Origin: Candidatus Harrisonbacteria bacterium
GTDB lineage: Bacteria; Patescibacteriota; Minisyncoccia; UBA6257; 1-14-0-10-40-38
NCBI GenBank assembly: GCA_023245035.1
Contig: JAHFLD010000004.1
Location: forward strand, 13,496 to 77,495
Direction of reading: 5' to 3'
DNA length: 64,000 nucleotides
Shown here: positions 1-64,000 of the stretch, piece after piece
Layout of the letters: each line of letters opens with the position of its first letter
Position numbering within the stretch: the first letter of the stretch is position 1
Program-made: the position numbers and the translations under genes
The notes under the pieces: model-generated
Told to the model about the DNA's origin: nothing
What the model saw: the letters and a program-made list of their open reading frames with translations, nothing else
The model's database searches: none

Positions 1-88
1 GCGAATATCTTGGTGTAAGTTTTGAGAGGGTGATTTTTTTCAACCGGCGCTGCTTTTGTTTTCCGCTGCCAGCAAGTACAATACTAAT

Positions 89-1222
89 ATGTCGTCTTTG
101 GCCTTGTACCGTAAATATCGCCCCAAGACGCTTCGCGACCTTTTGGGGCAGGATGATGTGGTGACCGTGCTTCGCGCCGCGGCTTCTCGCGACAGTCTGG
201 CGCACGCCTATTTGTTTTATGGTTCGCGCGGGAGCGGCAAGACCACCGCCGCCCGGATTTTGGCCAAGATTGCCAACTGCGAAACCAGAAGACAAAAACC
301 AAGCTTCCGCGCCGAGGGTGAACCGTGCAATGTTTGCGGACAGTGCGTGGTTATCGATACCGGAAGATCTTTAGATGTCGTGGAAATTGACGCCGCTTCC
401 AATCGCGGCATTGATGAGATCCGCAATTTAAAAGAAAGCGTGGCCTTCGCTCCGGTCTCGGGGGCAAAGAAAGTTTTTATTATTGACGAAGTTCACCAGC
501 TGACCAAAGACGCCTTTAACGCCTTGCTTAAAACTCTGGAAGAACCGCCGGCGCACGCCTTGTTTGTCCTCGCTACGACCGAATATGAAAAAGTTCCGGC
601 GACAATTATTTCGCGAACGCAGCGCTTCCATTTTAAGAAAATTCCAATGGCGACGGTTGTTAGAAAGTTGGCGACGATAGTGAGTGCCGAAAAATTCAAG
701 GTTTCTCGGGAGGCGCTCATGCTAATCGCCCGAGCCGGAGAAGGAAGTTTGCGGGATTCGGAGTCCTTGCTTGATCAGCTGACTTCGCTCGAGGACAAGG
801 TTGAGGCGATAACCGTTGAGCGACTTATCGGAACGGTTGGCTTGGCGCGGGTTAGCGAGCTGGCGGATCTTATTTTGAGTGAAAATGTTACCGGTGTCTC
901 TCATTATTTGCGGAACTTTGAAGATTCCGGATTTAATGTTGTTGATCTAAACAAGGAGCTTATTCATTACCTGCGGCGAGTATTGAGCGTGGCCGCCGAC
1001 GCTTCGCTTTTAGATCTCTTCCGCGACGAATTTGGCGAGGATGCCATAGCGACGATCAAGACGCACGCCGCCAAAATCCGCCCCGAACGCCACATTTCTC
1101 TGATTCGCTCGCTGATTCGCGCCCATAGCGAGATGCGCTACAGCCCATTTGCCGGAATTCCTTTGGAGGTCAGTTTGATTGATTTTTTTTCGAGCGGAAG
1201 TTCGCCCCGGGTTAAAAAATAA
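89..1222 (+). CDS. dnaX: DNA polymerase III subunit gamma/tau (short form)
   Basis: Translation matches DnaX. It has the LALYRKYRPKTLRDLLGQ N-terminus, a Walker A motif GSRGSGKTT, and clamp-loader motifs. The start is probably the ATG at 89 (MSSLALYRKYRP) rather than the ORF-track start at 56. Confidence 0.9.
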   Translation: MSSLALYRKYRPKTLRDLLGQDDVVTVLRAAASRDSLAHAYLFYGSRGSGKTTAARILAKIANCETRRQKPSFRAEGEPCNVCGQCVVIDTGRSLDVVEIDAASNRGIDEIRNLKESVAFAPVSGAKKVFIIDEVHQLTKDAFNALLKTLEEPPAHALFVLATTEYEKVPATIISRTQRFHFKKIPMATVVRKLATIVSAEKFKVSREALMLIARAGEGSLRDSESLLDQLTSLEDKVEAITVERLIGTVGLARVSELADLILSENVTGVSHYLRNFEDSGFNVVDLNKELIHYLRRVLSVAADASLLDLFRDEFGEDAIATIKTHAAKIRPERHISLIRSLIRAHSEMRYSPFAGIPLEVSLIDFFSSGSSPRVKK

Positions 1223-1787
1223 CTTCTAGGATTATCTTGCGCATATAAAAATATTGCATCCGGTTTTAGGATGTGCTAGCTTTGCAAAAGAAAGCCAGCT
1301 GTGGCTTTTCCAGTTCTTTCCGAATTATTTTTTTGATTTGGGGTGTGTCGATAGACGCGCAAACTTCGAAGTGCCGTCTCGCACCGGCAGTCGGCTCGGG
1401 ACTGTATATTCCGAGCCGGCAACGGAACGGCTTTTGGATCGCGTTGAAGCGCGGTCGCTTCGAGTGTGTATCGACGGGCTCTAATGAGGTGTTGGTGGCT
1501 CCAGATCTAAGCGGGTCAGGCTCGCCGACACCATTTCCCCGTGGCTTATCCAAAGTCGCGGGGATTTTTTTTAAGAGCTAGTAGCGGTGAAAATCTGGAT
1601 AAAAAAACCCGGGTTGTCGCGTTAGCGAAAAACCCGGGCCGAGTGGGGTGTGCCGAAGAAGTAGTTGTGGAGAGCGCCCCCCACCCTCATCGAAGCCGCG
1701 CTTTGCCCGCAGCGGCCCGACGGTGTGCTGGTTTTAGTATTCCAAACAGGGCAGGTTTAATCAAGCTCGGCTATCCACAGATGTTTT

Positions 1788-2660
1788 TTATAATTTTATA
1801 ACTGTTAATATATTTTTTTCTTTAGTTATTTTAAGCGCTCCATCGCGGTCGGTGCGAAAAATTTGAGCCCCGTTTCTTTCCAATCTATCAAGAGCCGATT
1901 TGGTTGGATGGCCATAGGTATTTTGACCAACTTCAATGACGGCGGCCTTGGGGTTTGTCGCTTTAACAAAAGCGCTGCCGGAAGAAAACTTTGAGCCATG
2001 ATGACCGACTTTTAGCACGTCGGAGGCGAGATCATATTTTTTTGCGAGGCGGTTTTCCACCATAAATCCTATATCTCCGGTGTAAACTGCCGAGATTGAT
2101 GCGTCAGAAAAGCGGAAGACGACGCAGGTGTTGTTGAGTTCGGGGTCGCGAAGTTCTTGCGGAGAGGGCGAGAGAATGTCCAGACGCGACCGGCCATAAG
2201 TTATCTTGTCGCCTTCGCCGACAACCACATAAGGAATTTTTTTTGCAATCAGCGCCTCTCTTAGCTCATTATAAGATTCTATTTCTCCCTTGCGGCCAGT
2301 CCCTAAAAAAACCCGAACCGGCAAGGTCTGAATAACCGCAATCAATCCGGCGAAGTGATCCAACTGGGGGTGGGTCATAATCATTAGATCTATAAGGCGG
2401 TGATCCGGAGGGAGTACGCGATCCAATTCGCCGGTGACTATGGCGTTGCGACCGCCGTCAATTAGAATCGTCGTCGGCCGACCACCATAATCGCGGGCAA
2501 CGATGAGCTCGCTGTCGCCCTGGCCGACGTTGAGGAAGAACAGTTCGGTCGCCTGTTTCTTATTCAAGATTCCGGTTTTCAAAATAAACCAGGCGGCAAT
2601 CGCCCACAACGCGAGAACCACAAGCCAAGCTTTTTTGGTGGAAATTTTATCTTCGTTCAT
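1788..2660 (-). CDS. comEC: ComEC C-terminal metallo-beta-lactamase-fold domain (second part of the split comEC)
   Basis: N-terminal TM helix followed by an HxHxDH-type motif (MIMTHPQLDHFAGL), typical of the ComEC MBL domain. It is in the +1 frame relative to the upstream comEC part. Confidence 0.8.
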   Translation of the reverse strand: MNEDKISTKKAWLVVLALWAIAAWFILKTGILNKKQATELFFLNVGQGDSELIVARDYGGRPTTILIDGGRNAIVTGELDRVLPPDHRLIDLMIMTHPQLDHFAGLIAVIQTLPVRVFLGTGRKGEIESYNELREALIAKKIPYVVVGEGDKITYGRSRLDILSPSPQELRDPELNNTCVVFRFSDASISAVYTGDIGFMVENRLAKKYDLASDVLKVGHHGSKFSSGSAFVKATNPKAAVIEVGQNTYGHPTKSALDRLERNGAQIFRTDRDGALKITKEKNILTVIKL

Positions 2661-4089
2661 AGCCGGTTGTCTTTTTTTGACCGTAGAAAACTATTATTAA
2701 CAGCGCCGTGAAATAAAAGACCGTGGCGACTCCGCCTATAGAGTTGACCCTGATCGCTCCCTGATGAGCGCTCAAGAACTCAATGATATTGATTTCGGCG
2801 CGAGTGATAATGCTCAAAAATTCACCGGCCAGCCCGCCCAAAATGGCGCTTAGGGAATAAACAGCCAGCGTGACTACGGCAAGGAGCATGGTTATGGGTA
2901 TCAAGGGCAAGATGATGACGTTGGCCAGAATAGAGATGAGTGAAACGGTTTTGAAACTCGCGGCCAAAACCGGAAAGACCACCGCTTGCGCGGCAATGGT
3001 ATTAATCGCATTCTCTCGCCAATGCCAAACTCCGGGATTTGGACCCAGGTAAAAGATTTTACGCAAAGCCGGAGCGAGATAAAAAATGCCGATTAGCGAC
3101 AGAAATGAAAGCTGGAAGCCGAGATCGCCAAGCAGGAGATAAGGATTAGCTAACAGCATCACGCAACAGGTTAGAGCGATGGTGTTGCGCGGACTGTAAA
3201 TCTTTTCCGCGTGCGCGGCGAGTCCAACCACGAGCGCCATAATCGCGGCGCGAATAATGGAGGCATCGGCGCCGGTCATAATCACAAAACCCAGCGCAAC
3301 TAGAATGGTCAAAACAAAGACGCCGCGGCGGGAGACAAGACCAAGCAATGCCACGGCGACTGACTGGATGATGATGGTGATGTTGTAGCCCGACAAGGCG
3401 ACGATGTGACTGACACCAGCCTTGCGGATCGCGTCGCGGAAGTTTTGTGAAAAACCTCCGGTGTCGCCTAAAAGCAATCCGGCGATGAAAGACGATTCTT
3501 TGGTCGGTAAAATCTTGCCGAGAGTGTTTTTGACCACGGTCTGCAGTTCATCCAATCCTCGCTTAATGGCATTGCCGCCCCCGTGGCTTTGAATGGTTAT
3601 TTTGGGAAAGTTTATGGTACCGCTTAATTTGTGGCGGGCGGCGTAGATTATTTTTTCTTCGGATATTGGATTCGCCTTTCCCTCAATTAAAATTTCGTCG
3701 CCGTAGCGCAGGGGCGGACTCTTTCGGGCGAGAATTTCCAGGCGTTCGCTTGGCGAGGCTTTGGTTTGAAAGAGAATGCGTTGTGAGTTTGGACTCTGGC
3801 GCACCTCTAAAACTATTCCGGTAAGATTGCGAGGGATGTCAAAAACGGCGCTTGGATTGCGATTAAAAACTATGGAATATCCTATCGCGTATAGAAACCC
3901 AGCGCCGACTCCGATAGCAATCATGAAGCGCAAAACAACTTTTGAGCGCCAGAGAATAAACTCCGCTATAACGACTCCTAAAATCAGCCAGGGTAAGACC
4001 GACCATGGATTCGCGGGGTTGGCAGTCGCGGCGTAGATACCGCTTACAAAACCCATCATTAGCCAAAAAGCCCTTTCGTGGAGCGGCAT
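2647..4089 (-). CDS. comEC: ComEC/Rec2 competence protein, N-terminal OB-like region plus polytopic membrane competence domain (first part of a split comEC)
   Basis: Multi-TM protein with the ComEC competence-domain architecture. It ends 14 nt inside the next ORF, which encodes the MBL domain normally fused to ComEC. Confidence 0.8.
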   Translation of the reverse strand: MPLHERAFWLMMGFVSGIYAATANPANPWSVLPWLILGVVIAEFILWRSKVVLRFMIAIGVGAGFLYAIGYSIVFNRNPSAVFDIPRNLTGIVLEVRQSPNSQRILFQTKASPSERLEILARKSPPLRYGDEILIEGKANPISEEKIIYAARHKLSGTINFPKITIQSHGGGNAIKRGLDELQTVVKNTLGKILPTKESSFIAGLLLGDTGGFSQNFRDAIRKAGVSHIVALSGYNITIIIQSVAVALLGLVSRRGVFVLTILVALGFVIMTGADASIIRAAIMALVVGLAAHAEKIYSPRNTIALTCCVMLLANPYLLLGDLGFQLSFLSLIGIFYLAPALRKIFYLGPNPGVWHWRENAINTIAAQAVVFPVLAASFKTVSLISILANVIILPLIPITMLLAVVTLAVYSLSAILGGLAGEFLSIITRAEINIIEFLSAHQGAIRVNSIGGVATVFYFTALLIIVFYGQKKTTGYERR

Positions 4090-4166
4090 AAAAATTTTTG
4101 AACGGATGGCGTAGAGGGTTTAGGGTGGAGGGAATTGGAATTTTGCCGACTCGGATGATCGCGTTA

Positions 4167-4694
4167 TTAAAACTCCAGAGCGATTTTGGCCATAACGCCG
4201 TCATTGAAAGGGTGTTTGATTTCGCGCATTTCGGTTACCAGATCGGCGGCTTTTATAAAGGCCTCGGGGGCGTCGCGGCCGGTGAGAATTATGAATTTTT
4301 CTTTGGGGAGTTTTTTGATAACCCCCAAGACTTCATCCGCTGTTATGAGATTTAGATGGGTGGCGTTGTTTATTTCGTCTAAGATAATCAAGTCCCAGGT
4401 ATTTTTTTGAATTTCGGTTTCGGCTTCGCGCAGGGCGGATTCGGCGGCTTTTTGGTGCTCCTCAATCGGGAGCGAGTCGCCTAAAATTCCCACAAAACCG
4501 AGGCCTCGCTTGCGGAGTTCAAACCCGGGCTGGTTTTCCGGTTTTTGGATAATCACCTTATCCTCGCCAGACTTCCACGGCCCTTTAATGAATTGAATCA
4601 TTAAGGCTTTTTTGCCACGGCCAACCATGCGAGCCGCCTGGCCAAGCGCGGCGGTGGTTTTGCCCTTGCCGTTGCCGGTAAAGATGATGAGCAT
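4167..4694 (-). CDS. cobO: cob(I)yrinic acid a,c-diamide / cob(I)alamin adenosyltransferase (CobO/BtuR family)
   Basis: N-terminus MLIIFTGNGKGKTTAALGQAARMVGRGKKALMIQFIKG is the characteristic CobA/CobO P-loop. Confidence 0.8.
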   Translation of the reverse strand: MLIIFTGNGKGKTTAALGQAARMVGRGKKALMIQFIKGPWKSGEDKVIIQKPENQPGFELRKRGLGFVGILGDSLPIEEHQKAAESALREAETEIQKNTWDLIILDEINNATHLNLITADEVLGVIKKLPKEKFIILTGRDAPEAFIKAADLVTEMREIKHPFNDGVMAKIALEF

Positions 4695-4751
4695 GGTTTT
4701 AGTATAAGGGTTGAGGGTTCAGGGTAAAGGGTAAAAAAAGCCCCCGATAAT

Positions 4752-5966
4752 CTAGCTAATCACTCCCCCGCCGAGCATTTCGCCAGACTTGGAATAGAAG
4801 ACGGCCGATTGCCCCGGAGCGACGAACTTTTGTGGGCGGTCAAAGGTGAGGGTGGCGGTAAATGAACGATGCGAAATTTTAAAATGCGAATGACGCGATT
4901 TTTTTTGGTTTAGTGATTTGTCATTGTCGACTTTCAGATATAGCATGGCTTTCGCGAGGGGCTGGCGATAGCGGAGGCGGGCGAAGACTGGAATGGGTTT
5001 TGGGGCGGGGGGTAAAAGGCGGCTGGTGGGAAATTTAGAGGTGGAAGAAGGCGCGGGCGGGGAAATAAAATGAAGGTCGGTTAGCATAACTTCTTTTTTT
5101 GAAAGTTCGGGGTGGTCGGCGCCTTCGGCGACGGTGATGGTGTTTTGTATAACATCTTTGGCTGATATGTAGCGGGGTCTAGAATTGGGAGTGAGGTTTG
5201 AGGGCTGAGGGCTGAGGTTAAATCCGTGGCGCTGGCCGATGGTATAAAAAGCCGCGCCGCGATGTTCACCGATGATATTGCCTTCGGGGTCGAGCACCGC
5301 GCCTTTTTTTGGTTTGATGTATTTGGCTAAAAAATCCGTCAGCGAAACTTTACCCAGGAAGCAGATGCCTTGGGAATCTTTTTTTTCGGCGTTGGGTAGT
5401 TTGAACTTTTTGGCGAACCGACGAACTTCGGGTTTGGTATAATCCCCAATTGGAAAGAGACAATGATCTAGCTGATCTTGCGTGAGCATCCAAAGGAAGT
5501 AGGATTGATCTTTGTTTTTGTCCAGAGCGGTAAATAACCGATGCGAAATTTTAGAATGCGAATGATGCGAAGTTTTACTCTTGCGACTTGCCAGCCGCAC
5601 ATAATGCCCAGTAGCAATGAAGTCGGCGCCGAGTTCGCGGGCGGCTTGATAAAAAAGTCCAAACTTAATTTCCCGATTGCACATCACATCGGGATTTGGG
5701 GTTTCGCCATTCTTGTATCCGGCGACCATGTATTCCACTACCTTGGCCTTGTATTCCTTTTCAAAATCCAGAACATAAAATGGGATTTTGAGAGCTTCGG
5801 CGGCGCGGCGGGCGTCTTCGGCATCTTGCTCGGCACACCCGTCAACGTTGTAACAGCGCAAATGGACGCCGGTTACTTGATAACCTTGTTTTTGAAGCAG
5901 GGCCGCGGCGACCGAGGAGTCCACCCCGCCGGACATCCCCACGAAGACCTTTTTTATTTTGATCAT
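4752..5966 (-). CDS. mnmA: tRNA-specific 2-thiouridylase MnmA
   Basis: SGGVDSSVAA PP-loop, the DKNKDQSYFLW motif, and a GQSAVFY C-terminus. It is longer than typical MnmA because of two in-frame insertions. Confidence 0.9.
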   Translation of the reverse strand: MIKIKKVFVGMSGGVDSSVAAALLQKQGYQVTGVHLRCYNVDGCAEQDAEDARRAAEALKIPFYVLDFEKEYKAKVVEYMVAGYKNGETPNPDVMCNREIKFGLFYQAARELGADFIATGHYVRLASRKSKTSHHSHSKISHRLFTALDKNKDQSYFLWMLTQDQLDHCLFPIGDYTKPEVRRFAKKFKLPNAEKKDSQGICFLGKVSLTDFLAKYIKPKKGAVLDPEGNIIGEHRGAAFYTIGQRHGFNLSPQPSNLTPNSRPRYISAKDVIQNTITVAEGADHPELSKKEVMLTDLHFISPPAPSSTSKFPTSRLLPPAPKPIPVFARLRYRQPLAKAMLYLKVDNDKSLNQKKSRHSHFKISHRSFTATLTFDRPQKFVAPGQSAVFYSKSGEMLGGGVIS

Positions 5967-5969
5967 ATT

Positions 5970-6004
5970 TATTACCCTTAAAAACTCCAGTTTTTAAGGA
6001 TGTT
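5970..6004. promoter_or_regulatory. Palindrome CCTTAAAAAC-TCCA-GTTTTTAAGG followed by GATGTTGTTAT. Candidate operator immediately 5' of mnmA.
   Basis: Perfect 10-bp inverted repeat. It is a near-identical copy of the site at 6313-6347. Confidence 0.45.
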
Positions 6005-6005
6005 G

Positions 6006-6308
6006 TTATATCTTTTGGAATGATTGCAGAAAGCGCACAAATGTCTTGCCATATGGCGATAGCGCATGTTCAACAAATTTACCGCGATATTTTTTATTAA
6101 CCAGCCCTGCCACATACAATCTCCGCGTATGTTCTCCAAGAGTCTTCTCGTTCGCGCCGAGCGCGGTGATAATATCGTCCAACGTTGCCCCATTGTTATC
6201 TGCAACATATAGCAAGATCTCAATCCGATAATGGTTAGCCATGCCCTTCAAATGCCGCTCCATCTGTTTAGCGGTTTTTGATTTTGCCATAGTCGCATTA
6301 TATATCAT
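6006..6308 (-). CDS. ArsR/SmtB-family winged-helix transcriptional regulator
   Basis: 100-aa protein with an HTH segment (HYRIEILLYVADNNGATLDDIITALGANEKTLGEHTRRLYVAGLV) typical of the ArsR family. Confidence 0.6.
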   Translation of the reverse strand: MIYNATMAKSKTAKQMERHLKGMANHYRIEILLYVADNNGATLDDIITALGANEKTLGEHTRRLYVAGLVNKKYRGKFVEHALSPYGKTFVRFLQSFQKI

Positions 6309-6312
6309 GCAC

Positions 6313-6347
6313 TTATAAACTCAAGTTTATAAGGATGTTATTTTGGG
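6313..6347. promoter_or_regulatory. Palindrome CTTATAAAC-TCAA-GTTTATAAG followed by GATGTTATTTT. Candidate operator directly 5' of the ArsR-like gene.
   Basis: 9-bp inverted repeat ending 3 nt before the regulator's start codon. It is paralogous to the site at 5970-6004. Confidence 0.45.
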
Positions 6348-6725
6348 GGACTTTGCTGATGGTTTAATAATTTTTCGGCTGGGGAGATGCCGCCGAAGAC
6401 TTTATGCGGAAAGTAGTTCCAGGCGTCGGATACCAACTGCGCAGTATTATCAAATAAACGAGAATTATAGTAAATAAACTTGATATTTCAGGGTATTCCC
6501 TGTTAAGAGGTCCATCTTTGTCCAGTTAAAAACTGTAGTGGATAAAATCGGGTATTTTTGCACAGTACGGCGTGGAAAATATGCAAAATTATCCCGAGCT
6601 CTAAATTTTGGGCGGTCAGCGTTCAAAATGCATTGGCAAGATTGTGTGAACCTCCACAGCCTTACGGCTGTGGCCTCCTTGGAATACCCCTCGACTATGC
6701 TCGGGGTTATATGCGCTTCATTCAT
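6338..6725 (-). pseudogene. Degraded transposase/integrase-core C-terminal fragment (frameshifted remnant)
   Basis: Minus-strand translation ends ...FIYYNSRLFDNTAQLVSDAWNYFPHKVFGGISPAEKLLNH*. This resembles the YYN...PAE C-terminal motif of rve-type transposases. There is no intact upstream ORF and the frame is broken. Confidence 0.3.
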
Positions 6726-6765
6726 CCCCAGCCTAAAACGGCAGGAGTTTGCTTATGTTGCGCAT

Positions 6766-6795
6766 ATAAAAAGAGCCCCAACTAAGTTGGGGCTC
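6766..6795 (-). terminator. Intrinsic terminator for the high-GC gene
   Basis: Perfect 11-bp stem GAGCCCCAACT/AGTTGGGGCTC with a 1-nt loop, followed on the minus strand by a T-run. Confidence 0.6.
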
Positions 6796-6864
6796 AAACG
6801 AACGGAAGAACTCAAGGAATCAAGAGAGTCAAGAGAGTCAAGAGTTCAAGCTAACAAGGGTCGA

Positions 6865-7740
6865 TTACTGCGAGACAAAGGCCGAAGCGGAACCATAGTC
6901 CCCGCCGGCGCTGCCGCACCAGCGGGCGCCGAACCGGACCCTGCCGCCGCCGAAGCGGAAGAGCGGCGCGAGCGAGAAGTCGCCATCGGCGTCCGGAGAG
7001 AACTCGTCACCAGCGCAGTCGACGTGGAGCTGTTCCCACTGAACCTCGCGTTCGGGGTGGGTCAGCAACATGATGCCGATTGCGAAGGCTCCGAGACCGA
7101 ACTCGTTGGCCGCGAAGACCTCACGTGCCCGGCGCACCGAACGGCCCTTGTGACGGAGACCGAACTGAGCCGGGACGACGAGGATGTCGTGATCCTTCTG
7201 CTCGTCGCCGAGCTTCTGGAACATCTTCGCCGTCTTGGCGTGCTGTCGCAGGTACTCCGTTCCGAGCTGGCCGTCACGGTAGTTGTAGAACTTCCGCTTG
7301 GACCCGATCATCGCGAGCACCTTCTCGACCGCTTCGCCGTACGTCGGCGCGAACTTCTCCCACTTCGGAATGGCGAACCATCCCTCGGCGTTCGGGGGAA
7401 GCGGCTGGTCGGCCAACTTCTCATCGGCGAAGCCGATACCCGGGAAGAGCTGACGCAGGATGTTGGTCTGCTCGGTGATCCCCTTGACCTTGTAGCCTTT
7501 GGGGTACGTGTAGCTCGACTGCACTTCCTCGTCAGCGAACTGGTTGGACACCGAGAGCTCTTTGATACCGGTCACGATGCGAGCTTGGAACTCGTCACCG
7601 TTCTCGATGAGCTTCTGGATGCCGTCCTTGTCGAGAGCCGTCTCTTTGAGCGCACGCAGGGCGGCGTCCTCGACAAAGCGCAGGTACTGTTTCTTTTGTC
7701 CATCCGTGATGGACGTGATCGACTGTGTCGTCATCGTCAT
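6865..7740 (-). CDS. Hypothetical protein encoded in a high-GC, high-GC3 (foreign-looking) segment
   Basis: 291-aa ORF with strong GC3 codon bias (ctc, atc, gtc, aag, gag, ttc) and diverse amino-acid composition. The opposite-strand ORF looks like an antisense shadow. Local GC is roughly 65% against ~50% around it. Confidence 0.6.
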   Translation of the reverse strand: MTMTTQSITSITDGQKKQYLRFVEDAALRALKETALDKDGIQKLIENGDEFQARIVTGIKELSVSNQFADEEVQSSYTYPKGYKVKGITEQTNILRQLFPGIGFADEKLADQPLPPNAEGWFAIPKWEKFAPTYGEAVEKVLAMIGSKRKFYNYRDGQLGTEYLRQHAKTAKMFQKLGDEQKDHDILVVPAQFGLRHKGRSVRRAREVFAANEFGLGAFAIGIMLLTHPEREVQWEQLHVDCAGDEFSPDADGDFSLAPLFRFGGGRVRFGARWCGSAGGDYGSASAFVSQ

Positions 7741-8068
7741 CCTCCTTGAGATTGGACTGATCCGAAACGCTCGGATAAGCGACTACCTCAACACAAGGCA
7801 AGTCTTCCTTTACTAAACGATTTCTGGAAATCAACACCCGATACAACTTATTTAGACTTGAATGGCGCGTTTATAGAAAAATACTTAGGAAAGGGAGACT
7901 TGCCTCGTGTGGCTGAATTAAAGCTTGTTTTTGCTAGGTTTTTAAGGAACCCACGTATTCTAGCACTATATGGTTAGATATGTCAACTTGGTGGGTTTGA
8001 TTAAATAACTTGCGGATAAGTTAATTTTTTGCTACAGTTTGGTGGCTTTTTAATCAATTCGGGACTTT

Positions 8069-8641
8069 ATGCTCAATTACAACGATTTAAAAAAGGGGGT
8101 TATATTCGTGCTAGAGGGCGAGCCGTACGAGGTTTTGGAATACGCTTTTTTGCGGATGCAACAGCGCAAGCCGGTGACTAAGACCAAGATTAAGAATCTG
8201 ATTTCCGGCAAGATAGTGGAGCGCAATTTTCACCAGAACGAAAGTTTTGGAGAGGCGGAGATTGAGAAAGAACCGGCGAAATATATTTATCTTAATCGCG
8301 GGGAATACTGGTTTAGCGATCCGAAAAATCCCGCCAAACGCTTTGCTTTAAGCGAGGAGTTGGTCGGAATCAAGGGGCAGTTTATGAAACCCAACAGCGA
8401 GGTTTTGATGGTGAAGTTTGGGGAGAAGATTATCGGCGTTGATGTGCCGATTAAGGTGGAGCTTAAGGTAACATCTACACCGCCCGGCGAGCGCGGGAAT
8501 ACCGCCCAAGGCGGAACCAAAAGCGCGACAGTGGAAACCGGCGCGGTGGTTCAGGTTCCCCTCTTTGTGAACGAGGGCGACGTGGTGAGAATAAACAGCG
8601 AGTTGGGAACCTACGTGGAGCGCGTAGAGAAGGCGAAGTAG
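8069..8641 (+). CDS. efp: Elongation factor P
   Basis: 190-aa translation aligns to EF-P throughout (KKGVIFVLEGEPYEVLEYAFLRMQQRKPVTKTKIKNLISGK...). Confidence 0.9.
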   Translation: MLNYNDLKKGVIFVLEGEPYEVLEYAFLRMQQRKPVTKTKIKNLISGKIVERNFHQNESFGEAEIEKEPAKYIYLNRGEYWFSDPKNPAKRFALSEELVGIKGQFMKPNSEVLMVKFGEKIIGVDVPIKVELKVTSTPPGERGNTAQGGTKSATVETGAVVQVPLFVNEGDVVRINSELGTYVERVEKAK

Positions 8642-8702
8642 TTCTTTGCTCTAAGAATCGCCTGCTTTGTTGCGACCTCCGGATACTCGGCCGCGCCCTG
8701 CG

Positions 8703-10352
8703 TTAGACCTCCTCTTCCAATTCCGGGTTTTCCAAAAAACTTACGCGGGTTTTTTCGGCTTCAATGATTTCTTGATTGTTCTTTTTAAGGGCTTCGTCGA
8801 TCGACTTGCGCAGATCGGATAGGTTTACCTCTTTCTTCTCGCGTTTTTCGAGCGGCGGAACTGGCGGCATTTCACGATTATCCGGCCGGCGGTTCATGGG
8901 CGGTGCTGGCATCGGCCGGTTGGCCGGCGGAGGCGAAGGCTGGCGCATCGGCGGGCGGCTATTTGGAGCGCTATTGTTCATTGGCGGACGACTCGGGCTA
9001 TTATTATTAAAAGTACGTTCGGGCGGTTGTTCGGGTCGGCGACTCATTCTTTCGTCCATGGCATTCATATCTTCCATCCATTCGCCGGCGATGTTCTTCT
9101 CTACGACTTGCCGGGGCGTGCCGTATTTAGTCCGCGAGTTTTGAATTATCGTTGCCTTGAAAGTTTTTTCCAAACTTGGAAATGGCGGTAACATTTCGGC
9201 GGAAAATGGCTTGGAAGCCATGCCATCAATCAAAAGTTTGATGTAGGTATTGTATTTTGGCAGATTGACCAAATCATTAGCGGTAAAATCTGGTAAAAAT
9301 TCTTTTTCCAAAAACTCGGCGTCTTCGGCGCCGATGCGGAAGGTAACAATGGTGCCGACGTTGCCGAAGACCGCGTCACGGACCTTGGTGTTGCCGTCGT
9401 GGGTCAACTGGCTGATATATTGATGAGCCAAAATCAGACAAAGGCGGTATTTTCTGGCTTCCGACAAGATGTTGGCAAAAGAGTCGGTGGCGAAGTTTTG
9501 AAATTCGTCCACATATAGATAGAAGTCCTTGCGATCTTTTTCGGGAATATCAACGCGCGACATGGCCGCCAACTGCAGGCGGGTAATAATCATGGAGCCG
9601 AGCAGGGCGGAATTATCCTCCCCCATCTTGCCCTTGGACAAGTTGACGATGAGGATTTTTTTCTCGTCCATAATCTTGCGCATGCTGACCGCCGATTGGG
9701 TTTGTCCCAAGATGTTGCGAATCAAAGGGTTAGAGATAAACTGGCCGATTTTGTTTTGAATGGCGGCGGTGGCTTCGGTTTCAAATTTTTGCGAATAACG
9801 GGAAAACTCGTTTACCCAGAAACTTTTGATGACCGGATCTTGCAGGTTCTCCACAATTCGGCGGCGATATTCCTTGTCGTTTAAAAGACGCATGATGCCA
9901 AGCAGCGTGGAACCCGGATATTCCAACAGCGCGAGCAGGGCGTTGTTTAAAATATATTCCATTCGGGATGACCAGACATCGGGCCAGATTTTTTTGAAAA
10001 CACCCATGATGCTTGACGCGATCAAGTGGCGAAATTCGTTGCCGACCTGTTCAATCGGATTAAAACCAATCGGATGCTCAACATCGGACGGATTGAAATA
10101 GACAACATCATTCAGGCGATGTTCCGGCACGAAATCCAGAACTTTTTCGGCAAACTCGCCGTGGGGATCAACGATGCCGACGCCGTGGCCGGCTTGAATA
10201 TCGCTGTAGACCATATTCTCCAGAATGGTCGTTTTGCCCATGCCGGTCTTGCCAATGATGTACATATGGCGACGACGGTCATCGGCCTTGATGCCGAATC
10301 TTTTGGTCTCGTTGCGAAAATTAACTTTGCCGAAAACGTTGATGTCTTTCAT
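8703..10352 (-). CDS. P-loop ATPase of the TraD/TraG/VirD4 (T4SS coupling-protein / DUF87-like) superfamily with a proline-rich C-terminal tail
   Basis: Walker A motif IGKTGMGKTT, Walker B motif LYVDEFQNF, and a low-complexity P/R/N-rich C-terminus. Confidence 0.55.
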   Translation of the reverse strand: MKDINVFGKVNFRNETKRFGIKADDRRRHMYIIGKTGMGKTTILENMVYSDIQAGHGVGIVDPHGEFAEKVLDFVPEHRLNDVVYFNPSDVEHPIGFNPIEQVGNEFRHLIASSIMGVFKKIWPDVWSSRMEYILNNALLALLEYPGSTLLGIMRLLNDKEYRRRIVENLQDPVIKSFWVNEFSRYSQKFETEATAAIQNKIGQFISNPLIRNILGQTQSAVSMRKIMDEKKILIVNLSKGKMGEDNSALLGSMIITRLQLAAMSRVDIPEKDRKDFYLYVDEFQNFATDSFANILSEARKYRLCLILAHQYISQLTHDGNTKVRDAVFGNVGTIVTFRIGAEDAEFLEKEFLPDFTANDLVNLPKYNTYIKLLIDGMASKPFSAEMLPPFPSLEKTFKATIIQNSRTKYGTPRQVVEKNIAGEWMEDMNAMDERMSRRPEQPPERTFNNNSPSRPPMNNSAPNSRPPMRQPSPPPANRPMPAPPMNRRPDNREMPPVPPLEKREKKEVNLSDLRKSIDEALKKNNQEIIEAEKTRVSFLENPELEEEV

Positions 10353-10408
10353 AGCGCGGACGGTTTAGCCAGAACTTATCATACCATTCCATGATTTTAA
10401 GATATAGC

Positions 10409-11665
10409 TTATTCCAGGGGCAATCCGGCCGGGGGTTCGCCTTTGCGCGAGCTTAGACGGCGAAGCATGGGAGATTTGACCGCGATGGCCGGAAAATGGA
10501 AGATCGTGGCCAACTCTTCAACATTCAGCACTGAATTTTTTCGGCCCATCATTCGATAGCGGTAGGCTTTGAAAATTTTTCGTTTTTTAGCTTCGGCTTT
10601 TTGATCCTTGAATGGAAACTTGCCCTTGGTCATCGTGTCCAAATCCGGGCGGAAAAAGTTCATATCGCGCGTGTCAAATTGCCGAAAGGCGCCGAGTACC
10701 GCCGAAATGTGGCCACGAGTGAAACTTTCCCGGCGATCTATATAGATAAAACGAATGCGGGCATCAAAGGCAATTTTAGCCATCTTTTTTTCAATATTTT
10801 CGATGATATCTTTTTCACCGGGACTTTTACCGGCCATTAGGTTTTCGTTGGCAGGCTTGTCTTCTTTTTTACCCCATTCAATTTCGGCGAATGGTCCTTT
10901 GAAAAAATTGCCGATGAGTTCTTTGGCATCGTCGGTGGCTTTGGCTTTTTTGGGTTTCTTGCGCCCGATAAGCTTGTCGCGAGTTTCTTCGGCTTGCTTC
11001 TTCCAGTCATCGCCGGTAGGGCGAATCAAAAATTGTAACAAAATCATCTCGCCTTCTTTGAGACGAGACATAACCTCGGCGATGCCGGCCATCGGATCGA
11101 GCAGGGCCTCGTCTTTTTTTTCTTCAAAAGCCGGATAGGTGCGAATCGGATAACCATCGTCACGACCTAGGATTAGGTCGGTGCCCCAGAGATCATAAGT
11201 TTTGTTGGGAATAATTCCAGGCAGATTGCTTAGATAGTCATCCACTTCGGCAATTTCGGCGTCGGGATATTGGGAGTAGATGGCGGACTCAACTAGACTG
11301 CGGTGATTTTCCGAAGTGCGGATATAAAAATAAATTCCACCGGCAATACCAACCATTTCGATGGAATACCACTCCTGAACTTTGCCTTTTAAGTTCTTTT
11401 CAAACCATTTGATATTAAAAACGTAGCTGGCGTGGAGGGCAGCAAAGACCTGCTCCATGGCTTTGGGGGTTTTTTCGATAACCTGTGGAATACGGATCTC
11501 AAGCGTGACCCATTTCATCTTCTTGAGAGCTTCGATGAGAATGTAGTAACGAAGGCGCTCCCAGAAGACGCTACCCACAATGATGGGTATGATAATCCAC
11601 CAGCTTACACTAAAAGCTTGGCTGACTGCCTGCCAGATTCCGCCAAGGATTTCATCGAGCATCAT
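10409..11665 (-). CDS. Hypothetical membrane protein, partner of the upstream ATPase
   Basis: N-terminal TM helices (WWIIIPIIVGSVFW). The rest is a charged soluble domain with no recognisable catalytic motif. Confidence 0.5.
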   Translation of the reverse strand: MMLDEILGGIWQAVSQAFSVSWWIIIPIIVGSVFWERLRYYILIEALKKMKWVTLEIRIPQVIEKTPKAMEQVFAALHASYVFNIKWFEKNLKGKVQEWYSIEMVGIAGGIYFYIRTSENHRSLVESAIYSQYPDAEIAEVDDYLSNLPGIIPNKTYDLWGTDLILGRDDGYPIRTYPAFEEKKDEALLDPMAGIAEVMSRLKEGEMILLQFLIRPTGDDWKKQAEETRDKLIGRKKPKKAKATDDAKELIGNFFKGPFAEIEWGKKEDKPANENLMAGKSPGEKDIIENIEKKMAKIAFDARIRFIYIDRRESFTRGHISAVLGAFRQFDTRDMNFFRPDLDTMTKGKFPFKDQKAEAKKRKIFKAYRYRMMGRKNSVLNVEELATIFHFPAIAVKSPMLRRLSSRKGEPPAGLPLE

Positions 11666-11775
11666 AACGCTCTAGAGTATGTTGGGAAAATACTTATTCT
11701 GCAAGCGCAGAGATCTATTAAGTTGTGAACAACTTAGTTGTTCAGGGGATTCTAAGTACACCTCAAACCAAAGTA

Positions 11776-12807
11776 TTAGACTTCGCGGATGTCGTAGGTT
11801 CCGTTGCCGATGTTCTTGAAATACTTCTTATTCTGCAGATTGATCATAATCGTTCCCTCTTTGAAGAAACGTTTTTGGAGTACGAACTTGACCACATCGG
11901 CGGAGCGCAAGGGGCCTTTTTCTTTAATGAAGTGGGCGATGACTTCGCGGGCGGTGCCGGGAAGAATGCCAAATTCCTGCAAGCCGTACATGCCACGGCC
12001 GACGAGGACAAATCGCGAATCTTTAATCAGCTCATTATGCACGGTCTGGACGTTGGCGATTTTATTTTTGCGATAGGCGTTGATGTGAGCGACAATATCG
12101 GTGAAGTGGAGCGGTTTGCTTTCTTTTTTAACTACGATGTAGGCCCACTGCCGAGCGGTCTTGGGGTTGATTTCCGGCCACTCCGCGAGACCAAAATCGC
12201 CAAAGGGGCTGGTCATAAACTTGCGGGAGATACCCATATAGATTTTGCCCACCGGTTCGCTGATTTTGGAGGCTTTAACGGCCTCGGCGAAAACACCGTC
12301 GTAACTCGCGCCACGCAACATGGCATCTTTGGAAGAGCGCACGACCTTAACCAATTGACCGACAAAATTCTCGGCCTTCTTTTTTGATTCCTCGTTCAAA
12401 TACCAAAAAGGATGATAATCGTCATCGCCGCGATGCGCCATTACTTTTCCGGAAAGTTCCATGATAAAACGAACCGCGTTGCCGGATTTGGCATCGGACA
12501 TCGCTTTCGGCGTGGCTTTAACCAATTCGGCGACAAGCGCGCCATCGTTAACCACCCCGCCCATTTCTTTAATAAATCGCGCGGCTTTTTCCGCCAGCGC
12601 CGAGGCGCCGGATTCGGCCATCTTTTTGCTGGACTGATTAAGGGCAAAAGCCTCAATCTGCCGCACTCGTTCGCGGGTAATGTTATATTTTTCCCCAAGT
12701 TCGGCGAGGGTCAAGCTGGCGTTGCCATCAAGACCGAATCGACCGGTCAGGATGTCTTTGGCGCGCGCGTCGAGTCCTTGAAGGAGAGTTTTTACTATTT
12801 TTTCCAT
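11776..12807 (-). CDS. Sigma-70 region-4-like HTH domain protein of unknown function
   Basis: N-terminus LDARAKDILTGRFGLDGNASLTLAELGEKYNITRERVRQIEAFAL is a classic sigma region 4 HTH. The remainder is uncharacterised. Confidence 0.5.
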   Translation of the reverse strand: MEKIVKTLLQGLDARAKDILTGRFGLDGNASLTLAELGEKYNITRERVRQIEAFALNQSSKKMAESGASALAEKAARFIKEMGGVVNDGALVAELVKATPKAMSDAKSGNAVRFIMELSGKVMAHRGDDDYHPFWYLNEESKKKAENFVGQLVKVVRSSKDAMLRGASYDGVFAEAVKASKISEPVGKIYMGISRKFMTSPFGDFGLAEWPEINPKTARQWAYIVVKKESKPLHFTDIVAHINAYRKNKIANVQTVHNELIKDSRFVLVGRGMYGLQEFGILPGTAREVIAHFIKEKGPLRSADVVKFVLQKRFFKEGTIMINLQNKKYFKNIGNGTYDIREV

Positions 12808-12912
12808 ATTCGCGTTTTTGACCTTATTTTTTAATTAAAATCACTTTACCACAATGTAATCTATAGCGCAATACCCTGTCAAGCCCTTAAGGCAAGGCCG
12901 TGCCATTTTGAC

Positions 12913-13818
12913 TTAGACCCTCTCTTCTTGGCCGCGCCACAGAGTTAACAAGGGGCTGGCGATAAAAATAGAAGAGTAGGTGCCAATTATGGTTCCGATT
13001 AGAATGGTAAGAGTGAAATAAGTCAGCGCCGAAGAGCTAAAGGCCAGAACGGCAAGCAAAACGAGCACGAGCGTGAGCGAGGTATTGATTGAGCGAGCTA
13101 AGGTTTGGTTGACGCTTTCGTTGACTAGCAAACTAAAATCTTTTTTACGCGAGTCTACTGCTTTTAGATTTTCGCGAACACGATCAAAGACGACGATGGT
13201 GTCGTGAACCGAGAAGCCCATGACGACCAAGACCGCCACCATAAAGTTGACGTCAATATCGATGCCGATGTAGTGGCCGAGGACGGCAAAAAGACCGACG
13301 GGAATAATGGCGTCATGAAAAAGAGTGATAAGCGTAATGGCGCCGTACTTCCAGGATTTGACCGGGTACGAGGACTTGCGGAAGGCAAAGGCGATGTAGG
13401 TTGAGATGGCAAAGAGAACCAGCAAAAAGGCGGTGATGGACTTCTGCCCGAGCTCTTTGCCGATAGAGGCGCCGATGGCCTGAAAAGAAAGCTCTTGAAC
13501 CGGACCAAACTCTTTGACCAGAAGTTTTAGATCTTCCTGTCGATCTTTTTCGGAAATCTCCTCCGTTCGGATTAAGAAAGTTTTGCCTTCTTGTTGCGGG
13601 ATTACGGTTACGTTTTCTTTTTTGATTTGGGTCTTGAAAAAAGCTCCCAAAGTGTCTTTGGTGGCGGCATTTTGAGTAAACGACAACTGCCACAAGGTTC
13701 CGCCCTTAAACTCAATTCCGAAGCGAAAACCGAAAACAAGCATGGCGACGACACTCAAGGCCACCAAGGTTCCCGAGATTGATAAAAATATTTTTCTGTG
13801 ACCGATGATGTTTTTCAT
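12913..13818 (-). CDS. secF: Protein translocase subunit SecF
   Basis: LSISGTLVALSVVAMLVFGFRFGIEFKGGT and an overall SecF topology. Confidence 0.9.
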   Translation of the reverse strand: MKNIIGHRKIFLSISGTLVALSVVAMLVFGFRFGIEFKGGTLWQLSFTQNAATKDTLGAFFKTQIKKENVTVIPQQEGKTFLIRTEEISEKDRQEDLKLLVKEFGPVQELSFQAIGASIGKELGQKSITAFLLVLFAISTYIAFAFRKSSYPVKSWKYGAITLITLFHDAIIPVGLFAVLGHYIGIDIDVNFMVAVLVVMGFSVHDTIVVFDRVRENLKAVDSRKKDFSLLVNESVNQTLARSINTSLTLVLVLLAVLAFSSSALTYFTLTILIGTIIGTYSSIFIASPLLTLWRGQEERV

Positions 13819-13851
13819 ATGGTTACGAATATACGAATTAGACTGATGTTG

Positions 13852-15105
13852 CTATTTTTTAACGAAAACGCGGAGCAGGGTTTTGGTAACCGTAATCGCG
13901 CTGAACATGCTAACTAAGACGCCAAGCAACATGGCCAGGGCAAATCCTTTAATAAAACCGGTGGTGAAGTAGTAAAGAATAACCGAGGTGATGATGGTCG
14001 TGATATTGGAGTCGCGAATTGACGGCCAGGCGCGTTTAAAGCCCTCGCCGATAGAGGTCACACGATCCAATCCCCGATTCCGCTCCTCTCGACTTCGCTC
14101 GAAAATCAAGATGTTGGCATCAACCGCCATGCCGATAGACAAGACAATGCCGGCGATTCCGGCCAAGGTCATAGTGATGCCGAAGACCTTGAAAACAAAC
14201 AAGCTGAAGGCGATGTAGATCACGAGCGCGAGGGCGGCGTACCAGCCGAGAGTTCGATAGTAGACCACCATAAAAAGCATCACGAGCAGGGTGCCGATGA
14301 TGCCGGCAAAAATAATCCGATTGAGCGAATCAATGCCAAGACTGGCGCCAATAGTTTGCTGGCTGACCAAGTTAATCGGGGCCGGCAAGGCGCCGGCGTT
14401 GAATCTGGAGACAAGCTCCCGAGCTTCTTTGATGGTGAAGCGTCCGGTAATCTGCGCTCGGCCGCCGGTGATTTTTTGTTGAACTACCGGAGCGGTGATG
14501 AGCGTGTTATCCAAAAAAACGGCAATCGGACGGCCAACATTTTTTCCGGTAAGTGTTTCAAAAATTTGGGCTCCTTCTTTATCAAATTCAAGCGTGACTT
14601 GCGGTTCGCCGGTCACATTGCTCAAAGCCAGCTGGGCCCCGCGAACATAACGTCCGGTAAGCTGGGTTGGAATAAAACGCGGTTCGGCGCTTGGCGTCGT
14701 GGTGCCAACGGTGGAGGTGGCGACTTGTTCCACTTCGGCAAAAAGCAAAAAGGGCGTGCTGCCGATCTCCTTAATCGCGTCGCCGACGTTTTTGATTCCG
14801 GCGAGCTCAACGATTAAGCGATAACTACCGCCCTCTTTGGCGGTGACGACTTGCGGCTCGCTGACGCCATAGAGGTTGACCCGGCGTTCAATAACGCTGC
14901 GCAAGCCCGTAAGTACCGAGTCGCGATCGTTAGCGGCGACCGAACGCATATCAATTTCGTAAACCAGATGCGCGCCGCCTACGAGGTCCAAACCGAGGCG
15001 CCAGGGCAAGAGGCGCGCGCCAAATCCACGCGGCAAGACGAACAGGATCGCGAGTATGGCGGCGGCAAGGACGGCAATTAGCAAACCGATTGGTTTCTTA
15101 GTCAT
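13852..15105 (-). CDS. secD: Protein translocase subunit SecD
   Basis: LGLDLVGGAHLVYEIDM and a SecD periplasmic domain. The ORF-track start at 15252 adds a non-protein-like R/H/S-rich extension, so the start is probably MTKKPIGLL at 15105. Confidence 0.85.
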   Translation of the reverse strand: MTKKPIGLLIAVLAAAILAILFVLPRGFGARLLPWRLGLDLVGGAHLVYEIDMRSVAANDRDSVLTGLRSVIERRVNLYGVSEPQVVTAKEGGSYRLIVELAGIKNVGDAIKEIGSTPFLLFAEVEQVATSTVGTTTPSAEPRFIPTQLTGRYVRGAQLALSNVTGEPQVTLEFDKEGAQIFETLTGKNVGRPIAVFLDNTLITAPVVQQKITGGRAQITGRFTIKEARELVSRFNAGALPAPINLVSQQTIGASLGIDSLNRIIFAGIIGTLLVMLFMVVYYRTLGWYAALALVIYIAFSLFVFKVFGITMTLAGIAGIVLSIGMAVDANILIFERSREERNRGLDRVTSIGEGFKRAWPSIRDSNITTIITSVILYYFTTGFIKGFALAMLLGVLVSMFSAITVTKTLLRVFVKK

Positions 15106-15194
15106 GGCAATTTTCGGATTTTCTTCTGACACCCACTTTAGCGGGCTTTGATTAGCTTGGCAACACTTGTGGGTTGCCGATTCCGGATGTATGA

Positions 15195-15368
15195 TATTCG
15201 GGTGACTCCGAGAGCGCTCCCTGTCATCCAATCGGTGAGCCTTGTTGGGCAAGGCTTCGCCGGGGTCCCCTTGGAAGACATGAAGGTTTAAGAGAGTGAC
15301 GAAGGTCTAGCGGCATAGGTGCATCCAGACTTTCTTCAACCCCGACGCGCTCTCGGGGTCTTTTTTTA
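15195..15368. ncRNA. Candidate structured RNA element (an independent + strand sRNA or a secD leader)
   Basis: 5' segment CCGAGAGCGC pairs with 3' segment GCGCTCTCGG to close a ~170-nt domain. This is followed by a T-run on the + strand. No ORF covers the region. Confidence 0.25.
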
Positions 15369-15445
15369 TGAACTACGAACCCGCCTTCGCTCTACGAGCT
15401 ACGGGCGGGCAAGTATACGAATGGGGTAAAAGATACGGATTACGA
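15355..15445. repeat. Dispersed intergenic repeat, copy A (AACTACGAACCCGCCTTCGCT ... TACGGGCGGGCAAGTATACGAATGGGTA)
   Basis: Shares a 24-nt head with the copy at 42399 and CGGGCGGGCAAGT/TATACGAATGGGTA blocks with the copy at 57660-57840. It begins right after a hairpin plus T-run. Confidence 0.6.
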
Positions 15446-15563
15446 GGTACTGCCAGCTCATCGCCCGCGCCTCGAACTGCCTGCCCGAACGATTACGTTC
15501 AGTCGGGCGGGCATCCGAAGCCTTATGTCCCATCCGATACAATTGTCTAAAAATATTTTTTCT

Positions 15564-16085
15564 TTATTTGCAATCAACAACCGAGCGAGTTGTTTCAAAG
15601 ACGATTTTTTGGTCAGTCTTGGGAATCTTGATGAGAACGTAGGGCGTGGTCAGAACTTGTTCGGTAACGCAATTCGGACCAGGGGAATTTTCGCTGATAT
15701 GCACTGTGAGCGATTTTCCAGGCTGGCGCAGACCGCTTAGATACGCGCCAAAGCCGTAACCGCCATTTGGTTTTTGGCCGGCAAAAACGGCAACAACACT
15801 TTCCTTGGTAAAATCAATCGCTGGCATATAGTCGCCAACAAAAACATGCGGGGCTATTTCGGAAAAGACCCTTAGCCACTCGGCTTCGGTGGTGATGACC
15901 AGATTTTTGGCCTCACCAACACCGGAACGCGGACCTTGCCGGATCATCTGACCCTCCTCGGTTCCCGGCGGAAGTCCGGGGTAAATCGGGGCTTTGGTGA
16001 TCTTGGTTTTGAGGAGCCAAAAAAGACCCCCAACCACAACGAGGAAAATAACCAGCAATAGAGCCTTGTTCCGCGGTGTATTCAT
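15564..16085 (-). CDS. Hypothetical secreted/membrane-anchored protein (possible PrcB_C-like domain)
   Basis: N-terminal signal/TM (ALLLVIFLVVVGGLFWLL). The VAVFAGQKPNGGYGFGAY segment is reminiscent of the PrcB C-terminal domain. This is a weak call. Confidence 0.4.
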   Translation of the reverse strand: MNTPRNKALLLVIFLVVVGGLFWLLKTKITKAPIYPGLPPGTEEGQMIRQGPRSGVGEAKNLVITTEAEWLRVFSEIAPHVFVGDYMPAIDFTKESVVAVFAGQKPNGGYGFGAYLSGLRQPGKSLTVHISENSPGPNCVTEQVLTTPYVLIKIPKTDQKIVFETTRSVVDCK

Positions 16086-16201
16086 TTTTTGATTATGGCA
16101 TAACGCGTAATTCGGTCAAGTTTGACAGGTAGCGATTGACAACGCGGTCTTTTTTCTTATTATTGATTCCAGTTCTTTGTCCTGTTCAATAAGGAGTCTC
16201 C

Positions 16202-16771
16202 ATGGCAAGCGATGGCATCACGCAAGGGAATGAGATGGTGACACCGAAAAGAACGAAGAAGATTCAGTTAAAATCCTGCAAAAAGCAGGCGCGGGATTTC
16301 GCGCTCGCCTCCGGACATTTGATGCAGACGAATTGCGAGGCCGAAAACTATCGGCTGGAAGTTTATGATCCGGAACTGTTGGCGCAGGTTAACTTTTCTT
16401 TGCAGACTTTTCTGGTGCACGGCTGTGACGCAATGCCACTTGATCGCTTTCGCGTTTCGTTTACCTTAGTGCGTGATTTGATGTGGGAGCACCAGCGCAG
16501 ACCGGAGCAGGTAACGCTCGTGGCCGAATTCGCCGAAGTGAAGACTATGAGGGATTACTTCGCGTCACCGGATGTGATCCATGGACTAGCGGTGCTGGCT
16601 TTTCCGAATTCCTATCTGTCGCAACAGGTTCTTTTGGGCAGGCTCGGCGAGCTGATTTATTTCACGCTCAACCATACGAATGAGCTAAACGGCATAGTAC
16701 AGAGCGACGAAGATCGGCGACGGGCGCTTATGGAACAGCAAACTCCCTCCAAGAGAGACGCGCCTGGTTAG
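16202..16771 (+). CDS. Hypothetical protein
   Basis: 189-aa ORF with a consensus-like promoter upstream (TTGACA-16-TATTAT at ~16148-16176) and a bidirectional terminator downstream. Confidence 0.5.
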   Translation: MASDGITQGNEMVTPKRTKKIQLKSCKKQARDFALASGHLMQTNCEAENYRLEVYDPELLAQVNFSLQTFLVHGCDAMPLDRFRVSFTLVRDLMWEHQRRPEQVTLVAEFAEVKTMRDYFASPDVIHGLAVLAFPNSYLSQQVLLGRLGELIYFTLNHTNELNGIVQSDEDRRRALMEQQTPSKRDAPG

Positions 16772-16779
16772 ATGAATAA

Positions 16780-16816
16780 TAAAAACGACCCTTTTACCAA
16801 GGGTCGTATTTTTTTG
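16780..16816. terminator. Bidirectional intrinsic terminator between convergent genes
   Basis: A-run, then stem ACGACCCTT, loop TTACC, stem AAGGGTCGT, then a T-run. Confidence 0.6.
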
Positions 16817-17404
16817 CTAGGCGAGTTGACCGCTCACATCCGCGAAAGATGTGGCCGGCTTGTCGTCGTCTGATACTTCGCAGAAGTTCGGCCTAAAAAT
16901 CAGTTGGGCGACAAGTTCGTTGTTGTGGAGCAGTGGGATCGAGAAGCGACCTTCACCGAAAATCGCGGCTTCGTAGCGGCGAATGTCTTCGGTCGTTCCG
17001 CGAATAATACAAAGTCGCTTGGAGCAAGCAATCGGGCCTTGGCCAGAGCCGTTGATTTGCGATGGGACGCCGTGATAGACCTCCAGTACTTCACCGTTTC
17101 CGGATCGCAGACCGATAACTTCCCCGCCGTAGATTCCGTGCCAATTGCCAAAAATCTCTTCGCCGTTCCGCTTGTCGTCCATGGTGTTGTTGCGACGCCA
17201 AATTTCGAGCGTCTCGGAGCACATAGCGAGTCGTTCTTCTTCGGTGGACTCTCCACGAAGCGCGTTGTTGAGATCCATGATTGGCAGAAATTCAAAATTC
17301 AAGCTGGAGTTGACCGGCAGTTCAAACCAAATACTGGTCGAGATTCGCGGTTCTTTTTCCGGAGCATTCTTGTAGCGAGCGATCTGCTCTTTGAGACTCG
17401 TCAT
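16817..17404 (-). CDS. Hypothetical protein
   Basis: 195-aa ORF convergent with the 16202 gene. No recognisable domain. Confidence 0.5.
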   Translation of the reverse strand: MTSLKEQIARYKNAPEKEPRISTSIWFELPVNSSLNFEFLPIMDLNNALRGESTEEERLAMCSETLEIWRRNNTMDDKRNGEEIFGNWHGIYGGEVIGLRSGNGEVLEVYHGVPSQINGSGQGPIACSKRLCIIRGTTEDIRRYEAAIFGEGRFSIPLLHNNELVAQLIFRPNFCEVSDDDKPATSFADVSGQLA

Positions 17405-17649
17405 TGGCTTGCGACTCCATTGTTAAGGTGCTTATGGTTGCTAACACCGCACACCACCTCATAACTAGTTTTTGCCGGTGTTTGGTTACCGCGGAATTAT
17501 GCCGGACAAAGATGATTTCTCCGCCAGCCACTAGTGCTTTTTAACTTCCCCTTGAAACCAGGTCATTTAAATAGTAAGATGGCAAGATATTTTTTGATAG
17601 AGATTGCGTTTGTTTAAAAGCCAAAAACAAAGCACAATAAATATATTCC

Positions 17650-17720
17650 GCTCCCATAGCTTAGTGGTAAAGCAGCTGCCTTTTAAGCAGTTGACCTTGG
17701 TCCGATTCCAAGTGGGAGCA
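17650..17720 (+). tRNA. tRNA-Lys (anticodon TTT)
   Basis: Hand-folded cloverleaf: acceptor GCTCCCA/TGGGAGC, D-arm GCTT..AAGC, anticodon loop CTTTTAA, T-arm CTTGG-TCCGATT-CCAAG, discriminator A. CCA is not encoded. Confidence 0.85.
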
Positions 17721-17744
17721 CTGAATTTGTTTCCATGATTTTAG

Positions 17745-17773
17745 TTGACATCTTTTTGGGGTTTGATTATAGT
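17745..17773 (+). promoter_or_regulatory. Near-consensus sigma70 promoter TTGACA-17-TATAGT
   Basis: TTGACA at 17745-17750, a 17-nt spacer, and TATAGT at 17768-17773. Confidence 0.55.
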
Positions 17774-17779
17774 CTTTTT

Positions 17780-17977
17780 ACTTACTGACAACTCGCATGA
17801 ATCGGGGTCGCTTGGCGAGGGAAAGAAAAACCAGTAAGGACTCGCTCCTTGAAAACTTTTATACCAGCCTCGGGGCGACTGCAGCGCGGCCGAGGAAACG
17901 GGTAATTGGAAACCTGGTTGCGGGTTAGATTTGTCATCCCACTCCCGTTAGTCTTCGGACTGGCGGGAGTTTTTTTA
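17780..17977 (+). ncRNA. Candidate small RNA of ~200 nt (6S-like or other sRNA), with its own promoter and terminator
   Basis: No ORF. It is bounded by the promoter above and the hairpin CTCCCG...CGGGAG plus T8 at 17942-17977. Internal helices include CCTCGG...CCGAGG. Confidence 0.4.
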
Positions 17978-18055
17978 TTTATTGAAATTTTTTTGATTTT
18001 GGATTATGCTCTGCCTTAGTTCTTGGTTTTTCTAGCAATCAAAAGGAGCGCGCCT

Positions 18056-18346
18056 ATGTTTGACTGGCTGGCCGGAATTTTTTCGGAGGCGCCGAAAAAG
18101 GAAGATAAGAAGAGGGTGCACTTGGTGATGTACTTGACCCCAGAGATTAAAGATCGAATCTTGCGGATACAGAAAGAAAGTGGCGCGAAGGATGTAGCGG
18201 TGTTGTTGCGTTGGGTATTCGCAGTTTATGAGGAGTTGCTTGAAATCGAGAGGAACAACGGCATTGTGATTGTTGAAGATGCCGACGGACAGAAGAAGCG
18301 CCTGCTTATTCGCCCAAAAAAAACAGCAGGAACCCCAGCCACTTAG
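18056..18346 (+). CDS. Hypothetical small protein
   Basis: An AAAGGAG RBS sits 8 nt upstream of the ATG at 18056. It is preceded by TTGAAA-17-TATGCT. Confidence 0.4.
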   Translation: MFDWLAGIFSEAPKKEDKKRVHLVMYLTPEIKDRILRIQKESGAKDVAVLLRWVFAVYEELLEIERNNGIVIVEDADGQKKRLLIRPKKTAGTPAT

Positions 18347-18385
18347 ACTTAGCCGAACCCCGCAAAACCGCGGGGTATTTTTTTG

Positions 18386-19474
18386 CTATAACTCCCCCTC
18401 CAGATCTTCCAGGAGTTTTTTGGCCTTCGGGGAAATTTTTTGCGGAACATTCACGTCCGGATAAATTATCAGGCGTCCGCGGCCATAACCGCCCAGGCGC
18501 GGCATGCCGGAACCGGACACGATTACCGGATCGCCAACTCGCGCGCCACGCGGAATTTCCAGGCCTACTTTTTCGCCGGCAATGCCGTCAATGACAATTT
18601 TGCGCCCGAGCAGGACATCGGCAAGTTTGAACTTGCGACGGGTTATAAGATCGTCTCCATCGCGATCAAATAACTCGTGCTTTTGAACTCTGACTCGCAC
18701 ATAGAGATCGCCTGGGTCGGCGCCACGTTCGCCAACTTCTCCGCCCTTTTGAATCTTAATCAGCTGGCCATCCATAATTCCCGGGGCGATAGAAATATCT
18801 ACCGTGCGCTCGCCCTTAACCCGTCCGGTGCCGGCGCAGGTTCGGCAAACTTTTTTGGGAATTTGACCGGTGCCGGAACATTTCTCGCAGGCGCGAACTT
18901 GTTCAAAACTGCCAAAAAAAGTATTGCGCACTTCTTTAATCTCTCCCCGGCCGTTGCAGGTGGCGCAGTCGGAAAATCCCTCCTTGGCAAAGTGGCCGAC
19001 TCCGGAACATTCTTGGCACTGAACATAAGTTTTGTAAGCTAAGGGTTTAACCGCCCCGCGGAAAGCTTCTTCTAGCGTGATGTCTTGCACATACTCCACA
19101 TCGGAGCCGTGGCGATAGGTTTTGCGTTTGCGTTTTACGCCCAGACCTTCAAAGAAGGAGTCAAACATATCGCCAAGATTGCCAAGATCGCCCATGTTCA
19201 CATTGCCAAAATCAAATTCAACGCCAAACGGGTTTTGCCCGCCGAAACCGGCGCCTCCAGATTGACCGTCAAAAGTCTGGCCGAAGCGGTCGTATTGCGA
19301 TTTTTTTTCGGGATTGGAAAGCACCTGATAGGCCTCGTTGATTTCTTTGAACTTGGCTTCGTTGCCACCGGCCTTGTCGGGGTGATGCTTGTGCGCCAAA
19401 GTACGATAGGCCTTTTTTATCTCTTCAACCGAGGCGCCTTTTTCCAAACCGAGGATTTTGTAGAAGTCTTTCAT
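18386..19474 (-). CDS. dnaJ: Molecular chaperone DnaJ
   Basis: J-domain KDFYKILGL...HPDK and four CxxCxGxG zinc-finger repeats. Confidence 0.9.
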   Translation of the reverse strand: MKDFYKILGLEKGASVEEIKKAYRTLAHKHHPDKAGGNEAKFKEINEAYQVLSNPEKKSQYDRFGQTFDGQSGGAGFGGQNPFGVEFDFGNVNMGDLGNLGDMFDSFFEGLGVKRKRKTYRHGSDVEYVQDITLEEAFRGAVKPLAYKTYVQCQECSGVGHFAKEGFSDCATCNGRGEIKEVRNTFFGSFEQVRACEKCSGTGQIPKKVCRTCAGTGRVKGERTVDISIAPGIMDGQLIKIQKGGEVGERGADPGDLYVRVRVQKHELFDRDGDDLITRRKFKLADVLLGRKIVIDGIAGEKVGLEIPRGARVGDPVIVSGSGMPRLGGYGRGRLIIYPDVNVPQKISPKAKKLLEDLEGEL

Positions 19475-19546
19475 GCTTTTACGAATTTACAAATTATTAC
19501 GAAAATACGAATAGAATGCTTGATAAAGAAATTCTGATCTGGCGCT

Positions 19547-20476
19547 TTACAGAATAACCACTTCTTTGGAGCGGCTTTCCAGACCGATATGGATTACATT
19601 AAGCCCCAAAAGTACATGATACGCAAGAAAGGCGAGAAAGACAACAACAAAGTTCAAGAAAAAGCCGATGCCCTTGAGGGTAAAAAACAGCAACACCCCC
19701 AGGCCGGCCGCGAGCAGAAGCTTGCCGCCGCCGGAAAGTTTGTCGGCTTTTTCGGTGAGCACTTTTTCCAGGGCGTGCGGAAGCGTTTCGTTGGCTTCAA
19801 TTTTGACCCCAAGTGAATCGCTGGCTGTGGCGATAATTTCCTGAACCTGAGCGTCCAGATAGGCCACGGGAATAGTCTGGCTTAGACCGAGTTTTTTTTG
19901 AGTGATGGCCTTGATGACATCACCGACCCGGCCGTCTAATTTTACTCCCGGAGAAAGTCTGGCGGTCAGCGGCAAAACACTTTCAATGGCCACTCGAACA
20001 TAATCTTTGGAGACGGCGCCGCCTTTGGTTTTGAGTTCGGCACCAACGTAGATTGCGGCAAAGAGCGCCAGTCCGGTAAAAAGAGCTCCGGAGGCGCGGC
20101 GGGCGGCGGCATAAAATTCAATATTTAAATTGTTTTCCAAAACTTTGTGTCCGCGTTCAAAACCAATAATCATAGTGGCGAACAGCAAAGCGGCGGGAAT
20201 TAAAACCGTGAAAGAAAACGAGGCGTAAAAGGGAGTGACAAAGGCCAGGACTTGGGCGGCATATAAACCGGAGGCGACTCTGACTCCTTTTACCAGAAAA
20301 GGGTGGAGTGTCATCAGCGCGAACCAAAGCACGCAATAAATGGCGAGACTCGCCGGACTACCGTCTTGGTTTAAAAATCGCTGTAGCGTCCAACCAAAAA
20401 GCGCCGCCAGCCCGGTGCTCAAAATGCCGAGAGTGATGACCTTCCATTTAGTGCCATCAATATTGGGTTCTTCCAT
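19547..20476 (-). CDS. Hypothetical polytopic membrane protein inserted between dnaK and dnaJ
   Basis: Several predicted TM helices and no recognisable catalytic motif. Confidence 0.5.
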   Translation of the reverse strand: MEEPNIDGTKWKVITLGILSTGLAALFGWTLQRFLNQDGSPASLAIYCVLWFALMTLHPFLVKGVRVASGLYAAQVLAFVTPFYASFSFTVLIPAALLFATMIIGFERGHKVLENNLNIEFYAAARRASGALFTGLALFAAIYVGAELKTKGGAVSKDYVRVAIESVLPLTARLSPGVKLDGRVGDVIKAITQKKLGLSQTIPVAYLDAQVQEIIATASDSLGVKIEANETLPHALEKVLTEKADKLSGGGKLLLAAGLGVLLFFTLKGIGFFLNFVVVFLAFLAYHVLLGLNVIHIGLESRSKEVVIL

Positions 20477-20750
20477 GTGATTACGAATTTACTAAGGTTA
20501 CGAATTTACGGATTATTACGAATGTACGAATAAATACAAAGATCCAAATGAAATACCACTAGGAATTCTGATGCTTTTTCAATTATAGCATTTTTGTCGT
20601 GATGTCGGTTTTTTTGTCGGTAAATCAAAGAATATTGAGTCTCCAAAAAAACCCACGAATTTAGATCCATGGCCCTCATCGGGGCACCCTTCGATCCCCA
20701 TCAGCTTACAAGGCTGGTGGGGATTTTTTATTCGCTCAAACAAAACGGTT

Positions 20751-22619
20751 TTACTTATTCTCTCCCTCTGGGCTTGGGTTTGGGGTTTCGGGCTCGGTTG
20801 GCGGAGTTTGTCCGGGCTGATTTTGTTGCATCATCGGGCCGATTTTTTGGAGTTCGGCGGAGAGTTCGGCGGTGGCCTTGGTGATGCTTGCTGTGTCGGT
20901 ACCGTCTTTTACTTTTTTGAGCGCGTCTATCTTGTCATTGATGCCGGTTTTTAAGTCAGCGGCAACCTTGTCGCCCAAATCACGGAGGGATTTTTCGGCT
21001 AAGTAAATCAGACTTTCGGCCTGGTTTTTGGCCTCGGCCACTTCTCGCTTGCGCTTGTCTTCTTGGGCGTTCTCCGCGGCCTCTTTTTTGAGCCGTTCAA
21101 CTTCGTCTTTGGAGAGCGCGGTGGTGGCTTCGATTCTGACCGACTGGGTCTTGCCGGTTTTTTGCTCTTTGGCGGAAACATTTAGAATGCCGTTGGCGTC
21201 GATATCAAAAGTAACTTCTACTTGAGGCGTGCCGCGGGGCGAGGGTGGAATACCGTCCAGCACAAAGCGAGCCAGAGTCTTGTTGTCGGTCGCCATTTCC
21301 CGCTCGCCCTGGAGAACGTGAATTTCCACTTGGGTCTGATTGTCGGCGGCGGTGGAAAAGACTTGCGATTTGGCGGTCGGAACGGTGGTGTTTTTTTCTA
21401 TTAGTTTGGTGAAGACGCTTCCCAAAGTCTCAATGCCAACCGAGAGCGGGGTAACATCCAAAAGCAAGATGTCTTTAACTTCGCCCTGCAAAATGCCGGC
21501 TTGCACGGCGGCGCCGATAGCGACAACTTCGTCGGGGTTAATGTCGCGGTGCGGATCTTTGCCAAAGAACTTTTTGACCGCTTCTTGAATGGCCGGCATT
21601 CGGGTTTGGCCGCCGACGAGAATAATTTCGTCAATTTGCGAGATGTTGAACTTGGCCTCTTTGATCGTCTGATCCAAAATTTTAATGGAGCGATCAACGT
21701 GTTCGTGAACCAAATCCTCCAATTTGGCGCGGGTGAGCTTCATTAAGAAGTGTTTGGGACCGGCGGCATCCGAGCTGATGTAGGGCAGATTGATCTCGGT
21801 CTCAACCGAGGTCGAGAGTTCGTGCTTGGCGCGTTCGGCGGCTTCTTTTAAGCGCTGAAGAGCCAGCGGATCGCGGCTAATATCAATCCCCTCCTGTTTT
21901 TTGTACTCCTTGACCAAATATTCGTTGATGAGCTTGTCAAAGTCGTCGCCGCCCAAGTGGGTGTCGCCGCCGGTGGCCTTGACCTCCACCGTGTCGTCGG
22001 CAACTTCCAACACCGAGACGTCAAAAGTTCCGCCGCCAAAGTCGTAGACGACGATTTTTTCGTTCTTCTTTTTATTGAGGCCGTAGGCGAGCGCCGCCGC
22101 GGTCGGTTCGTTCAAGATACGGCGAACTTTGAGGCCGGCGATTTCTCCGGCGTTTTTGGTGGCTTGGCGCTGACTGTCGTCAAAATAGGCTGGAACAGTG
22201 ATGACTGCTTCTTCTATTTTTTCTCCAAGGCGAGCTTCGGCATCGGCTTTAAGCTTGCCCAAAACCATGGCCGAGATTTCTTCCGGCGTAAACCAATCCG
22301 CGCCCATTTTTATCTCCACACCGCCGCTTGCCGAGGCCTTCATCTCAAACGGAAACCACTTCTTGTCGCTTTGGACTTCGGGGTCGCTGAACTTGCGCCC
22401 AATGAGGCGCTTGACCGAAAAAATCGTGTTCTGCGGATTGGTGACCGCCTGGCGCTTGGCTAAGAGGCCGACGAGGCGTTCGTTGGATTTATTGAAGGCG
22501 GCGATGGAGGGCACGGTGCGGTTGCCTTCGGCCGATTCAATCACGCGGGGCGTGCCGGCTTCCATGATGGCCATGGCCGAGTTGGTGGTACCGAGATCAA
22601 TTCCTAAAATTTTTGGCAT
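20751..22619 (-). CDS. dnaK: Molecular chaperone DnaK (Hsp70)
   Basis: [18 protein letters not shown] and the other Hsp70 signatures are present throughout. Confidence 0.95.
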
Positions 22620-22696
22620 AGTTCTTGATTGTTTTAATTGTTATAGAAACTTTATTTGCTTTAGATATTGTAATTGTTGGAAGCGTTGCAAATGTT

Positions 22697-23263
22697 TTAT
22701 CCGGCGGTTTCTTTGGGACCTTTGGCAATTTTGACTTGAGACGGGCGGATGACTTTTTCGTGCAATTTCCAGCCGCGGGTAATTTCTTCGGTGATACTTC
22801 CCGGCGGAAGACTGGAGACTTCTTCGGTGACCGCCTCGTGGAAGCTGGGATTAAACGATTCACCGACGGCTTTAATCGGAACTACCCCGTTGCGGCGCAA
22901 TAAGGATTCAAATTGGGATTTAATCATCTCTATTCCTTTTTCGCCGGCTCCGGTGTTAGCTGTCTTGAGTGCCAGATCAAAACTGTCCATGACAACCAAC
23001 AAATCTTTAAGGAGGCTTTCATTGCTGAATTTTATCATCGTCTCGGCGCGGGTCAATTCCTCTTTTTTGTAGTTAATCAGATCGGCTTTCGCGCGGCGCC
23101 AACCGTTTAGATATTCGTCGGCCTCTTTGCGGCAGAGCGCCATTTTGTCTTGAAGCTCGCCGGCGGCTTTTTCGGCTTCGGTCGCGGGGGTTGGCTCCGC
23201 ATCGGGCAATTTGGCCGAGGGTTCCGGCTGGTTTTGATTGGGATTTTTTACAATGTCGTCCAT
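22697..23263 (-). CDS. grpE: Nucleotide exchange factor GrpE
   Basis: GrpE coiled-coil plus C-terminal beta-domain motifs. Upstream is a TTGAAA-17-TATAAT promoter at ~23270-23300 on the minus strand. Confidence 0.85.
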   Translation of the reverse strand: MDDIVKNPNQNQPEPSAKLPDAEPTPATEAEKAAGELQDKMALCRKEADEYLNGWRRAKADLINYKKEELTRAETMIKFSNESLLKDLLVVMDSFDLALKTANTGAGEKGIEMIKSQFESLLRRNGVVPIKAVGESFNPSFHEAVTEEVSSLPPGSITEEITRGWKLHEKVIRPSQVKIAKGPKETAG

Positions 23264-23438
23264 ATGAGCCTATCTATTATATTGTTGCCGTGTCTCTTTT
23301 TCAAGCGCGAGCACAAATGATTTTTTAGAACCGAATAATAAGTCTTGGGGATAACTTAATAGCGCCGAACATCTGGGAGTGATATAATGCTTTTTGTATT
23401 CGTAGCACTAAAGGTCGAGTTGTTAGAGTACTTTTTCT

Positions 23439-23828
23439 ATGAATCCGAAACAATTTCTTCAAATAGGAGGCGTGGTGTTGTTGCTCGTCGGTCTTTTGGG
23501 CTTTTTTGGTTTAATCGGACCGACTTCGGACGCCAGCATCTTCGGCAGCGCTTGGTGGTTTGATAACGGCGAGAACTGGGCGCATACGATTCTGGGCATT
23601 GTGGCCTTGATCGCCGCCGGTGCCTTAAAGAATGCCATGCAACAGAAGAATCTGGTTATCTTGGTGGGTGTGCTTGGCATCTTCTTTGCCGTGTACAACG
23701 TGTTCTCGACTAGCTTCCTAGGCGCGAATTTGGAAAGTCCCGCTGACTTGATTCTGCACTTGGCCGTTGGCGTTTGGGCCCTTTGGGCCGCGATGCGCAA
23801 ACCGGCAATGTCTGGCGGCGCGATGTAG
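23439..23828 (+). CDS. Hypothetical small membrane protein
   Basis: 129 aa with four hydrophobic segments. Confidence 0.45.
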   Translation: MNPKQFLQIGGVVLLLVGLLGFFGLIGPTSDASIFGSAWWFDNGENWAHTILGIVALIAAGALKNAMQQKNLVILVGVLGIFFAVYNVFSTSFLGANLESPADLILHLAVGVWALWAAMRKPAMSGGAM

Positions 23829-23988
23829 TTTGGTTTTCTACTTGGTTATAAAAAAGTTCCCGTGTGAGGCGGGGACTTTTTTGTTGGGCCAACTTTTCAC
23901 CCGAGGCTATTGACGAACAGGGTATTGTCGTGCCATTCTTATTTTGGAAACTTGATAGAGTTCTGGGTCCGAACTGGAGAATCTGCCA

Positions 23989-24152
23989 TGCATGAAGAGT
24001 GTCTTGACCCCATCAAGGAGCGCGCGCGTTGGGTCGCTTTTGAACGCGGCCAGGCTCGATTAAACTTCTGGTTTGGTTTCTGGATCGGGATTTTTGTGGG
24101 TATGACGCTGACCTGTGTTCTTTTTTCTTTTGGCTTTTTTTCGGGGCGCTAG
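23989..24152 (+). CDS. Hypothetical small TM protein
   Basis: A GGAGA RBS lies 7 nt upstream of the ATG at 23989. It has a single TM helix and is followed by a hairpin plus T-run at 24153-24190. Confidence 0.3.
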
Positions 24153-24170
24153 AATTAACCGATCGCCACT

Positions 24171-25346
24171 CTAGAACAGAGTGGCGTTTTTTTTGGCCGG
24201 CTTTTTGGAAATTGATTTATCTAATGCCGAAAGCTTTTCCACGCGCACGCCGAGGAGGCGGATTTTTTTCTTGCGGGGATTTTCGCGCTTGTCCAGAAAG
24301 GGCATAAAAAGGCGGATGGCTTCGGTTTGAATAGTTTCCGCGTCACGGCCGGATTTAGTTAGGGTGTGGGCTCTGGTTTTAGTTTCAAAATCCTCAAAAC
24401 GGACAACGAGGCCCACGGTTTTAAAACTGACTGCTTCCTTTTCCACTTTTTGAGCCACCCGTTCGGCCATTGCTTGAATTTTTTTTAACAAGAACTGCGG
24501 ATCCAGCGTGTCTTGGTCAAAAGTTTCCTGTTCGCCGATGGATTTAATTTCGCGGTCGGTTACAATCGGACTTTCGTCTATGCCCCGCGCCTTCTCGTAC
24601 ATATCGCTTCCCCACTTGCCGAAAAGGGATTCCAGTTTTTCCCGCGATAGGCGGCGCAAGTCGTAGATGCTCTCCACGCGGTGAGTCAGCAGGGTTTCGC
24701 GCGTCTTCGGACCGATGCCCGGAATAACACCGACCGGCTGGGCGTCCAAAAATTCTTGAACTTCGTCCGGCCGAACGATTGTCAGGCCATCGGGTTTTTT
24801 GGTACCGGCGGCGATTTTGGCGATAAGCTTGTTGGGGCCGATGCCGACGCTCGCAGTTAGGCCAAGTTTTTCCTTGAGTTCGGCTTTGATTTTTTTAGCC
24901 GCCGCTTCTGCTTCCAGCCAGCCGGCATTTTCTTCTGCTTTATTTTGTTTTGAATTTTGTCCTTGGGGTTTGCCGCTTTTGAGTTCAAAATAAGCCTCGT
25001 CAACGCTCGCCGGTTCAATTGAGACAGAGTGCGCGGCGATGAGCTCCATAATCCGCGAAGATTTTTGAGCGTAGAGCTTGTGATTCGGTTCCAGAAAAAC
25101 AGCCGGCGGTTTGCCGGCGGCTTTGGCTTTTTCGGCAAGACGCCAGGCGATGGAAATCGGTTGGGCGGAGTGGATGCCGTAGGCGCGAGCCGCGTAGTTG
25201 GCGGTGGAGACGACTCCCCGACCGGTGCCATGCTTGGGATCGGAGCCGATGACGAGCGGCTGACCCTTGAGTTTGGGATTGGCTTGTTCTTCCACCGAGG
25301 CGAAGAAGGCATCCATATCCAGATGAAGTACGATGCGCTGACTCAT
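24171..25346 (-). CDS. dinB: DNA polymerase IV (Y-family)
   Basis: MSQRIVLHLDMDAFFASVEE and Y-family palm/finger motifs. Confidence 0.9.
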   Translation of the reverse strand: MSQRIVLHLDMDAFFASVEEQANPKLKGQPLVIGSDPKHGTGRGVVSTANYAARAYGIHSAQPISIAWRLAEKAKAAGKPPAVFLEPNHKLYAQKSSRIMELIAAHSVSIEPASVDEAYFELKSGKPQGQNSKQNKAEENAGWLEAEAAAKKIKAELKEKLGLTASVGIGPNKLIAKIAAGTKKPDGLTIVRPDEVQEFLDAQPVGVIPGIGPKTRETLLTHRVESIYDLRRLSREKLESLFGKWGSDMYEKARGIDESPIVTDREIKSIGEQETFDQDTLDPQFLLKKIQAMAERVAQKVEKEAVSFKTVGLVVRFEDFETKTRAHTLTKSGRDAETIQTEAIRLFMPFLDKRENPRKKKIRLLGVRVEKLSALDKSISKKPAKKNATLF

Positions 25347-25426
25347 CTATATATTATATACCAGACCCACCGGGTTTCGGACAATAAAAAAACACCCTTT
25401 TCGGGAGTGTTTTTTTGGGGCTTTAT

Positions 25427-25528
25427 TTAGCGCTTGCGTCGCGAACGCTTGCCTTTGGCATTGCGCTTGACCTTGTGGCCGATTTTTTTCTTTCGGCTGT
25501 TCATCTTTTTCGGATTTTTCTTTTTCAT
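25427..25528 (-). CDS. 33-aa highly basic peptide (ribosomal-protein-like composition)
   Basis: MKKKNPKKMNSRKKKIGHKVKRNAKGKRSRRKR. It is followed on the minus strand by a hairpin plus T-run at 25391-25420. It falls below the ORF-track length cut-off. Confidence 0.3.
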   Translation of the reverse strand: MKKKNPKKMNSRKKKIGHKVKRNAKGKRSRRKR

Positions 25529-25749
25529 TTTTTTTAGAGAACAATCGCGGGCGGTTCGGCCTTTAAAGTTGGATGCTTAAGTGGCGTTTTAGAAAAATGT
25601 CTCACTGATGAAAGTTTAGCAGACATTCATCGCGTTGCCCCTGTGCGGAACTTTTATTTTTTTTCTAATTACGAGATGAGAAAAAAAATAAAACGCCCCC
25701 AACTTTGGCTGGGGGCATGATGATTCGTGAATCACGGAGTTGAGCGCGG

Positions 25750-25908
25750 TTAGGAGCGGCCGAGATATAGAGCCTCTGCTATAAGAGGCTCATTAACTCT
25801 GTCTATCACCTCGCCAATCTTCTCTGGATTTGCGGCGCTTTGTGATTGATGCTCTTCAATTGAATGCCTCATCTTCATAACCGCCGACAATTCTTCTAAC
25901 GTGAGCAT
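25750..25908 (-). CDS. Hypothetical 52-aa protein
   Basis: A GGAG RBS lies 9 nt upstream of the ATG. Translation: MLTLEELSAVMKMRHSIEEHQSQSAANPEKIGEVIDRVNEPLIAEALYLGRS. A minus-strand terminator sits at ~25685-25720. Confidence 0.3.
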   Translation of the reverse strand: MLTLEELSAVMKMRHSIEEHQSQSAANPEKIGEVIDRVNEPLIAEALYLGRS

Positions 25909-25999
25909 TGGGCTTCTCCTTTTTTATGGAAGAACTGCTTTTGACTCTAGCCTATTTTTTATTTTTTTGATAGGTCGCTTGCTTTGCTATACTTAATAT

Positions 26000-26374
26000 A
26001 TGAAGACGGTGAAGCTCGTCGGATTTGGAATCTTGAATTACGCGGTTCGTTTTGCGGTGGGCGGTTTGTTGTATAAGGCAGTGGAGATGGATCCGTTGGG
26101 TTTTTGGTACGGCTTTCTTTTGACGCTCACGGCCTTGATTGCTTCGTTTATATTTTTGCGATTTGTGATTAAGCCCGCCAACTTGGGCGAGGCCATGTTT
26201 GCGGCCGGAGTTTGGGTAGTGATAGCTCTGGCGCTCGACATTATAACCGCCGAACCGATTGTGGGCGTTACTCCGGTCTATTTGCTTCAGGAGACGCAAA
26301 CTTGGACGCGATTGATCGCGGTCTTTTTGGCGGGACTGTTTGCCGCTAGGTCAAGAATTGAAAAAAATATCTGA
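26000..26374 (+). CDS. Hypothetical membrane protein
   Basis: 124 aa with four TM helices. Confidence 0.5.
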   Translation: MKTVKLVGFGILNYAVRFAVGGLLYKAVEMDPLGFWYGFLLTLTALIASFIFLRFVIKPANLGEAMFAAGVWVVIALALDIITAEPIVGVTPVYLLQETQTWTRLIAVFLAGLFAARSRIEKNI

Positions 26375-26475
26375 ACTAGATACAATACTTCTATTCCGGG
26401 ATAGCCCCGCCTACGCCAAGAGCTTTGGCGGGCAGGTCAGCGATATATTCAACCGCTATCCCGAAATAGAAACAT

Positions 26476-26547
26476 TCCGGGATAGCTCAGCGGTAGAGCG
26501 GCGCGCTGTTAACGCGAAGGTCGCAGGTTCGATCCCTGCTCCCGGAG
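26476..26547 (+). tRNA. tRNA-Asn (anticodon GTT)
   Basis: Hand-folded: acceptor TCCGGGA/TCCCGGA, D-arm GCTC..GAGC, anticodon loop CTGTTAA, T-arm GCAGG-TTCGATC-CCTGC, discriminator G. Confidence 0.85.
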
Positions 26548-28014
26548 CCCGATTGGTTGATTAGCGAAAGTGAGGATCGTACTAAATGGTTCTCGTAGCG
26601 TAAACACTGGCTTTCTGCCGTTTACGATTGAGTTCTGAAGTAGATAGTTGAGAAACTTTCGTTTTTCGGGAACTTCCGAACCTTTAAATATTTCGAGCGC
26701 GTTCTTGGCGAGATTTAGCACAGTAGAAGCGGTATTGTAATAGTTTTCATCGGCTTGGGTATGTTCTTCAAGGTGCAGGTTAATTTCGTACTGTCGTTCT
26801 TTTAGTTCTTTAAACTTCTTGTCATAGTCGTCCTTAGTAATACTACTGTCGAGCAGTAAGTCCATAAGCCGATCTATTTTGACCTGTACTAGGTTGTATT
26901 CCTTCTGAAAGCTATCTACTGCGTTTTCGTGATACGAGGTTTTAGATTCGTTGCTACGCCGCAAACCGGTTACTACTTCATCTATCTTCTCCTGTGGCAT
27001 GGCCTTAAATGCCCCTAGGATGTCGTAGATTGGCTTCAAGAGCTCTCTTTCGGGTATGTATAGCTTTTCTTTGCACAAGTCTTTTTTGGCGTTCGTACAA
27101 CTGTAGTAAATATATTTCCCTTTAGCGGTTTCCGGACTCATAGCGCACCCGCATTTACCACAGCGAAGCAGTCCTCTAAAAATATGAGGCTTGGCCGCAT
27201 ATTGGAACGGCTTCTTGCCCCAACCCTTCCTAATCTCTTGGCACCGATCAAAAAGCTCTTTAGTAATGAGGGGCTGATATTTATGAGGATACAGCTTGCC
27301 CTTGCACCTCATAATGCCGTAATAGAATGGGTTACTTAAAATAAAATTAACCATGCTGAAAGCTAACGGCTTCCCCGTCTTACTTTTCAAACCATCTTTA
27401 GCTATGGCAATCCTTACTGTTTTGCCTGAATGATTTCCCGTGGCGTATAGCTCAAACATTTTGCGGATTAAATGCGCTGTATTTGGATCGGGAATTATAT
27501 CTTTCCTTAATCGCTTCTCGGCGTCCAAAGCGATGTTCTGATAGCCCATCGGCGCTTTGCCCGTCCATTCTCCGTTTCTTCGCTTCTGCTCAAACTTTCT
27601 TTTAACATTATCGCTCAACTGGAGGACATAACTTCTTGCAAACATAACAGCCATATCCCAACGGAGCAATTCCGAACTGTTTGAGTTTTGGCCTAAAACT
27701 AAATTTTCACGATAGAAATGAATTTCGAGCTTGCCAACTTTCCTAAGCTCATCTAACAGCACCGATTCTTTAAAGCTTCTTTGGAGCCGGTCAACAGTAT
27801 CAACCACGAGAGCGATCGGCTCCTTGGAGTCTTTTATGACTTCAACTACTTCTTGAAAGCGCTCTCTGTCGCCGGTAGTCGAGGATTCTTCAATTTCGTA
27901 TGTTTTCCAAACTGAAAGCCCTTTGAATTTCACATAATCAGAAACACGGACTACCTGCGCTTCATTTGAGTCCTGTTTTTTGTCTGATACACGGGCTAAG
28001 ATGATGGCTTTCAT
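26509..28014 (-). CDS. Large serine recombinase (resolvase N-domain, recombinase domain, zinc ribbon)
   Basis: N-terminus MKAIILARVSDKKQ carries the catalytic Ser. A CGKCGCAMSPE...YYSCTN zinc ribbon follows. The 3' end overlaps the tRNA-Asn antisense. Confidence 0.85.
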   Translation of the reverse strand: MKAIILARVSDKKQDSNEAQVVRVSDYVKFKGLSVWKTYEIEESSTTGDRERFQEVVEVIKDSKEPIALVVDTVDRLQRSFKESVLLDELRKVGKLEIHFYRENLVLGQNSNSSELLRWDMAVMFARSYVLQLSDNVKRKFEQKRRNGEWTGKAPMGYQNIALDAEKRLRKDIIPDPNTAHLIRKMFELYATGNHSGKTVRIAIAKDGLKSKTGKPLAFSMVNFILSNPFYYGIMRCKGKLYPHKYQPLITKELFDRCQEIRKGWGKKPFQYAAKPHIFRGLLRCGKCGCAMSPETAKGKYIYYSCTNAKKDLCKEKLYIPERELLKPIYDILGAFKAMPQEKIDEVVTGLRRSNESKTSYHENAVDSFQKEYNLVQVKIDRLMDLLLDSSITKDDYDKKFKELKERQYEINLHLEEHTQADENYYNTASTVLNLAKNALEIFKGSEVPEKRKFLNYLLQNSIVNGRKPVFTLREPFSTILTFANQPIGLREQGSNLRPSR

Positions 28015-28017
28015 AAT

Positions 28018-31000
28018 TTATTCGGAGAACTTACCGCCAGAAATGTCGAAAAATCTCTCAAAGAAGCTCGTCAGTTTACTTAGAACACTTTCACGTTTTT
28101 TGGTACGCTCACCGGTGGGAGAAAATCGAGATACGGCCGGTAAAACCTTAGTGATTGCTGTACCCGTCGTTGCCAAATTACCGTCACGAAACGCATTTCG
28201 TACAAACCTATACGTTGCGTCGTGATCAAGATTTTCGCTCACAATAATTTGTTCGAGTTCTTCAACCTTTTTCCCTTCAACAAACTTCTGCCAGTCGTCA
28301 TCAACCACGGAGTGTATATCAAGCGAAGAGATAAACTGGTTAATGAGGTCTTTCTTGTTGCGTAGCTCAACACTTGAGTCTATTGCTTTGTTAATATCAA
28401 CTAAAATCTCACGATTTTTTGTGTGGTCTTCGTGGTATTTTTTAATGAGCCCTAGTACGTAGTCGATATTTATCTCTACCTGTTTAATAAGCTCCATCTC
28501 AAACACCAAGTCATCGTTGATATTCTCTTTAGCATCCTCAACTCCCTTGCGAAATTCGTTATAAAGATCAATATATGCACTGTGATAATCTTGAATATCT
28601 CGATCCGATAAAATCTCATTTCCAATAAACTCGTCAAAGGTCGTCAGGATATTACGCACGCGCAAAATTCCGCCATAGAGCTTAATGAAGTCTTTTTGGT
28701 TTTGCTCACCTATAATTCTTTCCCCGACGGGGAACTTTTCCAAAAGCTCCGCGACGAGGCTTGCATAGCCACGTATTTGCTTCTCGCCATCTTTATAGCC
28801 GTGATAATACTCAGCATATGATTTGAGTAGAACGATGCCACTCGCTTCCTTATCACCAAAGAGCGCTATGGACTCATTGGTCGCTTTTTCTAGGTTGCGG
28901 AAACAAACAATGTTACCGAAAGTTTTTACGCTGTTTAAAATACGATTCGTACGCGAAAATGCTTGTAGAAGTCCGTGCAATCTTAGATTTTTGTCTACCC
29001 ATAGCGTATTGAGTGTTGTTGCATCAAAACCAGTCAAAAACATATTGACCACGATAAGAATATCGATCTCACGATCTTTTGCGCGCTGACTGACATCTTT
29101 ATAGTAATTTTGAAATTTATCAGATGACGTATCGTAGGATGTGCCAAACATCGCATTGTAATCAGCAATAGCTCCATCCAAAAAATCTCTTGAACTCACA
29201 TCGAGTCCAGTCGTATCCTCTGAGTTTTCATCTATCATTCCATCCGCATCCTCGTCGTTCACTCCAAAGCTATAAATTGTTGCTACTTTGAGTCGCTTAT
29301 CACTTGGTACGTCCGCAAGTTGTTTTTTGAACTCTGCATAATACTTCTTTGCAACATCAATAGATGAAACTGCAAAAATTGAGTTAAAGCCAGCGAGTCT
29401 CCGATCTTTCAACTTATAAAAACTATTGCGCTTGGTCTTTTGATCAAAATGCTCCCGAATGTAGCCAACAATATTTGCCAATCGTTCAGGTGCGGCAAGC
29501 ACTGCCTCACGATCAATATCGCTCACTTTCTTATCTTCAATATTCTCAGCTTCGCGGACGGTAGAAATATAATCAACCTTAAACGGTAAAACATTTTTAT
29601 CAGCGATTGCGTCCACGATAGTGTACGTGTGCAATTTTTCGCCAAAGGCTTGCTCGGTAGTCTTCAAATCGAGTCGCCCACCAGAAGACGCATTCATCGC
29701 AAAAATCGGCGTGCCGGTAAAGCCAAAGAGATGATAGCTTTTAAATGTCTTGGTAATAGCGGCGTGCATGTCGCCGAACTGTGAGCGGTGACATTCGTCA
29801 AAGATAAGCACGACGTGGCCATCAAAAATCGTATGCCCAGAATTTCGTCCAATAAAACGATCGAGTTTCTGAATAGTTGTGATGATGATACGTGCGTTCG
29901 GATTCTCTAGCTGACGCTTCAAAATCGCCGTACTAACATTGCTATTGGCCGCACCTTTTTCAAACTTGTCATATTCTCGCATCGTCTGGTAGTCCAGGTC
30001 TTTACGGTCAACAATAAAAACCACCTTATCTACATACGGCAATTTGCTCACCAGCTGTGCCGTCTTGAAGCTGGTCAAAGTTTTTCCTGATCCTGTCGTG
30101 TGCCAAATATACCCGCCAGCCTCTACCGTGCCGAGCTTTTTGTAGTTTGTACTTACTTCGATGCGACTCAGTATTCGCTCTGTTGCTACTATCTGATACG
30201 GTCGCATCACCAAGAGCTGTTTGTCGGTAGTAAACACGCAATAACGGGTCAAAATATTCAAAAGTGTGTGCTTCGCAAAAAAAGTCTTGGCAAAGTCCGT
30301 TAAGTCTGTAATGGGTCGGTTGGTAGAATCTGCCCACCAACTCGTAAACTCAAAACTATTACTCGCCCGTTTACCTTTTTTCGCTGTACCGGTACTGACT
30401 TCTTTTATGTGCTCTTTACGTGTCGTATTGCTGTAATACTTTGTGTGTGTGCCGTTTGAAATAATAAACAGTTGCACATATTCAAAAAGTCCTGCTGAAG
30501 CAAAGAAGCTTTCCCGCTGATAACGATTGATCTGATTGAAAGCTTCTTGAATAGCAACCCCGCGACGTTTAAGCTCTACATGCACCAACGGCAGGCCGTT
30601 TACTAGCACCGTCACATCATAGCGGTTGGCACGCTTTCCCTCATCCGTCGCGTATTGGTTGATAACCTGCAGACTGTTATCGTGAATATTGTCCTTTTTG
30701 AGGAGGTAGACATTTTTTACCGTACCGTCCTCGCGCGTCAGGTTCTTGATGTGGTCTTCTTGAATGGTTGCTGTCTTTTCTTCAACGCTTTGATTCGGGT
30801 TAGCAATCTCACTTGCAAAGAAATGCTCCCATTCCGTATCGGTGAATGTAAAACCATTAAGCTTCTCTAATTGCAGACGGAGGTTCAATGTCAAATCAGC
30901 CTCAGAGGTGATAGGTAGATACTCATACGCTTGCTTTGTAAGTTGTTCTATAAATACCTTCTCTAAATTCGCTTCACTTTGATACTGTGTGACACGCTGA

Positions 31001-31077
31001 ATATTTGGCGTGTATTGTGCCACTACGGTGCTTTGTGGATTTTCCGCGACGAGATTGTATTTATTGTTACTTGGCAT
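28018..31077 (-). CDS. hsdR: Type I restriction enzyme R subunit
   Basis: 1019 aa with the helicase motif TGSGKT, DEAH-like motif FDECHRS, and a nuclease region near the N-terminus. Confidence 0.9.
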   Translation of the reverse strand: MPSNNKYNLVAENPQSTVVAQYTPNIQRVTQYQSEANLEKVFIEQLTKQAYEYLPITSEADLTLNLRLQLEKLNGFTFTDTEWEHFFASEIANPNQSVEEKTATIQEDHIKNLTREDGTVKNVYLLKKDNIHDNSLQVINQYATDEGKRANRYDVTVLVNGLPLVHVELKRRGVAIQEAFNQINRYQRESFFASAGLFEYVQLFIISNGTHTKYYSNTTRKEHIKEVSTGTAKKGKRASNSFEFTSWWADSTNRPITDLTDFAKTFFAKHTLLNILTRYCVFTTDKQLLVMRPYQIVATERILSRIEVSTNYKKLGTVEAGGYIWHTTGSGKTLTSFKTAQLVSKLPYVDKVVFIVDRKDLDYQTMREYDKFEKGAANSNVSTAILKRQLENPNARIIITTIQKLDRFIGRNSGHTIFDGHVVLIFDECHRSQFGDMHAAITKTFKSYHLFGFTGTPIFAMNASSGGRLDLKTTEQAFGEKLHTYTIVDAIADKNVLPFKVDYISTVREAENIEDKKVSDIDREAVLAAPERLANIVGYIREHFDQKTKRNSFYKLKDRRLAGFNSIFAVSSIDVAKKYYAEFKKQLADVPSDKRLKVATIYSFGVNDEDADGMIDENSEDTTGLDVSSRDFLDGAIADYNAMFGTSYDTSSDKFQNYYKDVSQRAKDREIDILIVVNMFLTGFDATTLNTLWVDKNLRLHGLLQAFSRTNRILNSVKTFGNIVCFRNLEKATNESIALFGDKEASGIVLLKSYAEYYHGYKDGEKQIRGYASLVAELLEKFPVGERIIGEQNQKDFIKLYGGILRVRNILTTFDEFIGNEILSDRDIQDYHSAYIDLYNEFRKGVEDAKENINDDLVFEMELIKQVEINIDYVLGLIKKYHEDHTKNREILVDINKAIDSSVELRNKKDLINQFISSLDIHSVVDDDWQKFVEGKKVEELEQIIVSENLDHDATYRFVRNAFRDGNLATTGTAITKVLPAVSRFSPTGERTKKRESVLSKLTSFFERFFDISGGKFSE

Positions 31078-32284
31078 ATTCGTTGAAAGCTAAAAGTTTA
31101 CCCCGATAGTATTCATACTGTGATCTACGAGCAGAGAGTTCTGCTGGCAAACCTATCGAAATATCACTTACAAGCGCATTGAACTTATCCAAAATCGTCA
31201 CTATACGCTCTTGTTCTGCGAGGGGTGGAATTGAGACCTCCACATTTGCCATGACATTACTCATAAGTTTGGGATTGCCCATTCCAGCACTGACATATTT
31301 TTTAGCAACAGTTGCCAGTATGTACGCAAGAAATTTTGTATTTACATCTTCAACTTTGACTTTCAAAAGCCCGCAAACATTTGTAAGACTAAACTTTCCG
31401 TTACGATAGAAAATAGAACCGGCGTTTGCCCCGTCAGTTGTCCAAGTCACATACTCACCGTCATAATCGTAAGTACTGATGTATCCAAAGACACCATCAT
31501 CTGTTGTTTGCGATGAGTAGACTGGGTATTCGCCTCTATTTGTTTTTAGATAATCTTTTGACATAACTCTACCTCGGTTAATTTGACATATCTCCGATAT
31601 CGTGGCGCGTCTTACTCTCTCTCTCTCGGTTCCTTCCTTAAATGTCAGAAGTTGTGAGCGATAATGCTCGTACTGCTTCTTTCTCGCTTCTAGCTCCGCT
31701 TCTAGCTCCGCTTCTAGCTCCGTAAAACTATTAAGAGTTTTGATAATATTTTCTTGTACTGCAAGTGGTGGTAGGGGTATTTTAATTTTTGCAAAACGCT
31801 TTTTTGAGACATTAAATCTCGTCACTCCACTGGCAGTTTTTGCAATCTGTTTTCTCATCTGTTCATCCCTAAACAAATATTTAGAGAACTCGGGCAACAA
31901 CAAGTTATTGTCATTCAGGCGAAAGCCAAAACAAAAACTATTTAAATACAACGGCTCACTAATTTTCTTTGTTAAAACAGAGGACATCCCACACTCGTCT
32001 GGCGTTTCTGATGAGCCTGTAAATAACACATCACCATATTCGATCCTGTTTTGATTTTCGTCTTTGCCTACTTTTACAAAGACATCGATATCGGTATTGA
32101 CCGCGATGTTAGAGTATATATTCATGTAGGTAACAAATTTTGCGTTACCATTGCTAAAATCATCTTTGCTTTTGCCTGACAGCCCACCATAAAACTCGCC
32201 TAGTTCTCCCAACTCCTTAAACTCAACCCCATTGGGGCAGAGCTTAGCAATCAGTTTTTCAATTTTGCTCATATGTTTAATCAT
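31067..32284 (-). CDS. hsdS: Type I restriction-modification specificity subunit
   Basis: Two target-recognition domains separated by a central (ELEA)3 coiled-coil spacer. It overlaps hsdM and hsdR by a few nt, in operon fashion. Confidence 0.85.
   Translation of the reverse strand: MIKHMSKIEKLIAKLCPNGVEFKELGELGEFYGGLSGKSKDDFSNGNAKFVTYMNIYSNIAVNTDIDVFVKVGKDENQNRIEYGDVLFTGSSETPDECGMSSVLTKKISEPLYLNSFCFGFRLNDNNLLLPEFSKYLFRDEQMRKQIAKTASGVTRFNVSKKRFAKIKIPLPPLAVQENIIKTLNSFTELEAELEAELEARKKQYEHYRSQLLTFKEGTERERVRRATISEICQINRGRVMSKDYLKTNRGEYPVYSSQTTDDGVFGYISTYDYDGEYVTWTTDGANAGSIFYRNGKFSLTNVCGLLKVKVEDVNTKFLAYILATVAKKYVSAGMGNPKLMSNVMANVEVSIPPLAEQERIVTILDKFNALVSDISIGLPAELSARRSQYEYYRGKLLAFNEYAK
31686..31721. 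repeat. Perfect 12-bp x3 tandem repeat (CTTCTAGCTCCG) in the hsdS central conserved region
   Basis: Encodes ELEAELEAELEA in-frame on the minus strand. Confidence 0.9.
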
Positions 32285-33867
32285 TTTGTTCCTTCAATAT
32301 CGCTAACGATCTCGTCAATCGAGGTGCGGAGTTCCTGTTGCCGTGCCACGATGCCCGCTATTCTCGTGTTCAGCTCCGTAATGTCTACCACCTCGCGAGT
32401 GTCTTCCGCCATAACATAGCTTGAAACGGCAATATTGTAGTCATTTTCGGCAACGGCTTTATTGTCCACGAGTTTGGCAAAATACTTGGCATCTTTGCGA
32501 GTACTGAATGCTTCCAAAATCTTGGAGCGATTCGTCTCGCTCAATTTATTTTTGTTGCCACCACGAGTAAATTCGACAGAGGCGTCGATAAAAAGTGTTT
32601 TGTTATCTTTCTTGCTCTTTTTAAGCACAATGATACAAGTGGCTATGGTAGTACCAAAAAAGAGATCAGGCGGTAGCTGGATAACTGTATCAACGTAGTT
32701 GTTGTCTATCAGATACTTGCGAATTTTCTGCTCTGCACCACCACGATAGAGGACGCCCGGAAATTCAACGATTGCGGCAGTGCCACTGGTAGAAAGCCAG
32801 CTGAGCATGTGCATAGTAAAAGCTAGGTCAGCTTTACTCTTTGGAGCGAGTACTCCCGCAGGAGAGAAGCGTGGATCATTGATGAGGAGAGGGTTAGCAT
32901 CGCCCTCCCAGTGGATGGAATATGGCGGGTTGGAGACGATAGCGTCAAACGGTTCATCGTCCCAATGCTTTGGATCGGTGAGCGTATCGCCGTGAGCAAT
33001 ATCAAAATTGTTGTAGTTTATATCGTGCAAGAACATGTTGATACGACATAAGTTGTAGGTGGTCAGGTTAATTTCCTGTCCGAAAAAACCTAGACGAACA
33101 TTTTCTTTGCCGAGCACTTTGGCGAATTTAAGGAGTAGTGAGCCAGAACCGCAGGCTGGATCATAGACCTTATTTACTTCTTTCTTGCCGACTGTGGTAA
33201 TTTCGGCCAAAAGTTCACTGACTTCCTGTGGAGTGTAGAACTCGCCTCCAGACTTACCAGCGTTTGAGGCGTACATAGTCATGAGGAACTCATACGCATC
33301 GCCGAAAGCGTCTATTGTATTGTCGGAGTAGTTGCCAAGGCGAAGGTCGCCAATAGATTCAAATAGTTTTGCGAGTTTTTGATTTCGTTTTTCTACCGTA
33401 CTTCCTAGTTTATTGGAGTTGACATCAAGGTCATCAAACAAGCCCTTGATATCATCTTCACTGTTCGCACCTTTTGCAGAATTTTCAATATTACGAAAGA
33501 CTGCTGTAAGGGTTTCGTTGAGATTAGCGTCATTGCGAGCATTTTTCCTGACATTCACAAAAAGCTCACTTGGCAAAATGTAAAAACCTTTTTCTTTGAC
33601 GGTATCAGCTCGACCGAACTCAGCTTCTTTGTTGGAAAGTGTAGCGTAATCAAAATCTTTTTTAGCCGCGCGGCGTTCATCAGCATTTATATAGTTGGTC
33701 AAATTTTCACTGATGAAGCGATAAAAGAGTATACCGAGTACATACTGCTTGAAGTCCCAACCATCTACGCTTCCACGTAAATCATTAGCAATCTGCCAAA
33801 TAGCACGATGCAGCTCGGCACGCTCCTGCTCTTTGGTTGTATTTAGATGTGCTTCTTTGTTTGGCAT
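32281..33867 (-). CDS. hsdM: Type I R-M N6-adenine DNA methyltransferase subunit
   Basis: NPPY motif (VSNPPYSIHW) and an AdoMet motif FYTPQEV...DPACGSGS. Confidence 0.9.
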   Translation of the reverse strand: MPNKEAHLNTTKEQERAELHRAIWQIANDLRGSVDGWDFKQYVLGILFYRFISENLTNYINADERRAAKKDFDYATLSNKEAEFGRADTVKEKGFYILPSELFVNVRKNARNDANLNETLTAVFRNIENSAKGANSEDDIKGLFDDLDVNSNKLGSTVEKRNQKLAKLFESIGDLRLGNYSDNTIDAFGDAYEFLMTMYASNAGKSGGEFYTPQEVSELLAEITTVGKKEVNKVYDPACGSGSLLLKFAKVLGKENVRLGFFGQEINLTTYNLCRINMFLHDINYNNFDIAHGDTLTDPKHWDDEPFDAIVSNPPYSIHWEGDANPLLINDPRFSPAGVLAPKSKADLAFTMHMLSWLSTSGTAAIVEFPGVLYRGGAEQKIRKYLIDNNYVDTVIQLPPDLFFGTTIATCIIVLKKSKKDNKTLFIDASVEFTRGGNKNKLSETNRSKILEAFSTRKDAKYFAKLVDNKAVAENDYNIAVSSYVMAEDTREVVDITELNTRIAGIVARQQELRTSIDEIVSDIEGTK

Positions 33868-33869
33868 AA

Positions 33870-34052
33870 CTATTTTGTTCTTACTTTGCTCATAAACCGC
33901 TCAAACTCGGATCGCTTGATGCGAAACTCTTTGCCTATCTTATGGGCAACTAATTTACCCGCACCTATATAGCGGTAAATTGTCATCACATTTACTTTAA
34001 GCTTCCCGGCTAATTCCTTTGCTGTATAAAATTCATCTTTCATAGTTAGCAT
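33870..34052 (-). CDS. Excisionase/AlpA-family HTH DNA-binding protein
   Basis: 60 aa with the HTH YTAKELAGKLKVNVMTIYRYIGAGKLVAHKIG. Confidence 0.6.
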   Translation of the reverse strand: MLTMKDEFYTAKELAGKLKVNVMTIYRYIGAGKLVAHKIGKEFRIKRSEFERFMSKVRTK

Positions 34053-34057
34053 AGTTA

Positions 34058-35335
34058 TTATACTTTACTTTTGTTTACAGGCGAAGTGGATAACTTTTCG
34101 GTCTTATAACTTGCGAATATCTTGATTGCTTCTTCGACTTGAGCAACCCAACTATGGCATTGTTTTTGCTTGACCTTTTTATTGAGCTTCTTAGTGTCGT
34201 CTCTTATCCGGTACCATGTGCGATCGACGCATATGGGCTTGAGTAGATGCCTTAACTCTCGTGTGCCACCTTCTTCCTTACATAGAGCTTTTAGTCCCAC
34301 TAGATATATGGCTTCTTTGGGTTTTATCTTTTTGTTTGCTTTAAGAAGCTCTTCGAGATGCTTTTTCGGACTGCCCTTTAAATCAAAGATAAAGAGGTTC
34401 TCTTCGGCTATCATCTTTTCCCAGTAGAGCTTTACGATTTTTTGGCATATATCCTTTTTAAATATTTCTTGGAAGCTAGGACTTTCCTTGTAGCCAATTT
34501 CTTTTAAAACTTCACCAAGTTTTGTCTTATGTGCAAGACGAACTTCTATACGTAGTATTTCCATTGGCTTCCCTATCTTCTGAATGGCTTCAAAGAGGGA
34601 TAACTGCCGCGCCGGTTGATCGCCATCAATTGACCGGCCGTTCGCTTGGCTTAGATCGGCAATCTTGTCGTAGATGACTAACTGATGGCGCTTGGCATAC
34701 ATCTGCAATGACTGCCCGTCGTTCCGGAAGGTTACTTTTGCTAAATCAAGTTTCTTTTTTAGGTTTATCTTGTGTAGCTCTTTAATCACGAAGCTAGATG
34801 TATATCCATCTTTAAGTTCTATATTTTTGGAAGGATGAAGGGCCGATACTTTGGCGTTCATTATCGCCTCTTCGGAGGTAGCAACACCCATTGCGTTAAG
34901 GTCACTTTGGAGCTTGATAACTACTCTTTTGAAGTCAGACTCTTCGAGCTCATCGACATTCGTGCCGAATAACAGCTTCGGAGCAGAAAACTCAATCTTT
35001 AATGGTATTTCTATGCCCTTGTTGGTCGCCCGTTTAGTGATGGTTAGGCGTGGCCTCTTAATGCCTATCTTCTCCTCTGCGGGTGTCGTGTTATTCACAC
35101 ATTTTAGACCATTAGCACCATATCCTCTTAGTAGGTTGGCTGATGGTTTAAACCTTTCCGGTTGTAAAATTTGATAACTATTTTGGGAAATATTGAGGAT
35201 TATCGTATCGAACATTTTAATTTTTATTAGATTTATAATTTTGAGGATTTTGACGTTTGTCCTCTTCGAGAAGCAGGGCAAAAAAGCCGATAAGGTTTTG
35301 GTTAGCTTCATAATTGGCAAGGGCTTCAAATCCAC
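34058..35335 (-). CDS. Putative replication-initiation (Rep_trans-like) protein. Start uncertain.
   Basis: SLQMYAKRHQLVIYDKIADL resembles the Y...xYDK motif of Rep_trans/RstA-type initiators. The assignment is tentative. Confidence 0.35.
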   Translation of the reverse strand: MDLKPLPIMKLTKTLSAFLPCFSKRTNVKILKIINLIKIKMFDTIILNISQNSYQILQPERFKPSANLLRGYGANGLKCVNNTTPAEEKIGIKRPRLTITKRATNKGIEIPLKIEFSAPKLLFGTNVDELEESDFKRVVIKLQSDLNAMGVATSEEAIMNAKVSALHPSKNIELKDGYTSSFVIKELHKINLKKKLDLAKVTFRNDGQSLQMYAKRHQLVIYDKIADLSQANGRSIDGDQPARQLSLFEAIQKIGKPMEILRIEVRLAHKTKLGEVLKEIGYKESPSFQEIFKKDICQKIVKLYWEKMIAEENLFIFDLKGSPKKHLEELLKANKKIKPKEAIYLVGLKALCKEEGGTRELRHLLKPICVDRTWYRIRDDTKKLNKKVKQKQCHSWVAQVEEAIKIFASYKTEKLSTSPVNKSKV

Positions 35336-35516
35336 CTTTTTCCACCAATTCTTTTTCGGGTTTTTTATTTCGCGTTCTCACGCCCTGAATAATAAATAAC
35401 CCTCTAAGCTCCACGTGGCCTAGAGGGTTCGAGAGGGTTTTCTTGTAAAATGATAAAAAAAGACCACCGAATTTAAGGTAGTTTTAAAAGCCCTCTAAGC
35501 CGATGCAACCCACGGT

Positions 35517-36755
35517 TTAATTATCCCTCTTGGCGCTACCTACAAACATCCTGATATTCTTTTTCTGTTCATCAAATTCAAATTTTAAACGACTATCTAG
35601 CTTTTTGATTTTTTGTATTTCCTTAATTGCCCATACTATTTTGGCAATTTTTGCGCTTAGAGCTATGTGGATATTCTCAAAATCTGGATTCTCTTTATCT
35701 TTTTTGATTCTTATATCTTCAAAGACTACTTCAACACTCTTAAAGACATTCAGGGGGTCGCTAAGGGCTTTAATCAGCTTAAATTGTCTTGTGTCTGCTT
35801 TTGCAATCGATATTTTTGGGCCCTCTTTATAGAATTTTAAATATCCCCCGCCATCGATTATGACGGTAAATGGCTTTATTTTTGGATTAAGAGATTCTTC
35901 TTGTTCGTCCTTTACTTGTTCTACAATGTTTTTTGAATTTGTATTTTTTTCCATTTTTGCCTCGGTTTCTTCACGATCTAGTTCATCAAGCATACCTAGA
36001 TGGAATCTTTGTAGAGACAGTTTTGGGTCACCCGATAGAAGCATGTTATGTCTTTCGCCTCTTTTTAGAGCCTCAACGGCTTCTATATAAAAACCCCGAC
36101 TAAATTTCGTAGCTCCAATCCCCGATGAATCAGGGGCATTTATATCAGCAATGTAGTATTCAAAAGCTTTATATGTCTTCACTAGATTTTCTAATGCGCC
36201 CCATATCGTAATATCTTTTGCTCTTTCCATCCTTTTATTTATTTCTTTAACCTCTTCATATGATTCGCTGATCTTAAAATCTCTTATAGTATCGGCGCCC
36301 ATGGGGTCTTTGCCAAAAATTACATATTTTTCAATAAAAGAAACCTTACCAAGTCCGTAAAGCATTACAATGATTTCCTCAATCGCATCGTACAGCGATC
36401 CAGTTACTCCGCGAGAAGAAATGATCGCTCCTTTTTTATAGAGATCGTAGCTCTCAAAAAGACTAAAAAGCGGGTTATGGATAAATTTCTCCTTTTTAGT
36501 TTTTGCTGTGATGTCATCGTAGACCGCTTCTATTTCTTTAAAGGCTTTGACTTTAAGTTTTTCTATATTCTTTAGGTCATTTACATGATCTTTATCTATA
36601 TTCCCGGCTATCCTATTTAATACAGGATGGGCGCTTATATAGCTGATATAACCATATATCCAAGCTGAATACTGATAGTTGACTTGAGTATCAACGAAGG
36701 TCTTATATCTCCGATCTAGTCCTTCTTTTAGTTTTGGAATGCTTAAATCGTCCAT
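35517..36755 (-). CDS. Hypothetical 412-aa island cargo protein, no recognisable domain
   Basis: A long, low-GC ORF that I could not place in a known family. Confidence 0.5.
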   Translation of the reverse strand: MDDLSIPKLKEGLDRRYKTFVDTQVNYQYSAWIYGYISYISAHPVLNRIAGNIDKDHVNDLKNIEKLKVKAFKEIEAVYDDITAKTKKEKFIHNPLFSLFESYDLYKKGAIISSRGVTGSLYDAIEEIIVMLYGLGKVSFIEKYVIFGKDPMGADTIRDFKISESYEEVKEINKRMERAKDITIWGALENLVKTYKAFEYYIADINAPDSSGIGATKFSRGFYIEAVEALKRGERHNMLLSGDPKLSLQRFHLGMLDELDREETEAKMEKNTNSKNIVEQVKDEQEESLNPKIKPFTVIIDGGGYLKFYKEGPKISIAKADTRQFKLIKALSDPLNVFKSVEVVFEDIRIKKDKENPDFENIHIALSAKIAKIVWAIKEIQKIKKLDSRLKFEFDEQKKNIRMFVGSAKRDN

Positions 36756-36906
36756 TATTCTTTACTTTAGTTTACATTCCATGATTATTCAATTGGTAAT
36801 GTGGGCTATTTTAAAAGCCTTGAATCGTTACAGGTAATGAGGTTGACTTTGATGTTACTAACAGGCTACCATGTCAATCCGAAGCAGTAAGAATTATAAT
36901 AGGCAT

Positions 36907-37302
36907 ATGGACATATTTCCTGTTTTAGGGGTGGTTTATAAATCCAAAGATGGAAATTGGCGTGGTTTTTGTTATCCGTATGATGTCGCCTGCAATACCA
37001 TGACCAAGGAAGAAGCTATGAAAAACTTAATGGAGTTAATGGAGACTTATGAAGAGAATTTAAGTAACTATAACAGTCCGAGACATCTCATAGTAAAAAA
37101 ACTTTCCGAGAAAGAGGATCAAGATGTTTTCAAGAAAATATGGCCGGAAGTTTCTAGAAAGTTTGCTGAACGATTAAGGGTGGCATCTAATCCAACAAAA
37201 TTCTCTGATCGTCTCTCGCAAGATACAAAGTTCACTGTGGATTCTGGCAAGAGCACGGTTTCTTATTCAAATCGACCTTTAGCGCTTGCTTCTTCAGAAT
37301 AA
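36907..37302 (+). CDS. HicB-like (UPF0150) antitoxin-family protein
   Basis: MDIFPVLGVVYKSKDGNWRGFCYPYDVACNTMTKEEAMKNLMELMETYEE matches the HicB/UPF0150 N-terminal pattern. The start is taken at the internal Met of ORF 36871. Confidence 0.45.
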   Translation: MDIFPVLGVVYKSKDGNWRGFCYPYDVACNTMTKEEAMKNLMELMETYEENLSNYNSPRHLIVKKLSEKEDQDVFKKIWPEVSRKFAERLRVASNPTKFSDRLSQDTKFTVDSGKSTVSYSNRPLALASSE

Positions 37303-37585
37303 TGTGGCGATACCAACAAAAATAGACTTCGGAGATTTCTTTAAAGCAGTTCGCCTTATTTCAGTTAAAAAAGGATTCACCTGCAAACCTTATAATGGCA
37401 GTAAGGGTTCTGCTATATGCTTTAACTTCTTTAGAGCAGGAGAAGAAGAACCATTTGGCGTTTTTTGTGTGCACGAAGACAAGCATAGAAAAGTCATATA
37501 TTCCGATGATCTCAAGAAAGCCTGTAAGCAATTAGGGGTGACTAAGGAAGAATTTGAAGTTTTCATTAAAAATGGCTTTAAGTAG
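37286..37585 (+). CDS. HicA/YcfA-like putative toxin
   Basis: G-F-x...GSKGS...H...K-x-I...LKKACKQLGVTKEEF pattern resembles HicA family mRNA interferases. It overlaps the upstream HicB-like gene by 17 nt. Confidence 0.4.
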   Translation: MLLQNNVAIPTKIDFGDFFKAVRLISVKKGFTCKPYNGSKGSAICFNFFRAGEEEPFGVFCVHEDKHRKVIYSDDLKKACKQLGVTKEEFEVFIKNGFK

Positions 37586-37664
37586 AAAAAGAAACGAGGT
37601 TTAAATAGCTAAGTTCCGTTCTTATTTGTCTCCAATTCAGGGTTCTAAACCTATCCAACCACGG

Positions 37665-37691
37665 GAGCCAAGTTGGATGATTATCGAAGGT
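37665..37691. repeat. Putative attR. Imperfect direct repeat of tRNA-Asn 3' end and downstream sequence (26544-26570).
   Basis: GGAGCCAAGTTGGATGATTATCGAAGG against GGAGCCCGATTGGTTGATTAGCGAAAG, 20/27 identical. Confidence 0.4.
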
Positions 37692-37788
37692 AAAAATACT
37701 ACAGGTTGTGCTGTAGTATAATATTTTTATGCGCTAGTGCTTTGGCGGATGGGTTATAAATTAAAATGTGTCATAATTATGGGAGAGC

Positions 37789-38088
37789 ATGTTCAAGGAA
37801 TTCGCTAAATTTTTAAAAGAGTTCAATATTGTTTCTTTGGCGGTGGGTTTTGTGATGGGTACGGCCTCAACCTCGCTCGTGAGTTCTATGGTTAAAGACG
37901 TGCTCATGCCCATTGCCGCGCCACTTTTGGGCGCGGAAGCGTGGAGAGAGGCCGTTTGGCATATTGGTCCCGTGACTATTGCTATTGGCTCGTTTGCGGC
38001 CGAGCTTTTTAATTTTCTGATCTTAGCTTTGATTGTTTTTGTTATTGTCAAAAAAATTATCAAGACGGAGACGGTAAAAAAATATTAA
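37789..38088 (+). CDS. mscL: Large-conductance mechanosensitive channel MscL
   Basis: LKEFNIVSLAVGFVMGTA...VKDVLMPI conserved TM1 and loop region. Confidence 0.85.
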   Translation: MFKEFAKFLKEFNIVSLAVGFVMGTASTSLVSSMVKDVLMPIAAPLLGAEAWREAVWHIGPVTIAIGSFAAELFNFLILALIVFVIVKKIIKTETVKKY

Positions 38089-38089
38089 T

Positions 38090-40630
38090 TTGATGACAAG
38101 AAAAATCGTCAGTTCCGTTGTTATAACTTCACTATTTTTTTCTCAAGTATCTTTTGTTTTTGCTCAAACGCTCGAGCCGGTGACCATAAATACCACTACG
38201 ACTACGGAACCTATATCCGAACCTGTGCCCGAACCAGAGCCTGTCGTTGAAGAAACTGTAACGCCTCCGGCAGACACCACGGGGCCGGCCTTTATTTCTG
38301 TCGCCACCGCGTCAGCGGAGGAAACCGAGGTTACGGTAGTCTGGACAACCGACGAGCTGGCATACGGCTTCGTAGAATATGGAGAGACGATGAGCTACGA
38401 TCTCTCTACGCCGAAGAGTGCCTCGGCAGAACTGGATCACACCATAGCCATAACCAATCTAACGGCGGGCACCGTATATCATTATCGTATTGTCGCGGAA
38501 GACGAAAGTGGCAATGTAAGCTATTCAAAAGACCGGACATTGGAGACGGCTTTGGAGGTGGTTGCTATAGATAACGCGCCGCCGGAAATCTCTGAAATAT
38601 CCGTGACCGATATCGCGACCTCGAGCGCGATAGTGAGTTGGGTGACCGATGAGCTGGCGCAAGGAAAAATAGAGTACGGAAAAACCGCCGAATATGGCGC
38701 GTCCTCGCCTTTGACTGCTGACTATGCCACCACACACTCCGCATCAATCGCGAATCTTGATCCGGATACGGAGTACCATTATCGCGTGGTCGTACAAGAT
38801 GAATCCGGCAATGAGGCGCTCTCTCCCGACGAGATATTTATTACCGACCCGTTTCCGCCAGAACAGCCGGTTGTTGCAGAACCGGATTCTTCGACGGATT
38901 CGACAAGTTCACCACAGGCAAGCTCAGAACCTTTGGCCGCTACGACAACATCAGAAACCACGGCGACCTCAACACCGGCGACTATACCAACAGGAAATTC
39001 CACGTCAACACCGGGAACTTCTACAACCACCCCAACAGCTAATACCGAGCCGGACGCAATCGCAACAACAACCCCGTTTGCGATTTCCCATATTGAAACT
39101 GCTTTGGTCGGCACATCGACGGCGAGGATAATATGGAGAACGAACGAACCGGCGACATCGCGGGTATTTTATGGCGCTTCGGAAAATTACGCCTCTTCGT
39201 CCCCCGCTCTAAATGCTCTCAATTCATCTCACGAAATAAAACTGACCGGTCTAAACTCGGGCACTAATTATTTTTATAAAGTTGTTTCCAAAAATGCCTC
39301 CGGTAAGACAATCGAAAAAAGCGGATTTGAATTCAATACGTTGTTTAGGAAAAAGACAACGGTAATCCCGCCGGCGATCGCCGCTATGCGAATTGAATCA
39401 GTGGGAACTTCAAGCGCGATAATTTTATTTGATACCAATGTTCCGGCAACCGGCCAAATTAAGTATGGGACAACGACAAGCTACGCCAAGTCCGATCTAG
39501 AGCACGCGGCGCTTCTTACCAAGCATCGCCATCCGCTCTCCGGACTCGCGCCAAACACCGGCTATAATTTCGTCGCGGTTGTACGCGATGTCTACGGCAA
39601 CGAAACGATTTATCAAAATCAAACATTTAGGACCTTTGGGAATCAGATCACGACGCAACAGATAGAAGCCGAGCCCGAAACCGTAGTTGATCAAACGACG
39701 GTGGCGCCGGAGAAAAGCAGTGGAGGAGGCGGTGATTATCCTTTTACATATACGCCAACTCACAGCAAGCCGGCAATCGTCAAAGTTGAAGCGCTTGATA
39801 AGCAGGTGATGTTCGTGTGGAATCCGCAAAAGCCGCCAAAAGCCGCTTCGGGGTCAACGCAAATACGAACTAACATCGTCATTACGAGAAGTACCCTGAA
39901 TTATTTTGATAATCCGACTTTCGGCAAGATGGTCTACAAGGGAAATAGCGGGGTTTTCACCGACACGCGCCTGGAAAACGGCAAGACATATTATTATTCG
40001 GTTTTTAAAGTGAATCAGTTTAACAGCTACTCACAACCCGTTCGATTTAAGGTTGTGCCGACGGAAAAGGACCAAGAAATAACATTGAAAGCGGCGCCGA
40101 CGGTGGCACAAAAGACGCCGATCTATAAGTTTTCCAAAATCCTGGCGCGGGGCGATAAAAATAAGCAGGTGGAACATTTGCAGGTCTTACTTGCTTCCGA
40201 ATCTTCTATTTATCAAAGAGGTTTGATTACCGGATATTTTGGTCCACTAACGGAGCGGGCGGTTAAAACATTTCAGAAGCGCCATAAACTTTCGGCGACC
40301 GGAGTGGCGAACATGGCAACATTAAAAAAACTGGAGCAACTTTCCGGTGTAGAAGTTGCTCAAGACAAGGCGGCGATTTACGACAAGGCGTTGGCGAGAA
40401 ATTTGGCGGTTGGCCACACGGGCGGAGACGTGTCGGTATTGCAACAATTTTTAGTTAACGCCGAAGTTTATCCCGAAGCTTTAGTGACCGGCCGTTTTGG
40501 ACCATTGACGAGAGCGGCCTTACAAAGATTTCAACAAGAACAAAATATTACTCCGGCCGAGGGCTTTTTTGGACCAATCACCAAAAAGCGAGTGTTGAAC
40601 CTAATAAGACTTCGGAGTGTTTCGCTCTAG
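38090..40630 (+). CDS. Secreted cell-surface protein with five FN3/purple-acid-phosphatase-N-like repeats, an S/T/P-rich linker and two C-terminal peptidoglycan-binding (PG_binding_1) domains
   Basis: Signal peptide. Repeated units of the form ...VVWTTDE.A.G.VEYG.T..Y...........H...I.NL...T.YHYR.V..DESGN... occur five times. Two C-terminal LxxLL...G..TGxFGPxTxxAVxxFQ modules follow. Confidence 0.7.
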   Translation: MMTRKIVSSVVITSLFFSQVSFVFAQTLEPVTINTTTTTEPISEPVPEPEPVVEETVTPPADTTGPAFISVATASAEETEVTVVWTTDELAYGFVEYGETMSYDLSTPKSASAELDHTIAITNLTAGTVYHYRIVAEDESGNVSYSKDRTLETALEVVAIDNAPPEISEISVTDIATSSAIVSWVTDELAQGKIEYGKTAEYGASSPLTADYATTHSASIANLDPDTEYHYRVVVQDESGNEALSPDEIFITDPFPPEQPVVAEPDSSTDSTSSPQASSEPLAATTTSETTATSTPATIPTGNSTSTPGTSTTTPTANTEPDAIATTTPFAISHIETALVGTSTARIIWRTNEPATSRVFYGASENYASSSPALNALNSSHEIKLTGLNSGTNYFYKVVSKNASGKTIEKSGFEFNTLFRKKTTVIPPAIAAMRIESVGTSSAIILFDTNVPATGQIKYGTTTSYAKSDLEHAALLTKHRHPLSGLAPNTGYNFVAVVRDVYGNETIYQNQTFRTFGNQITTQQIEAEPETVVDQTTVAPEKSSGGGGDYPFTYTPTHSKPAIVKVEALDKQVMFVWNPQKPPKAASGSTQIRTNIVITRSTLNYFDNPTFGKMVYKGNSGVFTDTRLENGKTYYYSVFKVNQFNSYSQPVRFKVVPTEKDQEITLKAAPTVAQKTPIYKFSKILARGDKNKQVEHLQVLLASESSIYQRGLITGYFGPLTERAVKTFQKRHKLSATGVANMATLKKLEQLSGVEVAQDKAAIYDKALARNLAVGHTGGDVSVLQQFLVNAEVYPEALVTGRFGPLTRAALQRFQQEQNITPAEGFFGPITKKRVLNLIRLRSVSL

Positions 40631-40634
40631 ATCG

Positions 40635-41870
40635 CTACGCGTTGTCCCCCGCCACAAAGCCGGTTGTCCAGCAGAGTTGCAGACTGTAGCCACCCGAGGG
40701 GCGGTCGATGTTTAGAACGTCGCCGACGAGATAAAGACCCGGAATCAGGCGCGACTCCATGGTTTTAAAGTTTACTTCTTCAAGCGCCACGCCACCCGAA
40801 GAGACAATCGCTTTTTCGGCGCCAAGCAAACCGGAGACGTGAAGCGGGATCGCCTTCATCAGCGCGGAAAGTTTTTTGCGCGATTCGGTGCTGACGCTAT
40901 GATTCGGCGTCTCGCCACTGATGTTGGATATTTCCAAAATCGCGCCGACGAGAGCGGCGGGGATTATTTTGCTTAAAACGTTTTTTAATTTTTTATTGCT
41001 TTCGCCGATTAGGAGTTCTTGCAGTTTTTTGCGGAGCGCGCCCTGATCAAGCGCCGGAAAAAGATCCAGCTCAATTACTACTTCGCCATATTTTAGAAGC
41101 TCCCCTATTTCCTGACTCAAGTTGAGCACTGTAGGGCCGCTAATGCCAAAGTGAGTAAACAAGAGACGGCCTTTGGCGCTTGCTTGCTTTTGCCCGTTCT
41201 GGAGCGCCGTGAGCTTAACGTCTTTGAGCGTGACACCGCCGAGTTTTTTGGCCCAGAGGTCGGCAAGCGCGATCGGAACCAGGGCAAAATTATTGGCGAC
41301 AATCGTATGCCCGAGTTTTTTTAGCCACTTAAAGCCATCGCCGCTCGATCCAGTCTCGGGACGCGAAACGCCGCCCGTCGCCAGAACGCACGACTTGGCG
41401 ATAATCTCCGGTTCGCCTTTTATTTTAACGACGATGTGTTTTTCTTTCGGATCAAAGAGAAGCCCCGCGACCTCGGCGCCGGCGCGCACTTTTACGCCAC
41501 CGACTTTCAGATAATTCACCAATACCTGCCAGACGGATTTGGCGCTGTCCGAAACCGGAAAGATTCGGCCTTCGTTTTCTTCTTTGGTCGCCAGGCCTCG
41601 TTCGTTGAAAAAAGTCAGGGCATCTTTAACCCCGAATTGGGTGAAGGCAGAAAAAAGAAACTGGCTCTTTTCTTTGTATTCGGTAAGCATGGCGCGAATA
41701 TCGGTTTTGTTGTTGGTTAGATTACAGCGCCCGCCGCCGGTAATGAGAAGTTTTTTACCGAGACCGGGATTCTTCTCCAAAAGCAAAACCTTCCGGCCAC
41801 AACCAGCCGCGCGGCCGGAGGCCATCATACCGGCCGGACCCCCGCCAATCACCACCACATCGTAATTCAT
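40635..41870 (-). CDS. HI0933-family (BaiN-like) FAD/NAD(P)-binding flavoprotein
   Basis: MNYDVVVIGGGPAGMMA...LLLEKNPGLGKKLLITGGGRCNLTN. Confidence 0.85.
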   Translation of the reverse strand: MNYDVVVIGGGPAGMMASGRAAGCGRKVLLLEKNPGLGKKLLITGGGRCNLTNNKTDIRAMLTEYKEKSQFLFSAFTQFGVKDALTFFNERGLATKEENEGRIFPVSDSAKSVWQVLVNYLKVGGVKVRAGAEVAGLLFDPKEKHIVVKIKGEPEIIAKSCVLATGGVSRPETGSSGDGFKWLKKLGHTIVANNFALVPIALADLWAKKLGGVTLKDVKLTALQNGQKQASAKGRLLFTHFGISGPTVLNLSQEIGELLKYGEVVIELDLFPALDQGALRKKLQELLIGESNKKLKNVLSKIIPAALVGAILEISNISGETPNHSVSTESRKKLSALMKAIPLHVSGLLGAEKAIVSSGGVALEEVNFKTMESRLIPGLYLVGDVLNIDRPSGGYSLQLCWTTGFVAGDNA

Positions 41871-41986
41871 ATTTTTGATCTTACCTTATAAAAAGCCAAA
41901 ATAGCGAGGATTATTTTTTGCTTGGCTGTTGCAATTTAGTGAAATTTAGGTAAAGTGTTGTAAGTTCCTTACCAAGGAGTTTTTCC

Positions 41987-42355
41987 ATGCCGATCGATTG
42001 TCCGGAGCTAAGTCAAAAGGCCCGAGCCATTTTTGAGAAACTGAAGCCACATTTCCCGCCAGATCCGTGGGGTAGTCCGAAATGGTTCGAGGATGGCAGA
42101 GTTTTCCGAGACCTCGGCGAACGAGTATTTGATCTGCGTAAGTCGGCCGACAGGAAGAAGATGATGGAGGAGCTGTTCCATACTTTGGGGTACATGTTGA
42201 CTATCGCGGTTGGTGTCTTCAGGGATCATCATGGGAAGTCCGCCAACTTAGAGGGCTTCCGACTGACGCCGATGTTGCTAAACAAGCTAGAACTTTATGA
42301 CTTGCTGACTGAGCTTGAGTATCAGATTGAGATCGCGCCTATCGTGGATGCGTAA
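41987..42355 (+). CDS. Hypothetical protein
   Basis: 122 aa. It is followed by an extended hairpin plus T7 terminator at 42358-42398. Confidence 0.5.
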   Translation: MPIDCPELSQKARAIFEKLKPHFPPDPWGSPKWFEDGRVFRDLGERVFDLRKSADRKKMMEELFHTLGYMLTIAVGVFRDHHGKSANLEGFRLTPMLLNKLELYDLLTELEYQIEIAPIVDA

Positions 42356-42394
42356 GATCGGTGCCGCCCAAGAACAGAGAATGTTCCGGGGCGG

Positions 42395-42460
42395 TTTTTT
42401 TATTAACTACGAACCCGCCTTCGCTTTGCGAGTTACTGGTGAGCGAGTTATGATATTGGG
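42395..42460. repeat. Dispersed intergenic repeat, copy B (ATTAACTACGAACCCGCCTTCGCTTTGCGAG...)
   Basis: Its 24-nt head is identical to copy A at 15362. It starts immediately after a terminator. Confidence 0.6.
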
Positions 42461-42462
42461 AC

Positions 42463-44400
42463 ATGGAAAATCCCGATTTTTTGAAGCAAAAATACGCCCT
42501 ACAAAATAGTCCCGAGGTGGAATCCGCCGCCAAGCGCACCGAGGCGCAGAGTGGTGAAAAAGTTCCACAGAAGCCCGAGGATAGAATTCAAAACTATCTG
42601 GATCGCTTTACGGAGATTCTGGATCGCGAGGATCCGGAAAAGCGGGAACGGGGCGTGGAAGCATTGAAGCAGATTTTGCACGACAAGTTTGTGATTAAGC
42701 CCGAGGAAGTTCCGGAGAGTTATTTTGAAACGCAACGCCGGATCGCGCGGGAGCGAGGGCAGGGCGAGATTGAAGTTACCGACGAGATGCGTAGACAGCA
42801 CACCGAAGTTATCATTGCCGATCAGGAGAGTACGCTAGATAATTGGATTGATTACCTTTCCTCACCGGACGCGCTGTATCCCGACTGGCTCAAGTATTGG
42901 GCAGTGCGGAGTATTCTCGGCTTAGGCGGATACGATAAGGAGAAAAAGCAATTTACCAAGCGGGACAAGGGAACAGTCAAACCATTCCCCGATCTGAACC
43001 GGGAGGCCTTGGCCTACGTGTTGGACGTGATAGAGAAAAAGCACAAGGGAGAAAAACCAAATCTCACCGCATTTGAAGCCGAGGACAAGCCTAAATTTGA
43101 GCAACTGCTCGCTGGAGAGAATTTTGGCAAGCTCTATGCCTGGGCGATTGAAAAGGTAACGCCGGATTCGGTGGATCGGCTAACGATCACCGAGGGTAAG
43201 TGGGTCAAATATGAAAAAGAATCGGATCACATGCCGCTCGTGGAATCGCTCCAAAGTCATGGCACCGGCTGGTGTACGGCGGGAGAATCCACTGCCGAGG
43301 CCCAACTTAAAAAGGGCGATTTTTATGTCTATTATTCGCTTAATCAAAATGGCGAGGCAAAGATTCCCCGGGTCGCGATTAGGATGGAGGATCAAGGCAT
43401 CGCCGAGGTTCGTGGAATCGCGCCCGAACAAAACCTGGACCCTTATATTGCTTCGGTGGCGCAGGAAAAACTTAAAGAATTTCCGGACGGGGAGAAATAT
43501 GAGAAGAAGGTTCGGGATATGAAACTTTTGACGGAGATTGATAACCGCGTAAAACGCGGGGATGAGTTAACTAAGGACGATCTGATTTTTCTGTATGAAA
43601 TCAAGGAGCCGATTGAGGGGTTTGGGTATCAGAAGGATCCAAGGGTTGAGGAGTTAAGGGAAGCAAGAAAGCTTAGATTCAAGGATGATTTGGTTATAAT
43701 TTTTGGATGTAAGCCAGAACGAGTGGCCTTAGCACCAAACGAAATTAAAGAAGATACTCTAGTGTATGTTGGGAAATTAGAACCAGGTATTTTTAACCGA
43801 TTACCCGTCAACATTGAACACATTTATGCTGAATTTCCCAGGGAAATACATAGGGAAAAAGTTGAAATTATCAAAAGAGAAAAACCGTCCATTCTATCAG
43901 ATAAATTAAAATTACGGCTGACAGCTGCTGATATTGGGATGACAGAAAGCGCGGCTGCAATAATAGACGATCCTTATTTTGTATTTGACGATGCCGAATC
44001 TTCAGTTTATAAGGATATTAGGGTTACTACTCTAATCCGCCTAACGGCGGCTGACCTAGGGCTGAAGCCTCAGATAATAAGCAGTAGAAGCGGTGTTGCC
44101 TTTGATCAAGTCTATGAGCGGGCAAAAGAACTCGGTTTGGAATTATGCCCCGGTGAAGTCATCCCTTATTATTGCATTGAATATCGAAGCAAACTTCCTA
44201 CCGTGGATATAAGAGTTGGAATGAAGTTCGAACACACGAGCCATTATGGCTTTCCTTCTGCTTTATCTTTCGAAATTTTAAACGAAAAAGACTCTGGAAT
44301 GCTTTTGAGTACGTATTCGCCAGATAATACCCAAAGTGAATACTCCACCTTTTTATTCCGTCTGCCGAATCGCGCCCCAAGCACTCCCCCGCCCGGTTAA
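42463..44400 (+). CDS. Hypothetical 645-aa protein with internal LRLTAADIGM / IRLTAADLGL repeats
   Basis: Long ORF. The C-terminal third (from ~43680) is markedly lower in GC than the N-terminal part. Confidence 0.55.
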   Translation: MENPDFLKQKYALQNSPEVESAAKRTEAQSGEKVPQKPEDRIQNYLDRFTEILDREDPEKRERGVEALKQILHDKFVIKPEEVPESYFETQRRIARERGQGEIEVTDEMRRQHTEVIIADQESTLDNWIDYLSSPDALYPDWLKYWAVRSILGLGGYDKEKKQFTKRDKGTVKPFPDLNREALAYVLDVIEKKHKGEKPNLTAFEAEDKPKFEQLLAGENFGKLYAWAIEKVTPDSVDRLTITEGKWVKYEKESDHMPLVESLQSHGTGWCTAGESTAEAQLKKGDFYVYYSLNQNGEAKIPRVAIRMEDQGIAEVRGIAPEQNLDPYIASVAQEKLKEFPDGEKYEKKVRDMKLLTEIDNRVKRGDELTKDDLIFLYEIKEPIEGFGYQKDPRVEELREARKLRFKDDLVIIFGCKPERVALAPNEIKEDTLVYVGKLEPGIFNRLPVNIEHIYAEFPREIHREKVEIIKREKPSILSDKLKLRLTAADIGMTESAAAIIDDPYFVFDDAESSVYKDIRVTTLIRLTAADLGLKPQIISSRSGVAFDQVYERAKELGLELCPGEVIPYYCIEYRSKLPTVDIRVGMKFEHTSHYGFPSALSFEILNEKDSGMLLSTYSPDNTQSEYSTFLFRLPNRAPSTPPPG

Positions 44401-44490
44401 ATTTCTTACTTTAATCCGCGCGCGATTTGACAATATATAAAGTTGTATTATGTTTGGTGGAGGTCTTTTACATTTTTCCAAGGAGAGCTT

Positions 44491-44757
44491 ATGCCTTCGC
44501 CAGTTCAGTCGACTTGCAAACACTGTAAGAGTGTTTTTATTGAAGAAGTTCAATGTCCGGACTGCAATGTTTTTCTTGGCGTCCCTAGGCAATGCATGCC
44601 ATGCCATAGAGAACTTGCTCACCAAATCATAGAAATCCAGAATGCTTCCTTTTTTGGCGGCAAAAAGCTGGACGGACATTCTTCTTTTGAGAAGGATCCG
44701 GACTGCTACCGAATTGCCGAGCCGGATTCCGACCAGTCTCCGGCGAACGATTTGTGA
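44491..44757 (+). CDS. Small zinc-ribbon (multi-CxxC) protein
   Basis: An AAGGAGAG RBS lies 6 nt upstream of the ATG at 44491. Cys motifs: CKHC...CPDC...CMPC. Confidence 0.45.
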   Translation: MPSPVQSTCKHCKSVFIEEVQCPDCNVFLGVPRQCMPCHRELAHQIIEIQNASFFGGKKLDGHSSFEKDPDCYRIAEPDSDQSPANDL

Positions 44758-44846
44758 AGCGTTGCCTGACCTTGATTAGCTCCAAGCCCCGTTTAATCGC
44801 GGGGCTTTTTATTTGATTTGGTATAATTAAGGCAAGCAAAAAAACC

Positions 44847-45299
44847 ATGATTAAAAATAATAAGGCGGTTGGGGTGACGGTTTGGTTTTTGAGGGTTGGC
44901 TTGGGCTGGTTGTTTTTTTATGCCGGAATTACCAAGGTCATAAATTCGGCCTGGTCGGCGGCGGGATATTTGGGAGCGGCAAAAACTTTTCCCGCTTTTT
45001 TTAGCTGGCTTACGACTCCGGCTAATATTCCGTGGGTTAATTTTGCTAATGAGTGGGGCTTGACCCTGATCGGACTGGGACTCATAACCGGACTCTTGGT
45101 TCGGCCAGCGGCGATTGCCGGAATTGCTTTAATGTTCCTCTATTATCTGCCGATTCTTGATTTTCCCTATCCCAATCCCCACTCTTATCTGGTTGACGAG
45201 CATATAATCTACATTTTGGTTTTGGCGTTGTTGTTTAACACGGACGCCGGACGATTCTGGGGCTTGGACAAGATGGTTTTTAAGCGAAAATATAATTGA
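44847..45299 (+). CDS. DoxX-family membrane protein
   Basis: VWFLRVGLGWLFFYAGITKV and a 4-TM DoxX topology. Confidence 0.8.
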   Translation: MIKNNKAVGVTVWFLRVGLGWLFFYAGITKVINSAWSAAGYLGAAKTFPAFFSWLTTPANIPWVNFANEWGLTLIGLGLITGLLVRPAAIAGIALMFLYYLPILDFPYPNPHSYLVDEHIIYILVLALLFNTDAGRFWGLDKMVFKRKYN

Positions 45300-45376
45300 G
45301 TCGCGATGGATGGTGAAATTGAAAATAGGCGCCGAGTTCTGGCTTGGAAAATAAAGCTGTGCTAGAGTGTGGTTGT

Positions 45377-45793
45377 ATGAAAATCGTGTTCGCGATGTTT
45401 TTACTGGTTGGCTTCGTCAGCATCGCCGTTTTCGGAGTTTTTGGGATGCACGCCGACATGCAGAAACACGGTAGCGCCGGTTGTATTGCCGCTACGGCGA
45501 CGGGAGCGGACTGCCCACAAAGGGCCACACCGGCGGATTCGCTGGCTTTCCACGCCACTTTTTTCAAAAGTTTTTCCAGCGCGGTTTTTGCCGGTTCTGT
45601 TTTGTCTTTATTGATTTTGGGCGCGATTCTTCTTATCGGATTCACTCATTTTAGACCGGTTGATTTTTTGATTCGCTTCCAGAGACTCGCCGACCACTCC
45701 TGGTTTAATTTTAGGGCAGAAACCTTGTCGCCACGACCGGAATTTTTGCGTTGGCTGACTCGCCACGAAAATAGTCCAACTTTGGTTTTTTGA
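45377..45793 (+). CDS. Hypothetical membrane protein. Start uncertain.
   Basis: TM helix MKIVFAMFLLVGFVSIAVFGVF and Cys pairs (C..C, GADCPQ). Confidence 0.4.
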   Translation: MKIVFAMFLLVGFVSIAVFGVFGMHADMQKHGSAGCIAATATGADCPQRATPADSLAFHATFFKSFSSAVFAGSVLSLLILGAILLIGFTHFRPVDFLIRFQRLADHSWFNFRAETLSPRPEFLRWLTRHENSPTLVF

Positions 45794-45910
45794 GACGCCG
45801 ACACAAGGTCATCCGTAGCTTTGCGGAGTCGAATCGGTTTTGTGTCGCGCGTCTTTTAGTCCCCCTACTTTGAGGGATTTTTTGTGCGCAGGAATTTTAT
45901 TGATCTTAAT

Positions 45911-46408
45911 ATGAATAAAACTTTTAGCAGTATCGTTTTAGGAGTTCTGATACTTGGCGGTCTTATCTGGGCGGCACGACCGGATGCGGAGAAAAAAATC
46001 CCGCCCCCGCTGGCTTCGGTTAGCGCGACACTCACGGCTTTGGAGGCCAACAACTATGACTTTGGCACCATTTCCATGGCGGCGGGAAAAGTTAAGCATG
46101 AGTTCAAAATCAAAAACACAGGAACCGCGGCGGTGAACATAGAAAAAATGTACACCTCCTGCATGTGCACGACGGCGGTATTGAGGCACGGGGATAAGCA
46201 ATTTGGTCCTTATGGTATGCCGGGACACGGCATGATACCGAGGATTGATCAAATGATAGATCCGCAAAAGGAAGCCACAATAGAAGTTATTTTTGATCCG
46301 GCTGCGCATGGACCGGCGGGTATCGGTCGAATTAAAAGAGTGGTTACGATTGAAAACAACGCCGGTCAGCCCCTGGAGCTCGAGTTCGCGGCGACGGTGA
46401 CTCCGTAA
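45911..46408 (+). CDS. DUF1573 domain-containing protein
   Basis: Signal/TM, then YDFGTI...G......F.I.NTG...V.I.....SCMCT, the DUF1573 signature. Confidence 0.6.
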   Translation: MNKTFSSIVLGVLILGGLIWAARPDAEKKIPPPLASVSATLTALEANNYDFGTISMAAGKVKHEFKIKNTGTAAVNIEKMYTSCMCTTAVLRHGDKQFGPYGMPGHGMIPRIDQMIDPQKEATIEVIFDPAAHGPAGIGRIKRVVTIENNAGQPLELEFAATVTP

Positions 46409-46413
46409 AATCC

Positions 46414-47196
46414 ATGAGTAAGAAATTTGTGATTCTTTTAGCGGGGGCGATACTACTTTTTGGCTCGGTGATTTTCTTTAAGGCGGGCAACATCGGCACA
46501 TCCGCGCTGTGGAATTTGAGCCGCGGGGGAAGTTGGCTCTTGCCGCTTATCGGCGTCGCGGCTTTGATTGACAGCATCAATCCGTGCGCGTTTTCGGTTT
46601 TGCTTTTGACGATTGCGTTTCTGTTTTCTATCGGAAAGAGCCGGCTTGGAATCCTGAAAATTGGCGGGGCTTATATCGTCGGCATCTTCGCGGTGTACAT
46701 TCTCATCGGTCTGGGACTCTTGCAGACGCTTCACCTCTTTGATACGCCGCACTTTATGGCGAAGGTTGGCGCGACCTTACTAATCGCTCTCGGGGCGATT
46801 AACCTAATCAACGAATTTTGGCCGTCTTTTCCGATCAAGCTTCGCATTCCGCAAGCGGCGCACGGCAAGATGGCGCAGTTAATGAAAAAGGCGTCGTTGC
46901 CGACGGCCTTTTTGTTGGGGGCGCTGGTCGGACTATGTGAATTCCCCTGTACCGGCGGGCCGTATTTGATGGTGCTGGGACTCCTACATGATCAGGCAAC
47001 TTATTTCGCGGGCGTTGGCTATCTGATTCTGTATAACCTGATTTTTGTTCTGCCACTCATCATTATTTTGGCTTTGTCGAGCAATCAAGCTCTGTTGCAA
47101 AAAGTCCAATCGTGGAAAAAGGCCGAGACAAAAAATATGCGCGTTTGGGGAGGCGCGGCCATGATTCTTCTTGGTCTCTTGATTTTTGCCTTCTAG
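46414..47196 (+). CDS. ccdA: Cytochrome c biogenesis / thiol:disulfide transporter CcdA (DsbD family)
   Basis: Conserved Cys in INPCAFSVLL and CEFPCTGGPY. Six-TM layout. Confidence 0.8.
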   Translation: MSKKFVILLAGAILLFGSVIFFKAGNIGTSALWNLSRGGSWLLPLIGVAALIDSINPCAFSVLLLTIAFLFSIGKSRLGILKIGGAYIVGIFAVYILIGLGLLQTLHLFDTPHFMAKVGATLLIALGAINLINEFWPSFPIKLRIPQAAHGKMAQLMKKASLPTAFLLGALVGLCEFPCTGGPYLMVLGLLHDQATYFAGVGYLILYNLIFVLPLIIILALSSNQALLQKVQSWKKAETKNMRVWGGAAMILLGLLIFAF

Positions 47197-47212
47197 TTCG
47201 ACATCAAACATC

Positions 47213-47716
47213 ATGACGACAAAAATACCTTACGAAGCGCTGATTAAAAAAATTGAGGCGATGAAAACTTCGGCGGCAGTTGATCTGTCAACCGAGGAGG
47301 ATTTAAGTATCGCGGTGATGAACTTAATAAGTTTAGAGGAGCACTTCTTCTTTACCGGAGCCAAAACCGGCAAGCCGGAATATTTTGATCTTTTGAACGA
47401 GGCGCGAAAAATGCGAAAAGAGCTACTCGCAAAAATGATGGATCAAAACGAGGGGGAAACCTGGTGTATTGCCAAGCACCTTTTGGCGGGGACGATGCGC
47501 TTGATGGAGGTCGGCACCAAGCTGCAGGCTGATGGCAAAGAGACGGCGGCGCGGGAGATGTTTAGCAGGGGCTACAAACTTTACTCACTATTCTGGGGGC
47601 TCCGACTCAAACTGGTTGATGTTGCCAAACTGCCGAAAATGGAAGAGCGAGGCAATCGCCCTTGGACGCTGGAAGAGATTACGAGCAAGCTGGTCGATTG
47701 CTGTGATGAAAAATAA
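47213..47716 (+). CDS. Hypothetical protein
   Basis: Start taken at MTTKIPYEAL. No recognisable domain. Confidence 0.45.
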   Translation: MTTKIPYEALIKKIEAMKTSAAVDLSTEEDLSIAVMNLISLEEHFFFTGAKTGKPEYFDLLNEARKMRKELLAKMMDQNEGETWCIAKHLLAGTMRLMEVGTKLQADGKETAAREMFSRGYKLYSLFWGLRLKLVDVAKLPKMEERGNRPWTLEEITSKLVDCCDEK

Positions 47717-47862
47717 GATGGACTTAGACGTTTGGCGGTCTGCTTTGTTAAAATCTCCGCTACTCGTTCGCTGTATTAAGTAAATACAGCTTACTCGTTG
47801 CTCGATTTTGCCTTGCATCCCATCCAAACCAACTAAGTCCTGAAAATAAGCAGTCTAAACTC

Positions 47863-48816
47863 ATGAACAACGAAAATAAAGATTCGGAACTTGAACTAAT
47901 CGCGCCGTTGAAGGCGCGGGTTAAAAAAGATTACGCTTTACCGGCTTGTATTGTGATCTCGGCGATTATTTTAGCCCTAGCTTGGATTTACACGACGGGG
48001 CTTCGTGCTGCCAATCTGGGAAAGGCCGAGGTTAAAACCAACGCGCGAAGCACGTCTGAATCCGTGCCGGGCGCGGAAGTTACCCCATCCTCTGGAGTGA
48101 TTTTGCCAATCAGTTGGGGCGATTTAGGAGCGCAGCTGGTTAGCGCGGGGGTGATTGATGCCGAAAGATTTCAGGCGATTTACGATGGGCGCGGAGAGTT
48201 TACTTCGGAATATCGGACTCTTCTTTTGGGAAGAAGCGATGGACTGCTGCTAATAACGCCGAAGAATGCCGCCTATCTGCTGAATCTTTTTTGGGCGCTG
48301 GGGTTGGCCAACAAAAATCCGATCTTGGATGCGGGCGAAATGACGGATCCCAGATATGGCGGAGCGCACCGATTCGCTTCCACCGCCGGTTGGACAATGG
48401 CCAAAGGCAGTCCGATGGATCACTACAGCCGTCATTTGCTGATTAAACTGACGGCCGAGCAACAGGCTTTGGTAGAAAAAATATCGCGGGGCATTTATCG
48501 GCCGTGCTGTGGTAATTCTACTCACTTTCCCGACTGCAATCATGGCATGGCGATGCTGGGATTTTTGGAGTTGATGGCTTCGCGGGGCGTGAGCGAACAA
48601 GCGATGTGGCGGGCGGCTTTGGCCGTCAATTCCTACTGGTTTCCGGATACCTACTCCACTATCGCCACTTACCTAAAAAACAAGGGCGTTCCCTGGCAAG
48701 ATGCCAAGCCAGAGGAAATACTTGGAGCCGATTATTCGAGCGGCGCCGGATACGCGAAAATCGCCGCGCAGGTTTTGGAACCGCAATCGCAGGGCGGTGG
48801 TTCGTGCGGGGTTTGA
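47863..48816 (+). CDS. Hypothetical membrane-anchored Cys/His-rich protein ([14 protein letters not shown] motif)
   Basis: N-terminal TM helix. It carries a metal-site-like Cys/His cluster and sits inside a copper/redox gene neighbourhood. Confidence 0.5.
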
Positions 48817-48872
48817 TGAATGGATTTGGCTTAATTAGAAAACTAACAATCAACCTATTAATTAATAAACCT

Positions 48873-49121
48873 ATGATGAATAATTTCGGGTACAATCAGA
48901 TGTTGGGCTGGGGTTTCGGCGGTGGATTTATGATGTTGTTCTTTTGGGTCGCGGTTATATTATTAATCCTGTGGCTTGTGAGAGCGGCGCGAGGAGAAGA
49001 TAATTCGGGCCACCACGCGCACCAAGGCAAGTCGTCGCTCGACATCCTTAAGGAGCGCTACGCTAAAGGCGAGATTGATAAAAAAGAGTTTGAGGAAAAG
49101 AAAAAAGATTTAAACGATTAG
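48873..49121 (+). CDS. SHOCT-domain membrane protein
   Basis: TM helix, then C-terminal [24 protein letters not shown], the classic SHOCT motif. It is in frame with ORF 48606, but the start is taken at the ATG at 48873. Confidence 0.55.
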
Positions 49122-49163
49122 TCAGAAGAATTTGTTAAACAAAAAATTTGAGAATCTTAACCA

Positions 49164-49355
49164 TTGCCTATGTTCAACTCACTATTCAAGAAAAACAAAA
49201 ATGACTCGCCGAAAAAACCGGAAACTGATCCGGTGTGCGGCATGCGAGCCAGTGATGGAATTACTTTGATGTACCGAGACAAGCTTTATGCTTTTTGTTC
49301 GGATCATTGCAAAAAAGAATTCGGCGAGCATCCCGGACTTTATTCCACACACTGA
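49164..49355 (+). CDS. YHS/TRASH-type metal-binding domain protein
   Basis: CGM...C...HC spacing (PVCGMRASDG...YAFCSDHCKKEF). Confidence 0.55.
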   Translation: MPMFNSLFKKNKNDSPKKPETDPVCGMRASDGITLMYRDKLYAFCSDHCKKEFGEHPGLYSTH

Positions 49356-49356
49356 T

Positions 49357-51471
49357 ATGGATCATCAAAATCAAAGCAGTGAAGCTAAAACCTATACCTG
49401 TCCGATGCATCCGGAGGTTGTCGCCGCCAAACCAGGGATGTGTCCGGAGTGCGGGATGCAACTGGTTCCGGCTAGAAAAAAAATGGCAACGCTCGGCGCG
49501 AGAGAAGATTCTAACAAGCACGCCGGACATTCAACGAATATCTTTAAGGCCAAATTTTGGACGAGTTTAATCTTGTCCATTCCGGTGGTCGCTTATTCGG
49601 ACATCGCTCAAAACCTACTGGGCTATCGGGCGCCGATTTTTTTTGGCTCAAACTATTTGCAGCTTACGATCGCATCAATCATCTTCTTTTACGGCGGATG
49701 GGTTTTTGTCGCTTCGGCTTATCGCGAACTTAGAGCCAGGTTGCCGGGAATGATGACCTTGATCGCGCTCGCGATTTCGGTGGCCTATTTCTACAGCGTG
49801 GCCATGGTTTTTACCCACGGCGAAACTTTGTTCTGGGAGCTCGCGACATTGATTACCATCATGCTTCTTGGGCATTGGATAGAGATGCGGGCCGTTTCTG
49901 GCGCTCAAAGCGCGCTTAAGGAGCTTTCTAAATTATTACCGGATCAGGCGGAGATTATTTTGGAGGGTAAACTAAAACTCATCGCTCTCAGTGAGCTCAA
50001 AAAAAACGATTTGGTATTCGTGAAGCCCGGAGGAAGAATTCCAGCCGATGGCCTGGTGCAGGAAGGAGTGTCGGATGTTAATGAATCCATCGCCACCGGC
50101 GAGTCTAAACCAGTTCCCAAGCAGGCGGGTTCCGCGGTTATTGCCGGCACAACCAATGGCGACGGCTCTCTTCGGATACTGGTAACCGAGATCGGCGAGG
50201 AGACTTTTTTGGCGGGGGTGATGCGACTAGTGGCCGAGGCGCAAAGTTCAAAATCACGGCTTCAAATACTTTCCGACCGGGCGGCCTATTATTTGACGAT
50301 AACCGCGGTTGTGACCGGCGGAATCACTCTCTTTGTCTGGCTGACGCTAGCTGATCCGGCTTTCGCCATCAACCGAATGGTCGCGGTACTGGTTATCGCC
50401 TGCCCGCACGCCTTGGGTTTGGCGATTCCGCTGGTCGCTTCCATATCCACGACTAAGGCGGCACGAAACGGTTTTTTAGTTCGCCAGCGTTTGGCGCTGG
50501 AGGCGGCTCGCGAGATTAACATCGTGCTGTTTGATAAGACGGGAACATTAACTCGCGGAGAGTTTGGCATTGACTCGATTATCGCGGAAGCACCGAATGG
50601 CGAGGCGGAGGTTTTGCGCTATGCCGCTTCGGTCAACAGCCACTCCGAGCATCCCTTGGCCAAAGCGATGATAAATGAAGCGACTCTCCGCGCGATCGCG
50701 ATTCCCGAGGTGAAAAACTTTCAGAGAATTCCCGGGCAGGGCGTAAGAGCCACCCTGGATGGCGACGAAATATTAGTCGGCAGTGTTTTGCTCGCCGAAA
50801 ATCGCGGCCTAAAAATCAGCGGTAAGATTAAGGCGGAAATTGATAAACTGGCGCAACAAGGAAAAACCATTAATGTGGTTATTAAAGGCGGGTCGGTGGT
50901 TGGAGCAATCGCGCTAGCCGATGTAATTCGCGAAGAATCAAGGGAGGCGATTCTAGCTCTGCGTGAAATGGGCGTGAAGACGGGCATGATTACCGGAGAC
51001 GCGGAGGATGTGGCGCAGTGGGTCGCTCGAGAACTTGGTATTGATGAATATTTCGCGCGAGTTTTGCCGGATCAGAAGGCCGAGAAGGTAAAACTTCTGC
51101 AATTAAACGGGAAAAAAGTGGCGATGGTCGGCGATGGAGTCAATGACGCTCCGGCGCTAACCCAAGCCGACCTGGGCATTGCCATCGGCGCCGGCACTAA
51201 TGTAGCGATTGAATCGGCTGGGATTATTCTGGTGCGCAACGATCCCCGTGATATCGCGAAAATAATCAGACTCTCAAAACTGACCTACACGAAGATGATC
51301 CAAAATCTTTGGTGGGCTACCGGATACAATATCATCGCTCTACCGCTCGCCGCGGGAGTTTTGTCTTCCAAGGGCATACTGCTTCAACCGGCGTTGGCAG
51401 CGGTCTTTATGTCGCTATCAACCGTGATTGTGGCCATTAACGCGGTGCTCCTGCGCCGAAAAAAACTTTAA
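49357..51471 (+). CDS. Copper-translocating P1B-type ATPase (CopB-like, CPH motif)
   Basis: N-terminal metal-binding CPMHPEV...CPECGM, TM motif [18 protein letters not shown] phosphorylation site, and GDGVNDAP hinge. Confidence 0.9.
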
Positions 51472-51474
51472 ATT

Positions 51475-51978
51475 ATGCGCTTGCCAAAACGTTCCTGGGA
51501 AAAGTTAAAAATTTGGGATGATGGGCCGATTCATTTGACCGAAGAAGCCATTTCGCGTCTGCATGAAAAATTGGCGCAACTCAAACGCGATTTGCCGGGA
51601 TTAATTTCCGAAGCGGCGCGAACCGCGGATTATGGCGATCGATCGGATAATGCCGAATACAAGGAGGCCAAATCGGCCTTGCGCCGAGCCAACCGCCAGA
51701 TTTTAATTTTGGGAGATCAAATCAAGCGAGCGGTGGCTATCAAGACCGGAAAAAATACGGCGGGTACGGTTCAGCTGGGTTCCACGGTGGTTTTGGAAAT
51801 TGAAGGCGCGCAAAAAACATTCCAAATTTTAGGACCACAGGAAACCGATCCGGCTAGAGGAAAAATTTCCTGCGAGTCCCCGCTGGGGGCGTTGCTTATG
51901 GGTCGCAAAGCCGGAGAAATTGCCCAACTGCAGACCGCAAACGGCCCGCGAAGTTATCGCATTCTGGAGATTAAATAG
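51475..51978 (+). CDS. greA: Transcription elongation factor GreA family
   Basis: Coiled-coil N-domain and an FKBP-like C-domain (GSTVVLEIEGAQKTFQILG). Confidence 0.8.
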   Translation: MRLPKRSWEKLKIWDDGPIHLTEEAISRLHEKLAQLKRDLPGLISEAARTADYGDRSDNAEYKEAKSALRRANRQILILGDQIKRAVAIKTGKNTAGTVQLGSTVVLEIEGAQKTFQILGPQETDPARGKISCESPLGALLMGRKAGEIAQLQTANGPRSYRILEIK

Positions 51979-52064
51979 TAAAAACCGCCCGACATGGGGC
52001 GGTTTTCCAACTACGCGAATCGTAAATTGGCGGTAAAAAAGAACGAGCTGGCAAAAAACGACTT

Positions 52065-52238
52065 CTAATTGGAGGACGGAATAGTCAGTCGAGCCACGAG
52101 ATTGATAATTTCCTGCGGCGACATCTGGAGTTTGACCTCAAGATCTCGCATCTCGCTTGCTTCTTGCGGAGTCTTGTCGCTTCGCAAGGCCAGTTTGGCA
52201 TAGCGCAGTGCCAGTTGATTTTTTTCTTCTTGATCCAT
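52065..52238 (-). CDS. Hypothetical 57-aa protein coupled to the upstream gene
   Basis: A GGAG RBS lies 7 nt upstream. Translation: MDQEEKNQLALRYAKLALRSDKTPQEASEMRDLEVKLQMSPQEIINLVARLTIPSSN. Its start is 4 nt after the stop of the 52242 gene. Confidence 0.3.
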   Translation of the reverse strand: MDQEEKNQLALRYAKLALRSDKTPQEASEMRDLEVKLQMSPQEIINLVARLTIPSSN

Positions 52239-52241
52239 GGT

Positions 52242-52715
52242 TTAACTCCTGTTAGTGGATTTGATTTCCCGCAAAACTTCGCGGTAAGCAATGATTAAAC
52301 CGAAGCGGGCAAAATAGGGGCGATACTGATCATGAGAGCGATTCGGATCGGGACATAATTCATCAAACCATTTAGTGTCTTTGCCGTGCTTATCAAGATT
52401 GCGGGCAAGAATTTTTACCGAATCAATATAGGCATCATGGGCTCGACGCTGAACGGCATCGAGAGTTCGCAAATCGTCCCGACTTCCGCTTTCGCGTTCC
52501 AAGTCGCCACGACGAAGACTCAATTGGGTTTCGATGACCGCCTTGGCGTATCTAAAGGCGCGTTCTTGCATATCATCCAGGAGAGCTTTTAAACCCGCAT
52601 TCTCGGTGCACTCTTTTCGGAGCGCTTCTAAAGTAATCGGGATGGCCAAGGTTTCCACATCGCCCATTTTTTCTAACTCCTCGATCGCCGCCGGATCGGT
52701 AAAGAATTTTTCCAT
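52242..52715 (-). CDS. Hypothetical protein
   Basis: 157-aa ORF with normal codon usage and no recognisable domain. Confidence 0.5.
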   Translation of the reverse strand: MEKFFTDPAAIEELEKMGDVETLAIPITLEALRKECTENAGLKALLDDMQERAFRYAKAVIETQLSLRRGDLERESGSRDDLRTLDAVQRRAHDAYIDSVKILARNLDKHGKDTKWFDELCPDPNRSHDQYRPYFARFGLIIAYREVLREIKSTNRS

Positions 52716-53015
52716 GGCTTTTCCTCCAATTCTATATAAAAGAGCCGGAATAAGCTATATCATAGATTGTTTTTTCGTGCAACTTTTCCAACCGAAGTAG
52801 CGCTCGCCATCTCCTTTGCAGGCACCGCGGTTTCATTTTCTCCAGCGGAAAATGAACCGCTACCTCTCAACTTAAAAATTTTGACTGCTGTCAAAAACCA
52901 ATCTTTTTAAGTTTCCGAGAGTTGCCCGCCTGTTCGGCGGGCAAGTCCCAAAATACAAAAGTCCTCGCCGGTTATTGTTGAAAAATAGCTCATTTTAAGC
53001 CTATTTTAGGCCTAC

Positions 53016-53045
53016 TTGACAATATTTGGCATAGTATGCTATAGT
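53016..53045 (+). promoter_or_regulatory. Near-consensus sigma70 promoter (TTGACA, 18 nt, TATAGT) heading an ORF-free region
   Basis: CTTGACAATATTTGGCATAGTATGCTATAGT. The same TTGACAATAT box recurs at 60927 and 44425. Confidence 0.5.
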
Positions 53046-53049
53046 GCCA

Positions 53050-53785
53050 TTGTTCGTTGACAACTTCACCCCCCACTTCACCCTCTACCGGAGAACCAAT
53101 GGCCATGTAGTTTTCTAAAATTATTTTGGTCATGAACCATGATCGCCTGGCTTCCGAACACTTCGTTCGGGAGCGGATCTGAACCACCTGCCGTGGAGCA
53201 AGGATTTAGTACGGTGACTTGAAGAGCGCCTAAGAGGCTGGCGCTATGACAGAAATCAGTCCTCTCGTCGCGCGTCATTGGATGGCGCTTGGCGATGGCG
53301 ATTTCGACATCACGAGAACCAACGCAAAGACAGAGAAGGGAAAACGCGATGCCGACGCAGATAAGAGCGCCCGAGGGGCTGGCGCTATAACATAAATTAG
53401 TCTCCCGCCACGCACCAGGCAAGGCTTGGTGATTGGCGGTGGCGTCGCTTACTGATCGATCCTGGCGGTGTAGATGCAAATACGGCGAGAGAGGGTTATG
53501 CGATACCAGCGATGAGCGCCCAGGGAGTTGGCGCTAACACAAGTAAACATCCTTGGTTTAGAATCACCATAAACGATTCTTGGGGATAGACCTCTTGGAA
53601 TCCGTCTTGTCCGCTCCGGCGGACCCGAAGATGGATATTTCATCCAAGCCGTCTGGGCACCTCATTAGAATCACAAGGAACAATCAAACGCTGTTTTTTG
53701 ACCTCACGACTTTGACTTCTTTGGGATTCATGCTCCTAGCACCTTCAGCCCGTGTCGTTTAACCGCGACACGGGCTATTTTTTTT
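53050..53785 (+). ncRNA. Candidate large non-coding RNA (~740 nt) with internal ~145-nt imperfect tandem repeats
   Basis: No credible ORF on either strand. It has a promoter at 53016 and a perfect terminator hairpin GCCCGTGTCG/CGACACGGGC plus T9 at 53748-53785. Three hairpins AGCGCC-N9-GGCGCT lie at 53225, 53366 and 53515. Confidence 0.3.
53748..53785 (+). terminator. Intrinsic terminator
   Basis: 10-bp perfect stem, 7-nt loop, T9. Confidence 0.7.
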
Positions 53786-53834
53786 ATAAGCCGCGACTTA
53801 TAGATCCGGCGATTTTGATATTGCGAAAAACTTA

Positions 53835-54836
53835 TTATTTAAAATTGCTAACCTCGCGATAGGCGATCCGGGAAATACTAGAGATCGCATTTTGCAGAAC
53901 CTTAACTTCCCCGCCCTTGGTCATAACGCAGAGAAAATATGGCTTGGTCGGGGCGTAAACAATTCCGCAGTCGTGAAGTTCAACGGTATTTGAATTTTGA
54001 AGATCGCCATAGACGCCAAACTTGTGCGCGACGGGTATGCCGTTTTCCACTCCGGCGGTGAGGCCATTTTTAAATTGGACTTCGGTGAGAAGTTTGAGAG
54101 CTTGGTCGGATTGTTCCTTGTTTAAGAAGGTCGCGTTGTAGAGAATCCTAAAAAACAAAGAGTAGGTTTTGGCCGAGATGCCGTAGTCGCCGCGAATCGC
54201 GCTCGGGAGTTTGACTCCGAGATCGATAAATACTTCTTTCAAAAAATTTTCACCGATTAGATTAACCAGCAGGTCTTTGGCGCCATTATCGGAATCAACG
54301 ATCATGGAGCGCAGAAGCTGTTCGGTGGTGTAATAAAGACCTGGTTTTAAGGTATAGAAGCCGTCTTTGGCTTGGGGGCTTTCCGGATTTTCGTAGAAAA
54401 CTTTGACGGCGGAAAAATCGGGATCGGACTCCAATCGCTTGAAGTACGCCATCATAATCTGAACTTTGAGCAGACTGGCGGGAATAAATTCCTGATTTTC
54501 GTTAACTCCCATCCAGCGAGCGGCCTCCAAGTCGCGGAAGTAAACCGAGATTTGGCCAACTCGATGAGTGCTAATCTCTTGATCAATAAAATCCTGAACC
54601 TTTTTTTCTAGCGGAGCGAACTCGCGATATTCAATTTGTTCGGCGATATTGCAGGCGAGCAAGGGATTAATGTATTGATACCTGGCATCGCTCGCGCGCA
54701 GGAGGCCGGAATCAAGATAAGGGTCTTTGGCGAGGGCATCTTTAGCGGCAAGATTGCGGCCGATAACAACACCAACGAGCAAAGAAAAACCACAGGCCGC
54801 GATTGGCAATAAGATTCGTTTTAAATTCGCCATCAT
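53835..54836 (-). CDS. Serine hydrolase related to class A beta-lactamases
   Basis: Signal/TM, then an S-x-x-K motif (SLLKV) and an overall class-A-like length. Confidence 0.55.
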   Translation of the reverse strand: MMANLKRILLPIAACGFSLLVGVVIGRNLAAKDALAKDPYLDSGLLRASDARYQYINPLLACNIAEQIEYREFAPLEKKVQDFIDQEISTHRVGQISVYFRDLEAARWMGVNENQEFIPASLLKVQIMMAYFKRLESDPDFSAVKVFYENPESPQAKDGFYTLKPGLYYTTEQLLRSMIVDSDNGAKDLLVNLIGENFLKEVFIDLGVKLPSAIRGDYGISAKTYSLFFRILYNATFLNKEQSDQALKLLTEVQFKNGLTAGVENGIPVAHKFGVYGDLQNSNTVELHDCGIVYAPTKPYFLCVMTKGGEVKVLQNAISSISRIAYREVSNFK

Positions 54837-54921
54837 TTATTTTTTTTGCTACTTTAGCAAACAATAGCACTTTATGTCTGACTTTGCACCATACACAGCC
54901 TCCGGATTTTTTTGAGGTAAA

Positions 54922-56235
54922 ATGAAAGTAATGGAGTTTAGGCACTCCCCTTTTTCTTTGATTTCGAATTCCGAGTCGCACGCGGTGGCGCTGTCTTTGC
55001 GCAGTTATCTGGAGCGTTTGCGCCTCATAGAACAAGATGAAAAGTACGCAACTTTGGAAAGCTCCTTGCGCCTCCCGCAGGATACGGAGATTTTGCGGAA
55101 ATGTCAGGAGTTGGTTAAGCAGTTAGCCGGCCTCGGTTTGAAGTATGTGGTCATACTTGGAGTCGGCGGATCAAATCTGGGCGCTAAGGCGATTTACGAC
55201 GCCATCTACGGAAATTTTGACGCGCTTCAAACTCGCCGATATCCGCGGGCGATTTTTTTAGAATCCTTGAGCGGCGCCTATTTTGAAAAGGCACTCCAGA
55301 CAATTCACGCTCAGGTTCGCCACCCAGCAGAATTACTAGTGGTCGTGGTCAGCAAGTCGGGAGCAACTTTAGAAACCATGGCCCAGGCCGAGGTGCTTTA
55401 TGATCAGTTGCGCGTTTCTTTTCCGGCGATTCGCGAACGCATAGTGGTCGTGACCGATAAAGACTCGCCACTCGCGAGGGTCGCTGGCGACACGGGCATG
55501 CACACCCTCTTGATTCCACGCAAAGTCGGCGGGCGATTTTCGGTTTTTTCCGCTGCCGGACTTTTCCCGCTCTCTGCGCTAGGACATGACATCTCGGCAT
55601 TAACTAATGGCGCGGCAAGCGCCTTGCGCTCGGGATTGGGTGAGAATTGTTTAGAGAGCGCGCCGGTCTTGCTTGCCACCTTGCTTTACGCCCATTACGG
55701 ACGCGGTTCGCGAATTTTTAACATGTTTTTATTCAATCCGGAATTGGCCTCGCTTGGCGCCTGGTGTCGCCAACTTATCGCCGAGAGTCTGGGCAAGGAG
55801 GAGAATATTTATGGAAAACAGATAAATGCCGGCTTGATCCCTTTGGTTTCCCTCGGTTCCGCCGACTTGCATTCAATGGCCCAGTTGTATCTTGGCGGGC
55901 CGCGCCAGATGTTTACCCTCTTCCTTAAGGATAAACACCTTGGGGACATAAAGATTGGCGGCAAACTTTTTCCGGGGGCGGTCTATTCCGGACACACCAC
56001 GTCGGAAATTGATCAGGCAACCTACGAAGCGACTTTGGACGCCTACACGCGGGCAAAACTTCCGTTCGCTGAAATCAAGCTTTCCGATCTTTCGGAAAAA
56101 TCTCTGGGGAAGTTTATGCAATCAATGATGCTTACGGTAATGCTCTTGGGCAAGCTTTTGCGAGTGAATGCTTTTGATCAACCGGCGGTGGAGGGCTATA
56201 AGCTTAAGACCCGTTCAATCCTAGAAAAAGGATAA
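54922..56235 (+). CDS. pgi: Glucose-6-phosphate isomerase (short form)
   Basis: VVILGVGGSNLGAKAI SIS motif and PGI-family conserved blocks. Confidence 0.85.
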   Translation: MKVMEFRHSPFSLISNSESHAVALSLRSYLERLRLIEQDEKYATLESSLRLPQDTEILRKCQELVKQLAGLGLKYVVILGVGGSNLGAKAIYDAIYGNFDALQTRRYPRAIFLESLSGAYFEKALQTIHAQVRHPAELLVVVVSKSGATLETMAQAEVLYDQLRVSFPAIRERIVVVTDKDSPLARVAGDTGMHTLLIPRKVGGRFSVFSAAGLFPLSALGHDISALTNGAASALRSGLGENCLESAPVLLATLLYAHYGRGSRIFNMFLFNPELASLGAWCRQLIAESLGKEENIYGKQINAGLIPLVSLGSADLHSMAQLYLGGPRQMFTLFLKDKHLGDIKIGGKLFPGAVYSGHTTSEIDQATYEATLDAYTRAKLPFAEIKLSDLSEKSLGKFMQSMMLTVMLLGKLLRVNAFDQPAVEGYKLKTRSILEKG

Positions 56236-56307
56236 GCCGGGGATTTTTAATTTTGCGGGGACTTATCCACATGTATATATGTTATATGTTTGCTAGACTC
56301 TAGGTAT

Positions 56308-56994
56308 ATGAAAAAACACTCAACTGTTTCACTGACCCCAAAACAACAGCGTTTCTACGAAACTCTGCGGTCGCACATCGCTCGCCGTCGTGAGTCGCCA
56401 ACCGTGGCGGAGCTTCAAAAATCAATGAAGCTCTCTTCGCCGCGCGCCGTCAGCCAATATTTGGAGTCTTTGGAAAAAAAGGGCTTGATAAAACGAAGTC
56501 GTTATGCCACGCGCGGAATTTCTTTAGTTAGTTCCGCGGTTAAGTCCGGGGTTCAGATGATTACCATTCCACTCATCGCCTCGGCGGGATGCGACAATGT
56601 GAGCGTCTTGGCGCAAAGAACTTTTGATGAGTACATCTGCGTTTCCAGCGACTTGCTTCAAGGGCGAAAAAAACAAAGAGTGGTAAGTATTAAGGCCATT
56701 GGTGAATCAATGAACGAGGCGGGAGTTAATGACGGCGATTATGTTTTGGTGGAGGTGACGGACGCGGCAAGCGAAGACGATCTGGTGGTGGCGATTATTG
56801 ACGGCTTCGCGGTCATAAAAAAATTGGAATACGCCAACAACGCGGTAATCTTGAAGCCGGTTTCGAGCGATCCGGTCTACAAGCCAATCATCATGCGGCG
56901 AGATTTTACGATTTTTGGAAGAGTGCTGGACATTATCCGGCGCCCGCAACATGGCGAGTTAGAAATCGTGCCCTTGGTTTCGGGCGGGTATTAG
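56308..56994 (+). CDS. lexA: LexA repressor (S24 peptidase)
   Basis: N-terminal wHTH (LTPKQQRFYETLRSHIARRRESPTVAELQKSM), an Ala-Gly cleavage site in IASAGCD, and a Ser/Lys dyad (GESM ... K). Confidence 0.8.
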   Translation: MKKHSTVSLTPKQQRFYETLRSHIARRRESPTVAELQKSMKLSSPRAVSQYLESLEKKGLIKRSRYATRGISLVSSAVKSGVQMITIPLIASAGCDNVSVLAQRTFDEYICVSSDLLQGRKKQRVVSIKAIGESMNEAGVNDGDYVLVEVTDAASEDDLVVAIIDGFAVIKKLEYANNAVILKPVSSDPVYKPIIMRRDFTIFGRVLDIIRRPQHGELEIVPLVSGGY

Positions 56995-57146
56995 ATTCAC
57001 CGATTTTATAGGATTTTTGAGTGCTATTGACTTTTTGGGAGAAATATATATAATGACTCGTGTTCGGTTTAGGCTTGTGCCTAGCCGATTCTAGCTTCTT
57101 TGAAAATTCCATCCCCGCCTTGGAGCGGAAAAAAGGAAAGCAGACC

Positions 57147-57614
57147 ATGCTTGGTAGCTTTTTTGGTCGCTACGGCCACTTCTTTGGAGCCGCGGCGTTA
57201 CTGGCAGCACTGTCCATTCCCTTCGTGAAGATCTGCAACTCCGAGCCGCCCGCGACGAAGTCGCCTCCGGTTCAGCAGACTGACGTCGGAATCACGAACG
57301 TCAAGATCGCCATGCTCGAGACGGAGGTTAAGCGCCTCAACTCCGAGATTCTGGAACTCAAAGAAGACCGCAACCAAATCTATATCCGGTTCAACAAGGA
57401 GTTCGACAGGGTTGAGGCGGATGTCACGGAGATCCGCTTACAGATCGTGAAGAACAATGATGAGACCAAGCGGGGTCTCGACGACATGGGCAAGAACCTC
57501 ACGGCGCGAGTTGAGCGTGTTTTCACGCTCGCCGAACAGGTGAATCAGATGCTCCGCGAATTCATCAGAACCAGCACATCAAAGCCAACCGAGAGTCGCC
57601 CCGAGAAGAAGTGA
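57147..57614 (+). CDS. Hypothetical coiled-coil protein with high-GC3 codon usage
   Basis: An AAAAAGGAAAG RBS lies upstream. It has an N-terminal hydrophobic segment and a heptad-rich body. Codon usage (aag/gag/ctc/atc/gtc) differs from that of neighbouring genes. Confidence 0.5.
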   Translation: MLGSFFGRYGHFFGAAALLAALSIPFVKICNSEPPATKSPPVQQTDVGITNVKIAMLETEVKRLNSEILELKEDRNQIYIRFNKEFDRVEADVTEIRLQIVKNNDETKRGLDDMGKNLTARVERVFTLAEQVNQMLREFIRTSTSKPTESRPEKK

Positions 57615-57659
57615 CAGCGCCCATCGCACGCCCCCGACTTGTCTGCCTCTGGCAGATTG

Positions 57660-57840
57660 CGTCGGGGGCATTTTTTTACGGACTACGAATTTACGAATTA
57701 GTACGAATATACGAATAACTAAAACAGAGGCTGAGGGTTAAATACGGGCGGGCAAGTTTACTAGTACTACGAATTTACGAATTAGTACCCGCCCGTACCG
57801 GACGGTACGTTCGGGCGGGCGAATATACGAATGGGTATCT
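57660..57840. repeat. Dispersed intergenic repeat, long copy C (six TACGAAT heptamers plus CGGGCGGGCAAGT / TATACGAATGGGTA blocks with internal inverted repeats)
   Basis: It starts right after the hairpin GCCCCCGAC...GTCGGGGGC plus T7. It shares blocks with copies A and B. Confidence 0.6.
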
Positions 57841-57866
57841 AAACTGACATATAGAAAATGCGCGCC

Positions 57867-58865
57867 TTACTCTTGCGCGTGTTTTTCTTTAATCAGCTGA
57901 TTGAGAAGTTTTTTGACTCCTTCCAAGCTTTCGGCATCGTGAATTGAATAAATTAGCGGTTTTGCCGGACGATCGCTAAACTGACTAGCGATACCGTCTA
58001 TCGCCTCTTCAGACAAAAGGTCGCTTTTGCTGATGAATATATATTCCGGCTTGGCCGAGAGCGCCGGATTGTAGGCGGTTAATTCTTTGCGAATAATTTC
58101 GTAATCCGCGCGCGGATGCTCCGAATCGCCGGAAATTAAGTGAAAGAGAACCTTGGTGCGTTCAATGTGGCGAAGAAATTTTATGCCGAGCCCCTTGCCA
58201 ATGGAAGCGCCCTCGATTAGGCCGGGAATATCGGCCAGAACCAACTCGTAGTAGACGCCGAGATTGGGCGCGAGAGTGGTAAAAGGATAATTAGCGACCT
58301 TGCTTTTGGCATTGGTGAGTTCGTTGAGGAGGCTGGATTTGCCGGCGTTCGGCAGACCAATCAAGCCGACGTCGGCAATGAGCTTGAGCTCAAAGCGAAT
58401 AGTTCCGGCTTCGCCCGGCAGGCCGGGCTGGAAGCGGCGGGGGCTCGTGTTATGCGGTCCGCGAAAATGAAAATTGCCCTTGCCGCCCTTACCACCTTCG
58501 GAAATTAGCTGGCGCTCCCCGATCTTGATGACTTCTATGGAGGTTTTTTTGGTAAGATCGTGAACCACGGTACCAACGGGTATTTGCAAAACTAAATCTT
58601 GGCCGTCGTGGCCGTCATTAAATTGCGGTTTGCCGTTTTGGCCGTCTTCGGCTTTGGCAGTTTTTTTGAAACGGAACTGGCGCAGGCGAGAAATATCCAC
58701 CACGCCTTCAACATAAACATTGCCGCCGCGCCCCCCACTGCCGCCGGCGGGACCCAGACTCATCATGTTTTTATTGAAGGCAACAGCTCCTTTGCCGCCC
58801 TTGCCTGCCTGCACCTTGATAGTGATATCGTCAACTAACATATCGTCATCGTAACACTCAATCAC
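57867..58865 (-). CDS. obg: GTPase ObgE/CgtA
   Basis: Glycine-rich Obg fold (GGKGGKG...GGRGG) and G1 motif GLPNAGKSSL. Confidence 0.9.
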   Translation of the reverse strand: MIECYDDDMLVDDITIKVQAGKGGKGAVAFNKNMMSLGPAGGSGGRGGNVYVEGVVDISRLRQFRFKKTAKAEDGQNGKPQFNDGHDGQDLVLQIPVGTVVHDLTKKTSIEVIKIGERQLISEGGKGGKGNFHFRGPHNTSPRRFQPGLPGEAGTIRFELKLIADVGLIGLPNAGKSSLLNELTNAKSKVANYPFTTLAPNLGVYYELVLADIPGLIEGASIGKGLGIKFLRHIERTKVLFHLISGDSEHPRADYEIIRKELTAYNPALSAKPEYIFISKSDLLSEEAIDGIASQFSDRPAKPLIYSIHDAESLEGVKKLLNQLIKEKHAQE

Positions 58866-58910
58866 TTGCGAAGACTAGCGAGCGGCGCTATCTTGCTCAA
58901 GAACTGACCT

Positions 58911-60329
58911 ATGCTGGAAAAAACTTTCGCTGAAGCAAAAACCGTAAAGATCGTGGCAACGCTCGGGCCTTCTTGCCGTGAGCGGGAAGCAATCTTGGAG
59001 CTCACGCGAGCCGGAGCGGATATCTTTCGGGTCAACCTTTCTCATTCAAGCGAAGACGAAGTTAATGCAATGGTCGCTAACGTTCGAGCGGTTGAAAAAA
59101 TCGTCGGCCGACCACTCGCGATTTTGGCTGATTTGGCCGGACCAAAGATTAGAATTGGACAAACTATTGACGGCGCGAGGCTTTCGGCCGGAGACGAGGT
59201 GGAGATATTAACCAGATCCGGAGAACGTTCGGCTTATTCGTTGTCGCTTAATTTTTCTTCGGTATTGAAAAACCTCAAACCCGGCAATGGAATCTACCTC
59301 GGTGACGGAACCATTCATCTCGCAGTTGAACGAAAATTGGCGCATGGAGTTTTGACCCGGGTTATTTCCGGAGGGCATCTACGGTCGCAAATGGGTTTCG
59401 CGGCCGAAGGACTGACGCTTAAAAAATTCGCCTTGAGCTCTAAAGACCTGCAAGACGTCGCGCTCGTCACCTCGCTAAAAGTGGACGCGATCGCGGTTTC
59501 GTTCGTGCAGACTCCGCGCGACATTGAGGCGGTGCGCCGTCTTTTGCCCCAAAATAACCGCCCGCTCCTTATCGCCAAAATCGAAACCGTTCCCGGCGTC
59601 AATAACGCCGATAAGATCCTTAAGATTGCCGACGGACTGATGGTCGCGCGCGGAGACTTGGGACTTTCCATGCCGATTGCCGAGTTGCCCCATATTCAGA
59701 AAAAATTAATCGCGCTTGGACTGCGCAATGCCAAGCCGGTGATTACCGCGACTCAAATGCTGGAGTCGATGATCGCCCATCCAATGCCGACCCGAGCCGA
59801 AGTGACGGATGTGGCCAACGCGATTCTGGACGGAACCGACGCGGTGATGCTTTCGGGCGAGACCGCCGTCGGCAAGTTTCCAGCAGAGGCGGTAGCGATG
59901 ATGACCAAGATCATTGCCAGCACCACGCCGCACGTTGTGCCCAGATTTTTTGATAATGAGGCATCTATCGCGGACGCAGTGAGTTCTTCCACGGTGGCGA
60001 TCGCCAACCAAACCGGCGCGAAATTGGTTATTGTTTTTACCGAAAGCGGAACGACGGCACGCCGAATTTCGCGCCACCGCAACCCACAGCCAATCGTGGC
60101 CTTGTCGCCAAACCCGCAGACAATTCGTCAGCTAAGTTTTTCGTGGGGCGTTTCGGCTCAACAAATTTCTAGTACCAAAGATTTTGACGACCTAGTAGGT
60201 TCGGCTCAACGCATAGCGCGAAAAAATCCGGTTCGGCCATTAAATCACGGCGAGGTGTTTGTGGTGAGCGCGGGAGTGCCTTTTGGCAAGGTTGGCAGTA
60301 CCAACTTGGCGCTAGTTGAGAGGGCTTGA
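58911..60329 (+). CDS. pyk: Pyruvate kinase
   Basis: KIVATLGPS, the MVARGDLG motif, and a PK barrel/C-domain. Confidence 0.9.
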   Translation: MLEKTFAEAKTVKIVATLGPSCREREAILELTRAGADIFRVNLSHSSEDEVNAMVANVRAVEKIVGRPLAILADLAGPKIRIGQTIDGARLSAGDEVEILTRSGERSAYSLSLNFSSVLKNLKPGNGIYLGDGTIHLAVERKLAHGVLTRVISGGHLRSQMGFAAEGLTLKKFALSSKDLQDVALVTSLKVDAIAVSFVQTPRDIEAVRRLLPQNNRPLLIAKIETVPGVNNADKILKIADGLMVARGDLGLSMPIAELPHIQKKLIALGLRNAKPVITATQMLESMIAHPMPTRAEVTDVANAILDGTDAVMLSGETAVGKFPAEAVAMMTKIIASTTPHVVPRFFDNEASIADAVSSSTVAIANQTGAKLVIVFTESGTTARRISRHRNPQPIVALSPNPQTIRQLSFSWGVSAQQISSTKDFDDLVGSAQRIARKNPVRPLNHGEVFVVSAGVPFGKVGSTNLALVERA

Positions 60330-60358
60330 TTGAATTTTTCGCGGGCCGTAGGTTGCTA

Positions 60359-60386
60359 TTGACATATATTGTCTATATGCTATAAT
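60359..60386 (+). promoter_or_regulatory. Near-consensus sigma70 promoter with extended -10 (TTGACA-16-TGCTATAAT)
   Basis: ATTGACATATATTGTCTATATGCTATAAT. Confidence 0.5.
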
Positions 60387-60463
60387 GCACGGGAACTTGG
60401 GACTTCCTCCCTTTTCTTGAACAAGAGTTCATTTAAAACTAGTTTTTAATCACAGGAGAAAAG

Positions 60464-60868
60464 ATGCGTTGCTCTTTGTGGGGATTCGATTCGGGCTACA
60501 ACGACGAGGATGATGCGGCGCTGGACTGCGACACCTCGGGCCAAATTGGAATCGTCGACCAGATGGTTGACTTCGCCTCTTCTGATCAGTTCACCGACGA
60601 CGACCCTTACTTTAGCTTTTACGGCGCCGATGAAGACTTCCGCGTGATGCTTGAAGAGGCACTCCAAAAGGAGGAGCCCGAGCAGGAGGTGGAGGCGAGT
60701 CCCGCGCAAGGAATGTCGGCGCTCAAGGCTCACGGCGACAAGGCCATGGCTCCGTACCGCCGACACGAGAAACATCACGGTCGCGACAGGCGCGGCAAGC
60801 ACCGGAGCTTGCGGGCGCATCGCACCGGATTCAAGCGCAAGGGAGAGTTCGTCTCCCGTGCCGCTTAG
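60464..60868 (+). CDS. Hypothetical small protein with an acidic N-half and basic C-half
   Basis: AGGAGAAAAG RBS. GC is about 60%. It is followed by the terminator hairpin GGACCCC...GGGGTCC plus T-run at 60871-60900. Confidence 0.5.
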   Translation: MRCSLWGFDSGYNDEDDAALDCDTSGQIGIVDQMVDFASSDQFTDDDPYFSFYGADEDFRVMLEEALQKEEPEQEVEASPAQGMSALKAHGDKAMAPYRRHEKHHGRDRRGKHRSLRAHRTGFKRKGEFVSRAA

Positions 60869-60926
60869 GACCCCAAACGGGGTCCTTTTTTTATTTGATT
60901 AACGGGTCGGTGATTTAGAAGCTTAC

Positions 60927-60955
60927 TTGACAATATGGCGTCTGTGTAATATAAT
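60927..60955 (+). promoter_or_regulatory. Consensus sigma70 promoter TTGACA-17-TATAAT
   Basis: CTTGACAATATGGCGTCTGTGTAATATAAT. Confidence 0.55.
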
Positions 60956-60997
60956 GCCGGAAGCACCTTGAGAGTCGATTTCTTTTTTGGAGAATAA

Positions 60998-61396
60998 ATG
61001 AAAGTTGCCTATATCTTGCGGGGAATTCCGGGTAGTGGTAAAACCACGCTCGCCAAGATCCTCGCGGAACCGGAGGGCGTCATCCACTCAACCGACGACT
61101 ACTTTTACCAAGGAGGAGTTTATCGCTTTCAACCGGAGCGACTGCCAGAGTTTCACGAGAAGAACTTCGCGGCTTTTGTGAACAGTTTGCGAGCCGAGAT
61201 TCCCATCGTGGTTTGTGACAACGTCAACCGCGAACATCGCGATTATCGGCGGTACGTGTATGCCGCCCGTGAACACGGCTACCGAGCGGCCATCGTTTTT
61301 CTGCCGCATCCGAGTCCGGATGAGGCTACGGCGCGCACGGTTCACGCAGTTCCGATTCAGACCATTTTGCGGATCATCGAGCGGTGGGAATATTAA
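60998..61396 (+). CDS. P-loop kinase/ATPase of the AAA_33 / zeta-toxin-like family
   Basis: MKVAYILRGIPGSGKTTLAK Walker A motif and a short ~130-aa kinase-fold body. Confidence 0.55.
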   Translation: MKVAYILRGIPGSGKTTLAKILAEPEGVIHSTDDYFYQGGVYRFQPERLPEFHEKNFAAFVNSLRAEIPIVVCDNVNREHRDYRRYVYAAREHGYRAAIVFLPHPSPDEATARTVHAVPIQTILRIIERWEY

Positions 61397-61481
61397 TTCC
61401 CGCCGCTTTTTTTGACCTAAAGGACCTATTTTGCTATCCTCTGTTTTCGGGTTCCTTGAAAACCTTTTTGGAGGATTGCTA

Positions 61482-61919
61482 ATGAGTGCGGAAAGCAGAA
61501 CACCGGCGAGTAGAAAAAGAACGACAGCTTTTGAACGTGAACTGCTAAAGACCGCCGGCTTTTTTCACGCCACCGGATTGCCCTTGAAGAATGTGCGCGG
61601 TCGCGAATACACGATTGGCGAGTTCCTGCCGGATACTTGGCGCGGTTCGTGGCACCACCACAATGGAAGAACGGTGATTGTGACTGTTGGCGGCGAGGTG
61701 TGGTTGTCGTTAGGCGATCACCTGCCCCGCCCCGACATGACTCAAATTCAGAGCCCTTTGCCAGCGGTAATTTATAAGCTCTGCCCCAACCTTCGGCAAC
61801 CGGAACTTGAATCGCGGAATTTTGAGCTCTTCGTACCACTCGCCTACGGCGAGCACATCAACCCCGAAGCCGTTGCCGAACGCATTAAGAACCCCGACTG
61901 GCAGATGGAGCTAGTGTAG
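61482..61919 (+). CDS. Hypothetical protein
   Basis: A GGAGG RBS lies 8 nt upstream of the ATG at 61482. It is followed by the terminator GCGGACACC...GGTGTCCGC plus T-run. Confidence 0.45.
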   Translation: MSAESRTPASRKRTTAFERELLKTAGFFHATGLPLKNVRGREYTIGEFLPDTWRGSWHHHNGRTVIVTVGGEVWLSLGDHLPRPDMTQIQSPLPAVIYKLCPNLRQPELESRNFELFVPLAYGEHINPEAVAERIKNPDWQMELV

Positions 61920-61995
61920 CGTTTTTCTGCGGACACCAAGGTGTCCGCTTTTTTTATTTCTGGTATACTTTTTTTGAAAGGTCGCGCTTGGTTTC

Positions 61996-62223
61996 TTGAG
62001 TTTTTTTAAAATATTTATGGACGGAATGAAAAAAGAAGATGGGATGAAGTGTGCTTGCCGTCATCATTCGGTAATCCCTTTTTTGATGGTTTTGTTCGCT
62101 TTGGTTTTTTTGTTGGGCGCTTTTGATATTGTTACGGCGAGAACCGTTTCGATTACCTGGCCGATTTTGATTGGTGTCGCGGGCCTGATGAAGATGAATG
62201 AGCGCCGATGCACTTGCTGTTAG
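61996..62223 (+). CDS. Small Cys/His-containing membrane protein
   Basis: TM helix with flanking CAC...HH and CTCC motifs. It is followed by a bidirectional terminator at 62240-62275. Confidence 0.3.
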   Translation: MSFFKIFMDGMKKEDGMKCACRHHSVIPFLMVLFALVFLLGAFDIVTARTVSITWPILIGVAGLMKMNERRCTCC

Positions 62224-62294
62224 TTTTTTTGGTTTTACCAAAAAATATAAACGCCCCGATTTTAATCGGGGCGTTTTGGTGATTGTCTCGCTTA

Positions 62295-63020
62295 CTACCA
62301 CAAGAGAGAGCCTTTGCAAGAAGGAAAGATATCTCGCCGATAACTTTCCCTGACGTTATGGGTGATGGCGCGGAGGGTCGGCGATCGGCCCAAAATCCAG
62401 ATCTCAACGCTGGGCTCGGCATTTTCCACCTCTTTATCGGAATGGCGCGAGCACAAACACTTAATCACGTCGCCCGAACTGAAACATTCCGGAAAGTGCG
62501 TCAGTAGGGCTATCGCCTCTTCCACGGTCAGACCACGCCGGAATTCTCGGCCTAAACTTTCTTTGGCCTCGGGTACAGAGACGCCACAAAGTTCACGTCC
62601 GGACCTTAGATCGCTAATGGCATAAATACCTCGTCCAGTCTCTAATTTTCTCTCCAACTCCAAAGAATCCAAATTGACACTTGATGAGACTTCACCGGCG
62701 TGCCATTTTTTGCCGGAGATGCCCGCGAGCAGTTGGCGAATAGTGAGATGAGCCCTGGTCACGACCAGCAAGGCCGGAACTTGACTCGTCTTGAGAGGCA
62801 AGGAAGTTGGCATTGACAGCTGCAGCTCTAATCGCTTCAGTTCATCTTCCAACCAAACTCTATCCAGACCACCTCTCGTGTGATACTTTCTCTCTTTAAC
62901 CAAACGGCGGTGTTGAGCCCTAAGGATCGCGACGAGATCGTCTCTGGTTATCGCGACATCTTCTTCGCGGGCTTGCGCCAGACCATCTGTCATAATCGGC
63001 TCTCCTTTTTCTCTTTTCAA
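62295..63020 (-). CDS. Hypothetical protein
   Basis: 241-aa ORF with no recognisable domain. Confidence 0.45.
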   Translation of the reverse strand: MKREKGEPIMTDGLAQAREEDVAITRDDLVAILRAQHRRLVKERKYHTRGGLDRVWLEDELKRLELQLSMPTSLPLKTSQVPALLVVTRAHLTIRQLLAGISGKKWHAGEVSSSVNLDSLELERKLETGRGIYAISDLRSGRELCGVSVPEAKESLGREFRRGLTVEEAIALLTHFPECFSSGDVIKCLCSRHSDKEVENAEPSVEIWILGRSPTLRAITHNVRESYRRDIFPSCKGSLLW

Positions 63021-63117
63021 AGAACGGGTTTGCGATTCGGGAATATCTTACCGATAAAACCGAAGAAAATCAAACTAGACGGGTGGTTTATTTTATCCCA
63101 CAGGGCGACGTGTTAGA

Positions 63118-63336
63118 ATGAGTTTAATCATGAAACAGCTCTACAGAAGCAGGCACAATCGAGTGATCGCCGGAGTTTTTGGCGGCTTGGGAGAATATTG
63201 GGGAGTTGATCCGGTATTGCTTCGACTTGGCTTTGTTCTGCTAACTATTTTTACCCACGTTGTTCCGGGAGTTATAACTTATGCCATCGCCGCCTTGGTC
63301 GTTCCACAGCATCCGCAAGTAAAAAAAGATTTATAA
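63118..63336 (+). CDS. PspC-domain protein
   Basis: LYRSRHNRVIAGVFGGLGEYWGVDPVLLRLGFVLLTIF is the canonical PspC domain. Confidence 0.7.
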   Translation: MSLIMKQLYRSRHNRVIAGVFGGLGEYWGVDPVLLRLGFVLLTIFTHVVPGVITYAIAALVVPQHPQVKKDL

Positions 63337-63378
63337 TCATCTTGGATCTTTGGCTTTATCGTCGGCTTTTTTACTAGC

Positions 63379-63987
63379 ATGAATGCCTCTTTTTTCTTCG
63401 CTAATGCCTGGCTAACTTACGCGACAGTTTTCGCCATAGTAACTTTAACCGGTTATTTGATTCCGATTCCCGAGGAGATAATGCTGATTTTTATCGGTTA
63501 TCTGGCGGCGCTAGGACTGGGAAACCCATATTTAATGACGCTGGCGGGTATTTTAGGATTACTGGCCGGCGATGGAATTATTTTCTTTTTAAGCCTGCAT
63601 GGAGCTAGATTTATAAATCGCCTGAAAGTAAAAATAAATCCGGCGCGGCTCGAACGCTATGAGACTAAGGCGCGCGATCATTTGGGACGCTATGTATTTG
63701 GCCTGCGATTCGTACCAACGCTCCGATTTTTGAGTCCGATTCTTGCCGGATCAATGAGGGTTTCCTGGCGAGTGTTTCTTTGGTATGACGCCTTAGCCGC
63801 TTTGATATACGCGCCAATTTTAATTTTTTTTGGCTACCATTTTGGCAACCAGCTGGCACTGATTTTGAGCGAACTGAAAGTTGTCCGCCATACTTTTTTT
63901 ATTCTTTTCCTGATAGCGCTCGGAATTTGGATGACGGTCGCGGCTCACCGCAGGTTTTACGTGGAGCGTCCCGCGGGCAAAAAGTAA
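63379..63987 (+). CDS. DedA/VTT-family membrane protein
   Basis: The LIPIPEEIMLIFIGYLAALG segment, the GRYVFGLRFVPTLRFLSPILAGSMRVSW segment, and the DedA re-entrant loop signature. Confidence 0.8.
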   Translation: MNASFFFANAWLTYATVFAIVTLTGYLIPIPEEIMLIFIGYLAALGLGNPYLMTLAGILGLLAGDGIIFFLSLHGARFINRLKVKINPARLERYETKARDHLGRYVFGLRFVPTLRFLSPILAGSMRVSWRVFLWYDALAALIYAPILIFFGYHFGNQLALILSELKVVRHTFFILFLIALGIWMTVAAHRRFYVERPAGKK

Positions 63988-64000
63988 TAGTGGCTGGATT

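Follow-up and report, generated by a model that had tools for sequence, protein, structure and literature searches.

In the 64-kb window, by which we mean the whole 64,000-nucleotide stretch of DNA that was analysed, two closely similar palindromes bracket a small gene for an ArsR-like winged helix-turn-helix protein (6006-6290, 94 aa, Met start MAKSKTAKQMERHLKG..., stop codon TAA at 6008-6006), hereafter called the regulator. The gene that follows is mnmA, encoding a tRNA 2-thiouridine synthase (4752-5966; Pfam tRNA_Me_trans, E = 9e-75), and the regulator, mnmA and both palindromes have their sense on the minus strand. The palindrome upstream of the regulator, copy B (6303-6342, read from 6342 to 6303; sense AATAACATCCTTATAAACTTGAGTTTATAAGTGCATGATA), contains a perfect 10-2-10 core located by inverted-repeat analysis at 6312-6333 (arms 6312-6321 and 6324-6333). 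Copy A (5968-6007, read from 6007 to 5968; sense AACAACATCCTTAAAAACTGGAGTTTTTAAGGGTAATAAA) spans the region from the regulator stop codon to mnmA, and the same analysis gives it a perfect 11-2-11 core at 5976-5999 (arms 5976-5986 and 5989-5999). It begins within the TAA stop codon, its last base is 1 nt short of the mnmA ATG, and the 39-nt gap between the two genes is wholly taken up by it. The initial annotation had described a near-identical palindromic pair with one member just 5' of the mnmA start. Both sites are present and copy A does end 1 nt before that ATG; the first coordinate given for the pair was about 6 nt off, the quoted string beginning at 5976 and not at 5970.

With their flanks the two copies form a 46-nt direct repeat of 78% identity (5962-6007 against 6297-6342). 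A degenerate 29-mer derived from the twin sites matches only 5976-6004 and 6311-6339 in the 64 kb, where shuffled sequences predict 0.00 matches (n = 100), and a PWM scan, in which copy B scores 44.5 and copy A 39.8, returns no third copy in the window. Further upstream on the minus strand, a GC-rich canonical intrinsic terminator (GAGCCCCAAC-TTAG-TTGGGGCTC followed by TTTTTAT, at 6773-6795) closes the preceding transcription unit and shows that ordinary terminators are in use by this genome. Elsewhere in the window, the low-GC stretch between 26 and 38 kb is a type I restriction-modification island.

The regulator and its promoter

Judged by its sequence, the regulator is a distant member, or divergent branch, of the ArsR/SmtB family: it matches Pfam HTH_5 with E = 4e-6 and 26.9 bits (cutoff 22), scores 31.3 bits against NCBIfam HTH_metalloreg, which is below the cutoff of 55, and finds PDB sequences with E-values of about 1e-3 at best. 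The AF2 model is an H-H-H-H-E-E-H winged helix with a mean pLDDT of 80, and the top Foldseek matches are CadC (1u2w), SqrR (6o8k) and HlyU (4k2e), with E-values around 1e-5, together with AspA (rmsd of 1.5-1.8 Å over 74 residues). The 94-aa sequence contains no cysteine and no reactive Cys pair of the kind present in BigR, SqrR and HlyU. The alpha-3N Cys motif and the alpha-5 metal site are likewise absent, and the C-terminal helix (SPYGKTFVRFLQSFQKI) holds no His, Asp or Glu; His19, His26, His60 and His81 are invariant. We retrieved 1903 homologues, the best 120 of which are 75-100% identical to the regulator, and all those that carry an organism name belong to Patescibacteria/Parcubacteria. 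Compared over one set of genome pairs, regulators share 73-83% of their residues and MnmA proteins 44-53%, and the recognition helix and wing of the regulator are invariant. Co-evolution of the recognition helix with the type of half-site was considered as a test and proved uninformative, because helix and wing do not vary, not even at loci whose sites all belong to the CCAAC/GTTGG type.

According to the alignment of homologues, the gene truly starts with the ATG at 6290, which encodes the conserved Met of MAKxKTAKQMERHLKG, and not at 6308, where a 100-aa ORF opens. The statement in the initial annotation that one site ends 3 nt before the ATG refers to that longest-ORF codon at 6308 and does not hold for the conserved start, since a TATAAT lies in between. 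The variable 'xYNxx' extension at the N-terminus of database proteins is explained by the reading of this -10 box as codons. Versions of the same regulator with 85, 94 and 100 aa are found in the databases.

The promoter scan identified the TATAAT as the -10 hexamer (6297-6302, minus strand), ending 6 nt before the ATG at 6290, and a -35-like hexamer, TTGAGT, at 6319-6324 on the same strand, in the centre of copy B. The resulting promoter, TTGAGT-16 nt-TATAAT, matches 10 of 12 consensus positions. Among 118 orthologous genes from genome and metagenome loci, a -10-like hexamer is present in 101; its end is exactly 6 nt from the conserved ATG in 95, it is a perfect TATAAT in 77, and a T[TG]GAGn hexamer stands at the 16-nt spacer in 71. 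A -10 follows the motif in 53 of 66 copies upstream of the regulator, in 3 of 65 copies downstream of it and in almost none of the dispersed copies described below. No Shine-Dalgarno sequence precedes the regulator gene; in the window as a whole, leaderless-type starts are common (13 of 63 genes), and few genes (14 of 63) have a Shine-Dalgarno-like sequence. With the -35 at the dyad, the TATAAT after the right arm and the ATG 6 nt further on, a leaderless mRNA is implied, and the regulator promoter is, as far as sequence can tell, of a conserved leaderless-mRNA type with its -35 at the palindrome dyad centre. The promoter consensus should be of use in start-codon correction.

Considering that the candidate operator overlaps this leaderless promoter, autoregulation, as proposed in the initial annotation, is strongly supported by inference: the upstream copy is fused to the conserved promoter in 71 to 95 of the 118 genes, depending on the hexamer counted. 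In the proposed mechanism, protein bound to copy B would exclude RNA polymerase, and the regulator would thus repress itself. The same arrangement bears on the suggestion that the palindromes act as RNA hairpins that occlude ribosome-binding sites. For copy B this fails, because transcription is inferred to begin only downstream of the element and because the regulator has no Shine-Dalgarno sequence that could be occluded; for copy A it is conceivable, as discussed in the next section.

Conservation of the cassette and the genes that follow it

The consensus of the element is AAyAACATCCTTAyAAACT-kG-AGwwTrTAAGGATGTTrTT, an x-2-x palindrome that reaches 19-2-19 in its full form; it contains four ACA/TGT blocks, at motif positions 5-7, 13-15, 26-28 and 34-36. 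Complementarity between mirrored positions is high at motif positions 2-39 and falls to chance level immediately beyond, and the element is therefore a palindrome of fixed length, about 38 bp. Nearly all half-site matches (319 of 327) lie inside full palindromes. Both copies flank the regulator gene at 74 of 81 loci from 80 species-representative genomes and at 33 of 40 metagenome loci; taken singly, the upstream copy is found at 77 and the stop-codon copy at 76 of the 81 genome loci. The distance between the starts of the two copies has its mode at 335 bp and is 334-338 bp at most loci, with no single helical phase. The taxa that carry the cassette include Nomura-, Kaiser-, Taylor-, Lipton-, Giovannoni-, Sungii-, Uhr- and Doudna-bacteria among the candidate phyla of the Parcubacteria, and site and protein together form what appears to be an ancient cassette common to the Parcubacteria group.

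We found no description of the motif or of the regulator in the literature. The Parcubacteria comprise a huge and almost uncultured diversity with tiny genomes and very few regulators, and the control of transcription in them is almost unstudied. Here, a 38-bp site and a 94-aa protein, more conserved than MnmA, provide a concrete candidate protein-DNA pair, and with it come a conserved leaderless promoter architecture and a set of recurrent neighbours, namely TspO, mnmA and several unknown families.

Whichever gene comes next, the first base of the downstream 40-mer lies inside the regulator stop codon. A TspO-like gene is the commonest successor (at least 16 loci); mnmA is found directly or within about 1 kb downstream at some 10 of the 81 loci (about 10-12%), and the other neighbours are RarA, a Pif1 helicase, Def, a Nudix protein, HolB, MPG, an SDR protein and unknown families. 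Since copy A is a constant part of the regulator cassette whatever gene follows, it is not an mnmA-specific operator. Control of mnmA by the same repressor, which the initial annotation had suggested, has to be restated in this light: copy A belongs to the cassette and TspO is the more frequent neighbour, while mnmA does recur beside it and is probably reached by read-through. The element is also found near mnmA in other settings. One copy each stands before an mnmA gene at two loci that lack the regulator, L117 (with a TATAAT) and L128, and copies lie in frame inside mnmA at L020 and L022, with a weak one (score 20) at L054.

Of 59 genes downstream of copy A, 56 share its strand, and the start is usually 2-70 nt past the copy. 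Such close, co-oriented starts, with a -10 after the copy in only 3 of 65 cases, require read-through from the regulator promoter. In the window, the promoter scan found no promoter-like site on the minus strand between 6290 and 5966; the gap leaves no space for a separate mnmA promoter, and for this reason mnmA probably depends on the regulator promoter and on read-through of copy A. A promoter within copy A in the register of copy B (TGGAGT-16 nt-TATGAT) was considered and rejected, because its -10 would contain the mnmA ATG and 62 of 65 downstream copies have no -10. Co-transcription of mnmA with the regulator by read-through is accordingly the probable arrangement suggested by this layout. 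In this case mnmA would be transcribed from the regulator promoter, and the same protein would set its output twice, once at the promoter and once at copy A, acting there as a roadblock or auxiliary operator.

An additional effect at the RNA level is possible at mnmA. The right arm of copy A contains AAGGG (5975-5979, minus strand), which resembles a Shine-Dalgarno sequence and stands 8 nt before the mnmA AUG, and the RNA of copy A is predicted to form a 12-bp hairpin of -12 kcal/mol in which the AAGGG is paired. In the mnmA transcript this hairpin would be a further brake, so that the occlusion of a ribosome-binding site may apply to copy A. The spacing of AAGGG to AUG at mnmA is peculiar to this genome among its relatives.

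Dispersed and intragenic copies

No further copies of the element were found in the window, as noted above; beyond it, dispersed ones came to light on metagenome contigs, the initial annotation having recommended a search of the genome. Scanning these contigs for the motif gave 120 loci, only 38 of which contain the regulator, and a rough estimate, based on the 12 among 38 well-flanked loci that carry the regulator, gives about 4-5 dispersed loci per genome. The copies cluster near the regulator gene. Phage contigs are without the element, and the single matching viral contig looks like a cellular regulator-TspO locus.

The gaps that hold dispersed copies are tandem in 55 cases, convergent in 22 and divergent in 2 (convergent against divergent, binomial p = 4e-5). 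Among gaps in which both flanking ORFs have at least 120 aa, 12 of 51 convergent and 1 of 42 divergent ones carry a copy (Fisher p = 0.005). Convergent cases between bona fide genes include ABC-2 permease/Obg, an SLT-domain protein/RF2 and Pif1/DEAD-box helicase, and many dispersed copies overlap or adjoin the stop codon of the upstream gene. In tandem gaps the strand that reads TTGAG/CTGGAG is the coding strand in 43 cases and the opposite one in 12 (p = 3e-5).

About one tenth of all copies are intragenic and in frame, where they encode peptides like HPY[IK]LE[NF]VRM. In five TspO orthologues that contain such a copy, codons for the same amino acid are identical in 92% of cases over the 12 motif codons, compared with 45% elsewhere in the gene, and the nucleotide sequence itself is therefore under selection in the TspO copies. 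The genes that start right after copies include TspO (16), a 197-aa family (9) and mnmA (at least 5); no common function was found among the genes adjoining copies. This placement, at 3' ends, at convergent junctions and in frame inside genes, does not fit an ordinary regulon pattern. Dispersed copies had not been anticipated by the initial annotation.

Nature of the element and comparison with known systems

The ArsR family binds x-2-x inverted repeats located upstream of or within the regulated genes (PMC8790569). The system described here is most like an autoregulated ArsR/SmtB repressor. As in the autorepressors SmtB, CzrA, AzuR and ZiaR, which have 12-2-12 operators, a small winged-helix protein is associated with an inverted repeat with a 2-bp spacer that overlaps its own -35 or transcription start. 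[quoted passage not shown] The palindrome extends up to 19-2-19, as opposed to 12-2-12, and, unlike in ArsR/SmtB systems, a second copy is fixed at the stop codon, the site is conserved across phyla, and dispersed copies occur at 3' ends and inside genes. In these respects the element and its regulator differ from every ArsR/SmtB member that we found described.

Auxiliary operators within coding regions are known from lac O2 and gal OI, and repressors can act as roadblocks. An extra copy downstream of the promoter, for example the in-frame TspO copy about 260 nt after copy A, is comparable, and the in-frame TspO copies may be regarded by analogy as auxiliary operators of the lac O2 kind. In contrast to lac O2 and gal OI, looping or a roadblock is only putative here, and the spacing of the copies does not keep to one helical phase.

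From sequence anatomy, conservation, placement and protein fold, which constitute the direct evidence, we infer binding, repression, read-through and the role of the hairpin. We conclude that the primary function of the element is probably protein binding to duplex DNA, because of the fusion to a promoter, the fold of the protein, the fixed ends and near-invariant sequence of the palindrome, the A.A mismatches that more than half of the copies have at two inner pairs, the selected intragenic copies and the need for read-through. The explanation as a whole, in which the twin sites are DNA sites of the protein encoded between them, with self-repression and read-through into mnmA, has in our estimate a probability of roughly 0.55. 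If the plain autorepressor is the true form of the system, it would give a first regulon-level handle on the Parcubacteria. Several observations count against the explanation as a whole. The regulator has no cysteine or obvious ligand site, and the neighbours of the copies share no function. The 3'-end-like placement of the dispersed copies is unlike that of operators, and the bias of orientation towards the gene strand is not predicted by a symmetric dimer site.

A second possibility, which we put forward tentatively and with clearly less confidence than an even chance, is a two-part system specific to Parcubacteria, in which the near-invariant 38-bp palindrome and its 94-aa winged-helix binder would form an orientation-sensitive boundary or landmark. 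The complex could then be a roadblock or insulator at gene ends and inside selected genes, or a landmark for replication or segregation, and the promoter copy could act as a titration sensor that matches the level of the protein to the number of sites. Protein-dependent boundaries at 3' ends and inside genes, if that is what these copies are, would be a novel means by which streamlined genomes mark off domains of transcription or of the chromosome.

An unlikely alternative is that the element works mainly as an RNA hairpin, by marking or stabilising 3' ends, attenuating read-through or occluding ribosome-binding sites, with the protein either irrelevant or RNA-binding. The position of copies at stop codons and between convergent genes (22 gaps, compared with 2 divergent ones) and the tracking of the coding strand (43 against 12) agree with it, as does the predicted fold of copy A at mnmA, which hides the AAGGG. 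In the sense orientation, G.U mismatches outnumber A.C mismatches. Three copies have a GC-rich hairpin inserted exactly at the dyad, and these variants also speak against a duplex site, since an insertion of this kind keeps the hairpin and does not keep the duplex site. Finally, the two arms of a site pair better with each other than with arms exchanged from another site at that locus (z = 5.2); such covariation within sites agrees with an RNA stem and counts against a duplex site. As a test for RNA, however, this covariation is weak overall and significant within loci, it might also reflect the inheritance of sites as whole units, and the ends of the palindrome are fixed.

Several observations stand against the RNA explanation. 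The stem is never longer than the conserved 38 bp, and fixed ends are expected of a protein site and not of an RNA stem. Transcription is inferred to start only after copy B, which is joined to a -35/-10 pair in about 80% of the 118 genes. A plain hairpin needs no sequence-specific constraint, yet the element is near-invariant across candidate phyla, and A.A mismatches interrupt two inner pairs in most copies. Ribosomes would melt the selected intragenic copies; inside TspO, a terminator or RNA hairpin would serve no purpose or do damage, and the selection on the TspO copies thus favours the duplex-site explanation. The genes immediately downstream need read-through, and no Rfam family matches: in the window only two tRNAs reach the gathering score, and nothing credible appears at 5900-6900 with E-values up to 1. 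An intrinsic terminator in particular was rejected, given that the stem is AU-rich and has no U-tract (a mean of 3.2 T in the 8 nt past the stem, over 355 copies), that read-through is needed and that the terminator at 6795-6773 is unlike the element.

We consider it equally improbable that the element is a protein-bound, low-copy chromosomal landmark of the Ter/RTP, parS/ParB or AspA-centromere type, with the promoter copy serving to match protein levels and the neighbourhood of mnmA being accidental. The low copy number, with some 4-5 dispersed loci per genome, and the deep conservation of both site and protein are compatible with such a function, and so is the tendency of the copies to avoid promoters, to occur in genes under nucleotide selection and to cluster near the gene of the protein. 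The bias in orientation could mirror replication polarity. The structural match to the centromere-binding protein AspA adds to the resemblance: a fold near that of AspA is combined with a low-copy, conserved palindrome that occurs beside the gene of the protein and inside coding sequences. On the other side, no partition ATPase, ParA, ParB or replication gene is linked to the element in the window or in the loci examined, there is no evidence of spreading, and the precise -35/-10 register of the promoter copy is unlike AspA/ParB systems. The recurrent set of genes right after copies (TspO, the 197-aa family and mnmA) looks regulatory. The window, which contains no dnaA, has a positive GC skew throughout, and both copies point along the minus-strand genes; this is a single case.

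RTP of Bacillus subtilis is a small winged-helix dimer that is autoregulated by Ter sites adjoining its own gene; these sites are about 30 bp long, consist of two imperfect inverted halves, number a handful per genome and function in an orientation-dependent manner. The winged helix, the few sites and a site beside the protein's own gene are shared with the system described here. Unlike Ter sites, the element recurs before the same gene families. Among the first 50 Foldseek matches, RTP appeared neither by sequence nor as a top-ranked structure.

Very improbable, by comparison, is a REP/MITE-like selfish palindromic repeat inserted at tolerated places, with the flanked gene as its factor in a REPtron-like arrangement. 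The element is indeed a dispersed extragenic palindrome that follows stop codons, separates convergent genes and is depleted where promoters diverge, it is inserted in frame at differing MnmA hot-spots and in a TspO loop, and the gene stands between two copies, as RAYT genes do between REPs. Yet there is only a handful of copies per genome (single digits and not hundreds, which disposes of a high-copy REP), many candidate phyla share essentially one sequence whereas each REP is confined to its lineage, the flanked gene encodes a 94-aa winged helix that has neither an HUH nor a transposase domain, purifying selection maintains orthologous intragenic copies, and the upstream copy is functionally integrated with a promoter.

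Other known classes of element were also set aside. A DUS/USS uptake signal disagrees with half-sites that are almost never found alone and with a density far below one per kb, and a restriction-modification C-box would involve the wrong fold class, there being no R-M linkage at the regulator. By inspection only, an integron attC-like site was set aside, as the outer arms misfit RYYYAAC/GTTRRRY, sequence and not structure is conserved, and no integrase is linked. The placement of the element after stop codons in co-oriented arrays is nevertheless attC-like.

In-frame repeats within TspO and mnmA genes

The 38-bp palindrome that flanks the gene of the ArsR-like regulator is found in frame within TspO genes lying 3' of the regulator, in the related genome or metagenome loci L004 (positions 2256-2295), L006 (3563), L008 (833), L011 (3595) and L029 (4605). 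In these genes it falls in the loop between TM2 and TM3, where it encodes the peptide QHPYILENVRML, and its synonymous positions are nearly frozen: when codons for the same amino acid are compared, 92% are identical within the palindrome and 45% outside it.

A different element, about 45 nt long, occurs twice in frame within the mnmA gene of the window, at 4867-4893 and at 5539-5565 on the minus strand. Its sequence is TCATTCGCATTyTAAAATTTCGCATCG, and the two copies encode the peptides SRHSHFKISHRSFTA and SHHSHSKISHRLFTA. This element contains direct repeats of TTCGCAT and is therefore not a palindrome. The number of copies expected by chance is zero, and none was found in 80 related loci. Both copies are located at insertion hot-spots of MnmA, the positions at which other Parcubacteria have the 38-bp palindrome in frame.

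Palindrome variants and genes beside dispersed copies

A related second palindrome family, AACAACATTCTcACATTCT-GC-AGAATGTgAGAATGTTGTT with CTGCAG, CTCGAG or CTTGAG at its centre, was observed at L082 848, L152 1521, L153 3820, L167 383, L128 97, L089 3041, L192 4395 and L182 4103, in genomes where the main element is present as well. This family may be the site of a paralogous protein, or else a tolerated variant. Other copies of the main element (L068 1845, L076 5966 and L104 7634, perhaps joined by L082 1788) are interrupted at the dyad by a GC-rich hairpin of 36-60 nt (CCTGCCCG...CGGG), placed exactly between ACTTG and AGAAT.

Certain genes recur beside copies of the element (L076 638-1801, L133, L134, L161, L169 and L171; L065 2162-2908, L057 and L072). 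The recurrent neighbours include proteins resembling type I restriction-modification specificity subunits and DUF559/MTES_1575 endonucleases, together with two further families of 197 aa (MDTIKECFDTIL...) and 243 aa (MQPKYDLDKIKF...), for which searches of Pfam and NCBIfam returned zero matches.

Regulator start and the region upstream of its promoter

Public collections assign three different starts to the regulator, giving proteins of 100, 94 and 85 aa (window 6006-6308; database homologues P0001, P0002 and P0020). The conserved promoter and the alignment support the 94-aa form. Between the regulator promoter and the terminator of the upstream gene (6795-6773), the stretch at 6348-6865 includes some 420-500 nt devoid of a convincing ORF, and Rfam gave zero matches in it. 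Promoter-like sites are present at 6491..6464 and 6474..6446 (minus strand), together with a hairpin, CCACAGCC-TTAC-GGCTGTGG, near 6655-6675 and three repeats of GAGTCAAGA at about 6815-6845.

Additional features of the window

Within a few kb of the regulator cassette lie genes for a TrwB/TraG-like type IV coupling protein (8703-10352) and a ComEC-like competence channel (2647-4089), both on the minus strand. A gene resembling cobalamin adenosyltransferase (4167..4694) is preceded by a leaderless-type promoter of its own, TTTACC-16-TATACT, followed after 6 nt by ATG.

At about 26000-38000 lies a low-GC island, in which GC is 0.38-0.43 compared with about 0.49 and the GC skew is negative. The island harbors a complete restriction-modification system of type I, made up of hsdR (28018..31077), hsdS (31067..32284) and hsdM (32281..33867), and several ORFs that belong to no family; it was probably acquired horizontally.

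Decamers of the AAATTCGTAA type occur as 2-3 direct copies immediately 5' of three minus-strand genes, at about 13819-13855, 19475-19510 and 20477-20512 (upstream of 12913..13818, 18386..19474 and 19547..20476, respectively). They look like a separate candidate regulatory motif, one example of which reads, up to the start codon, TCCGTAAATTCGTAACCTTAGTAAATTCGTAATCAC ATG.

Follow-up and report, generated by a model that had tools for sequence, protein, structure and literature searches.

Diversity-generating retroelements (DGRs) are systems that remake the tip of a binding protein via error-prone reverse transcription. Two of their variable proteins, Mtd of the Bordetella phage BPP-1 and TvpA of Treponema denticola (PDB 2y3c), have a C-type-lectin fold. 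Variable proteins of Patescibacteria/CPR DGRs were reportedly also covered by Paul and colleagues in 2017. A DGR clade that is restricted to Patescibacteria and has targets without recognisable domains has been described (PMC8144416, PMC5758913). It corresponds to 'DGR clade 2' of Roux et al. 2021 (PMC8144416) and to the 'CPR set' of Wu et al. 2018 (PMC5758913), with architecture B3 and variable regions (VRs) that belong to classes UVR1-6 or are ungrouped. VRs distant from their cassette are also known, as multiple or non-adjacent targets (Wu et al. 2018, PMC5758913).

The 64-kb stretch of DNA analysed here (the window) contains, between mnmA/arsR and efp, an ORF of 291 aa on the minus strand (6865-7740), which bears out the ORF of the original prediction. 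This gene is very likely the variable protein (target) of a DGR of the Patescibacteria clade. The likeness to this clade comprises the Patescibacteria host range, a chromosomal cassette of target, template repeat (TR), Avd and reverse transcriptase (RT) in loci of the family, a VR at the extreme C-terminus with adenine-specific mutagenesis, and a protein without Pfam domain and, by eye, without signal peptide or membrane segment. In contrast to Patescibacteria/CPR DGR cassettes, the window gene is accompanied by neither TR nor Avd nor RT in the 64-kb window and its extensions of 8 kb and 10 kb (about 82 kb). With Mtd and TvpA it shares AAY-type template codons and a C-terminal VR of ~130 nt, and in all of them about a dozen variable residues are displayed on a conserved scaffold. 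Unlike these proteins, it has no FGE-sulfatase or other Pfam match and carries invariant motifs of its own in an alpha/beta domain. The features of the locus, in the order of transcription, are:

7957..7986, minus strand: sigma-70-type promoter, TTGACA-18-TGnTAGAAT, with TG extension (11 of 12 consensus matches)
7793..7910, minus strand: long leader hairpin P1, the window version of a family-wide 5'UTR hairpin (fold, covariation)
7761..7792, minus strand: remaining conserved leader, a near-copy of the P1 5' arm (GAGGTAGTCG) plus a small hairpin (by eye)
7741..7747, minus strand: Shine-Dalgarno sequence AAGGAGG, abutting the first ATG without a gap
6867..6997, minus strand: VR, residues about 247-291 (TR comparison, entropy, dN/dS)
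6808..6862, minus strand: 3'UTR array of six YUUGR motifs (CUCUCUUGA units) at a spacing of ~8-9 nt
6763..6795, minus strand: intrinsic terminator with a 10-bp stem, a 3-nt loop and a T run

The target family and its variable region

The target family comprises at least 1768 clusters at 50% identity. The protein has 2870 close matches, none of which has an assigned name, and the named sources of homologues are all Patescibacteria except for a few bins labelled otherwise. RT and bAvd adjoin the target at about 37 of the 85 homologous loci, and about 39 loci contain, close to the gene, a ~130-nt repeat of its 3' end. For the 30 loci with ungapped repeat pairs, 526 of the 558 TR-VR mismatches (94%) were located at TR adenines. 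Both the adenine bias of TR-like repeats and the linkage to RT and Avd, set as tests for the family assignment, were thus observed, and it is on this adjacency and on the mismatches at template adenines that we base the assignment as a DGR variable protein. Where related loci are flanked on each side by 2.5 kb or more of sequence, a TR is missing in about half of them. In a complete cassette, the TR of ~130 nt is transcribed and the RT/Avd complex copies the TR RNA to cDNA, misincorporating opposite adenines. The cDNA then substitutes for the final ~130 nt of the target gene (the VR), so that about 12-16 surface residues are randomised on a conserved scaffold of ~245 residues.

The window copy carries the marks of such diversification. 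Compared with the template repeat of locus L010, which lies in another genome, its VR shows 25 mismatches, 22 of which fall at template adenines. VR columns have an entropy of 1.38 bits and columns elsewhere one of 0.52; the VR has a dN of 0.22-0.40, equal to or above dS, and the scaffold has a dN/dS of 0.15-0.49. Hypervariable VR residues are 257, 260, 262, 264, 267, 269, 271, 273, 275, 277, 279 and 281. Within 6895-6972, the window gene differs from a strain variant at 21 sites, all of which are codon positions 1 or 2, and no A is present at the third codon positions of the VR. The 3' end of the window VR (GGTTCCGCTTCGGCCTTTGTCTCGCAG) is nearly identical to that of family TRs, and in the four TR/VR pairs displayed, the 3' ends differ by a fixed C (VR) versus A (TR) in the last codon. 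The elements recognised at the VR 3' end are, as reportedly found by Guo and colleagues in 2011, the IMH and a downstream GC-rich hairpin/cruciform. A CCGCC-NNN-GGCGG hairpin is located downstream of many homologues and is absent downstream of the window gene.

Since no TR, Avd or RT was found within about 82 kb, the window gene is either a frozen orphan or a remote target on which a DGR from another part of the genome acts in trans. Like known remote or orphan targets, it has a VR that is diversified and retains a conserved 3' end, and no RT lies next to it. It differs from known remote targets in that no cognate DGR could be located over this distance and in that its VR is identical, at the consensus level, in four assemblies (the window, L086, L089 and L090), which fits a frozen target. 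The region 6300-6870 downstream of the gene was considered as a decayed TR, Avd or RT, and no such match was found. Orphans of this kind are overlooked by RT-centred DGR finders, and the present case illustrates that DGR targets can be detected from sequence only.

Three helices form the N-terminal part of the protein, an alpha/beta domain its centre and a beta region, which bears the VR, its C-terminal part; AF2 models had pLDDT values of 95.3 and 97.1. Invariant polar motifs of the alpha/beta domain are PAQFGxRHRGRS, EFGLG, THPER and DCAGDE. Searches of Pfam, PHROGs, NCBIfam and PADLOC gave no match, nor did sequence and profile searches of the PDB, in agreement with the original prediction that no domain was recognisable. 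Foldseek searches against the PDB (full-length and residues 88-291) and against viral models returned nothing significant, with a best E-value of 0.37 and query-normalised TM scores of at most 0.30. The non-significant matches were mostly C-type-lectin-like domains, with TvpA and the formylglycine-generating enzyme near the top; no solved DGR variable protein was matched significantly. The DGR variable-protein nature of the gene had been missed in the original prediction.

Gene model and transcription unit

The Shine-Dalgarno sequence directly abuts the first ATG, and the starts of homologues correspond to the second ATG (7734). The actual product, judged from these start regions, is therefore probably a protein of 289 aa that starts at 7732-7734. 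Homologues show the arrangement AGGAGG-TTGACG-ATGACGACA, and the spacer of the window gene is ATGACG instead. No second copy (paralogue) of the gene is present in the 64-kb window.

Similar consensus promoters are found upstream of homologues. The window leader folds with -58.5 kcal/mol (z = -4.7), and its P1 has a larger internal insert than the family hairpin. Across 20 homologous leaders, the 21 leader pairs were paired in 93.6% of cases, 14 of them with compensatory changes; none of 500 shuffles matched the observed pairing, and slid controls paired at 34-47%. The small hairpin between P1 and the gene (TCCGA-GCGTT-TCGGA, 7761-7775) and its varying stem in other loci (CCUG/CAGG, CCAG/CUGG, CCGG/CCGG and CCCG/CGGG) were recognised by eye. 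Downstream of the gene, the 3'UTR contains a tandem repeat with a period of 9 at 6812-6850. The family has on average 3.6 YUUGR motifs per 85 nt at a spacing of 7-9 nt, compared to 0.5 in shuffles, and the array is missing downstream of template repeats. The terminator hairpin reads GAGCCCCAAC-TTA-GTTGGGGCTC (6795..6773, minus strand) and is followed by the T run; a terminator had been predicted just downstream of the gene, with a perfect stem of 11 bp that proved to be 10 bp long.

The consensus promoter, structured leader, strong Shine-Dalgarno sequence, 3'UTR array and terminator indicate that the target gene is a self-contained and probably strongly expressed transcription unit, in line with the earlier view that it has a terminator of its own. 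Conservation of the leader and of the 3'UTR elements suggests that the expression of these DGR receptors is regulated. Neither the YUUGR array of the 3'UTR nor the covarying hairpin of the leader is mentioned in the papers searched, and no Rfam family matched the window leader or 3'UTR. None of the GC hairpin, the TTATCCAC terminator and the YTTGR array in the 3'UTR discriminates DGR-linked from orphan loci.

Codon composition and relation to host lineages

The target gene has a GC content of 0.620, somewhat below the ~65% of the original prediction, whose extreme GC3 was confirmed: GC3 is 0.832, compared to 0.478 for the remaining window and 0.31-0.72 for its other long ORFs. As had been claimed, codon usage is thus unlike that of the neighbouring genes, and composition is foreign to the host as a whole. 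GC is 0.62, 0.41 and 0.83 at the first, second and third codon positions, and the third positions outside the VR consist of 0.11 A, 0.41 C, 0.34 G and 0.15 T. The raised GC3 extends over the full length of the gene; the excess is restricted to third codon positions, and the UTRs are not GC-rich. The host genes for DnaK and EF-P have a somewhat raised GC3 (0.64), but the target prefers other codons (TTC 0.89 vs 0.26, ACG 0.64 vs 0.12, ATC 0.93 vs 0.39 and CGT 0.35 vs 0.06 in DnaK/EF-P).

This bias is a trait of the family. In 65 of 66 homologous loci, the target GC3 exceeds that of the flanks, at a host flank GC of 0.30-0.58. GC3 is 0.73 for the target, 0.47 for RT, 0.48 for Avd and 0.47 for other ORFs, and the target reaches 0.84 where the other ORFs of the host are at 0.29. 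As the excess recurs throughout the family and is lacking in the adjacent RT and Avd, it is not the mark of a single import from a high-GC donor. Adenine-only mutation was set aside as its cause because T is depleted at third positions as well. A need for high GC3 in DGR targeting is contradicted by locus L072, which has an adenine-biased TR/VR pair and a target GC3 of only 0.47. None of the papers searched mentions a target-specific GC3 excess. The compositional "alien gene" signal can be regarded as a marker of a DGR target.

Furthermore, the similarity of targets is decoupled from that of their hosts. EF-P of the window is 37-38% identical to that of L013 and L018 and saturated at 4-fold sites (0.23-0.32), whereas the identity of the target scaffold is 76-77% overall and 0.65-0.68 at 4-fold sites; between L013 and L018, EF-P is 96% identical. 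Where targets share 88-90% identity, the P-type ATPase common to the genomes reaches 32-63%, and within the same cassettes, the 4-fold identity is 0.6-0.8 for the target vs 0.22-0.39 for the RT. Identity to the window target is distributed in mosaic blocks. The contigs with mosaic alleles end inside the gene and may be assembly-graph chimeras, and some of the exchange signal might instead stem from constraint at synonymous sites. Target synteny is not conserved across genomes; the efp-adjacent position was found again in two very distant genomes. This decoupling points to an exchange of alleles among Patescibacteria rather than to import from a high-GC donor. We infer that recombination exchanges the target between Patescibacteria that are only distantly related and that it retains a GC3-rich codon dialect of its own, which would make it look foreign in its host genome. 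The earlier claim that the gene was likely horizontally acquired is supported in part, in that targets of different genomes are far closer to each other than the housekeeping genes, and closer than the RTs of their cassettes.

More tentatively, the DGR target genes of Patescibacteria, but not RT and Avd, may form a horizontally recombining pool with its own codon dialect (target GC3 of about 0.75-0.85, compared to 0.2-0.7 for other genes of the hosts) and its own regulatory shell, namely the covarying leader hairpin and the 3'UTR YUUGR array. The GC3 excess would then be a by-product of very frequent recombination or GC-biased gene conversion at the target, or of an RT-linked process, and stand-alone targets such as 6865-7740 would be recipients of exchange. 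Should both the target-specific excess in GC3 and the decoupling from RT and host phylogeny prove robust, a hypervariable receptor would be traded between ultra-small bacteria independently of its mutating machinery, and would lend itself as a natural system in which to test for recombination-linked GC bias in bacteria.

Alternative explanations and the downstream fragment

Selection at the level of translation or mRNA on a highly expressed, vertically inherited gene, with no horizontal exchange, could also account for high GC3 and slow synonymous change, and the near-consensus promoter, perfect Shine-Dalgarno sequence, strong terminator and conserved UTRs agree with it, as do the raised GC3 of host DnaK and EF-P and the confinement of the excess to third positions. 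We regard this as unlikely, because the preferred codons are not those of DnaK and EF-P (TTC, ACG, ATC and CGT), target GC3 is as high as 0.84 in hosts with a GC3 of 0.29 in their other ORFs, and lineages with working DGRs may have low-GC3 targets (L072). Moreover, the 4-fold identity between the window and L018 targets (0.68) exceeds that between L013 and L018 (0.58), although the window represents by far the more distant host. A recent one-off import from a high-GC donor, perhaps via a transposon with a downstream remnant, would explain a codon usage unlike that of the host, including DnaK and EF-P, and the lack of conserved synteny. It is improbable nonetheless, given the equal GC3 excess in nearly all homologous loci irrespective of flank GC, the almost exclusive origin of named homologues from Patescibacteria, the host-like GC3 of RT and Avd in the same cassettes and the efp-adjacent position that two very distant genomes share; the supposed transposase remnant, too, is a piece of an unrelated small protein (see below). 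Exchange within Patescibacteria remains our preferred reading.

Two further explanations can practically be dismissed. In one, which had been raised with the original prediction, the GC-rich segment is foreign to the mnmA/arsR-efp interval as a result of chimerism or contamination. The contigs L087, L089 and L090 from other samples do break within the target gene and many homologue-bearing contigs are merely 1-3 kb long, but L086, a contig that was independently assembled from another sample, is 100% identical to window positions 2069-14641 (12.5 kb, including both junctions). In addition, L088 and L087 span the upstream junction, and L089 and L090 the downstream one. Both junctions thus recur in independent assemblies, which shows that the contig is not chimeric. 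Among these near-identical strains or assemblies, 112 of 113 differences fall inside the target gene, and ~13.7 kb of flanks hold a single mismatch, at 7741, the base beside the start codon. We ascribe the contig breaks to several alleles of a conserved gene that co-occur in one community. In the other explanation, the true feature is the antisense ORF of 403 aa at 6538-7749 (plus strand) or a GC-rich structured RNA. Public gene calls list a plus-strand ORF of 403 or 373 aa on the source contig and L086, and structured RNAs are a common source of GC-rich islands in AT-richer genomes. However, only 19 of 56 homologues keep the codon-aligned antisense frame open, up to 14 stops occur in it, and an overlapping antisense gene was rejected. 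GC is codon-position-specific, Rfam gave no match, and the sense protein is kept in thousands of sequences and has a confidently predicted fold (pLDDT 95-97). The case reveals an annotation problem, in that public gene calls picked an antisense shadow ORF on the target's own contig.

Downstream of the terminator lies a further feature:

6356..6454, minus strand: pseudogene fragment, the C-terminal 33 aa of a ~80-aa hypothetical protein family (tblastn E = 2e-14)

A degraded C-terminus of an rve-type transposase had been proposed for 6338-6725, and the peptide quoted for it is present at 6341-6487 in a minus frame. An rve (DDE) transposase or integrase remnant was rejected, as there is no Pfam rve homology (no Pfam match at E up to 10) and no transposase among the relatives of the fragment; tblastn against plasmids gave no match either. 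The 6356-6454 fragment is not part of the DGR system. Its only relatives are hypothetical proteins of 47-86 aa (P0271-P0285; 62-78% identity, no Pfam domain), which in intact loci come after a Fic gene.

Identification of the variable-protein gene

The window looks like part of a Patescibacteria (CPR) chromosome (GC 0.48) and carries genes for ComEC, MnmA, an ArsR-type regulator, EF-P, a VirD4/TraG-like ATPase, SecDF and DnaK. The 291-aa open reading frame at 6865-7740 on the minus strand was found as originally predicted. Its product had no match in Pfam, PHROG, NCBIfam, PADLOC or PDB sequences, and its family is very large, with 2870 close matches (the best 120 at 75-94% identity) and at least 1768 clusters at 50% identity. 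Named sources are mostly Patescibacteria (Parcubacteria/Paceibacteria, Magasanik-, Uhr-, Lipton-, Howlett-, Berkel-, Morani-, Nealson-, Zambryski-, Specht- and Nomurabacteria), a few source bins being labelled otherwise, and the neighbouring genes vary between the genomes carrying homologues.

Around 39 related loci harbour a ~130-nt copy of the last ~130 nt of the gene at a distance of 330-1600 nt, and in ~37 of 85 loci a bAvd-type gene and an RVT_1 reverse transcriptase (RT) adjoin this copy. When copy and gene were compared in 30 ungapped pairs, 526 of the 558 mismatches (94%) were located at adenines of the non-coding copy. Such an adenine-biased mismatch pattern between repeat copies is the hallmark by which a diversity-generating retroelement (DGR) is defined. 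Together with the linkage to RT and bAvd, it identifies the non-coding copy as the template repeat (TR), the 3′ end of the gene as the variable region (VR) and the gene as that of the variable protein. On these comparisons, we assign the gene to the DGR variable-protein genes of Patescibacteria, a known kind, here without its retroelement. A Patescibacteria-restricted DGR clade with targets lacking a recognisable domain has already been described (PMC8144416, PMC5758913).

In an AlphaFold2 model based on an 88-sequence alignment (pLDDT 95.3 over the full length, 97.1 for residues 88-291), three helices make up the N-terminal part, followed by an alpha/beta domain and, at the C-terminus, a beta region bearing the VR. 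Some genomes harbour tandem paralogues of the variable-protein gene (locus L001, 9014-9907; locus L062, ~5447-5963), and the representative protein P0121 (478 aa), with two matched stretches, is an apparent two-copy fusion.

The VR of the window (6867-6997) differs from the TR of L010, a locus in another genome, at 25 positions, 22 of which are TR adenines, which argues that it was diversified from a near-identical template. Variability among 111 close homologues is highest at residues 257-281. The dN of the VR (0.22-0.40) equals or exceeds dS, and the dN/dS of the scaffold (0.15-0.49) points to purifying selection. The VR is identical across four assemblies. No TR, Avd or RT was found within the 64-kb window, nor in the adjoining 8 kb on its upstream and 10 kb on its downstream side, read from an identical contig, which makes the window copy an orphan or remote target. 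About half of the related loci with long enough flanks also have no TR.

LOOT RNA (Rfam RF03000, an sRNA motif) is located at the outer edges of target/TR/Avd/RT modules. It was present in 9 of 16 DGR-bearing loci and in 1 of 15 loci without a TR, and was not detected in the window. Two inverted copies bracket the full module in L002 (5775-5908, 10924-11046); it lies ~170-200 nt past the target in L010, L011, L012, L024 and L064, and also occurs in L027, L031 and L037. Just upstream of the TR in L012 (3657-3718, minus strand), a weak, sub-threshold match to RT-7 RNA (RF03028) was found (24.5 bits, gathering score 116.8).

Contig integrity, allele exchange and codon usage

Assembly chimerism, which had been raised as an alternative, was refuted, as window 2069-14641 is 100% identical to L086, a contig from a different sample. 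Moreover, both junctions are covered by further contigs, the upstream one by L087 and L088 and the downstream one by L089 and L090. Compared to L087, L089 and L090, the window shows 113 differences, of which 112 are within the gene and one at 7741, the base adjoining the start codon; the ~13.7 kb of flanks are otherwise mismatch-free. These three contigs terminate within the gene and many homologue-bearing contigs are just 1-3 kb long, suggesting that the gene behaves as a repeat common to the genomes of one community and exists there as several alleles that break assemblies.

Divergently oriented, the target adjoins efp in the window (7741-8068) and in loci L013 and L018. The EF-P of the window is 37-38% identical to those of L013 and L018, with saturated 4-fold sites (0.23-0.32), where the target scaffolds are 76-77% identical (4-fold identity 0.65-0.68). 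L013 and L018 are close relatives with EF-P 96% identical, whereas their targets share only 67%. Likewise, a P-type ATPase common to compared loci is 32-63% identical where the targets are 88-90%, and cassette pairs have a 4-fold identity of 0.6-0.8 in the target where RT has 0.22-0.39. Identity to the window copy is block-like, ranging between 1.00 and 0.41. We read these patterns as recombinational exchange of alleles within a Patescibacteria-wide pool. The placement next to efp may reflect either a preference for insertion there or an ancestral position at which alleles were replaced.

The unusual composition in the original prediction was confirmed: the gene has a GC of 0.620 (GC1 0.62, GC2 0.41, GC3 0.83), its GC3 exceeds that of every other long open reading frame in the window (0.31-0.72), and the excess is even along its full length. 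Horizontal acquisition, as which this was interpreted, holds in the limited sense of allele exchange in the Patescibacteria pool, but the GC3 is a family-wide trait: the target exceeds the flanking reading frames in 65 of 66 loci (means 0.75 versus 0.45), reaching down to 41% protein identity. Observation and interpretation both stood in part, for a feature that is real but of a known kind. Within the same cassettes, GC3 is 0.73 in the target, 0.47 in RT, 0.48 in Avd and 0.47 in other reading frames. Usage of TTC, ATC, ACG and CGT in the target is very unlike that in DnaK and EF-P, and its codon preferences are not an exaggerated host optimum. High GC3 is not required for DGR function, since locus L072 has an adenine-biased TR/VR pair with a target GC3 of 0.47. 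Mutation directed purely at adenines was rejected as a cause because third-position T is depleted too. Of the putative causes, recombination-linked GC-biased conversion fits the bias best, with selection on the mRNA a less likely alternative. The codon dialect specific to the target, its decoupled phylogeny and the conserved elements in the UTRs may be new.

Transcription unit and untranslated elements

The gene is predicted to form a separate transcription unit, with its own terminator as had been claimed:

7986..7957, minus strand: promoter TTGACA-18-TGnTAGAAT, predicted from sequence
5′ of the gene, minus strand: leader of ~210 nt, from sequence
abutting the first ATG, minus strand: Shine-Dalgarno sequence (SD) AAGGAGG
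6808-6862: six YUUGR motifs in the 3′UTR
6795..6773, minus strand: terminator, 10-bp stem followed by a T run

Since the first ATG directly follows the SD and homologues begin at the equivalent of the second, the product is probably 289 aa long.

An antisense shadow reading frame of 403 aa (6538-7749, plus strand) spans the entire gene. For the source contig and L086, public gene calls give the antisense frame (403 or 373 aa) and not the real 289/291-aa gene, so that the variable protein is mis-annotated on both. The 403-aa frame was rejected as a real gene, being open in just 19 of 56 homologues; it is a by-product of the codon usage of the target.

The leader holds a long hairpin; across 20 loci, 21 pairs in it are 93.6% paired, 14 of them with compensatory changes; none of 500 shuffles reached the observed value, and slid controls paired at 34-47%. 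Downstream of this hairpin, an imperfect repeat of its 5′ arm, a small hairpin CCNGAGCGAUUCNGG and an A-rich linker lead up to the SD. All these elements are present in the window leader (fold z = −4.7). The YUUGR motifs of the 3′UTR form an array with ~8-nt spacing (3.6 per 85 nt versus 0.5 by chance), which was not found after TRs. Many homologue terminator hairpins (e.g. L003, L008, L010, L012, L017, L027 and L069), ~75-100 nt after the stop codon, consist of two inverted copies of TTATCCAC(A), the DnaA-box consensus word; the window terminator differs from such hairpins.

Neighbouring features

The presumed transposase remnant at 6338-6725 is not one. The peptide concerned (6341-6487, minus strand) had no match in Pfam or, by tblastn, in plasmids, and a search of 5.8 billion proteins gave no relatives other than fifteen domainless hypothetical proteins of 47-86 aa. 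What the window retains is:

6356-6454, minus strand: small-protein fragment, last 33 residues only, by homology to the 47-86-aa proteins

At intact loci the small-protein gene comes after a Fic-domain gene, and the window holds no Fic remnant. On other Patescibacteria contigs (L091-L094, e.g. L092 2937-4542), the small protein is part of a conserved three-gene set, a possible toxin-antitoxin-like module, whose products are a Fic-domain protein, a protein of ~86 aa and a hydrophobic one of 94 aa.

A 31-nt direct repeat (87% identity; 5977-6007 and 6312-6342) flanks the ArsR-type gene, with a copy each upstream of arsR and of mnmA. The copies contain the palindromes CTTAAAAAC-N4-GTTTTTAAG and CTTATAAAC-N4-GTTTATAAG, each followed by GATGTT, and are likely operator sites. 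Within mnmA (4752-5966, minus strand), a 50-nt direct repeat (88% identity; 4855-4904 and 5527-5576) gives the enzyme two inserted copies of a His/Ser-rich peptide (…SHHSHSKISHRLFTAL…, …SRHSHFKISHRSFTATL…). Finally, a low-GC island at ~26500-36800 (reading frame GC 0.35-0.44 versus ~0.50 elsewhere) begins at tRNA-Asn (26475-26550) and contains the R and S subunits of a type I restriction-modification system; as a recently acquired island, it is a stronger candidate than the flagged gene.

Follow-up and report, generated by a model that had tools for sequence, protein, structure and literature searches.

Intervening sequences (IVSs) of 23S rRNA are known from Salmonella, Leptospira and Coxiella, and some of them carry a small open reading frame (ORF) of the 23S_rRNA_IVP/S23p family. 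Their classical sites are helices 25 and 45. Homing-endonuclease genes and other free-standing selfish nuclease cassettes have a unique gene sequence as their site, and repetitive extragenic palindromes (REPs), together with their clustered mosaic form (BIMEs), consist of GC-rich palindromic units. Intergenic direct repeats of the heptamer TAACTGA have been described in marine Beggiatoaceae, Cyanobacteria and some Bacteroidetes (MacGregor 2015, PMC4679880), and related heptamer repeats in Nostoc PCC 7120 (bioRxiv 10.1101/2022.06.06.494920). Protein-bound control sites next to the ribosome-binding region have been proposed for both (PMC4679880; bioRxiv 10.1101/2022.06.06.494920).

The TACGAAT arrays described here resemble these heptamer repeats in having two to six copies of a single 7-nt unit, in being mostly intergenic, "forward" and a few nucleotides from a start codon (ribosomal protein operons included), in containing stop codons in the forward orientation (TAA and TAG in the TACGAAT arrays), in preceding genes without a common function, and in being patchily distributed across distant phyla with no known mechanism. 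They differ in the heptamer itself and in units that are non-contiguous and follow a fixed 7/8-10-8 pattern. They also form inverted pairs, bracket a GxxExxY nuclease gene and occur within 23S rRNA, all of which are unreported for TAACTGA, for which one inverted repeat only is recorded (PMC4679880). The occurrence of paired arrays around a small nuclease gene or within 23S rRNA gives the arrays the look of relics of a selfish insertion element, not of a switch for chaperone and secretion genes. We interpret the arrays of the window, with moderate confidence, as remnants of an insertion element resembling the 23S rRNA IVSs.

The window, the whole 64,000-nt stretch of DNA that was analysed, contains 20 exact copies of TACGAAT against 7.89 +/- 2.64 expected, a number reached in 0 of 100 shuffles, and 17 of the 20 lie outside long ORFs, in the non-coding 11.4% of the window. 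Adjacent exact pairs 7-11 nt apart occur six times, whereas 300 first-order Markov simulations gave a mean of 0.003. The enrichment is limited to the exact, clustered form and disappears when one mismatch is allowed (136 against 196 in the window). The dispersed repeat family proposed in the initial annotation is real. All clusters of the window read TACGAAT on the + strand and none on the - strand, and they hold two to six units. Independent assemblies of the source organism (L002, L003 and L005) carry the same arrays, which are therefore not assembly artefacts.

Three short clusters lie directly 5' of - strand genes, as had been noticed for secF, dnaJ and a membrane gene, and in each case exactly 5 nt separate the last unit from the ATG. 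The secF cluster (13,824..13,838, - strand), a two-unit right-arm remnant reading ATTCGTAtATTCGTA in the gene sense, is located in the 33-nt secD-secF spacer before the ATG at 13,818. A four-unit array with 8-10-8 spacing (19,480..19,512, - strand; gene sense ATTCGTAtTTTCGTAataATTTGTAaATTCGTA) occupies the 72-nt spacer before dnaJ, whose ATG is at 19,474. Five to six units (20,482..20,531, - strand) precede the gene for a 309-aa membrane protein; here a four-unit 8-10-8 module (20,499-20,531) is followed by a degenerate unit and then by a final exact unit (20,482-20,488) before the ATG at 20,476. Because this array is downstream of a TGcTATAAT extended -10 box, it is probably within the 5' UTR. 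The exact 5-nt gap at the three genes could mean that the position is selected for function.

Three longer copies start 3-4 nt downstream of a hairpin and T-run, in agreement with the initial annotation. Copy A (15,372..15,447, + strand) is of a degenerate left-arm type with TAC-starting units (TACGAAc, TACGAGc, TACGGGc, TACGAAT, TACGGAT and TACGAGg), includes a cluster at 15,416-15,447 and a CCCGCC...GGGCGGG stem, and directly follows a terminator-like hairpin and T-run of the intrinsic type (15,339..15,368, + strand), upstream of which there is no + strand gene. It is paralogous to copy B (42,405..42,460, + strand), also of a degenerate left-arm type and beginning with AACTACGAACCCGCCTTCGCT, which lies 3-4 nt past the terminator of gene 41,987-42,355 and runs up to the ATG of gene 42,463-44,400. 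Copies A and B have 54 nt in common at 85% identity, T-run included; the identical head earlier ascribed to two long copies is present as AACTACGAACCCGCCTTCGCT, but its length is 21 nt, not 24. Copy C consists of a complete four-unit left-arm module, CTACGAATtTACGAATtagTACGAATaTACGAAT (57,682..57,716, + strand; units at 57,684-57,716), located 4 nt past the terminator T-run of gene 57,147-57,614, and of a partial duplication between convergent genes (57,717..57,835, + strand) with two units at 57,768-57,782, a last TACGAAT at 57,826, and GC stems TACGGGCGGG/CCCGCCCGTA and CGGGCGGG. The internal duplication is 39 nt long, and TACGGGCGGG/CCCGCCCGTA forms the internal inverted repeat that had been attributed to copy C. 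Of the shared blocks, CGGGCGGGCAAGT-TACGAATGGG is present three times. ACTACGAA alone is not significant (4 observed vs 1.3 expected, with 4 reached in 5 of 100 shuffles).

The window arrays are half-copies of a 32-base four-heptamer module, which has the fixed form TACGAAT(0-1 nt)TACGAAT-NNN-TACGAAT-R-TACGAAT. A scan of GTDB genomes using three exact units as query matched at least 120 loci, mostly in Patescibacteria and some in Bacteroidota, against an estimated 2 or so by chance (596 Gb x 2 strands x 9 gap combinations / 4^21). Among the matches listed were 113 four-unit modules, dominated by 8-10-7 and 8-10-8 spacings. Their spacer bases are free to vary and their heptamer bases near-invariant, an invariance that the choice of loci with three exact units exaggerates. 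The four-heptamer module was absent from IMG/VR viral contigs with three exact units, which held only uniform 8-8, 9-9 and 10-10 tandems.

Paired arrays are inverted pairs whose neighbour genes both lie on one strand; the left arm comes after a stop codon or terminator, and 3-15 nt lie between the end of the right arm and the next ATG. Where arrays occur singly, 17 of 23 have the outer (C/G) end 3-15 nt away from a start codon on the same strand, and 19 of 25 have it 1-13 nt away from the end of a gene on the opposite strand; half of the single arrays have the gene-end, opposite-orientation placement. The distance of the inner end varies. Start codons in other genomes peak 5-10 nt past arrays, and the adjoining genes there include those for ribosomal proteins S3, L16, L29, L36 and S8 as well as fusA, ychF, folD, pilB, atpH and a traG-like gene. 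Gene-less inverted pairs of ~100 nt occur in many copies in intergenic spacers and are transcribed with the adjoining genes. Three near-identical pairs of ~105 nt are found within the S10 ribosomal operon of L058 (e.g. in the rpsC-rplP spacer), and array copies with a common loop in L018 and L104, which are signs of within-genome amplification. The arm sequence is nearly constant across many candidate phyla, the arms being 7-mer arrays and not a unique inverted repeat, and no classical transposase partner of the arrays was found. [quoted passage not shown] In a close relative (DnaJ 89% and DnaK 94% identical), a decayed 8-11-7 array precedes the membrane gene, and ATTAGTA-type units precede dnaJ in a spacer of different length, which points to fast turnover. 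Heptamer arrays are also found before dnaJ in L087, in L126/L127 (ATTAGTA type) and in L128 (ATTAGAA type); that dnaJ has arrays in several lineages could mean that this position is selected for function.

Two paired-array elements interrupt the 23S rRNA of L018, one at about model position 583-585 (helix 25) and the other at about 1218 (helix 45). As in 23S rRNA IVSs, the paired arrays form long inverted-repeat stems at exactly these helices, the element occurs with or without a small ORF, and the insertion is tolerated, continuity of the transcript being unnecessary. Unlike in IVSs, most copies, including all of those in the window, are in mRNA spacers, the arms are repeated heptamers, and the cargo is a PD-(D/E)XK nuclease, not the four-helix-bundle protein of IVSs.

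This cargo is a GxxExxY (PDDEXK_3) nuclease gene of ~130 aa. At loci selected for arrays, left TACGAAT and right ATTCGTA arrays bracket 8 of 9 GxxExxY genes, and under a strict criterion 3 of 5 are bracketed vs 5 of 659 other ORFs (Fisher p = 1e-5). Seven independent loci picked by protein similarity alone gave six clear and one partial bracketing, at rpsG-fusA (twice), rpsN-rpsH, a type IV secretion cluster, upstream of atpH and at other sites. A different-clade GxxExxY paralogue (L108, 7185-7640) is without arrays. Invariant residues include E35, D74, E84 and K86, and the protein is modelled with a PD-(D/E)XK nuclease fold (pLDDT 92). A GxxExxY gene was not found in ~82 kb of the source contig, and those cassette junctions that were inspected by eye showed no target-site duplication; the nuclease could be carried along as a passenger without being the mobilising enzyme. 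A similarity to homing-endonuclease cassettes is that a small nuclease ORF with intact catalytic residues separates the halves of a recognisable, repeated site and that essential, highly expressed operons and rRNA are the host locations; the mixed-phyla phylogeny of the protein family is another (PMC3424549). The putative "site" here differs in being a multi-copy heptamer array.

We propose that each window cluster represents one arm of a palindromic insertion element, which is widespread in Patescibacteria and present in some Bacteroidota. Its left arm is C-TACGAAT(0-1 nt)TACGAAT-NNN-TACGAAT-R-TACGAAT, 1-13 nt past the upstream stop codon or just past a terminator, and its right arm ATTCGTA-Y-ATTCGTA-NNN-ATTCGTA(0-1 nt)ATTCGTA-G, 3-15 nt before the start codon of the next gene. 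The complete element occupies spacers of housekeeping operons with co-directional genes or the loops of 23S helices 25 and 45, where an inverted-repeat insertion may be transcribed without loss of product. The window contains single arms only, of both types: three right arms before secF, dnaJ and the membrane gene on the - strand, and three left arms (A, B and C) past + strand terminators, which accounts for the TACGAAT reading of all copies on the + strand. The initial annotation had the repeats "always abutting terminators or start codons"; both contexts are seen, and reflect the two arms of one palindromic element. A protein of the element itself, probably the GxxExxY nuclease, may bind the heptamers and would promote copying or homing between arrays. 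The window copies may now be scars with little or no activity, affecting translation of the adjacent genes at most as a side effect. No presence/absence polymorphism of the arrays was seen between the three assemblies of the source organism, so that mobility is something we infer and do not observe.

A regulator motif common to chaperone and secretion genes had also been suggested, and three of the six window sites do adjoin secF, dnaJ and the gene inside the dnaK operon. We give almost no credence to a heat-shock or secretion regulon operator, however, since the same module flanks the unrelated housekeeping genes named above and occurs in rRNA, grpE and dnaK themselves are without an array, arrays lie between genes within operons and not at promoters, half of the single arrays follow gene ends in the opposite orientation, and no CIRCE element (the HrcA heat-shock operator) was present within 3 mismatches. 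It is unlikely, though still worth considering, that the arrays act in cis as sites of post-transcriptional or translational control, with a host RNA- or DNA-binding protein (e.g. ribosomal protein S1, a cold-shock protein, a CsrA-like protein or a ribbon-helix-helix repressor) on the four heptamers near the ribosome-binding region. Protein-binding sites typically combine a fixed spacing with free spacer bases, the start-codon distances in the window and elsewhere fit such control, dnaJ is preceded by arrays in several lineages although the heptamers differ, and the closest published cases favour translational roles (PMC4679880; bioRxiv 10.1101/2022.06.06.494920). The three window genes with right arms lack a Shine-Dalgarno sequence, but so do most genes of the source organism. 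Such control does not account for the opposite-oriented arrays at gene ends, for copy C between convergent genes, or for paired arrays inside 23S rRNA, a site without a translation start; moreover, no shared function links the downstream genes, the orthologous array of the close relative is decayed, and arrays bracket one specific nuclease gene family. Translational control would not conflict with a selfish element that was co-opted secondarily.

Mobilisation of REP/BIME-type palindromes by RAYT, the REP-associated Y1 (HUH-type) tyrosine transposase, would suit arrays that are extragenic, often past gene ends or terminators, and high in copy number, and a close relative has a Y1_Tnp gene (L216, 3925-4368). 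That gene adjoins no array, though, the repeatedly bracketed gene is GxxExxY and not a Y1 transposase, to which no link was found, and single units and single arms are AT-rich and, unlike the GC-rich units of REPs, not palindromes; we consider this origin very improbable. An origin as simple-sequence repeats through replication slippage, possibly as contingency loci, with no dedicated element or protein, appears extremely improbable. Heptamers are the commonest of the long simple-sequence repeats of bacteria, according to the background given in PMC4679880, and the unit number does depend on the site. Slippage yields uniform periods, however, whereas the spacing here is irregular yet conserved across many candidate phyla with variable spacers. 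Uniform-period TACGAAT repeats, found in viral contigs and Prevotella, look quite different from the module, and slippage leaves the inverted pairing and the nuclease cargo unexplained.

The heptamer changes with the lineage of the GxxExxY protein, being TACGAAA in L221 and L223 and CACGGAT/ATCCGTG in Treponema and a Fusobacteria plasmid, while Gemmatirosa has (CGCGGAT)3-loop-(ATCCGCG)3. In L211, genes for the four-helix-bundle protein of IVSs are flanked by arrays of another heptamer.

We find that the arrays of clustered TACGAAT heptamers (reverse complement ATTCGTA) in the window are best supported as single arms or remnants of a palindromic insertion element that resembles an intervening sequence and whose full form carries a GxxExxY nuclease. 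The window sequence is a portion of a 92.5-kb metagenome contig (ena:ERZ27280176:k141_8511425) of a Patescibacterium, the best named relatives of its DnaK belong to Harrisonbacteria, Pacebacteria and Paceibacterota, and the same arrays are present in independent assemblies. Exact TACGAAT occurs 20 times in the window as compared with 7.9 expected occurrences, a count that was reached by no shuffle, and 17 of the 20 units are non-coding, falling in the 11% of the window that long ORFs do not cover. Adjacent exact pairs number six against an expectation of 0.003. These figures are at odds with random occurrence at base-composition frequency, the case that the initial annotation had opposed to its claim of a dispersed repeat. 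The repeat finder likewise recovered the families it had described, namely a four-unit array (D1), a head common to copies A and B (D5; 54 nt, 85% identity, T-run included), a CGGGCGGGCAAGT...TACGAATGGG block present in three copies (D11) and a duplication internal to copy C (D14). The head reported as 24 identical nt is in fact 21 nt long, and the ACTACGAA motif is not significant by itself. The likeness of this 21-nt head to a stretch of L074, a locus from another genome, is a coincidence, because that stretch is part of the rpsG coding region, at its 3' end.

Every cluster found by the exact-unit scan lies on the + strand (13824-38, 15416-47, 19480-512, 20482-531, 57684-716 and 57768-82, with a single unit at 57826) and none on the - strand of the window. 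Sites hold two to six units, which are separated by 0-3 nt and are not contiguous. The three longer copies, A (15372-15447), B (42405-42460) and C (57682-57835), begin 3-4 nt 3' of a hairpin and T-run; copies A and B are degenerate, and copy C is complete and then partly duplicated. A four-unit module with 8-10-8 spacing is common to the dnaJ array, the array of the 309-aa membrane gene in the dnaK operon and the first part of copy C. Read in gene sense, ATTCGTA units precede secF, dnaJ and the membrane gene, and the gap between the last unit and the ATG is exactly 5 nt in all three. No Shine-Dalgarno sequence lies in these three gaps, and such sequences are absent from most genes of the organism anyway. 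At gathering thresholds, Rfam identified two tRNAs and nothing else in the window, the sole match to copy C was a chance-level Leu_leader, and the window holds no rRNA gene.

The heptamers recur far beyond this genome. When GTDB, at one genome per species, was scanned for three exact units with gaps of 1-3 nt, at least 120 loci were found, where by our own calculation about two are expected by chance. Among the matches listed, these are mostly from Patescibacteria, in more than 15 candidate phyla, with fewer from Bacteroidota and a few from Omnitrophota or MAGs labelled Gammaproteobacteria. They contain at least 113 four-unit modules, for which the gene-sense consensus among the matches listed is ATTCGTA-Y-ATTCGTA-NNN-ATTCGTA-ATTCGTA-R, with 8-10-7 as the dominant spacing and 8-10-8 as the second. 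The spacer bases are free to vary; the near-invariance of the heptamer is partly a consequence of choosing loci by three exact units. An inverted partner lies no more than 110 nt away in 56 of 113 modules (among the matches listed), almost only between genes of the same direction, and the paired layout runs stop codon, 1-13 nt, left (TACGAAT) arm, 15-40-nt loop, right (ATTCGTA) arm, 3-15 nt, ATG. Single arrays lie where the corresponding arm of a pair would. Among the matches listed, the outer end lies 3-15 nt from a same-strand start codon in 17/23 and 1-13 nt from an opposite-strand gene end in 19/25, while the distance of the inner end is variable. This position rule explains the association of the window copies with terminators and start codons: right arms lie 5' of - strand genes and left arms 3' of + strand terminators, so that all copies read TACGAAT on the + strand.

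Three pairs of ~105 nt within the S10 ribosomal operon of one genome (L058), for example in the rpsC/rplP spacer, have conserved heptamers, moderately diverged loops, and NNN spacers that are unrelated and non-complementary, and the constraint therefore falls on the heptamers and their spacing rather than on a perfect hairpin. The hairpin as the selected feature is ruled out in the same way, since the two arms carry NNN spacers of unequal length that do not complement each other. Divergent promoters behind the inverted pairs are ruled out by the location of nearly all pairs between same-direction genes; in our reading the units fit no sigma-70 hexamers at sensible spacing, and the membrane gene has a separate TGcTATAAT box ~100 nt upstream. 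In 96 viral loci from IMG/VR that carry three exact units, examined as a control, the units form only tandem repeats of uniform 8-8, 9-9 or 10-10 spacing, many resembling coding repeats, and the four-unit module is absent. With neither canonical arrays nor GxxExxY genes, these 96 loci give no support to a viral vehicle. The viral contigs (L226-L321) also carry TACGAATGC and TACGAATGG at a 9-nt period; these are likely coding repeats, for example in Ala-Thr-Asn or Gly-Thr-Asn frames, and are unrelated to the TACGAAT arrays.

All ORFs of the at least 120 loci were clustered in order to find families recurring beside the arrays. The only small family to do so among the matches listed was GxxExxY (TIGR04256, PF13366 PDDEXK_3). 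Its gene lies between a left TACGAAT and a right ATTCGTA array in 8/9 array-selected loci (among the matches listed); under a strict criterion, three of five GxxExxY genes are bracketed versus 5 of 659 other ORFs (p = 1e-5, among the matches listed). In an independent test, GxxExxY proteins were chosen by protein similarity alone and their contigs were fetched, and of seven independent loci, six are clearly bracketed and one partly. The bracketed genes lie between rpsG and fusA in Kerfeldbacterium and Parcubacterium (the same site as L074), between rpsN and rpsH in Giovannonibacterium, within a type IV secretion cluster, upstream of atpH, and in Falkowbacterium; the partly bracketed one, in Moisslbacterium, has a weak left arm. 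Residues E35, D74, E84 and K86 are invariant across 63 GxxExxY sequences, and the predicted structure (pLDDT 92) is that of a minimal PD-(D/E)XK nuclease, with Cas4, lambda exonuclease and MGME1 as the closest solved folds, followed by splicing endonucleases and Hjc. The heptamer differs by protein lineage, being TACGAAA in L221 and L223, CACGGAT/ATCCGTG beside the GxxExxY genes of Treponema and of a Fusobacteria plasmid, and (CGCGGAT)3-loop-(ATCCGCG)3 beside that of Gemmatirosa. We infer that the heptamers are recognised by the nuclease, which would drive copying. PDDEXK_3 has been listed as being of unknown function, with a mixed phylogeny that suggests multiple transfers (PMC3424549), and in the literature that was searched GxxExxY / PDDEXK_3 appears only as 'unknown function'. 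A 23S_rRNA_IVP (PF05635, four-helix-bundle) gene was also observed between inverted arrays, (NNCTAAA)n on the left and (TTTAGNN)n on the right, at L211 1180-1790, and a 23S_rRNA_IVP-type gene with ATCGTTT-type 7-nt repeats on the left side only at L223 3230-3345. These hint at a possible second cassette family or sister system with heptamer arrays.

Paired arrays were also found within rRNA. In L018, a 23S rRNA gene with a model length of 2.9 kb extends over 4.1 kb, and two paired-array elements interrupt it in loops at approximately 583-585 and 1218 of the LSU model. These are helices 25 and 45, where 23S intervening sequences classically occur. The L018 elements, though not the window copies, share with such intervening sequences the insertion in the helix 25/45 loops and the long inverted-repeat stem. 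In this record, which is labelled Gammaproteobacteria, insertions in the 23S rRNA gene (2078-6187) come to ~1.2 kb in all, more than the two array elements together make up.

Turnover of the arrays is seen in relatives. In one whose DnaJ and DnaK are 89% and 94% identical, a decayed yet recognisable 8-11-7 array precedes the membrane gene, and ATTAGTA-type units in a longer spacer precede dnaJ. ATTAGAA arrays run into the dnaJ ATG in a more distant relative (L128, 780-840), and L126/L127 have ATTAGTA arrays before dnaJ, at the same position as in the window with another unit. In the close relative (L216), the region that stands in place of the window's restriction-modification island contains a Y1_Tnp (IS200/RAYT-like) gene at 3925-4368, and no arrays are adjacent to this gene.

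The window arrays share with TAACTGA-type arrays the presence of two or more direct, intergenic copies of one 7-nt unit and a forward orientation a few nt before start codons (5 nt in the window), including inside operons. The unit here is ATTCGTA/TACGAAT and not TAACTGA, and the window arrays are thus an analogue rather than a member of that class. Terminal inverted repeats of the kind that define MITEs are seen in related genomes (the 56/113 modules among the matches listed) but in no window copy, and no target-site duplication was seen by eye, without empty sites for comparison, at the L206, L208, L074 and L058 junctions. The putative autonomous partner would be the GxxExxY gene between the same arms, which is not a known transposase and is a candidate for the mobilising activity. 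An ORF with intact catalytic residues between the two halves of a repeated site is a property of selfish homing-type nuclease cassettes, and is shared by the relatives and not by the window. REP/RAYT elements are contradicted: the units are AT-rich 7-mers in direct repeat and not the GC-rich, 20-40 nt imperfect palindromes of REP/BIME elements. No Y1 transposase appeared among the families recurring beside arrays in the matches listed (at least 120 loci). Slippage-generated simple repeats are contradicted by specific tests. A full-text literature search for the heptamer gave coincidental matches only, including oligonucleotides in a P. gingivalis HU paper, and searches on Patescibacteria heptamers and CPR (candidate phyla radiation) MITEs gave nothing relevant. 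Within the literature that could be searched, we found no account of this family's fixed module, of its pairing in inverted orientation, of its nuclease cargo or of its presence in rRNA.

The initial annotation had also raised a regulator motif shared by chaperone and secretion genes. This is contradicted by the HrcA operator test, in which the CIRCE consensus TTAGCACTC-N9-GAGTGCTAA had 0 matches within 3 mismatches, and by the array-flanked genes (among them ribosomal protein genes, fusA, ychF, folD, pilB, atpH, a traG-like gene and rRNA), which are not a functionally related set. The main rival is that the arrays act as control sites in translation or at another post-transcriptional step. 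Room for this explanation is left by the gap of exactly 5 nt at three start codons and by the recurrence of arrays before dnaJ. Both count against an insertion element, as does the lack of a GxxExxY gene in ~82 kb of the contig, window included, and of any target duplication or insertion polymorphism seen. Published proposals assign control of this type to the TAACTGA repeats (PMC4679880) and to the heptamer repeats of Nostoc (bioRxiv 10.1101/2022.06.06.494920). Translational control cannot apply to the arrays inside 23S rRNA. Both explanations could hold together if co-option of a selfish element took place at a later stage. We favor the insertion element. How the arrays are built and positioned, their bracketing of the nuclease gene and their insertion in rRNA are shown directly, and the window copies would now be largely inert.

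Heptamer repeats beside start codons are already known as a kind, and have been noted for years in Beggiatoaceae, Cyanobacteria and Bacteroidetes without a mechanism; the finding in the window is modest, and the family-level link is the interesting part. A mechanism is suggested by the fixed four-unit architecture across Patescibacteria, the bracketing of the nuclease gene and the use of both classical intervening-sequence sites of 23S rRNA. We tentatively propose, while thinking it somewhat likelier to prove wrong than right, that palindromic heptamer-array elements form a class not recognised before, with GxxExxY / PDDEXK_3 proteins as candidates for their mobilising or homing nucleases. Recognition would be specific to the protein lineage, with a separate 7-mer for each (TACGAAT, TACGAAA, CACGGAT or CGCGGAT), and the elements would spread into operon spacers and 23S helices 25/45, leaving gene-less pairs and single arms. 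If this is true, start-codon heptamer repeats of several phyla, rRNA intervening sequences and many small Patescibacteria repeats would have a common origin, the GxxExxY / PDDEXK_3 family would gain a role, and rRNA intervening sequences would be tied to operon-spacer repeats. It would also flag a common feature able to mislead motif-based regulon prediction and to break Patescibacteria assemblies. In practical terms, the repeats of the window should not be annotated as a chaperone or secretion operator.

Several other features of the window were observed. A direct repeat of 44-50 nt (4855-4904 and 5527-5576, 91% identical) lies in frame within an mnmA-like gene (4752-5966, - strand) and encodes K(K/T)S(R/H)HSH(F/S)KISHR(S/L)FTA twice. 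Its DNA contains TGCGAAA and TGCGAAT units on the + strand (gene sense ATTCGCA, without a stop codon). By analogy with Rickettsia palindromic elements, a relative of the heptamer element may have inserted here in frame. A 24-nt motif, AAACTC(C/A)AGTTT(T/A)TAAGGATGTT, occurs three times (5982-6005, 6317-6340 and 43997-44020); two copies lie just 5' of adjacent - strand genes for an HTH_5 protein and the mnmA-like enzyme, and the motif is therefore a possible operator. Three direct repeats of ~40 nt (AAGAGCGCC..GGCTGGCGCTAT...), 141-149 nt apart, occupy 53222-53551 with no convincing ORF and were not called by Tandem Repeats Finder. At 15339-15368 (+), a hairpin and T-run resembling an intrinsic terminator has no + strand gene upstream and is antisense to the 5' region of secD; it could be where a small or antisense RNA terminates, or work in both directions. 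A TATAAT-like box lies 6-7 nt 5' of the start codon in many genes (e.g. upstream of 25346, 16085 and 23263), suggesting leaderless mRNAs, and a Shine-Dalgarno sequence is present in few. Finally, the region 26475-38000, with a GC content of 38-45% versus ~49% elsewhere, adjoins tRNA-Asn and contains genes for a serine recombinase and for type I restriction-modification; it probably represents an integrated island.

Follow-up and report, generated by a model that had tools for sequence, protein, structure and literature searches.

The window analysed here, a stretch of 64,000 nucleotides, contains a tRNA-Lys(UUU) gene on the + strand (17650..17721), which is detected both by the Rfam tRNA model (72.8 bits) and by ARAGORN and has no encoded CCA, and a dnaJ gene on the - strand (18386-19474). 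Between them, both on the + strand, lie a predicted sRNA transcript of ~197 nt (17780..17977), whose 5ʹ end was placed from its -10 box and whose 3ʹ end was placed from its T-run, and an orphan open reading frame (ORF) of 96 aa (18056..18346), to which dnaJ is convergent. The initial annotation had placed the sRNA region downstream of a tRNA-Lys gene, and the gene is confirmed here as tRNA-Lys(UUU); its end lies 24 nt from the -35 box of the sRNA. What lies in the interval from tRNA-Lys to the 3ʹ end of dnaJ (17722-18385) varies among members of this CPR clade, and here it is the sRNA and the ribbon-helix-helix (RHH)-like gene.

The window is identical to metagenome contigs from ENA and Logan (L001-L003), and its dnaJ gene marks the source as a member of the Patescibacteria/CPR. 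The closest genome, L004, is labelled ‘uncultured Candidatus Saccharibacteria’ and encodes a DnaJ protein that is 89-90% identical to that of the window, and its tRNA-Lys(UUU) gene is 100% identical. The relatives that follow have DnaJ proteins that are at most 70% identical and carry Parcubacteria-type names. A third member of the DnaJ cluster, which resides on a 1.3-kb contig, was left out.

Two side observations concern the tRNA genes. Sub-threshold matches to the Rfam model ‘Plastid-ycf2 5ʹUTR’ (32 bits) run antisense to tRNA-Lys, at 17650-17721 on the - strand of the window and at 7901-7972 of L004, and these were dismissed as an artefact since that model resembles a tRNA complement. A second tRNA gene, tRNA-Asn(GUU), resides at 26475-26550 of the window. 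Its 3ʹ part is covered by a mechanically called ORF (26509-28014, - strand), so that the protein-coding gene probably starts more internally than called.

Promoter, terminator and conservation of the sRNA region

A TTGACA-17-TATAGT element had been noted at 17745-17773 from the sequence, and it is indeed present on the + strand. A -35 box (TTGACA, 17745-17750), a 17-nt spacer and a -10 box (TATAGT, 17768-17773) together match the promoter consensus at 11 of 12 positions. A scan of the whole 64-kb window recovered eight sites that match at 11 or more positions, this one among them, compared with a mean of 1.0 in shuffled sequences, which corresponds to an 8-fold enrichment of strong matches. 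When the scan coordinates were compared with the ORF list, several of the other seven sites were found directly upstream of ORFs. The enrichment and these placements indicate that the organism uses near-consensus sigma-70 promoters, and the candidate at 17745-17773 is among the best such matches in the window. The L004 counterpart reads TTGACA-16-TAGAGT, with a TG at the equivalent place and a spacer that has diverged to 55% identity.

The downstream boundary is formed by an intrinsic terminator (17941..17977, + strand), which is confirmed with slightly different limits from the hairpin and T8 run first proposed at 17942-17977. Its stem (ACTCCCGTTAGTC-TTCG-GACTGGCGGGAGT, 17941-17970) comprises 13 bp, seven of them G-C, carries a UUCG tetraloop, and is followed by T7 at 17971-17977. 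This terminator is 90% identical in L004, where the one change in the stem converts a U-G pair to a C-G pair. A C-rich stretch (CCCACUCCC / CCCCCUCCC) is located immediately 5ʹ of it. The -35 hexamer, the -10 hexamer and the terminator all keep their positions in L004 and in L040, a contig from Hainich groundwater whose sRNA is identical to the L004 type.

The roughly 200 nt enclosed by these signals had been described as free of ORFs, and the comparison with L004 bears this out. The interval ~17780-17977 holds only mechanical ORFs of 30-51 aa, none of which is conserved in L004. L004 lacks the ATG at 17797 with which the longest + strand ORF opens, and the two versions of the region differ further by several 1-nt indels; these differences indicate that the region is non-coding. 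At the nucleotide level, the sRNA region is 81% identical between the window and L004, whereas six other intergenic regions are only 47-68% identical. The value is close to that of the dnaJ and dnaK coding sequences (81-85%), and the third codon positions of dnaJ differ at 44% between the two lineages. Thus, as judged from two distinct sequences, the sRNA region is shown to be under purifying selection. Particularly well conserved are a block UUGAAAACUYUUAUACCAGCCUCG (17849..17872, + strand), in which 23 of 24 positions are identical, and a second block, GGGUAAUUGGAAACCUGGU (17900..17918, + strand), which is identical in both lineages.

RNA structure

Of the two helices originally picked out by eye, CCTCGG...CCGAGG and ACCAG...CTGGT, the former is well supported as an apical hairpin (17868..17895, + strand) with a conserved 7-nt loop, NCUGCAG (17878-17884). 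This hairpin appears independently in the single-sequence MFE structure of both homologs. Between these two sequences, it carries three double compensatory changes (G-C to U-A, G-C to A-U and G-C to U-G), one one-sided change (G-C to G-U) and no broken pairs. The ACCAG...CTGGT strands are invariant in both sequences and so offer no covariation, and there are two copies of ACCAG, at 17830-17834 and at 17864-17868.

Folding the region together with a homolog, a check suggested at the outset, gave a similar result for the molecule as a whole. In the two-sequence comparison, 51 of the 58 pairs of the window MFE structure are kept in both RNAs with five double compensatory changes, whereas slid-partner controls keep 14-24 pairs with zero or one double change. 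The folding z-score of the window is -2.06 for the + strand and -1.05 for the - strand, and that of the L004 homolog is -4.24, where none of 200 shuffled sequences folds as well. Two observations point to the + strand as the functional one, namely its better z-scores and the presence of G-U pairs within the stems. Although covariation drawn from only two distinct sequences is thin, this predicted RNA is shown by such comparisons to be structured at the RNA level on that strand.

Beyond the apical hairpin, two global arrangements compete. In fold B, a 5ʹ hairpin domain (17781..17838, + strand) is closed by pairing between CUUACUG (17781-17787) and CAGUAAG (17832-17838); within this domain lie an inner hairpin, CUCGC...GCGAG, and a loop rich in A. 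One pair of the inner stem changes from A-U to G-C between the lineages, and the second domain of fold B is closed by a second copy of CUCGC. In fold A, a long-range helix (17791..17925, + strand) formed by ACUCGCA (17791-17797) and UGCGGGU (17919-17925) closes the molecule, and RNAalifold applied to a manual alignment assigns it two double changes (A-U to U-G and C-G to U-A) and one co-deleted pair. Fold B is the MFE structure of the L004 homolog, in which fold A is ~12 kcal/mol worse, and in the window it is within 3 kcal/mol of the MFE structure. The two folds are mutually exclusive and, on the evidence of two sequences, are supported about equally.

The motifs that permit both pairing schemes are repeated within the sRNA: CUCGC (twice), GCGAG and GCGGG are distributed over 17791-17797, 17815-17819, 17842-17846 and 17920-17924, and the duplicated ACCAG adds to these repeats. 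Only three parts of the predicted structure are regarded as secure: the terminator, the apical hairpin and the invariant extension of this hairpin (UUUAUACC / GGUA..UGGA).

The downstream gene and the distribution of the sRNA

The 96-aa ORF begins 78 nt past the sRNA terminator, has a good Shine-Dalgarno sequence, and accompanies the sRNA in both lineages. A candidate promoter of its own (TTGAAA-17-TATGCT, 17982..18010, + strand) matches the consensus at 9 of 12 positions, and the equivalent in L004 (TTGAGG-17-TATGCT) does so at 8 of 12. This candidate is included in the 44 nt downstream of the sRNA terminator, from 17981 to 18024, which are 86% conserved by manual count. The ORF has a terminator of its own (18357..18376, + strand) ahead of the convergent dnaJ gene, and L004 has an equivalent of it. 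The start, stop and length of the ORF are identical in both lineages, amino acid identity is 64%, which marks the protein as fast-evolving, and the differences at the three codon positions are 26/11/37. By these features the ORF is a real coding gene.

Only two close homologs of the ORF were found among 5.8 billion proteins. A HMMER profile search, in addition, reached ~26 remote relatives of ~75 aa each, and hhalign joins the 96-aa ORF to this family with 99.5% probability. Within the family, 8 of 28 aligned members match Pfam RHH_1 (PF01402; best E = 4.9e-6) and 18 of 28 match the phage family phrog_8557, whereas the ORF itself matches neither. Through this profile link, we list it as a putative remote member of an RHH (CopG-like) family. 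An AF2 model built on the 28-sequence alignment is confident (pLDDT 83.6) and predicts two helices and a C-terminal beta-hairpin, while a model built from two sequences is poor (pLDDT 46). Foldseek comparison of the monomer model with the PDB returned nothing significant, and a sequence search of the PDB returned nothing.

Remote homologs of the ORF have no related RNA upstream: P0145 is part of a tightly packed operon, and the DNA that precedes P0149 bears no relation to the sRNA. The pairing of sRNA and ORF thus appears specific to the lineage of the window and L004. Some features of these homologs are of separate interest. P0145 (L055, 347-664), which belongs to a tight cluster of small genes, shares with the ORF a hydrophobic N-terminal motif, MF(D/A)WL..(I/L)F (window 18056-18090), an extension that is missing in most members of the ~75-aa family. 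P0149 (L056 and ENA contigs) lies ~770 nt upstream of genes for an OLD-family ATPase/TOPRIM protein and a UvrD helicase, a Gabija-like defence pair, and is itself preceded by a gene-free stretch of 786 nt with a TTGACA-16-CATTAT promoter.

The distribution of the sRNA is narrow. Searches with nhmmer found it in the identical contigs L001-L003, in L004 and in L040, with no paralog in the window or in any collected locus. An exact 18-mer of the GGGUAAUUGGAAACCUGGU block had 12 matches in metagenome contigs, of which one, that in L040, is true. Four pattern scans of viral contigs gave chance matches only, a distant blastn comparison with phages and plasmids recovered no copy, and covariance model R1 found nothing in the loci of CPR relatives. 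In the dnaJ neighbourhoods of relatives whose DnaJ is 59-70% identical, either there is no cassette or the contig does not reach far enough. Two of the relatives (L005 and L006) have tRNA-Lys immediately beside dnaJ with no sRNA cassette, L007 has a 304-aa gene between the two, and L052 has yet another gene there. The searches of large collections consisted of the one exact 18-mer and the dnaJ neighbourhoods, such that divergent copies elsewhere are beyond their reach. As far as the collections were searched, the sRNA is shown to be confined to one genus-level CPR/Patescibacteria lineage.

A further difference between the lineages is found at the tRNA end of the interval. L004 carries an insert of 145 bp between tRNA-Lys and the sRNA promoter (7756-7916, - strand) that is absent from the window and whose two ends are marked by a 16-bp direct repeat of the 3ʹ end of tRNA-Lys (TTCCAAGTGGGAGCAC). 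Direct repeats of tRNA 3ʹ ends are the type of scar left by integrative elements, and the insert resembles either a miniature element or a scar of the att type. Two short GC-rich hairpins lie within the insert. The att-like repeat in L004 and the variable content of this spot together suggest that the cassette arrived with a mobile element, and the sRNA and RHH genes may be what is left of a phage or integrative element. The cassette itself lies outside the repeat-bounded insert of L004 and contains no integrase or other mobile-element gene.

Interpretation and comparison with known systems

The initial annotation had suggested 6S RNA or another housekeeping sRNA, and this suggestion is not supported: no model matches, the fold is not a rod, and the RNA was found only in two close lineages. 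At gathering thresholds, cmscan matched no Rfam family except tRNA. The covariance comparison with 6S, SRP, RNase P and tmRNA models that had been proposed as a check was run, and cmscan of isolated stretches of 701 nt and 167 nt gave no match to these families, or to any riboswitch or leader, even at E<=10. 6S RNA (RF00013) is similar in size and is likewise encoded by an autonomous gene. However, the folds predicted here are two-domain or multi-branched rather than a rod with a central bubble, and forcing a 6S-like closing stem yields strongly asymmetric strands (5ʹ ~59 nt versus 3ʹ ~9 nt). The sRNA also differs from 6S RNA in having a separate terminator hairpin and in not being found at the equivalent locus in relatives.

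Other families were set aside on comparable grounds. Bacterial SRP RNA (RF00169 / RF01854) is not matched, and the apical loop is NCUGCAG rather than GNRA. tmRNA is not detected in the window by ARAGORN or by Rfam. RNase P RNA (bacterial A/B, archaeal T) is not matched, the P4-like region lacks a bulged U, and L004 does not keep the CR-I-like motif, since the ‘GAGGAAAG’-like sequence of the window is replaced there by GAGAGAACG. The neighbouring tRNA, an A-rich loop and a UGG had prompted the idea of a T-box, for which there is no model match, and the downstream gene is unrelated to an aminoacyl-tRNA synthetase. The best near-match in Rfam other than tRNA is the L10 leader (RF00557; 21.9 bits, E = 0.29, against a gathering threshold of 44). 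This weak alignment owes its score largely to the terminator hairpin and to stretches rich in A and U, it vanishes when the terminator is removed, and the downstream gene is not rplJ. Near-matches to PyrR and to assorted sRNAs are likewise mainly the terminator.

We favour, by a modest measure, the reading that the region is an independent accessory sRNA gene, which belongs to no known RNA family and is not a housekeeping gene. The initial proposal of a stand-alone sRNA gene is in this respect upheld by conservation above the intergenic baseline, by hexamers and a terminator that remain in position, by compensatory changes, and by the lack of a conserved ORF. Its actual transcription is deduced from these signals. 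A highly divergent housekeeping RNA of the CPR lineage (6S RNA, or an SRP or RNase P RNA in reduced form) that escapes Rfam detection is, in our view, most improbable. The size (160 nt plus terminator) and autonomy of the gene would fit, CPR RNAs are often divergent, and the pair GAGGGAAAGAAAAACCAG ... GGGUAAUUGGAAACCUGGUU with the adjacent CUGGUU/GCGGG strands loosely recalls, by eye, what we take to be CR-I / L15 / CR-V of Escherichia coli M1. An RNase P-like topology would nevertheless cost 18 kcal/mol in L004, where the CR-I-like motif is also lost, and the failure of these families to match the isolated region at E<=10, the lack of a tmRNA and the mismatch with the 6S rod all speak against such an identity. 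The tRNA-Lys/dnaJ site of relatives, moreover, is without the sRNA, which argues against a conserved housekeeping gene at that locus, though a copy elsewhere in those genomes is possible.

The same promoter and terminator could instead belong to a cis-acting leader or attenuator, such that transcription begins at the strong promoter, stops at the terminator, and proceeds by regulated read-through into the mRNA of the RHH gene; such a leader would be riboswitch-like or would respond to a protein. The sRNA and ORF are adjacent, share a strand and co-occur in both lineages, the promoter candidate of the ORF is weak, and the RNA has two alternative folds with covariation support, as in switches. 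These folds, however, leave out the terminator and lie upstream of it. The terminator itself is very strong (13 bp, UUCG loop, T7), and a search for a conserved antiterminator to its 5ʹ arm was negative: even the strongest duplexes are weak, and they are differently placed in the two sequences. The conserved 44 nt past the terminator carry -35/-10-like hexamers at 17-nt spacing in both lineages, which favours separate initiation for the ORF, and neither the remote ORF homologs, which lack such an upstream RNA, nor the searches for riboswitch and leader families, in which the L10-leader hit is essentially the terminator, lend support to a leader. We judge a purely leader function unlikely, and less likely than an independent gene. 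It is very doubtful that there is no functional RNA here at all, and that the region is a DNA-level element (an attachment or recombination site, or the remnant of a replication origin or single-strand origin from a small replicon that encoded the CopG-like protein) or reflects recent divergence. The tRNA-adjacent position, the att-like repeat in the sister lineage L004 and the phage association of the RHH/CopG-like protein family would suit such an element. Yet the identity of the region stands clearly above the intergenic baseline, the stems carry compensatory substitutions with G-U pairs that make the structure strand-specific, and a promoter and terminator that are both conserved in position bracket exactly the conserved block.

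If the region is an independent sRNA gene, then its strong sigma-70-type promoter would drive the synthesis of a structured RNA of ~197 nt that stops at the intrinsic terminator, and the gene would form with that of the small RHH (CopG-like) regulator a two-gene cassette between tRNA-Lys and dnaJ. The RNA would most likely act in trans, through UUGAAAACUYUUAUACCAG, GGGUAAUUGGAAACCUGGU and the CUGCAG loop, and its invariant segments may bind a protein or target RNAs. The location of these segments in predicted internal loops and the palindromic CUGCAG loop suggest protein, tertiary or kissing contacts over seed pairing. In a duplex scan against the translation-initiation regions of the window, which is a crude method, the sRNA performed no better than shuffled RNA. 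Two complementarities to the 5ʹ untranslated region of the ORF were also noted: AGAAAAACCA (sRNA 17824-17833) is perfectly complementary over 10-11 nt to UGGUUUUUCU (18024-18033), which lies ~10 nt upstream of the Shine-Dalgarno sequence, and CGCUCCUU (17843-17850) is complementary to the Shine-Dalgarno region, AAGGAGCG. Neither is conserved in L004, and so both are treated as chance.

It seems quite improbable that the sRNA represents the first example of an undescribed class of structured RNA from CPR bacteria or their mobile elements, in which the long invariant internal-loop segments and the two mutually exclusive folds with covariation support would speak for a switch or a protein-binding RNA that works with the adjacent phage-type RHH regulator. 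If true, the cassette might serve an integrative element directed at tRNA-Lys as its immunity or regulatory module. The immediate significance is modest, given an orphan RNA with two known sequences, and would be raised if further homologs revealed that a switch is conserved or that the RNA is tied to mobile elements of CPR. The literature searched contains essentially no described regulatory RNAs for CPR/Patescibacteria, and a well-delimited sRNA gene is thus a useful candidate for validation in metatranscriptomes. The sRNA could also be the starting point for covariance-model searches of CPR genomes from groundwater, and its combination with a phage-type RHH gene at a tRNA integration site is a hint that mobile elements bring regulatory cassettes into such reduced genomes.

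Among known systems, generic stand-alone trans-acting sRNA genes, exemplified by the Gram-positive RsaE/RoxS type with its sigma-70 promoter and Rho-independent terminator, share with the present candidate a promoter, a terminator hairpin with a U-tail, the lack of an ORF and a length of 100-250 nt. Conserved unpaired segments, a lineage-restricted distribution and a C-rich stretch before the terminator are further points of likeness. The sRNA described here differs in having no family similarity, and its long invariant internal-loop segments look suited to protein binding or tertiary contacts.

RNAs paired with RHH repressors are known from mobile elements: the sar RNA of the P22 immI region accompanies Arc/Mnt, and RNA II of pMV158 accompanies CopG. 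A further phage RNA, c4 of P1, is located upstream of icd-ant. The RNAs of these systems are antisense or complementary to the mRNA that they control, whereas the sRNA described here lies upstream of the RHH gene on the same strand, in a cassette without other mobile-element genes. What the systems have in common is a small RHH gene beside a small structured RNA in a compact cassette, and here too the ORF family is phage-associated (phrog_8557) and the tRNA-adjacent site fits an integrated element.
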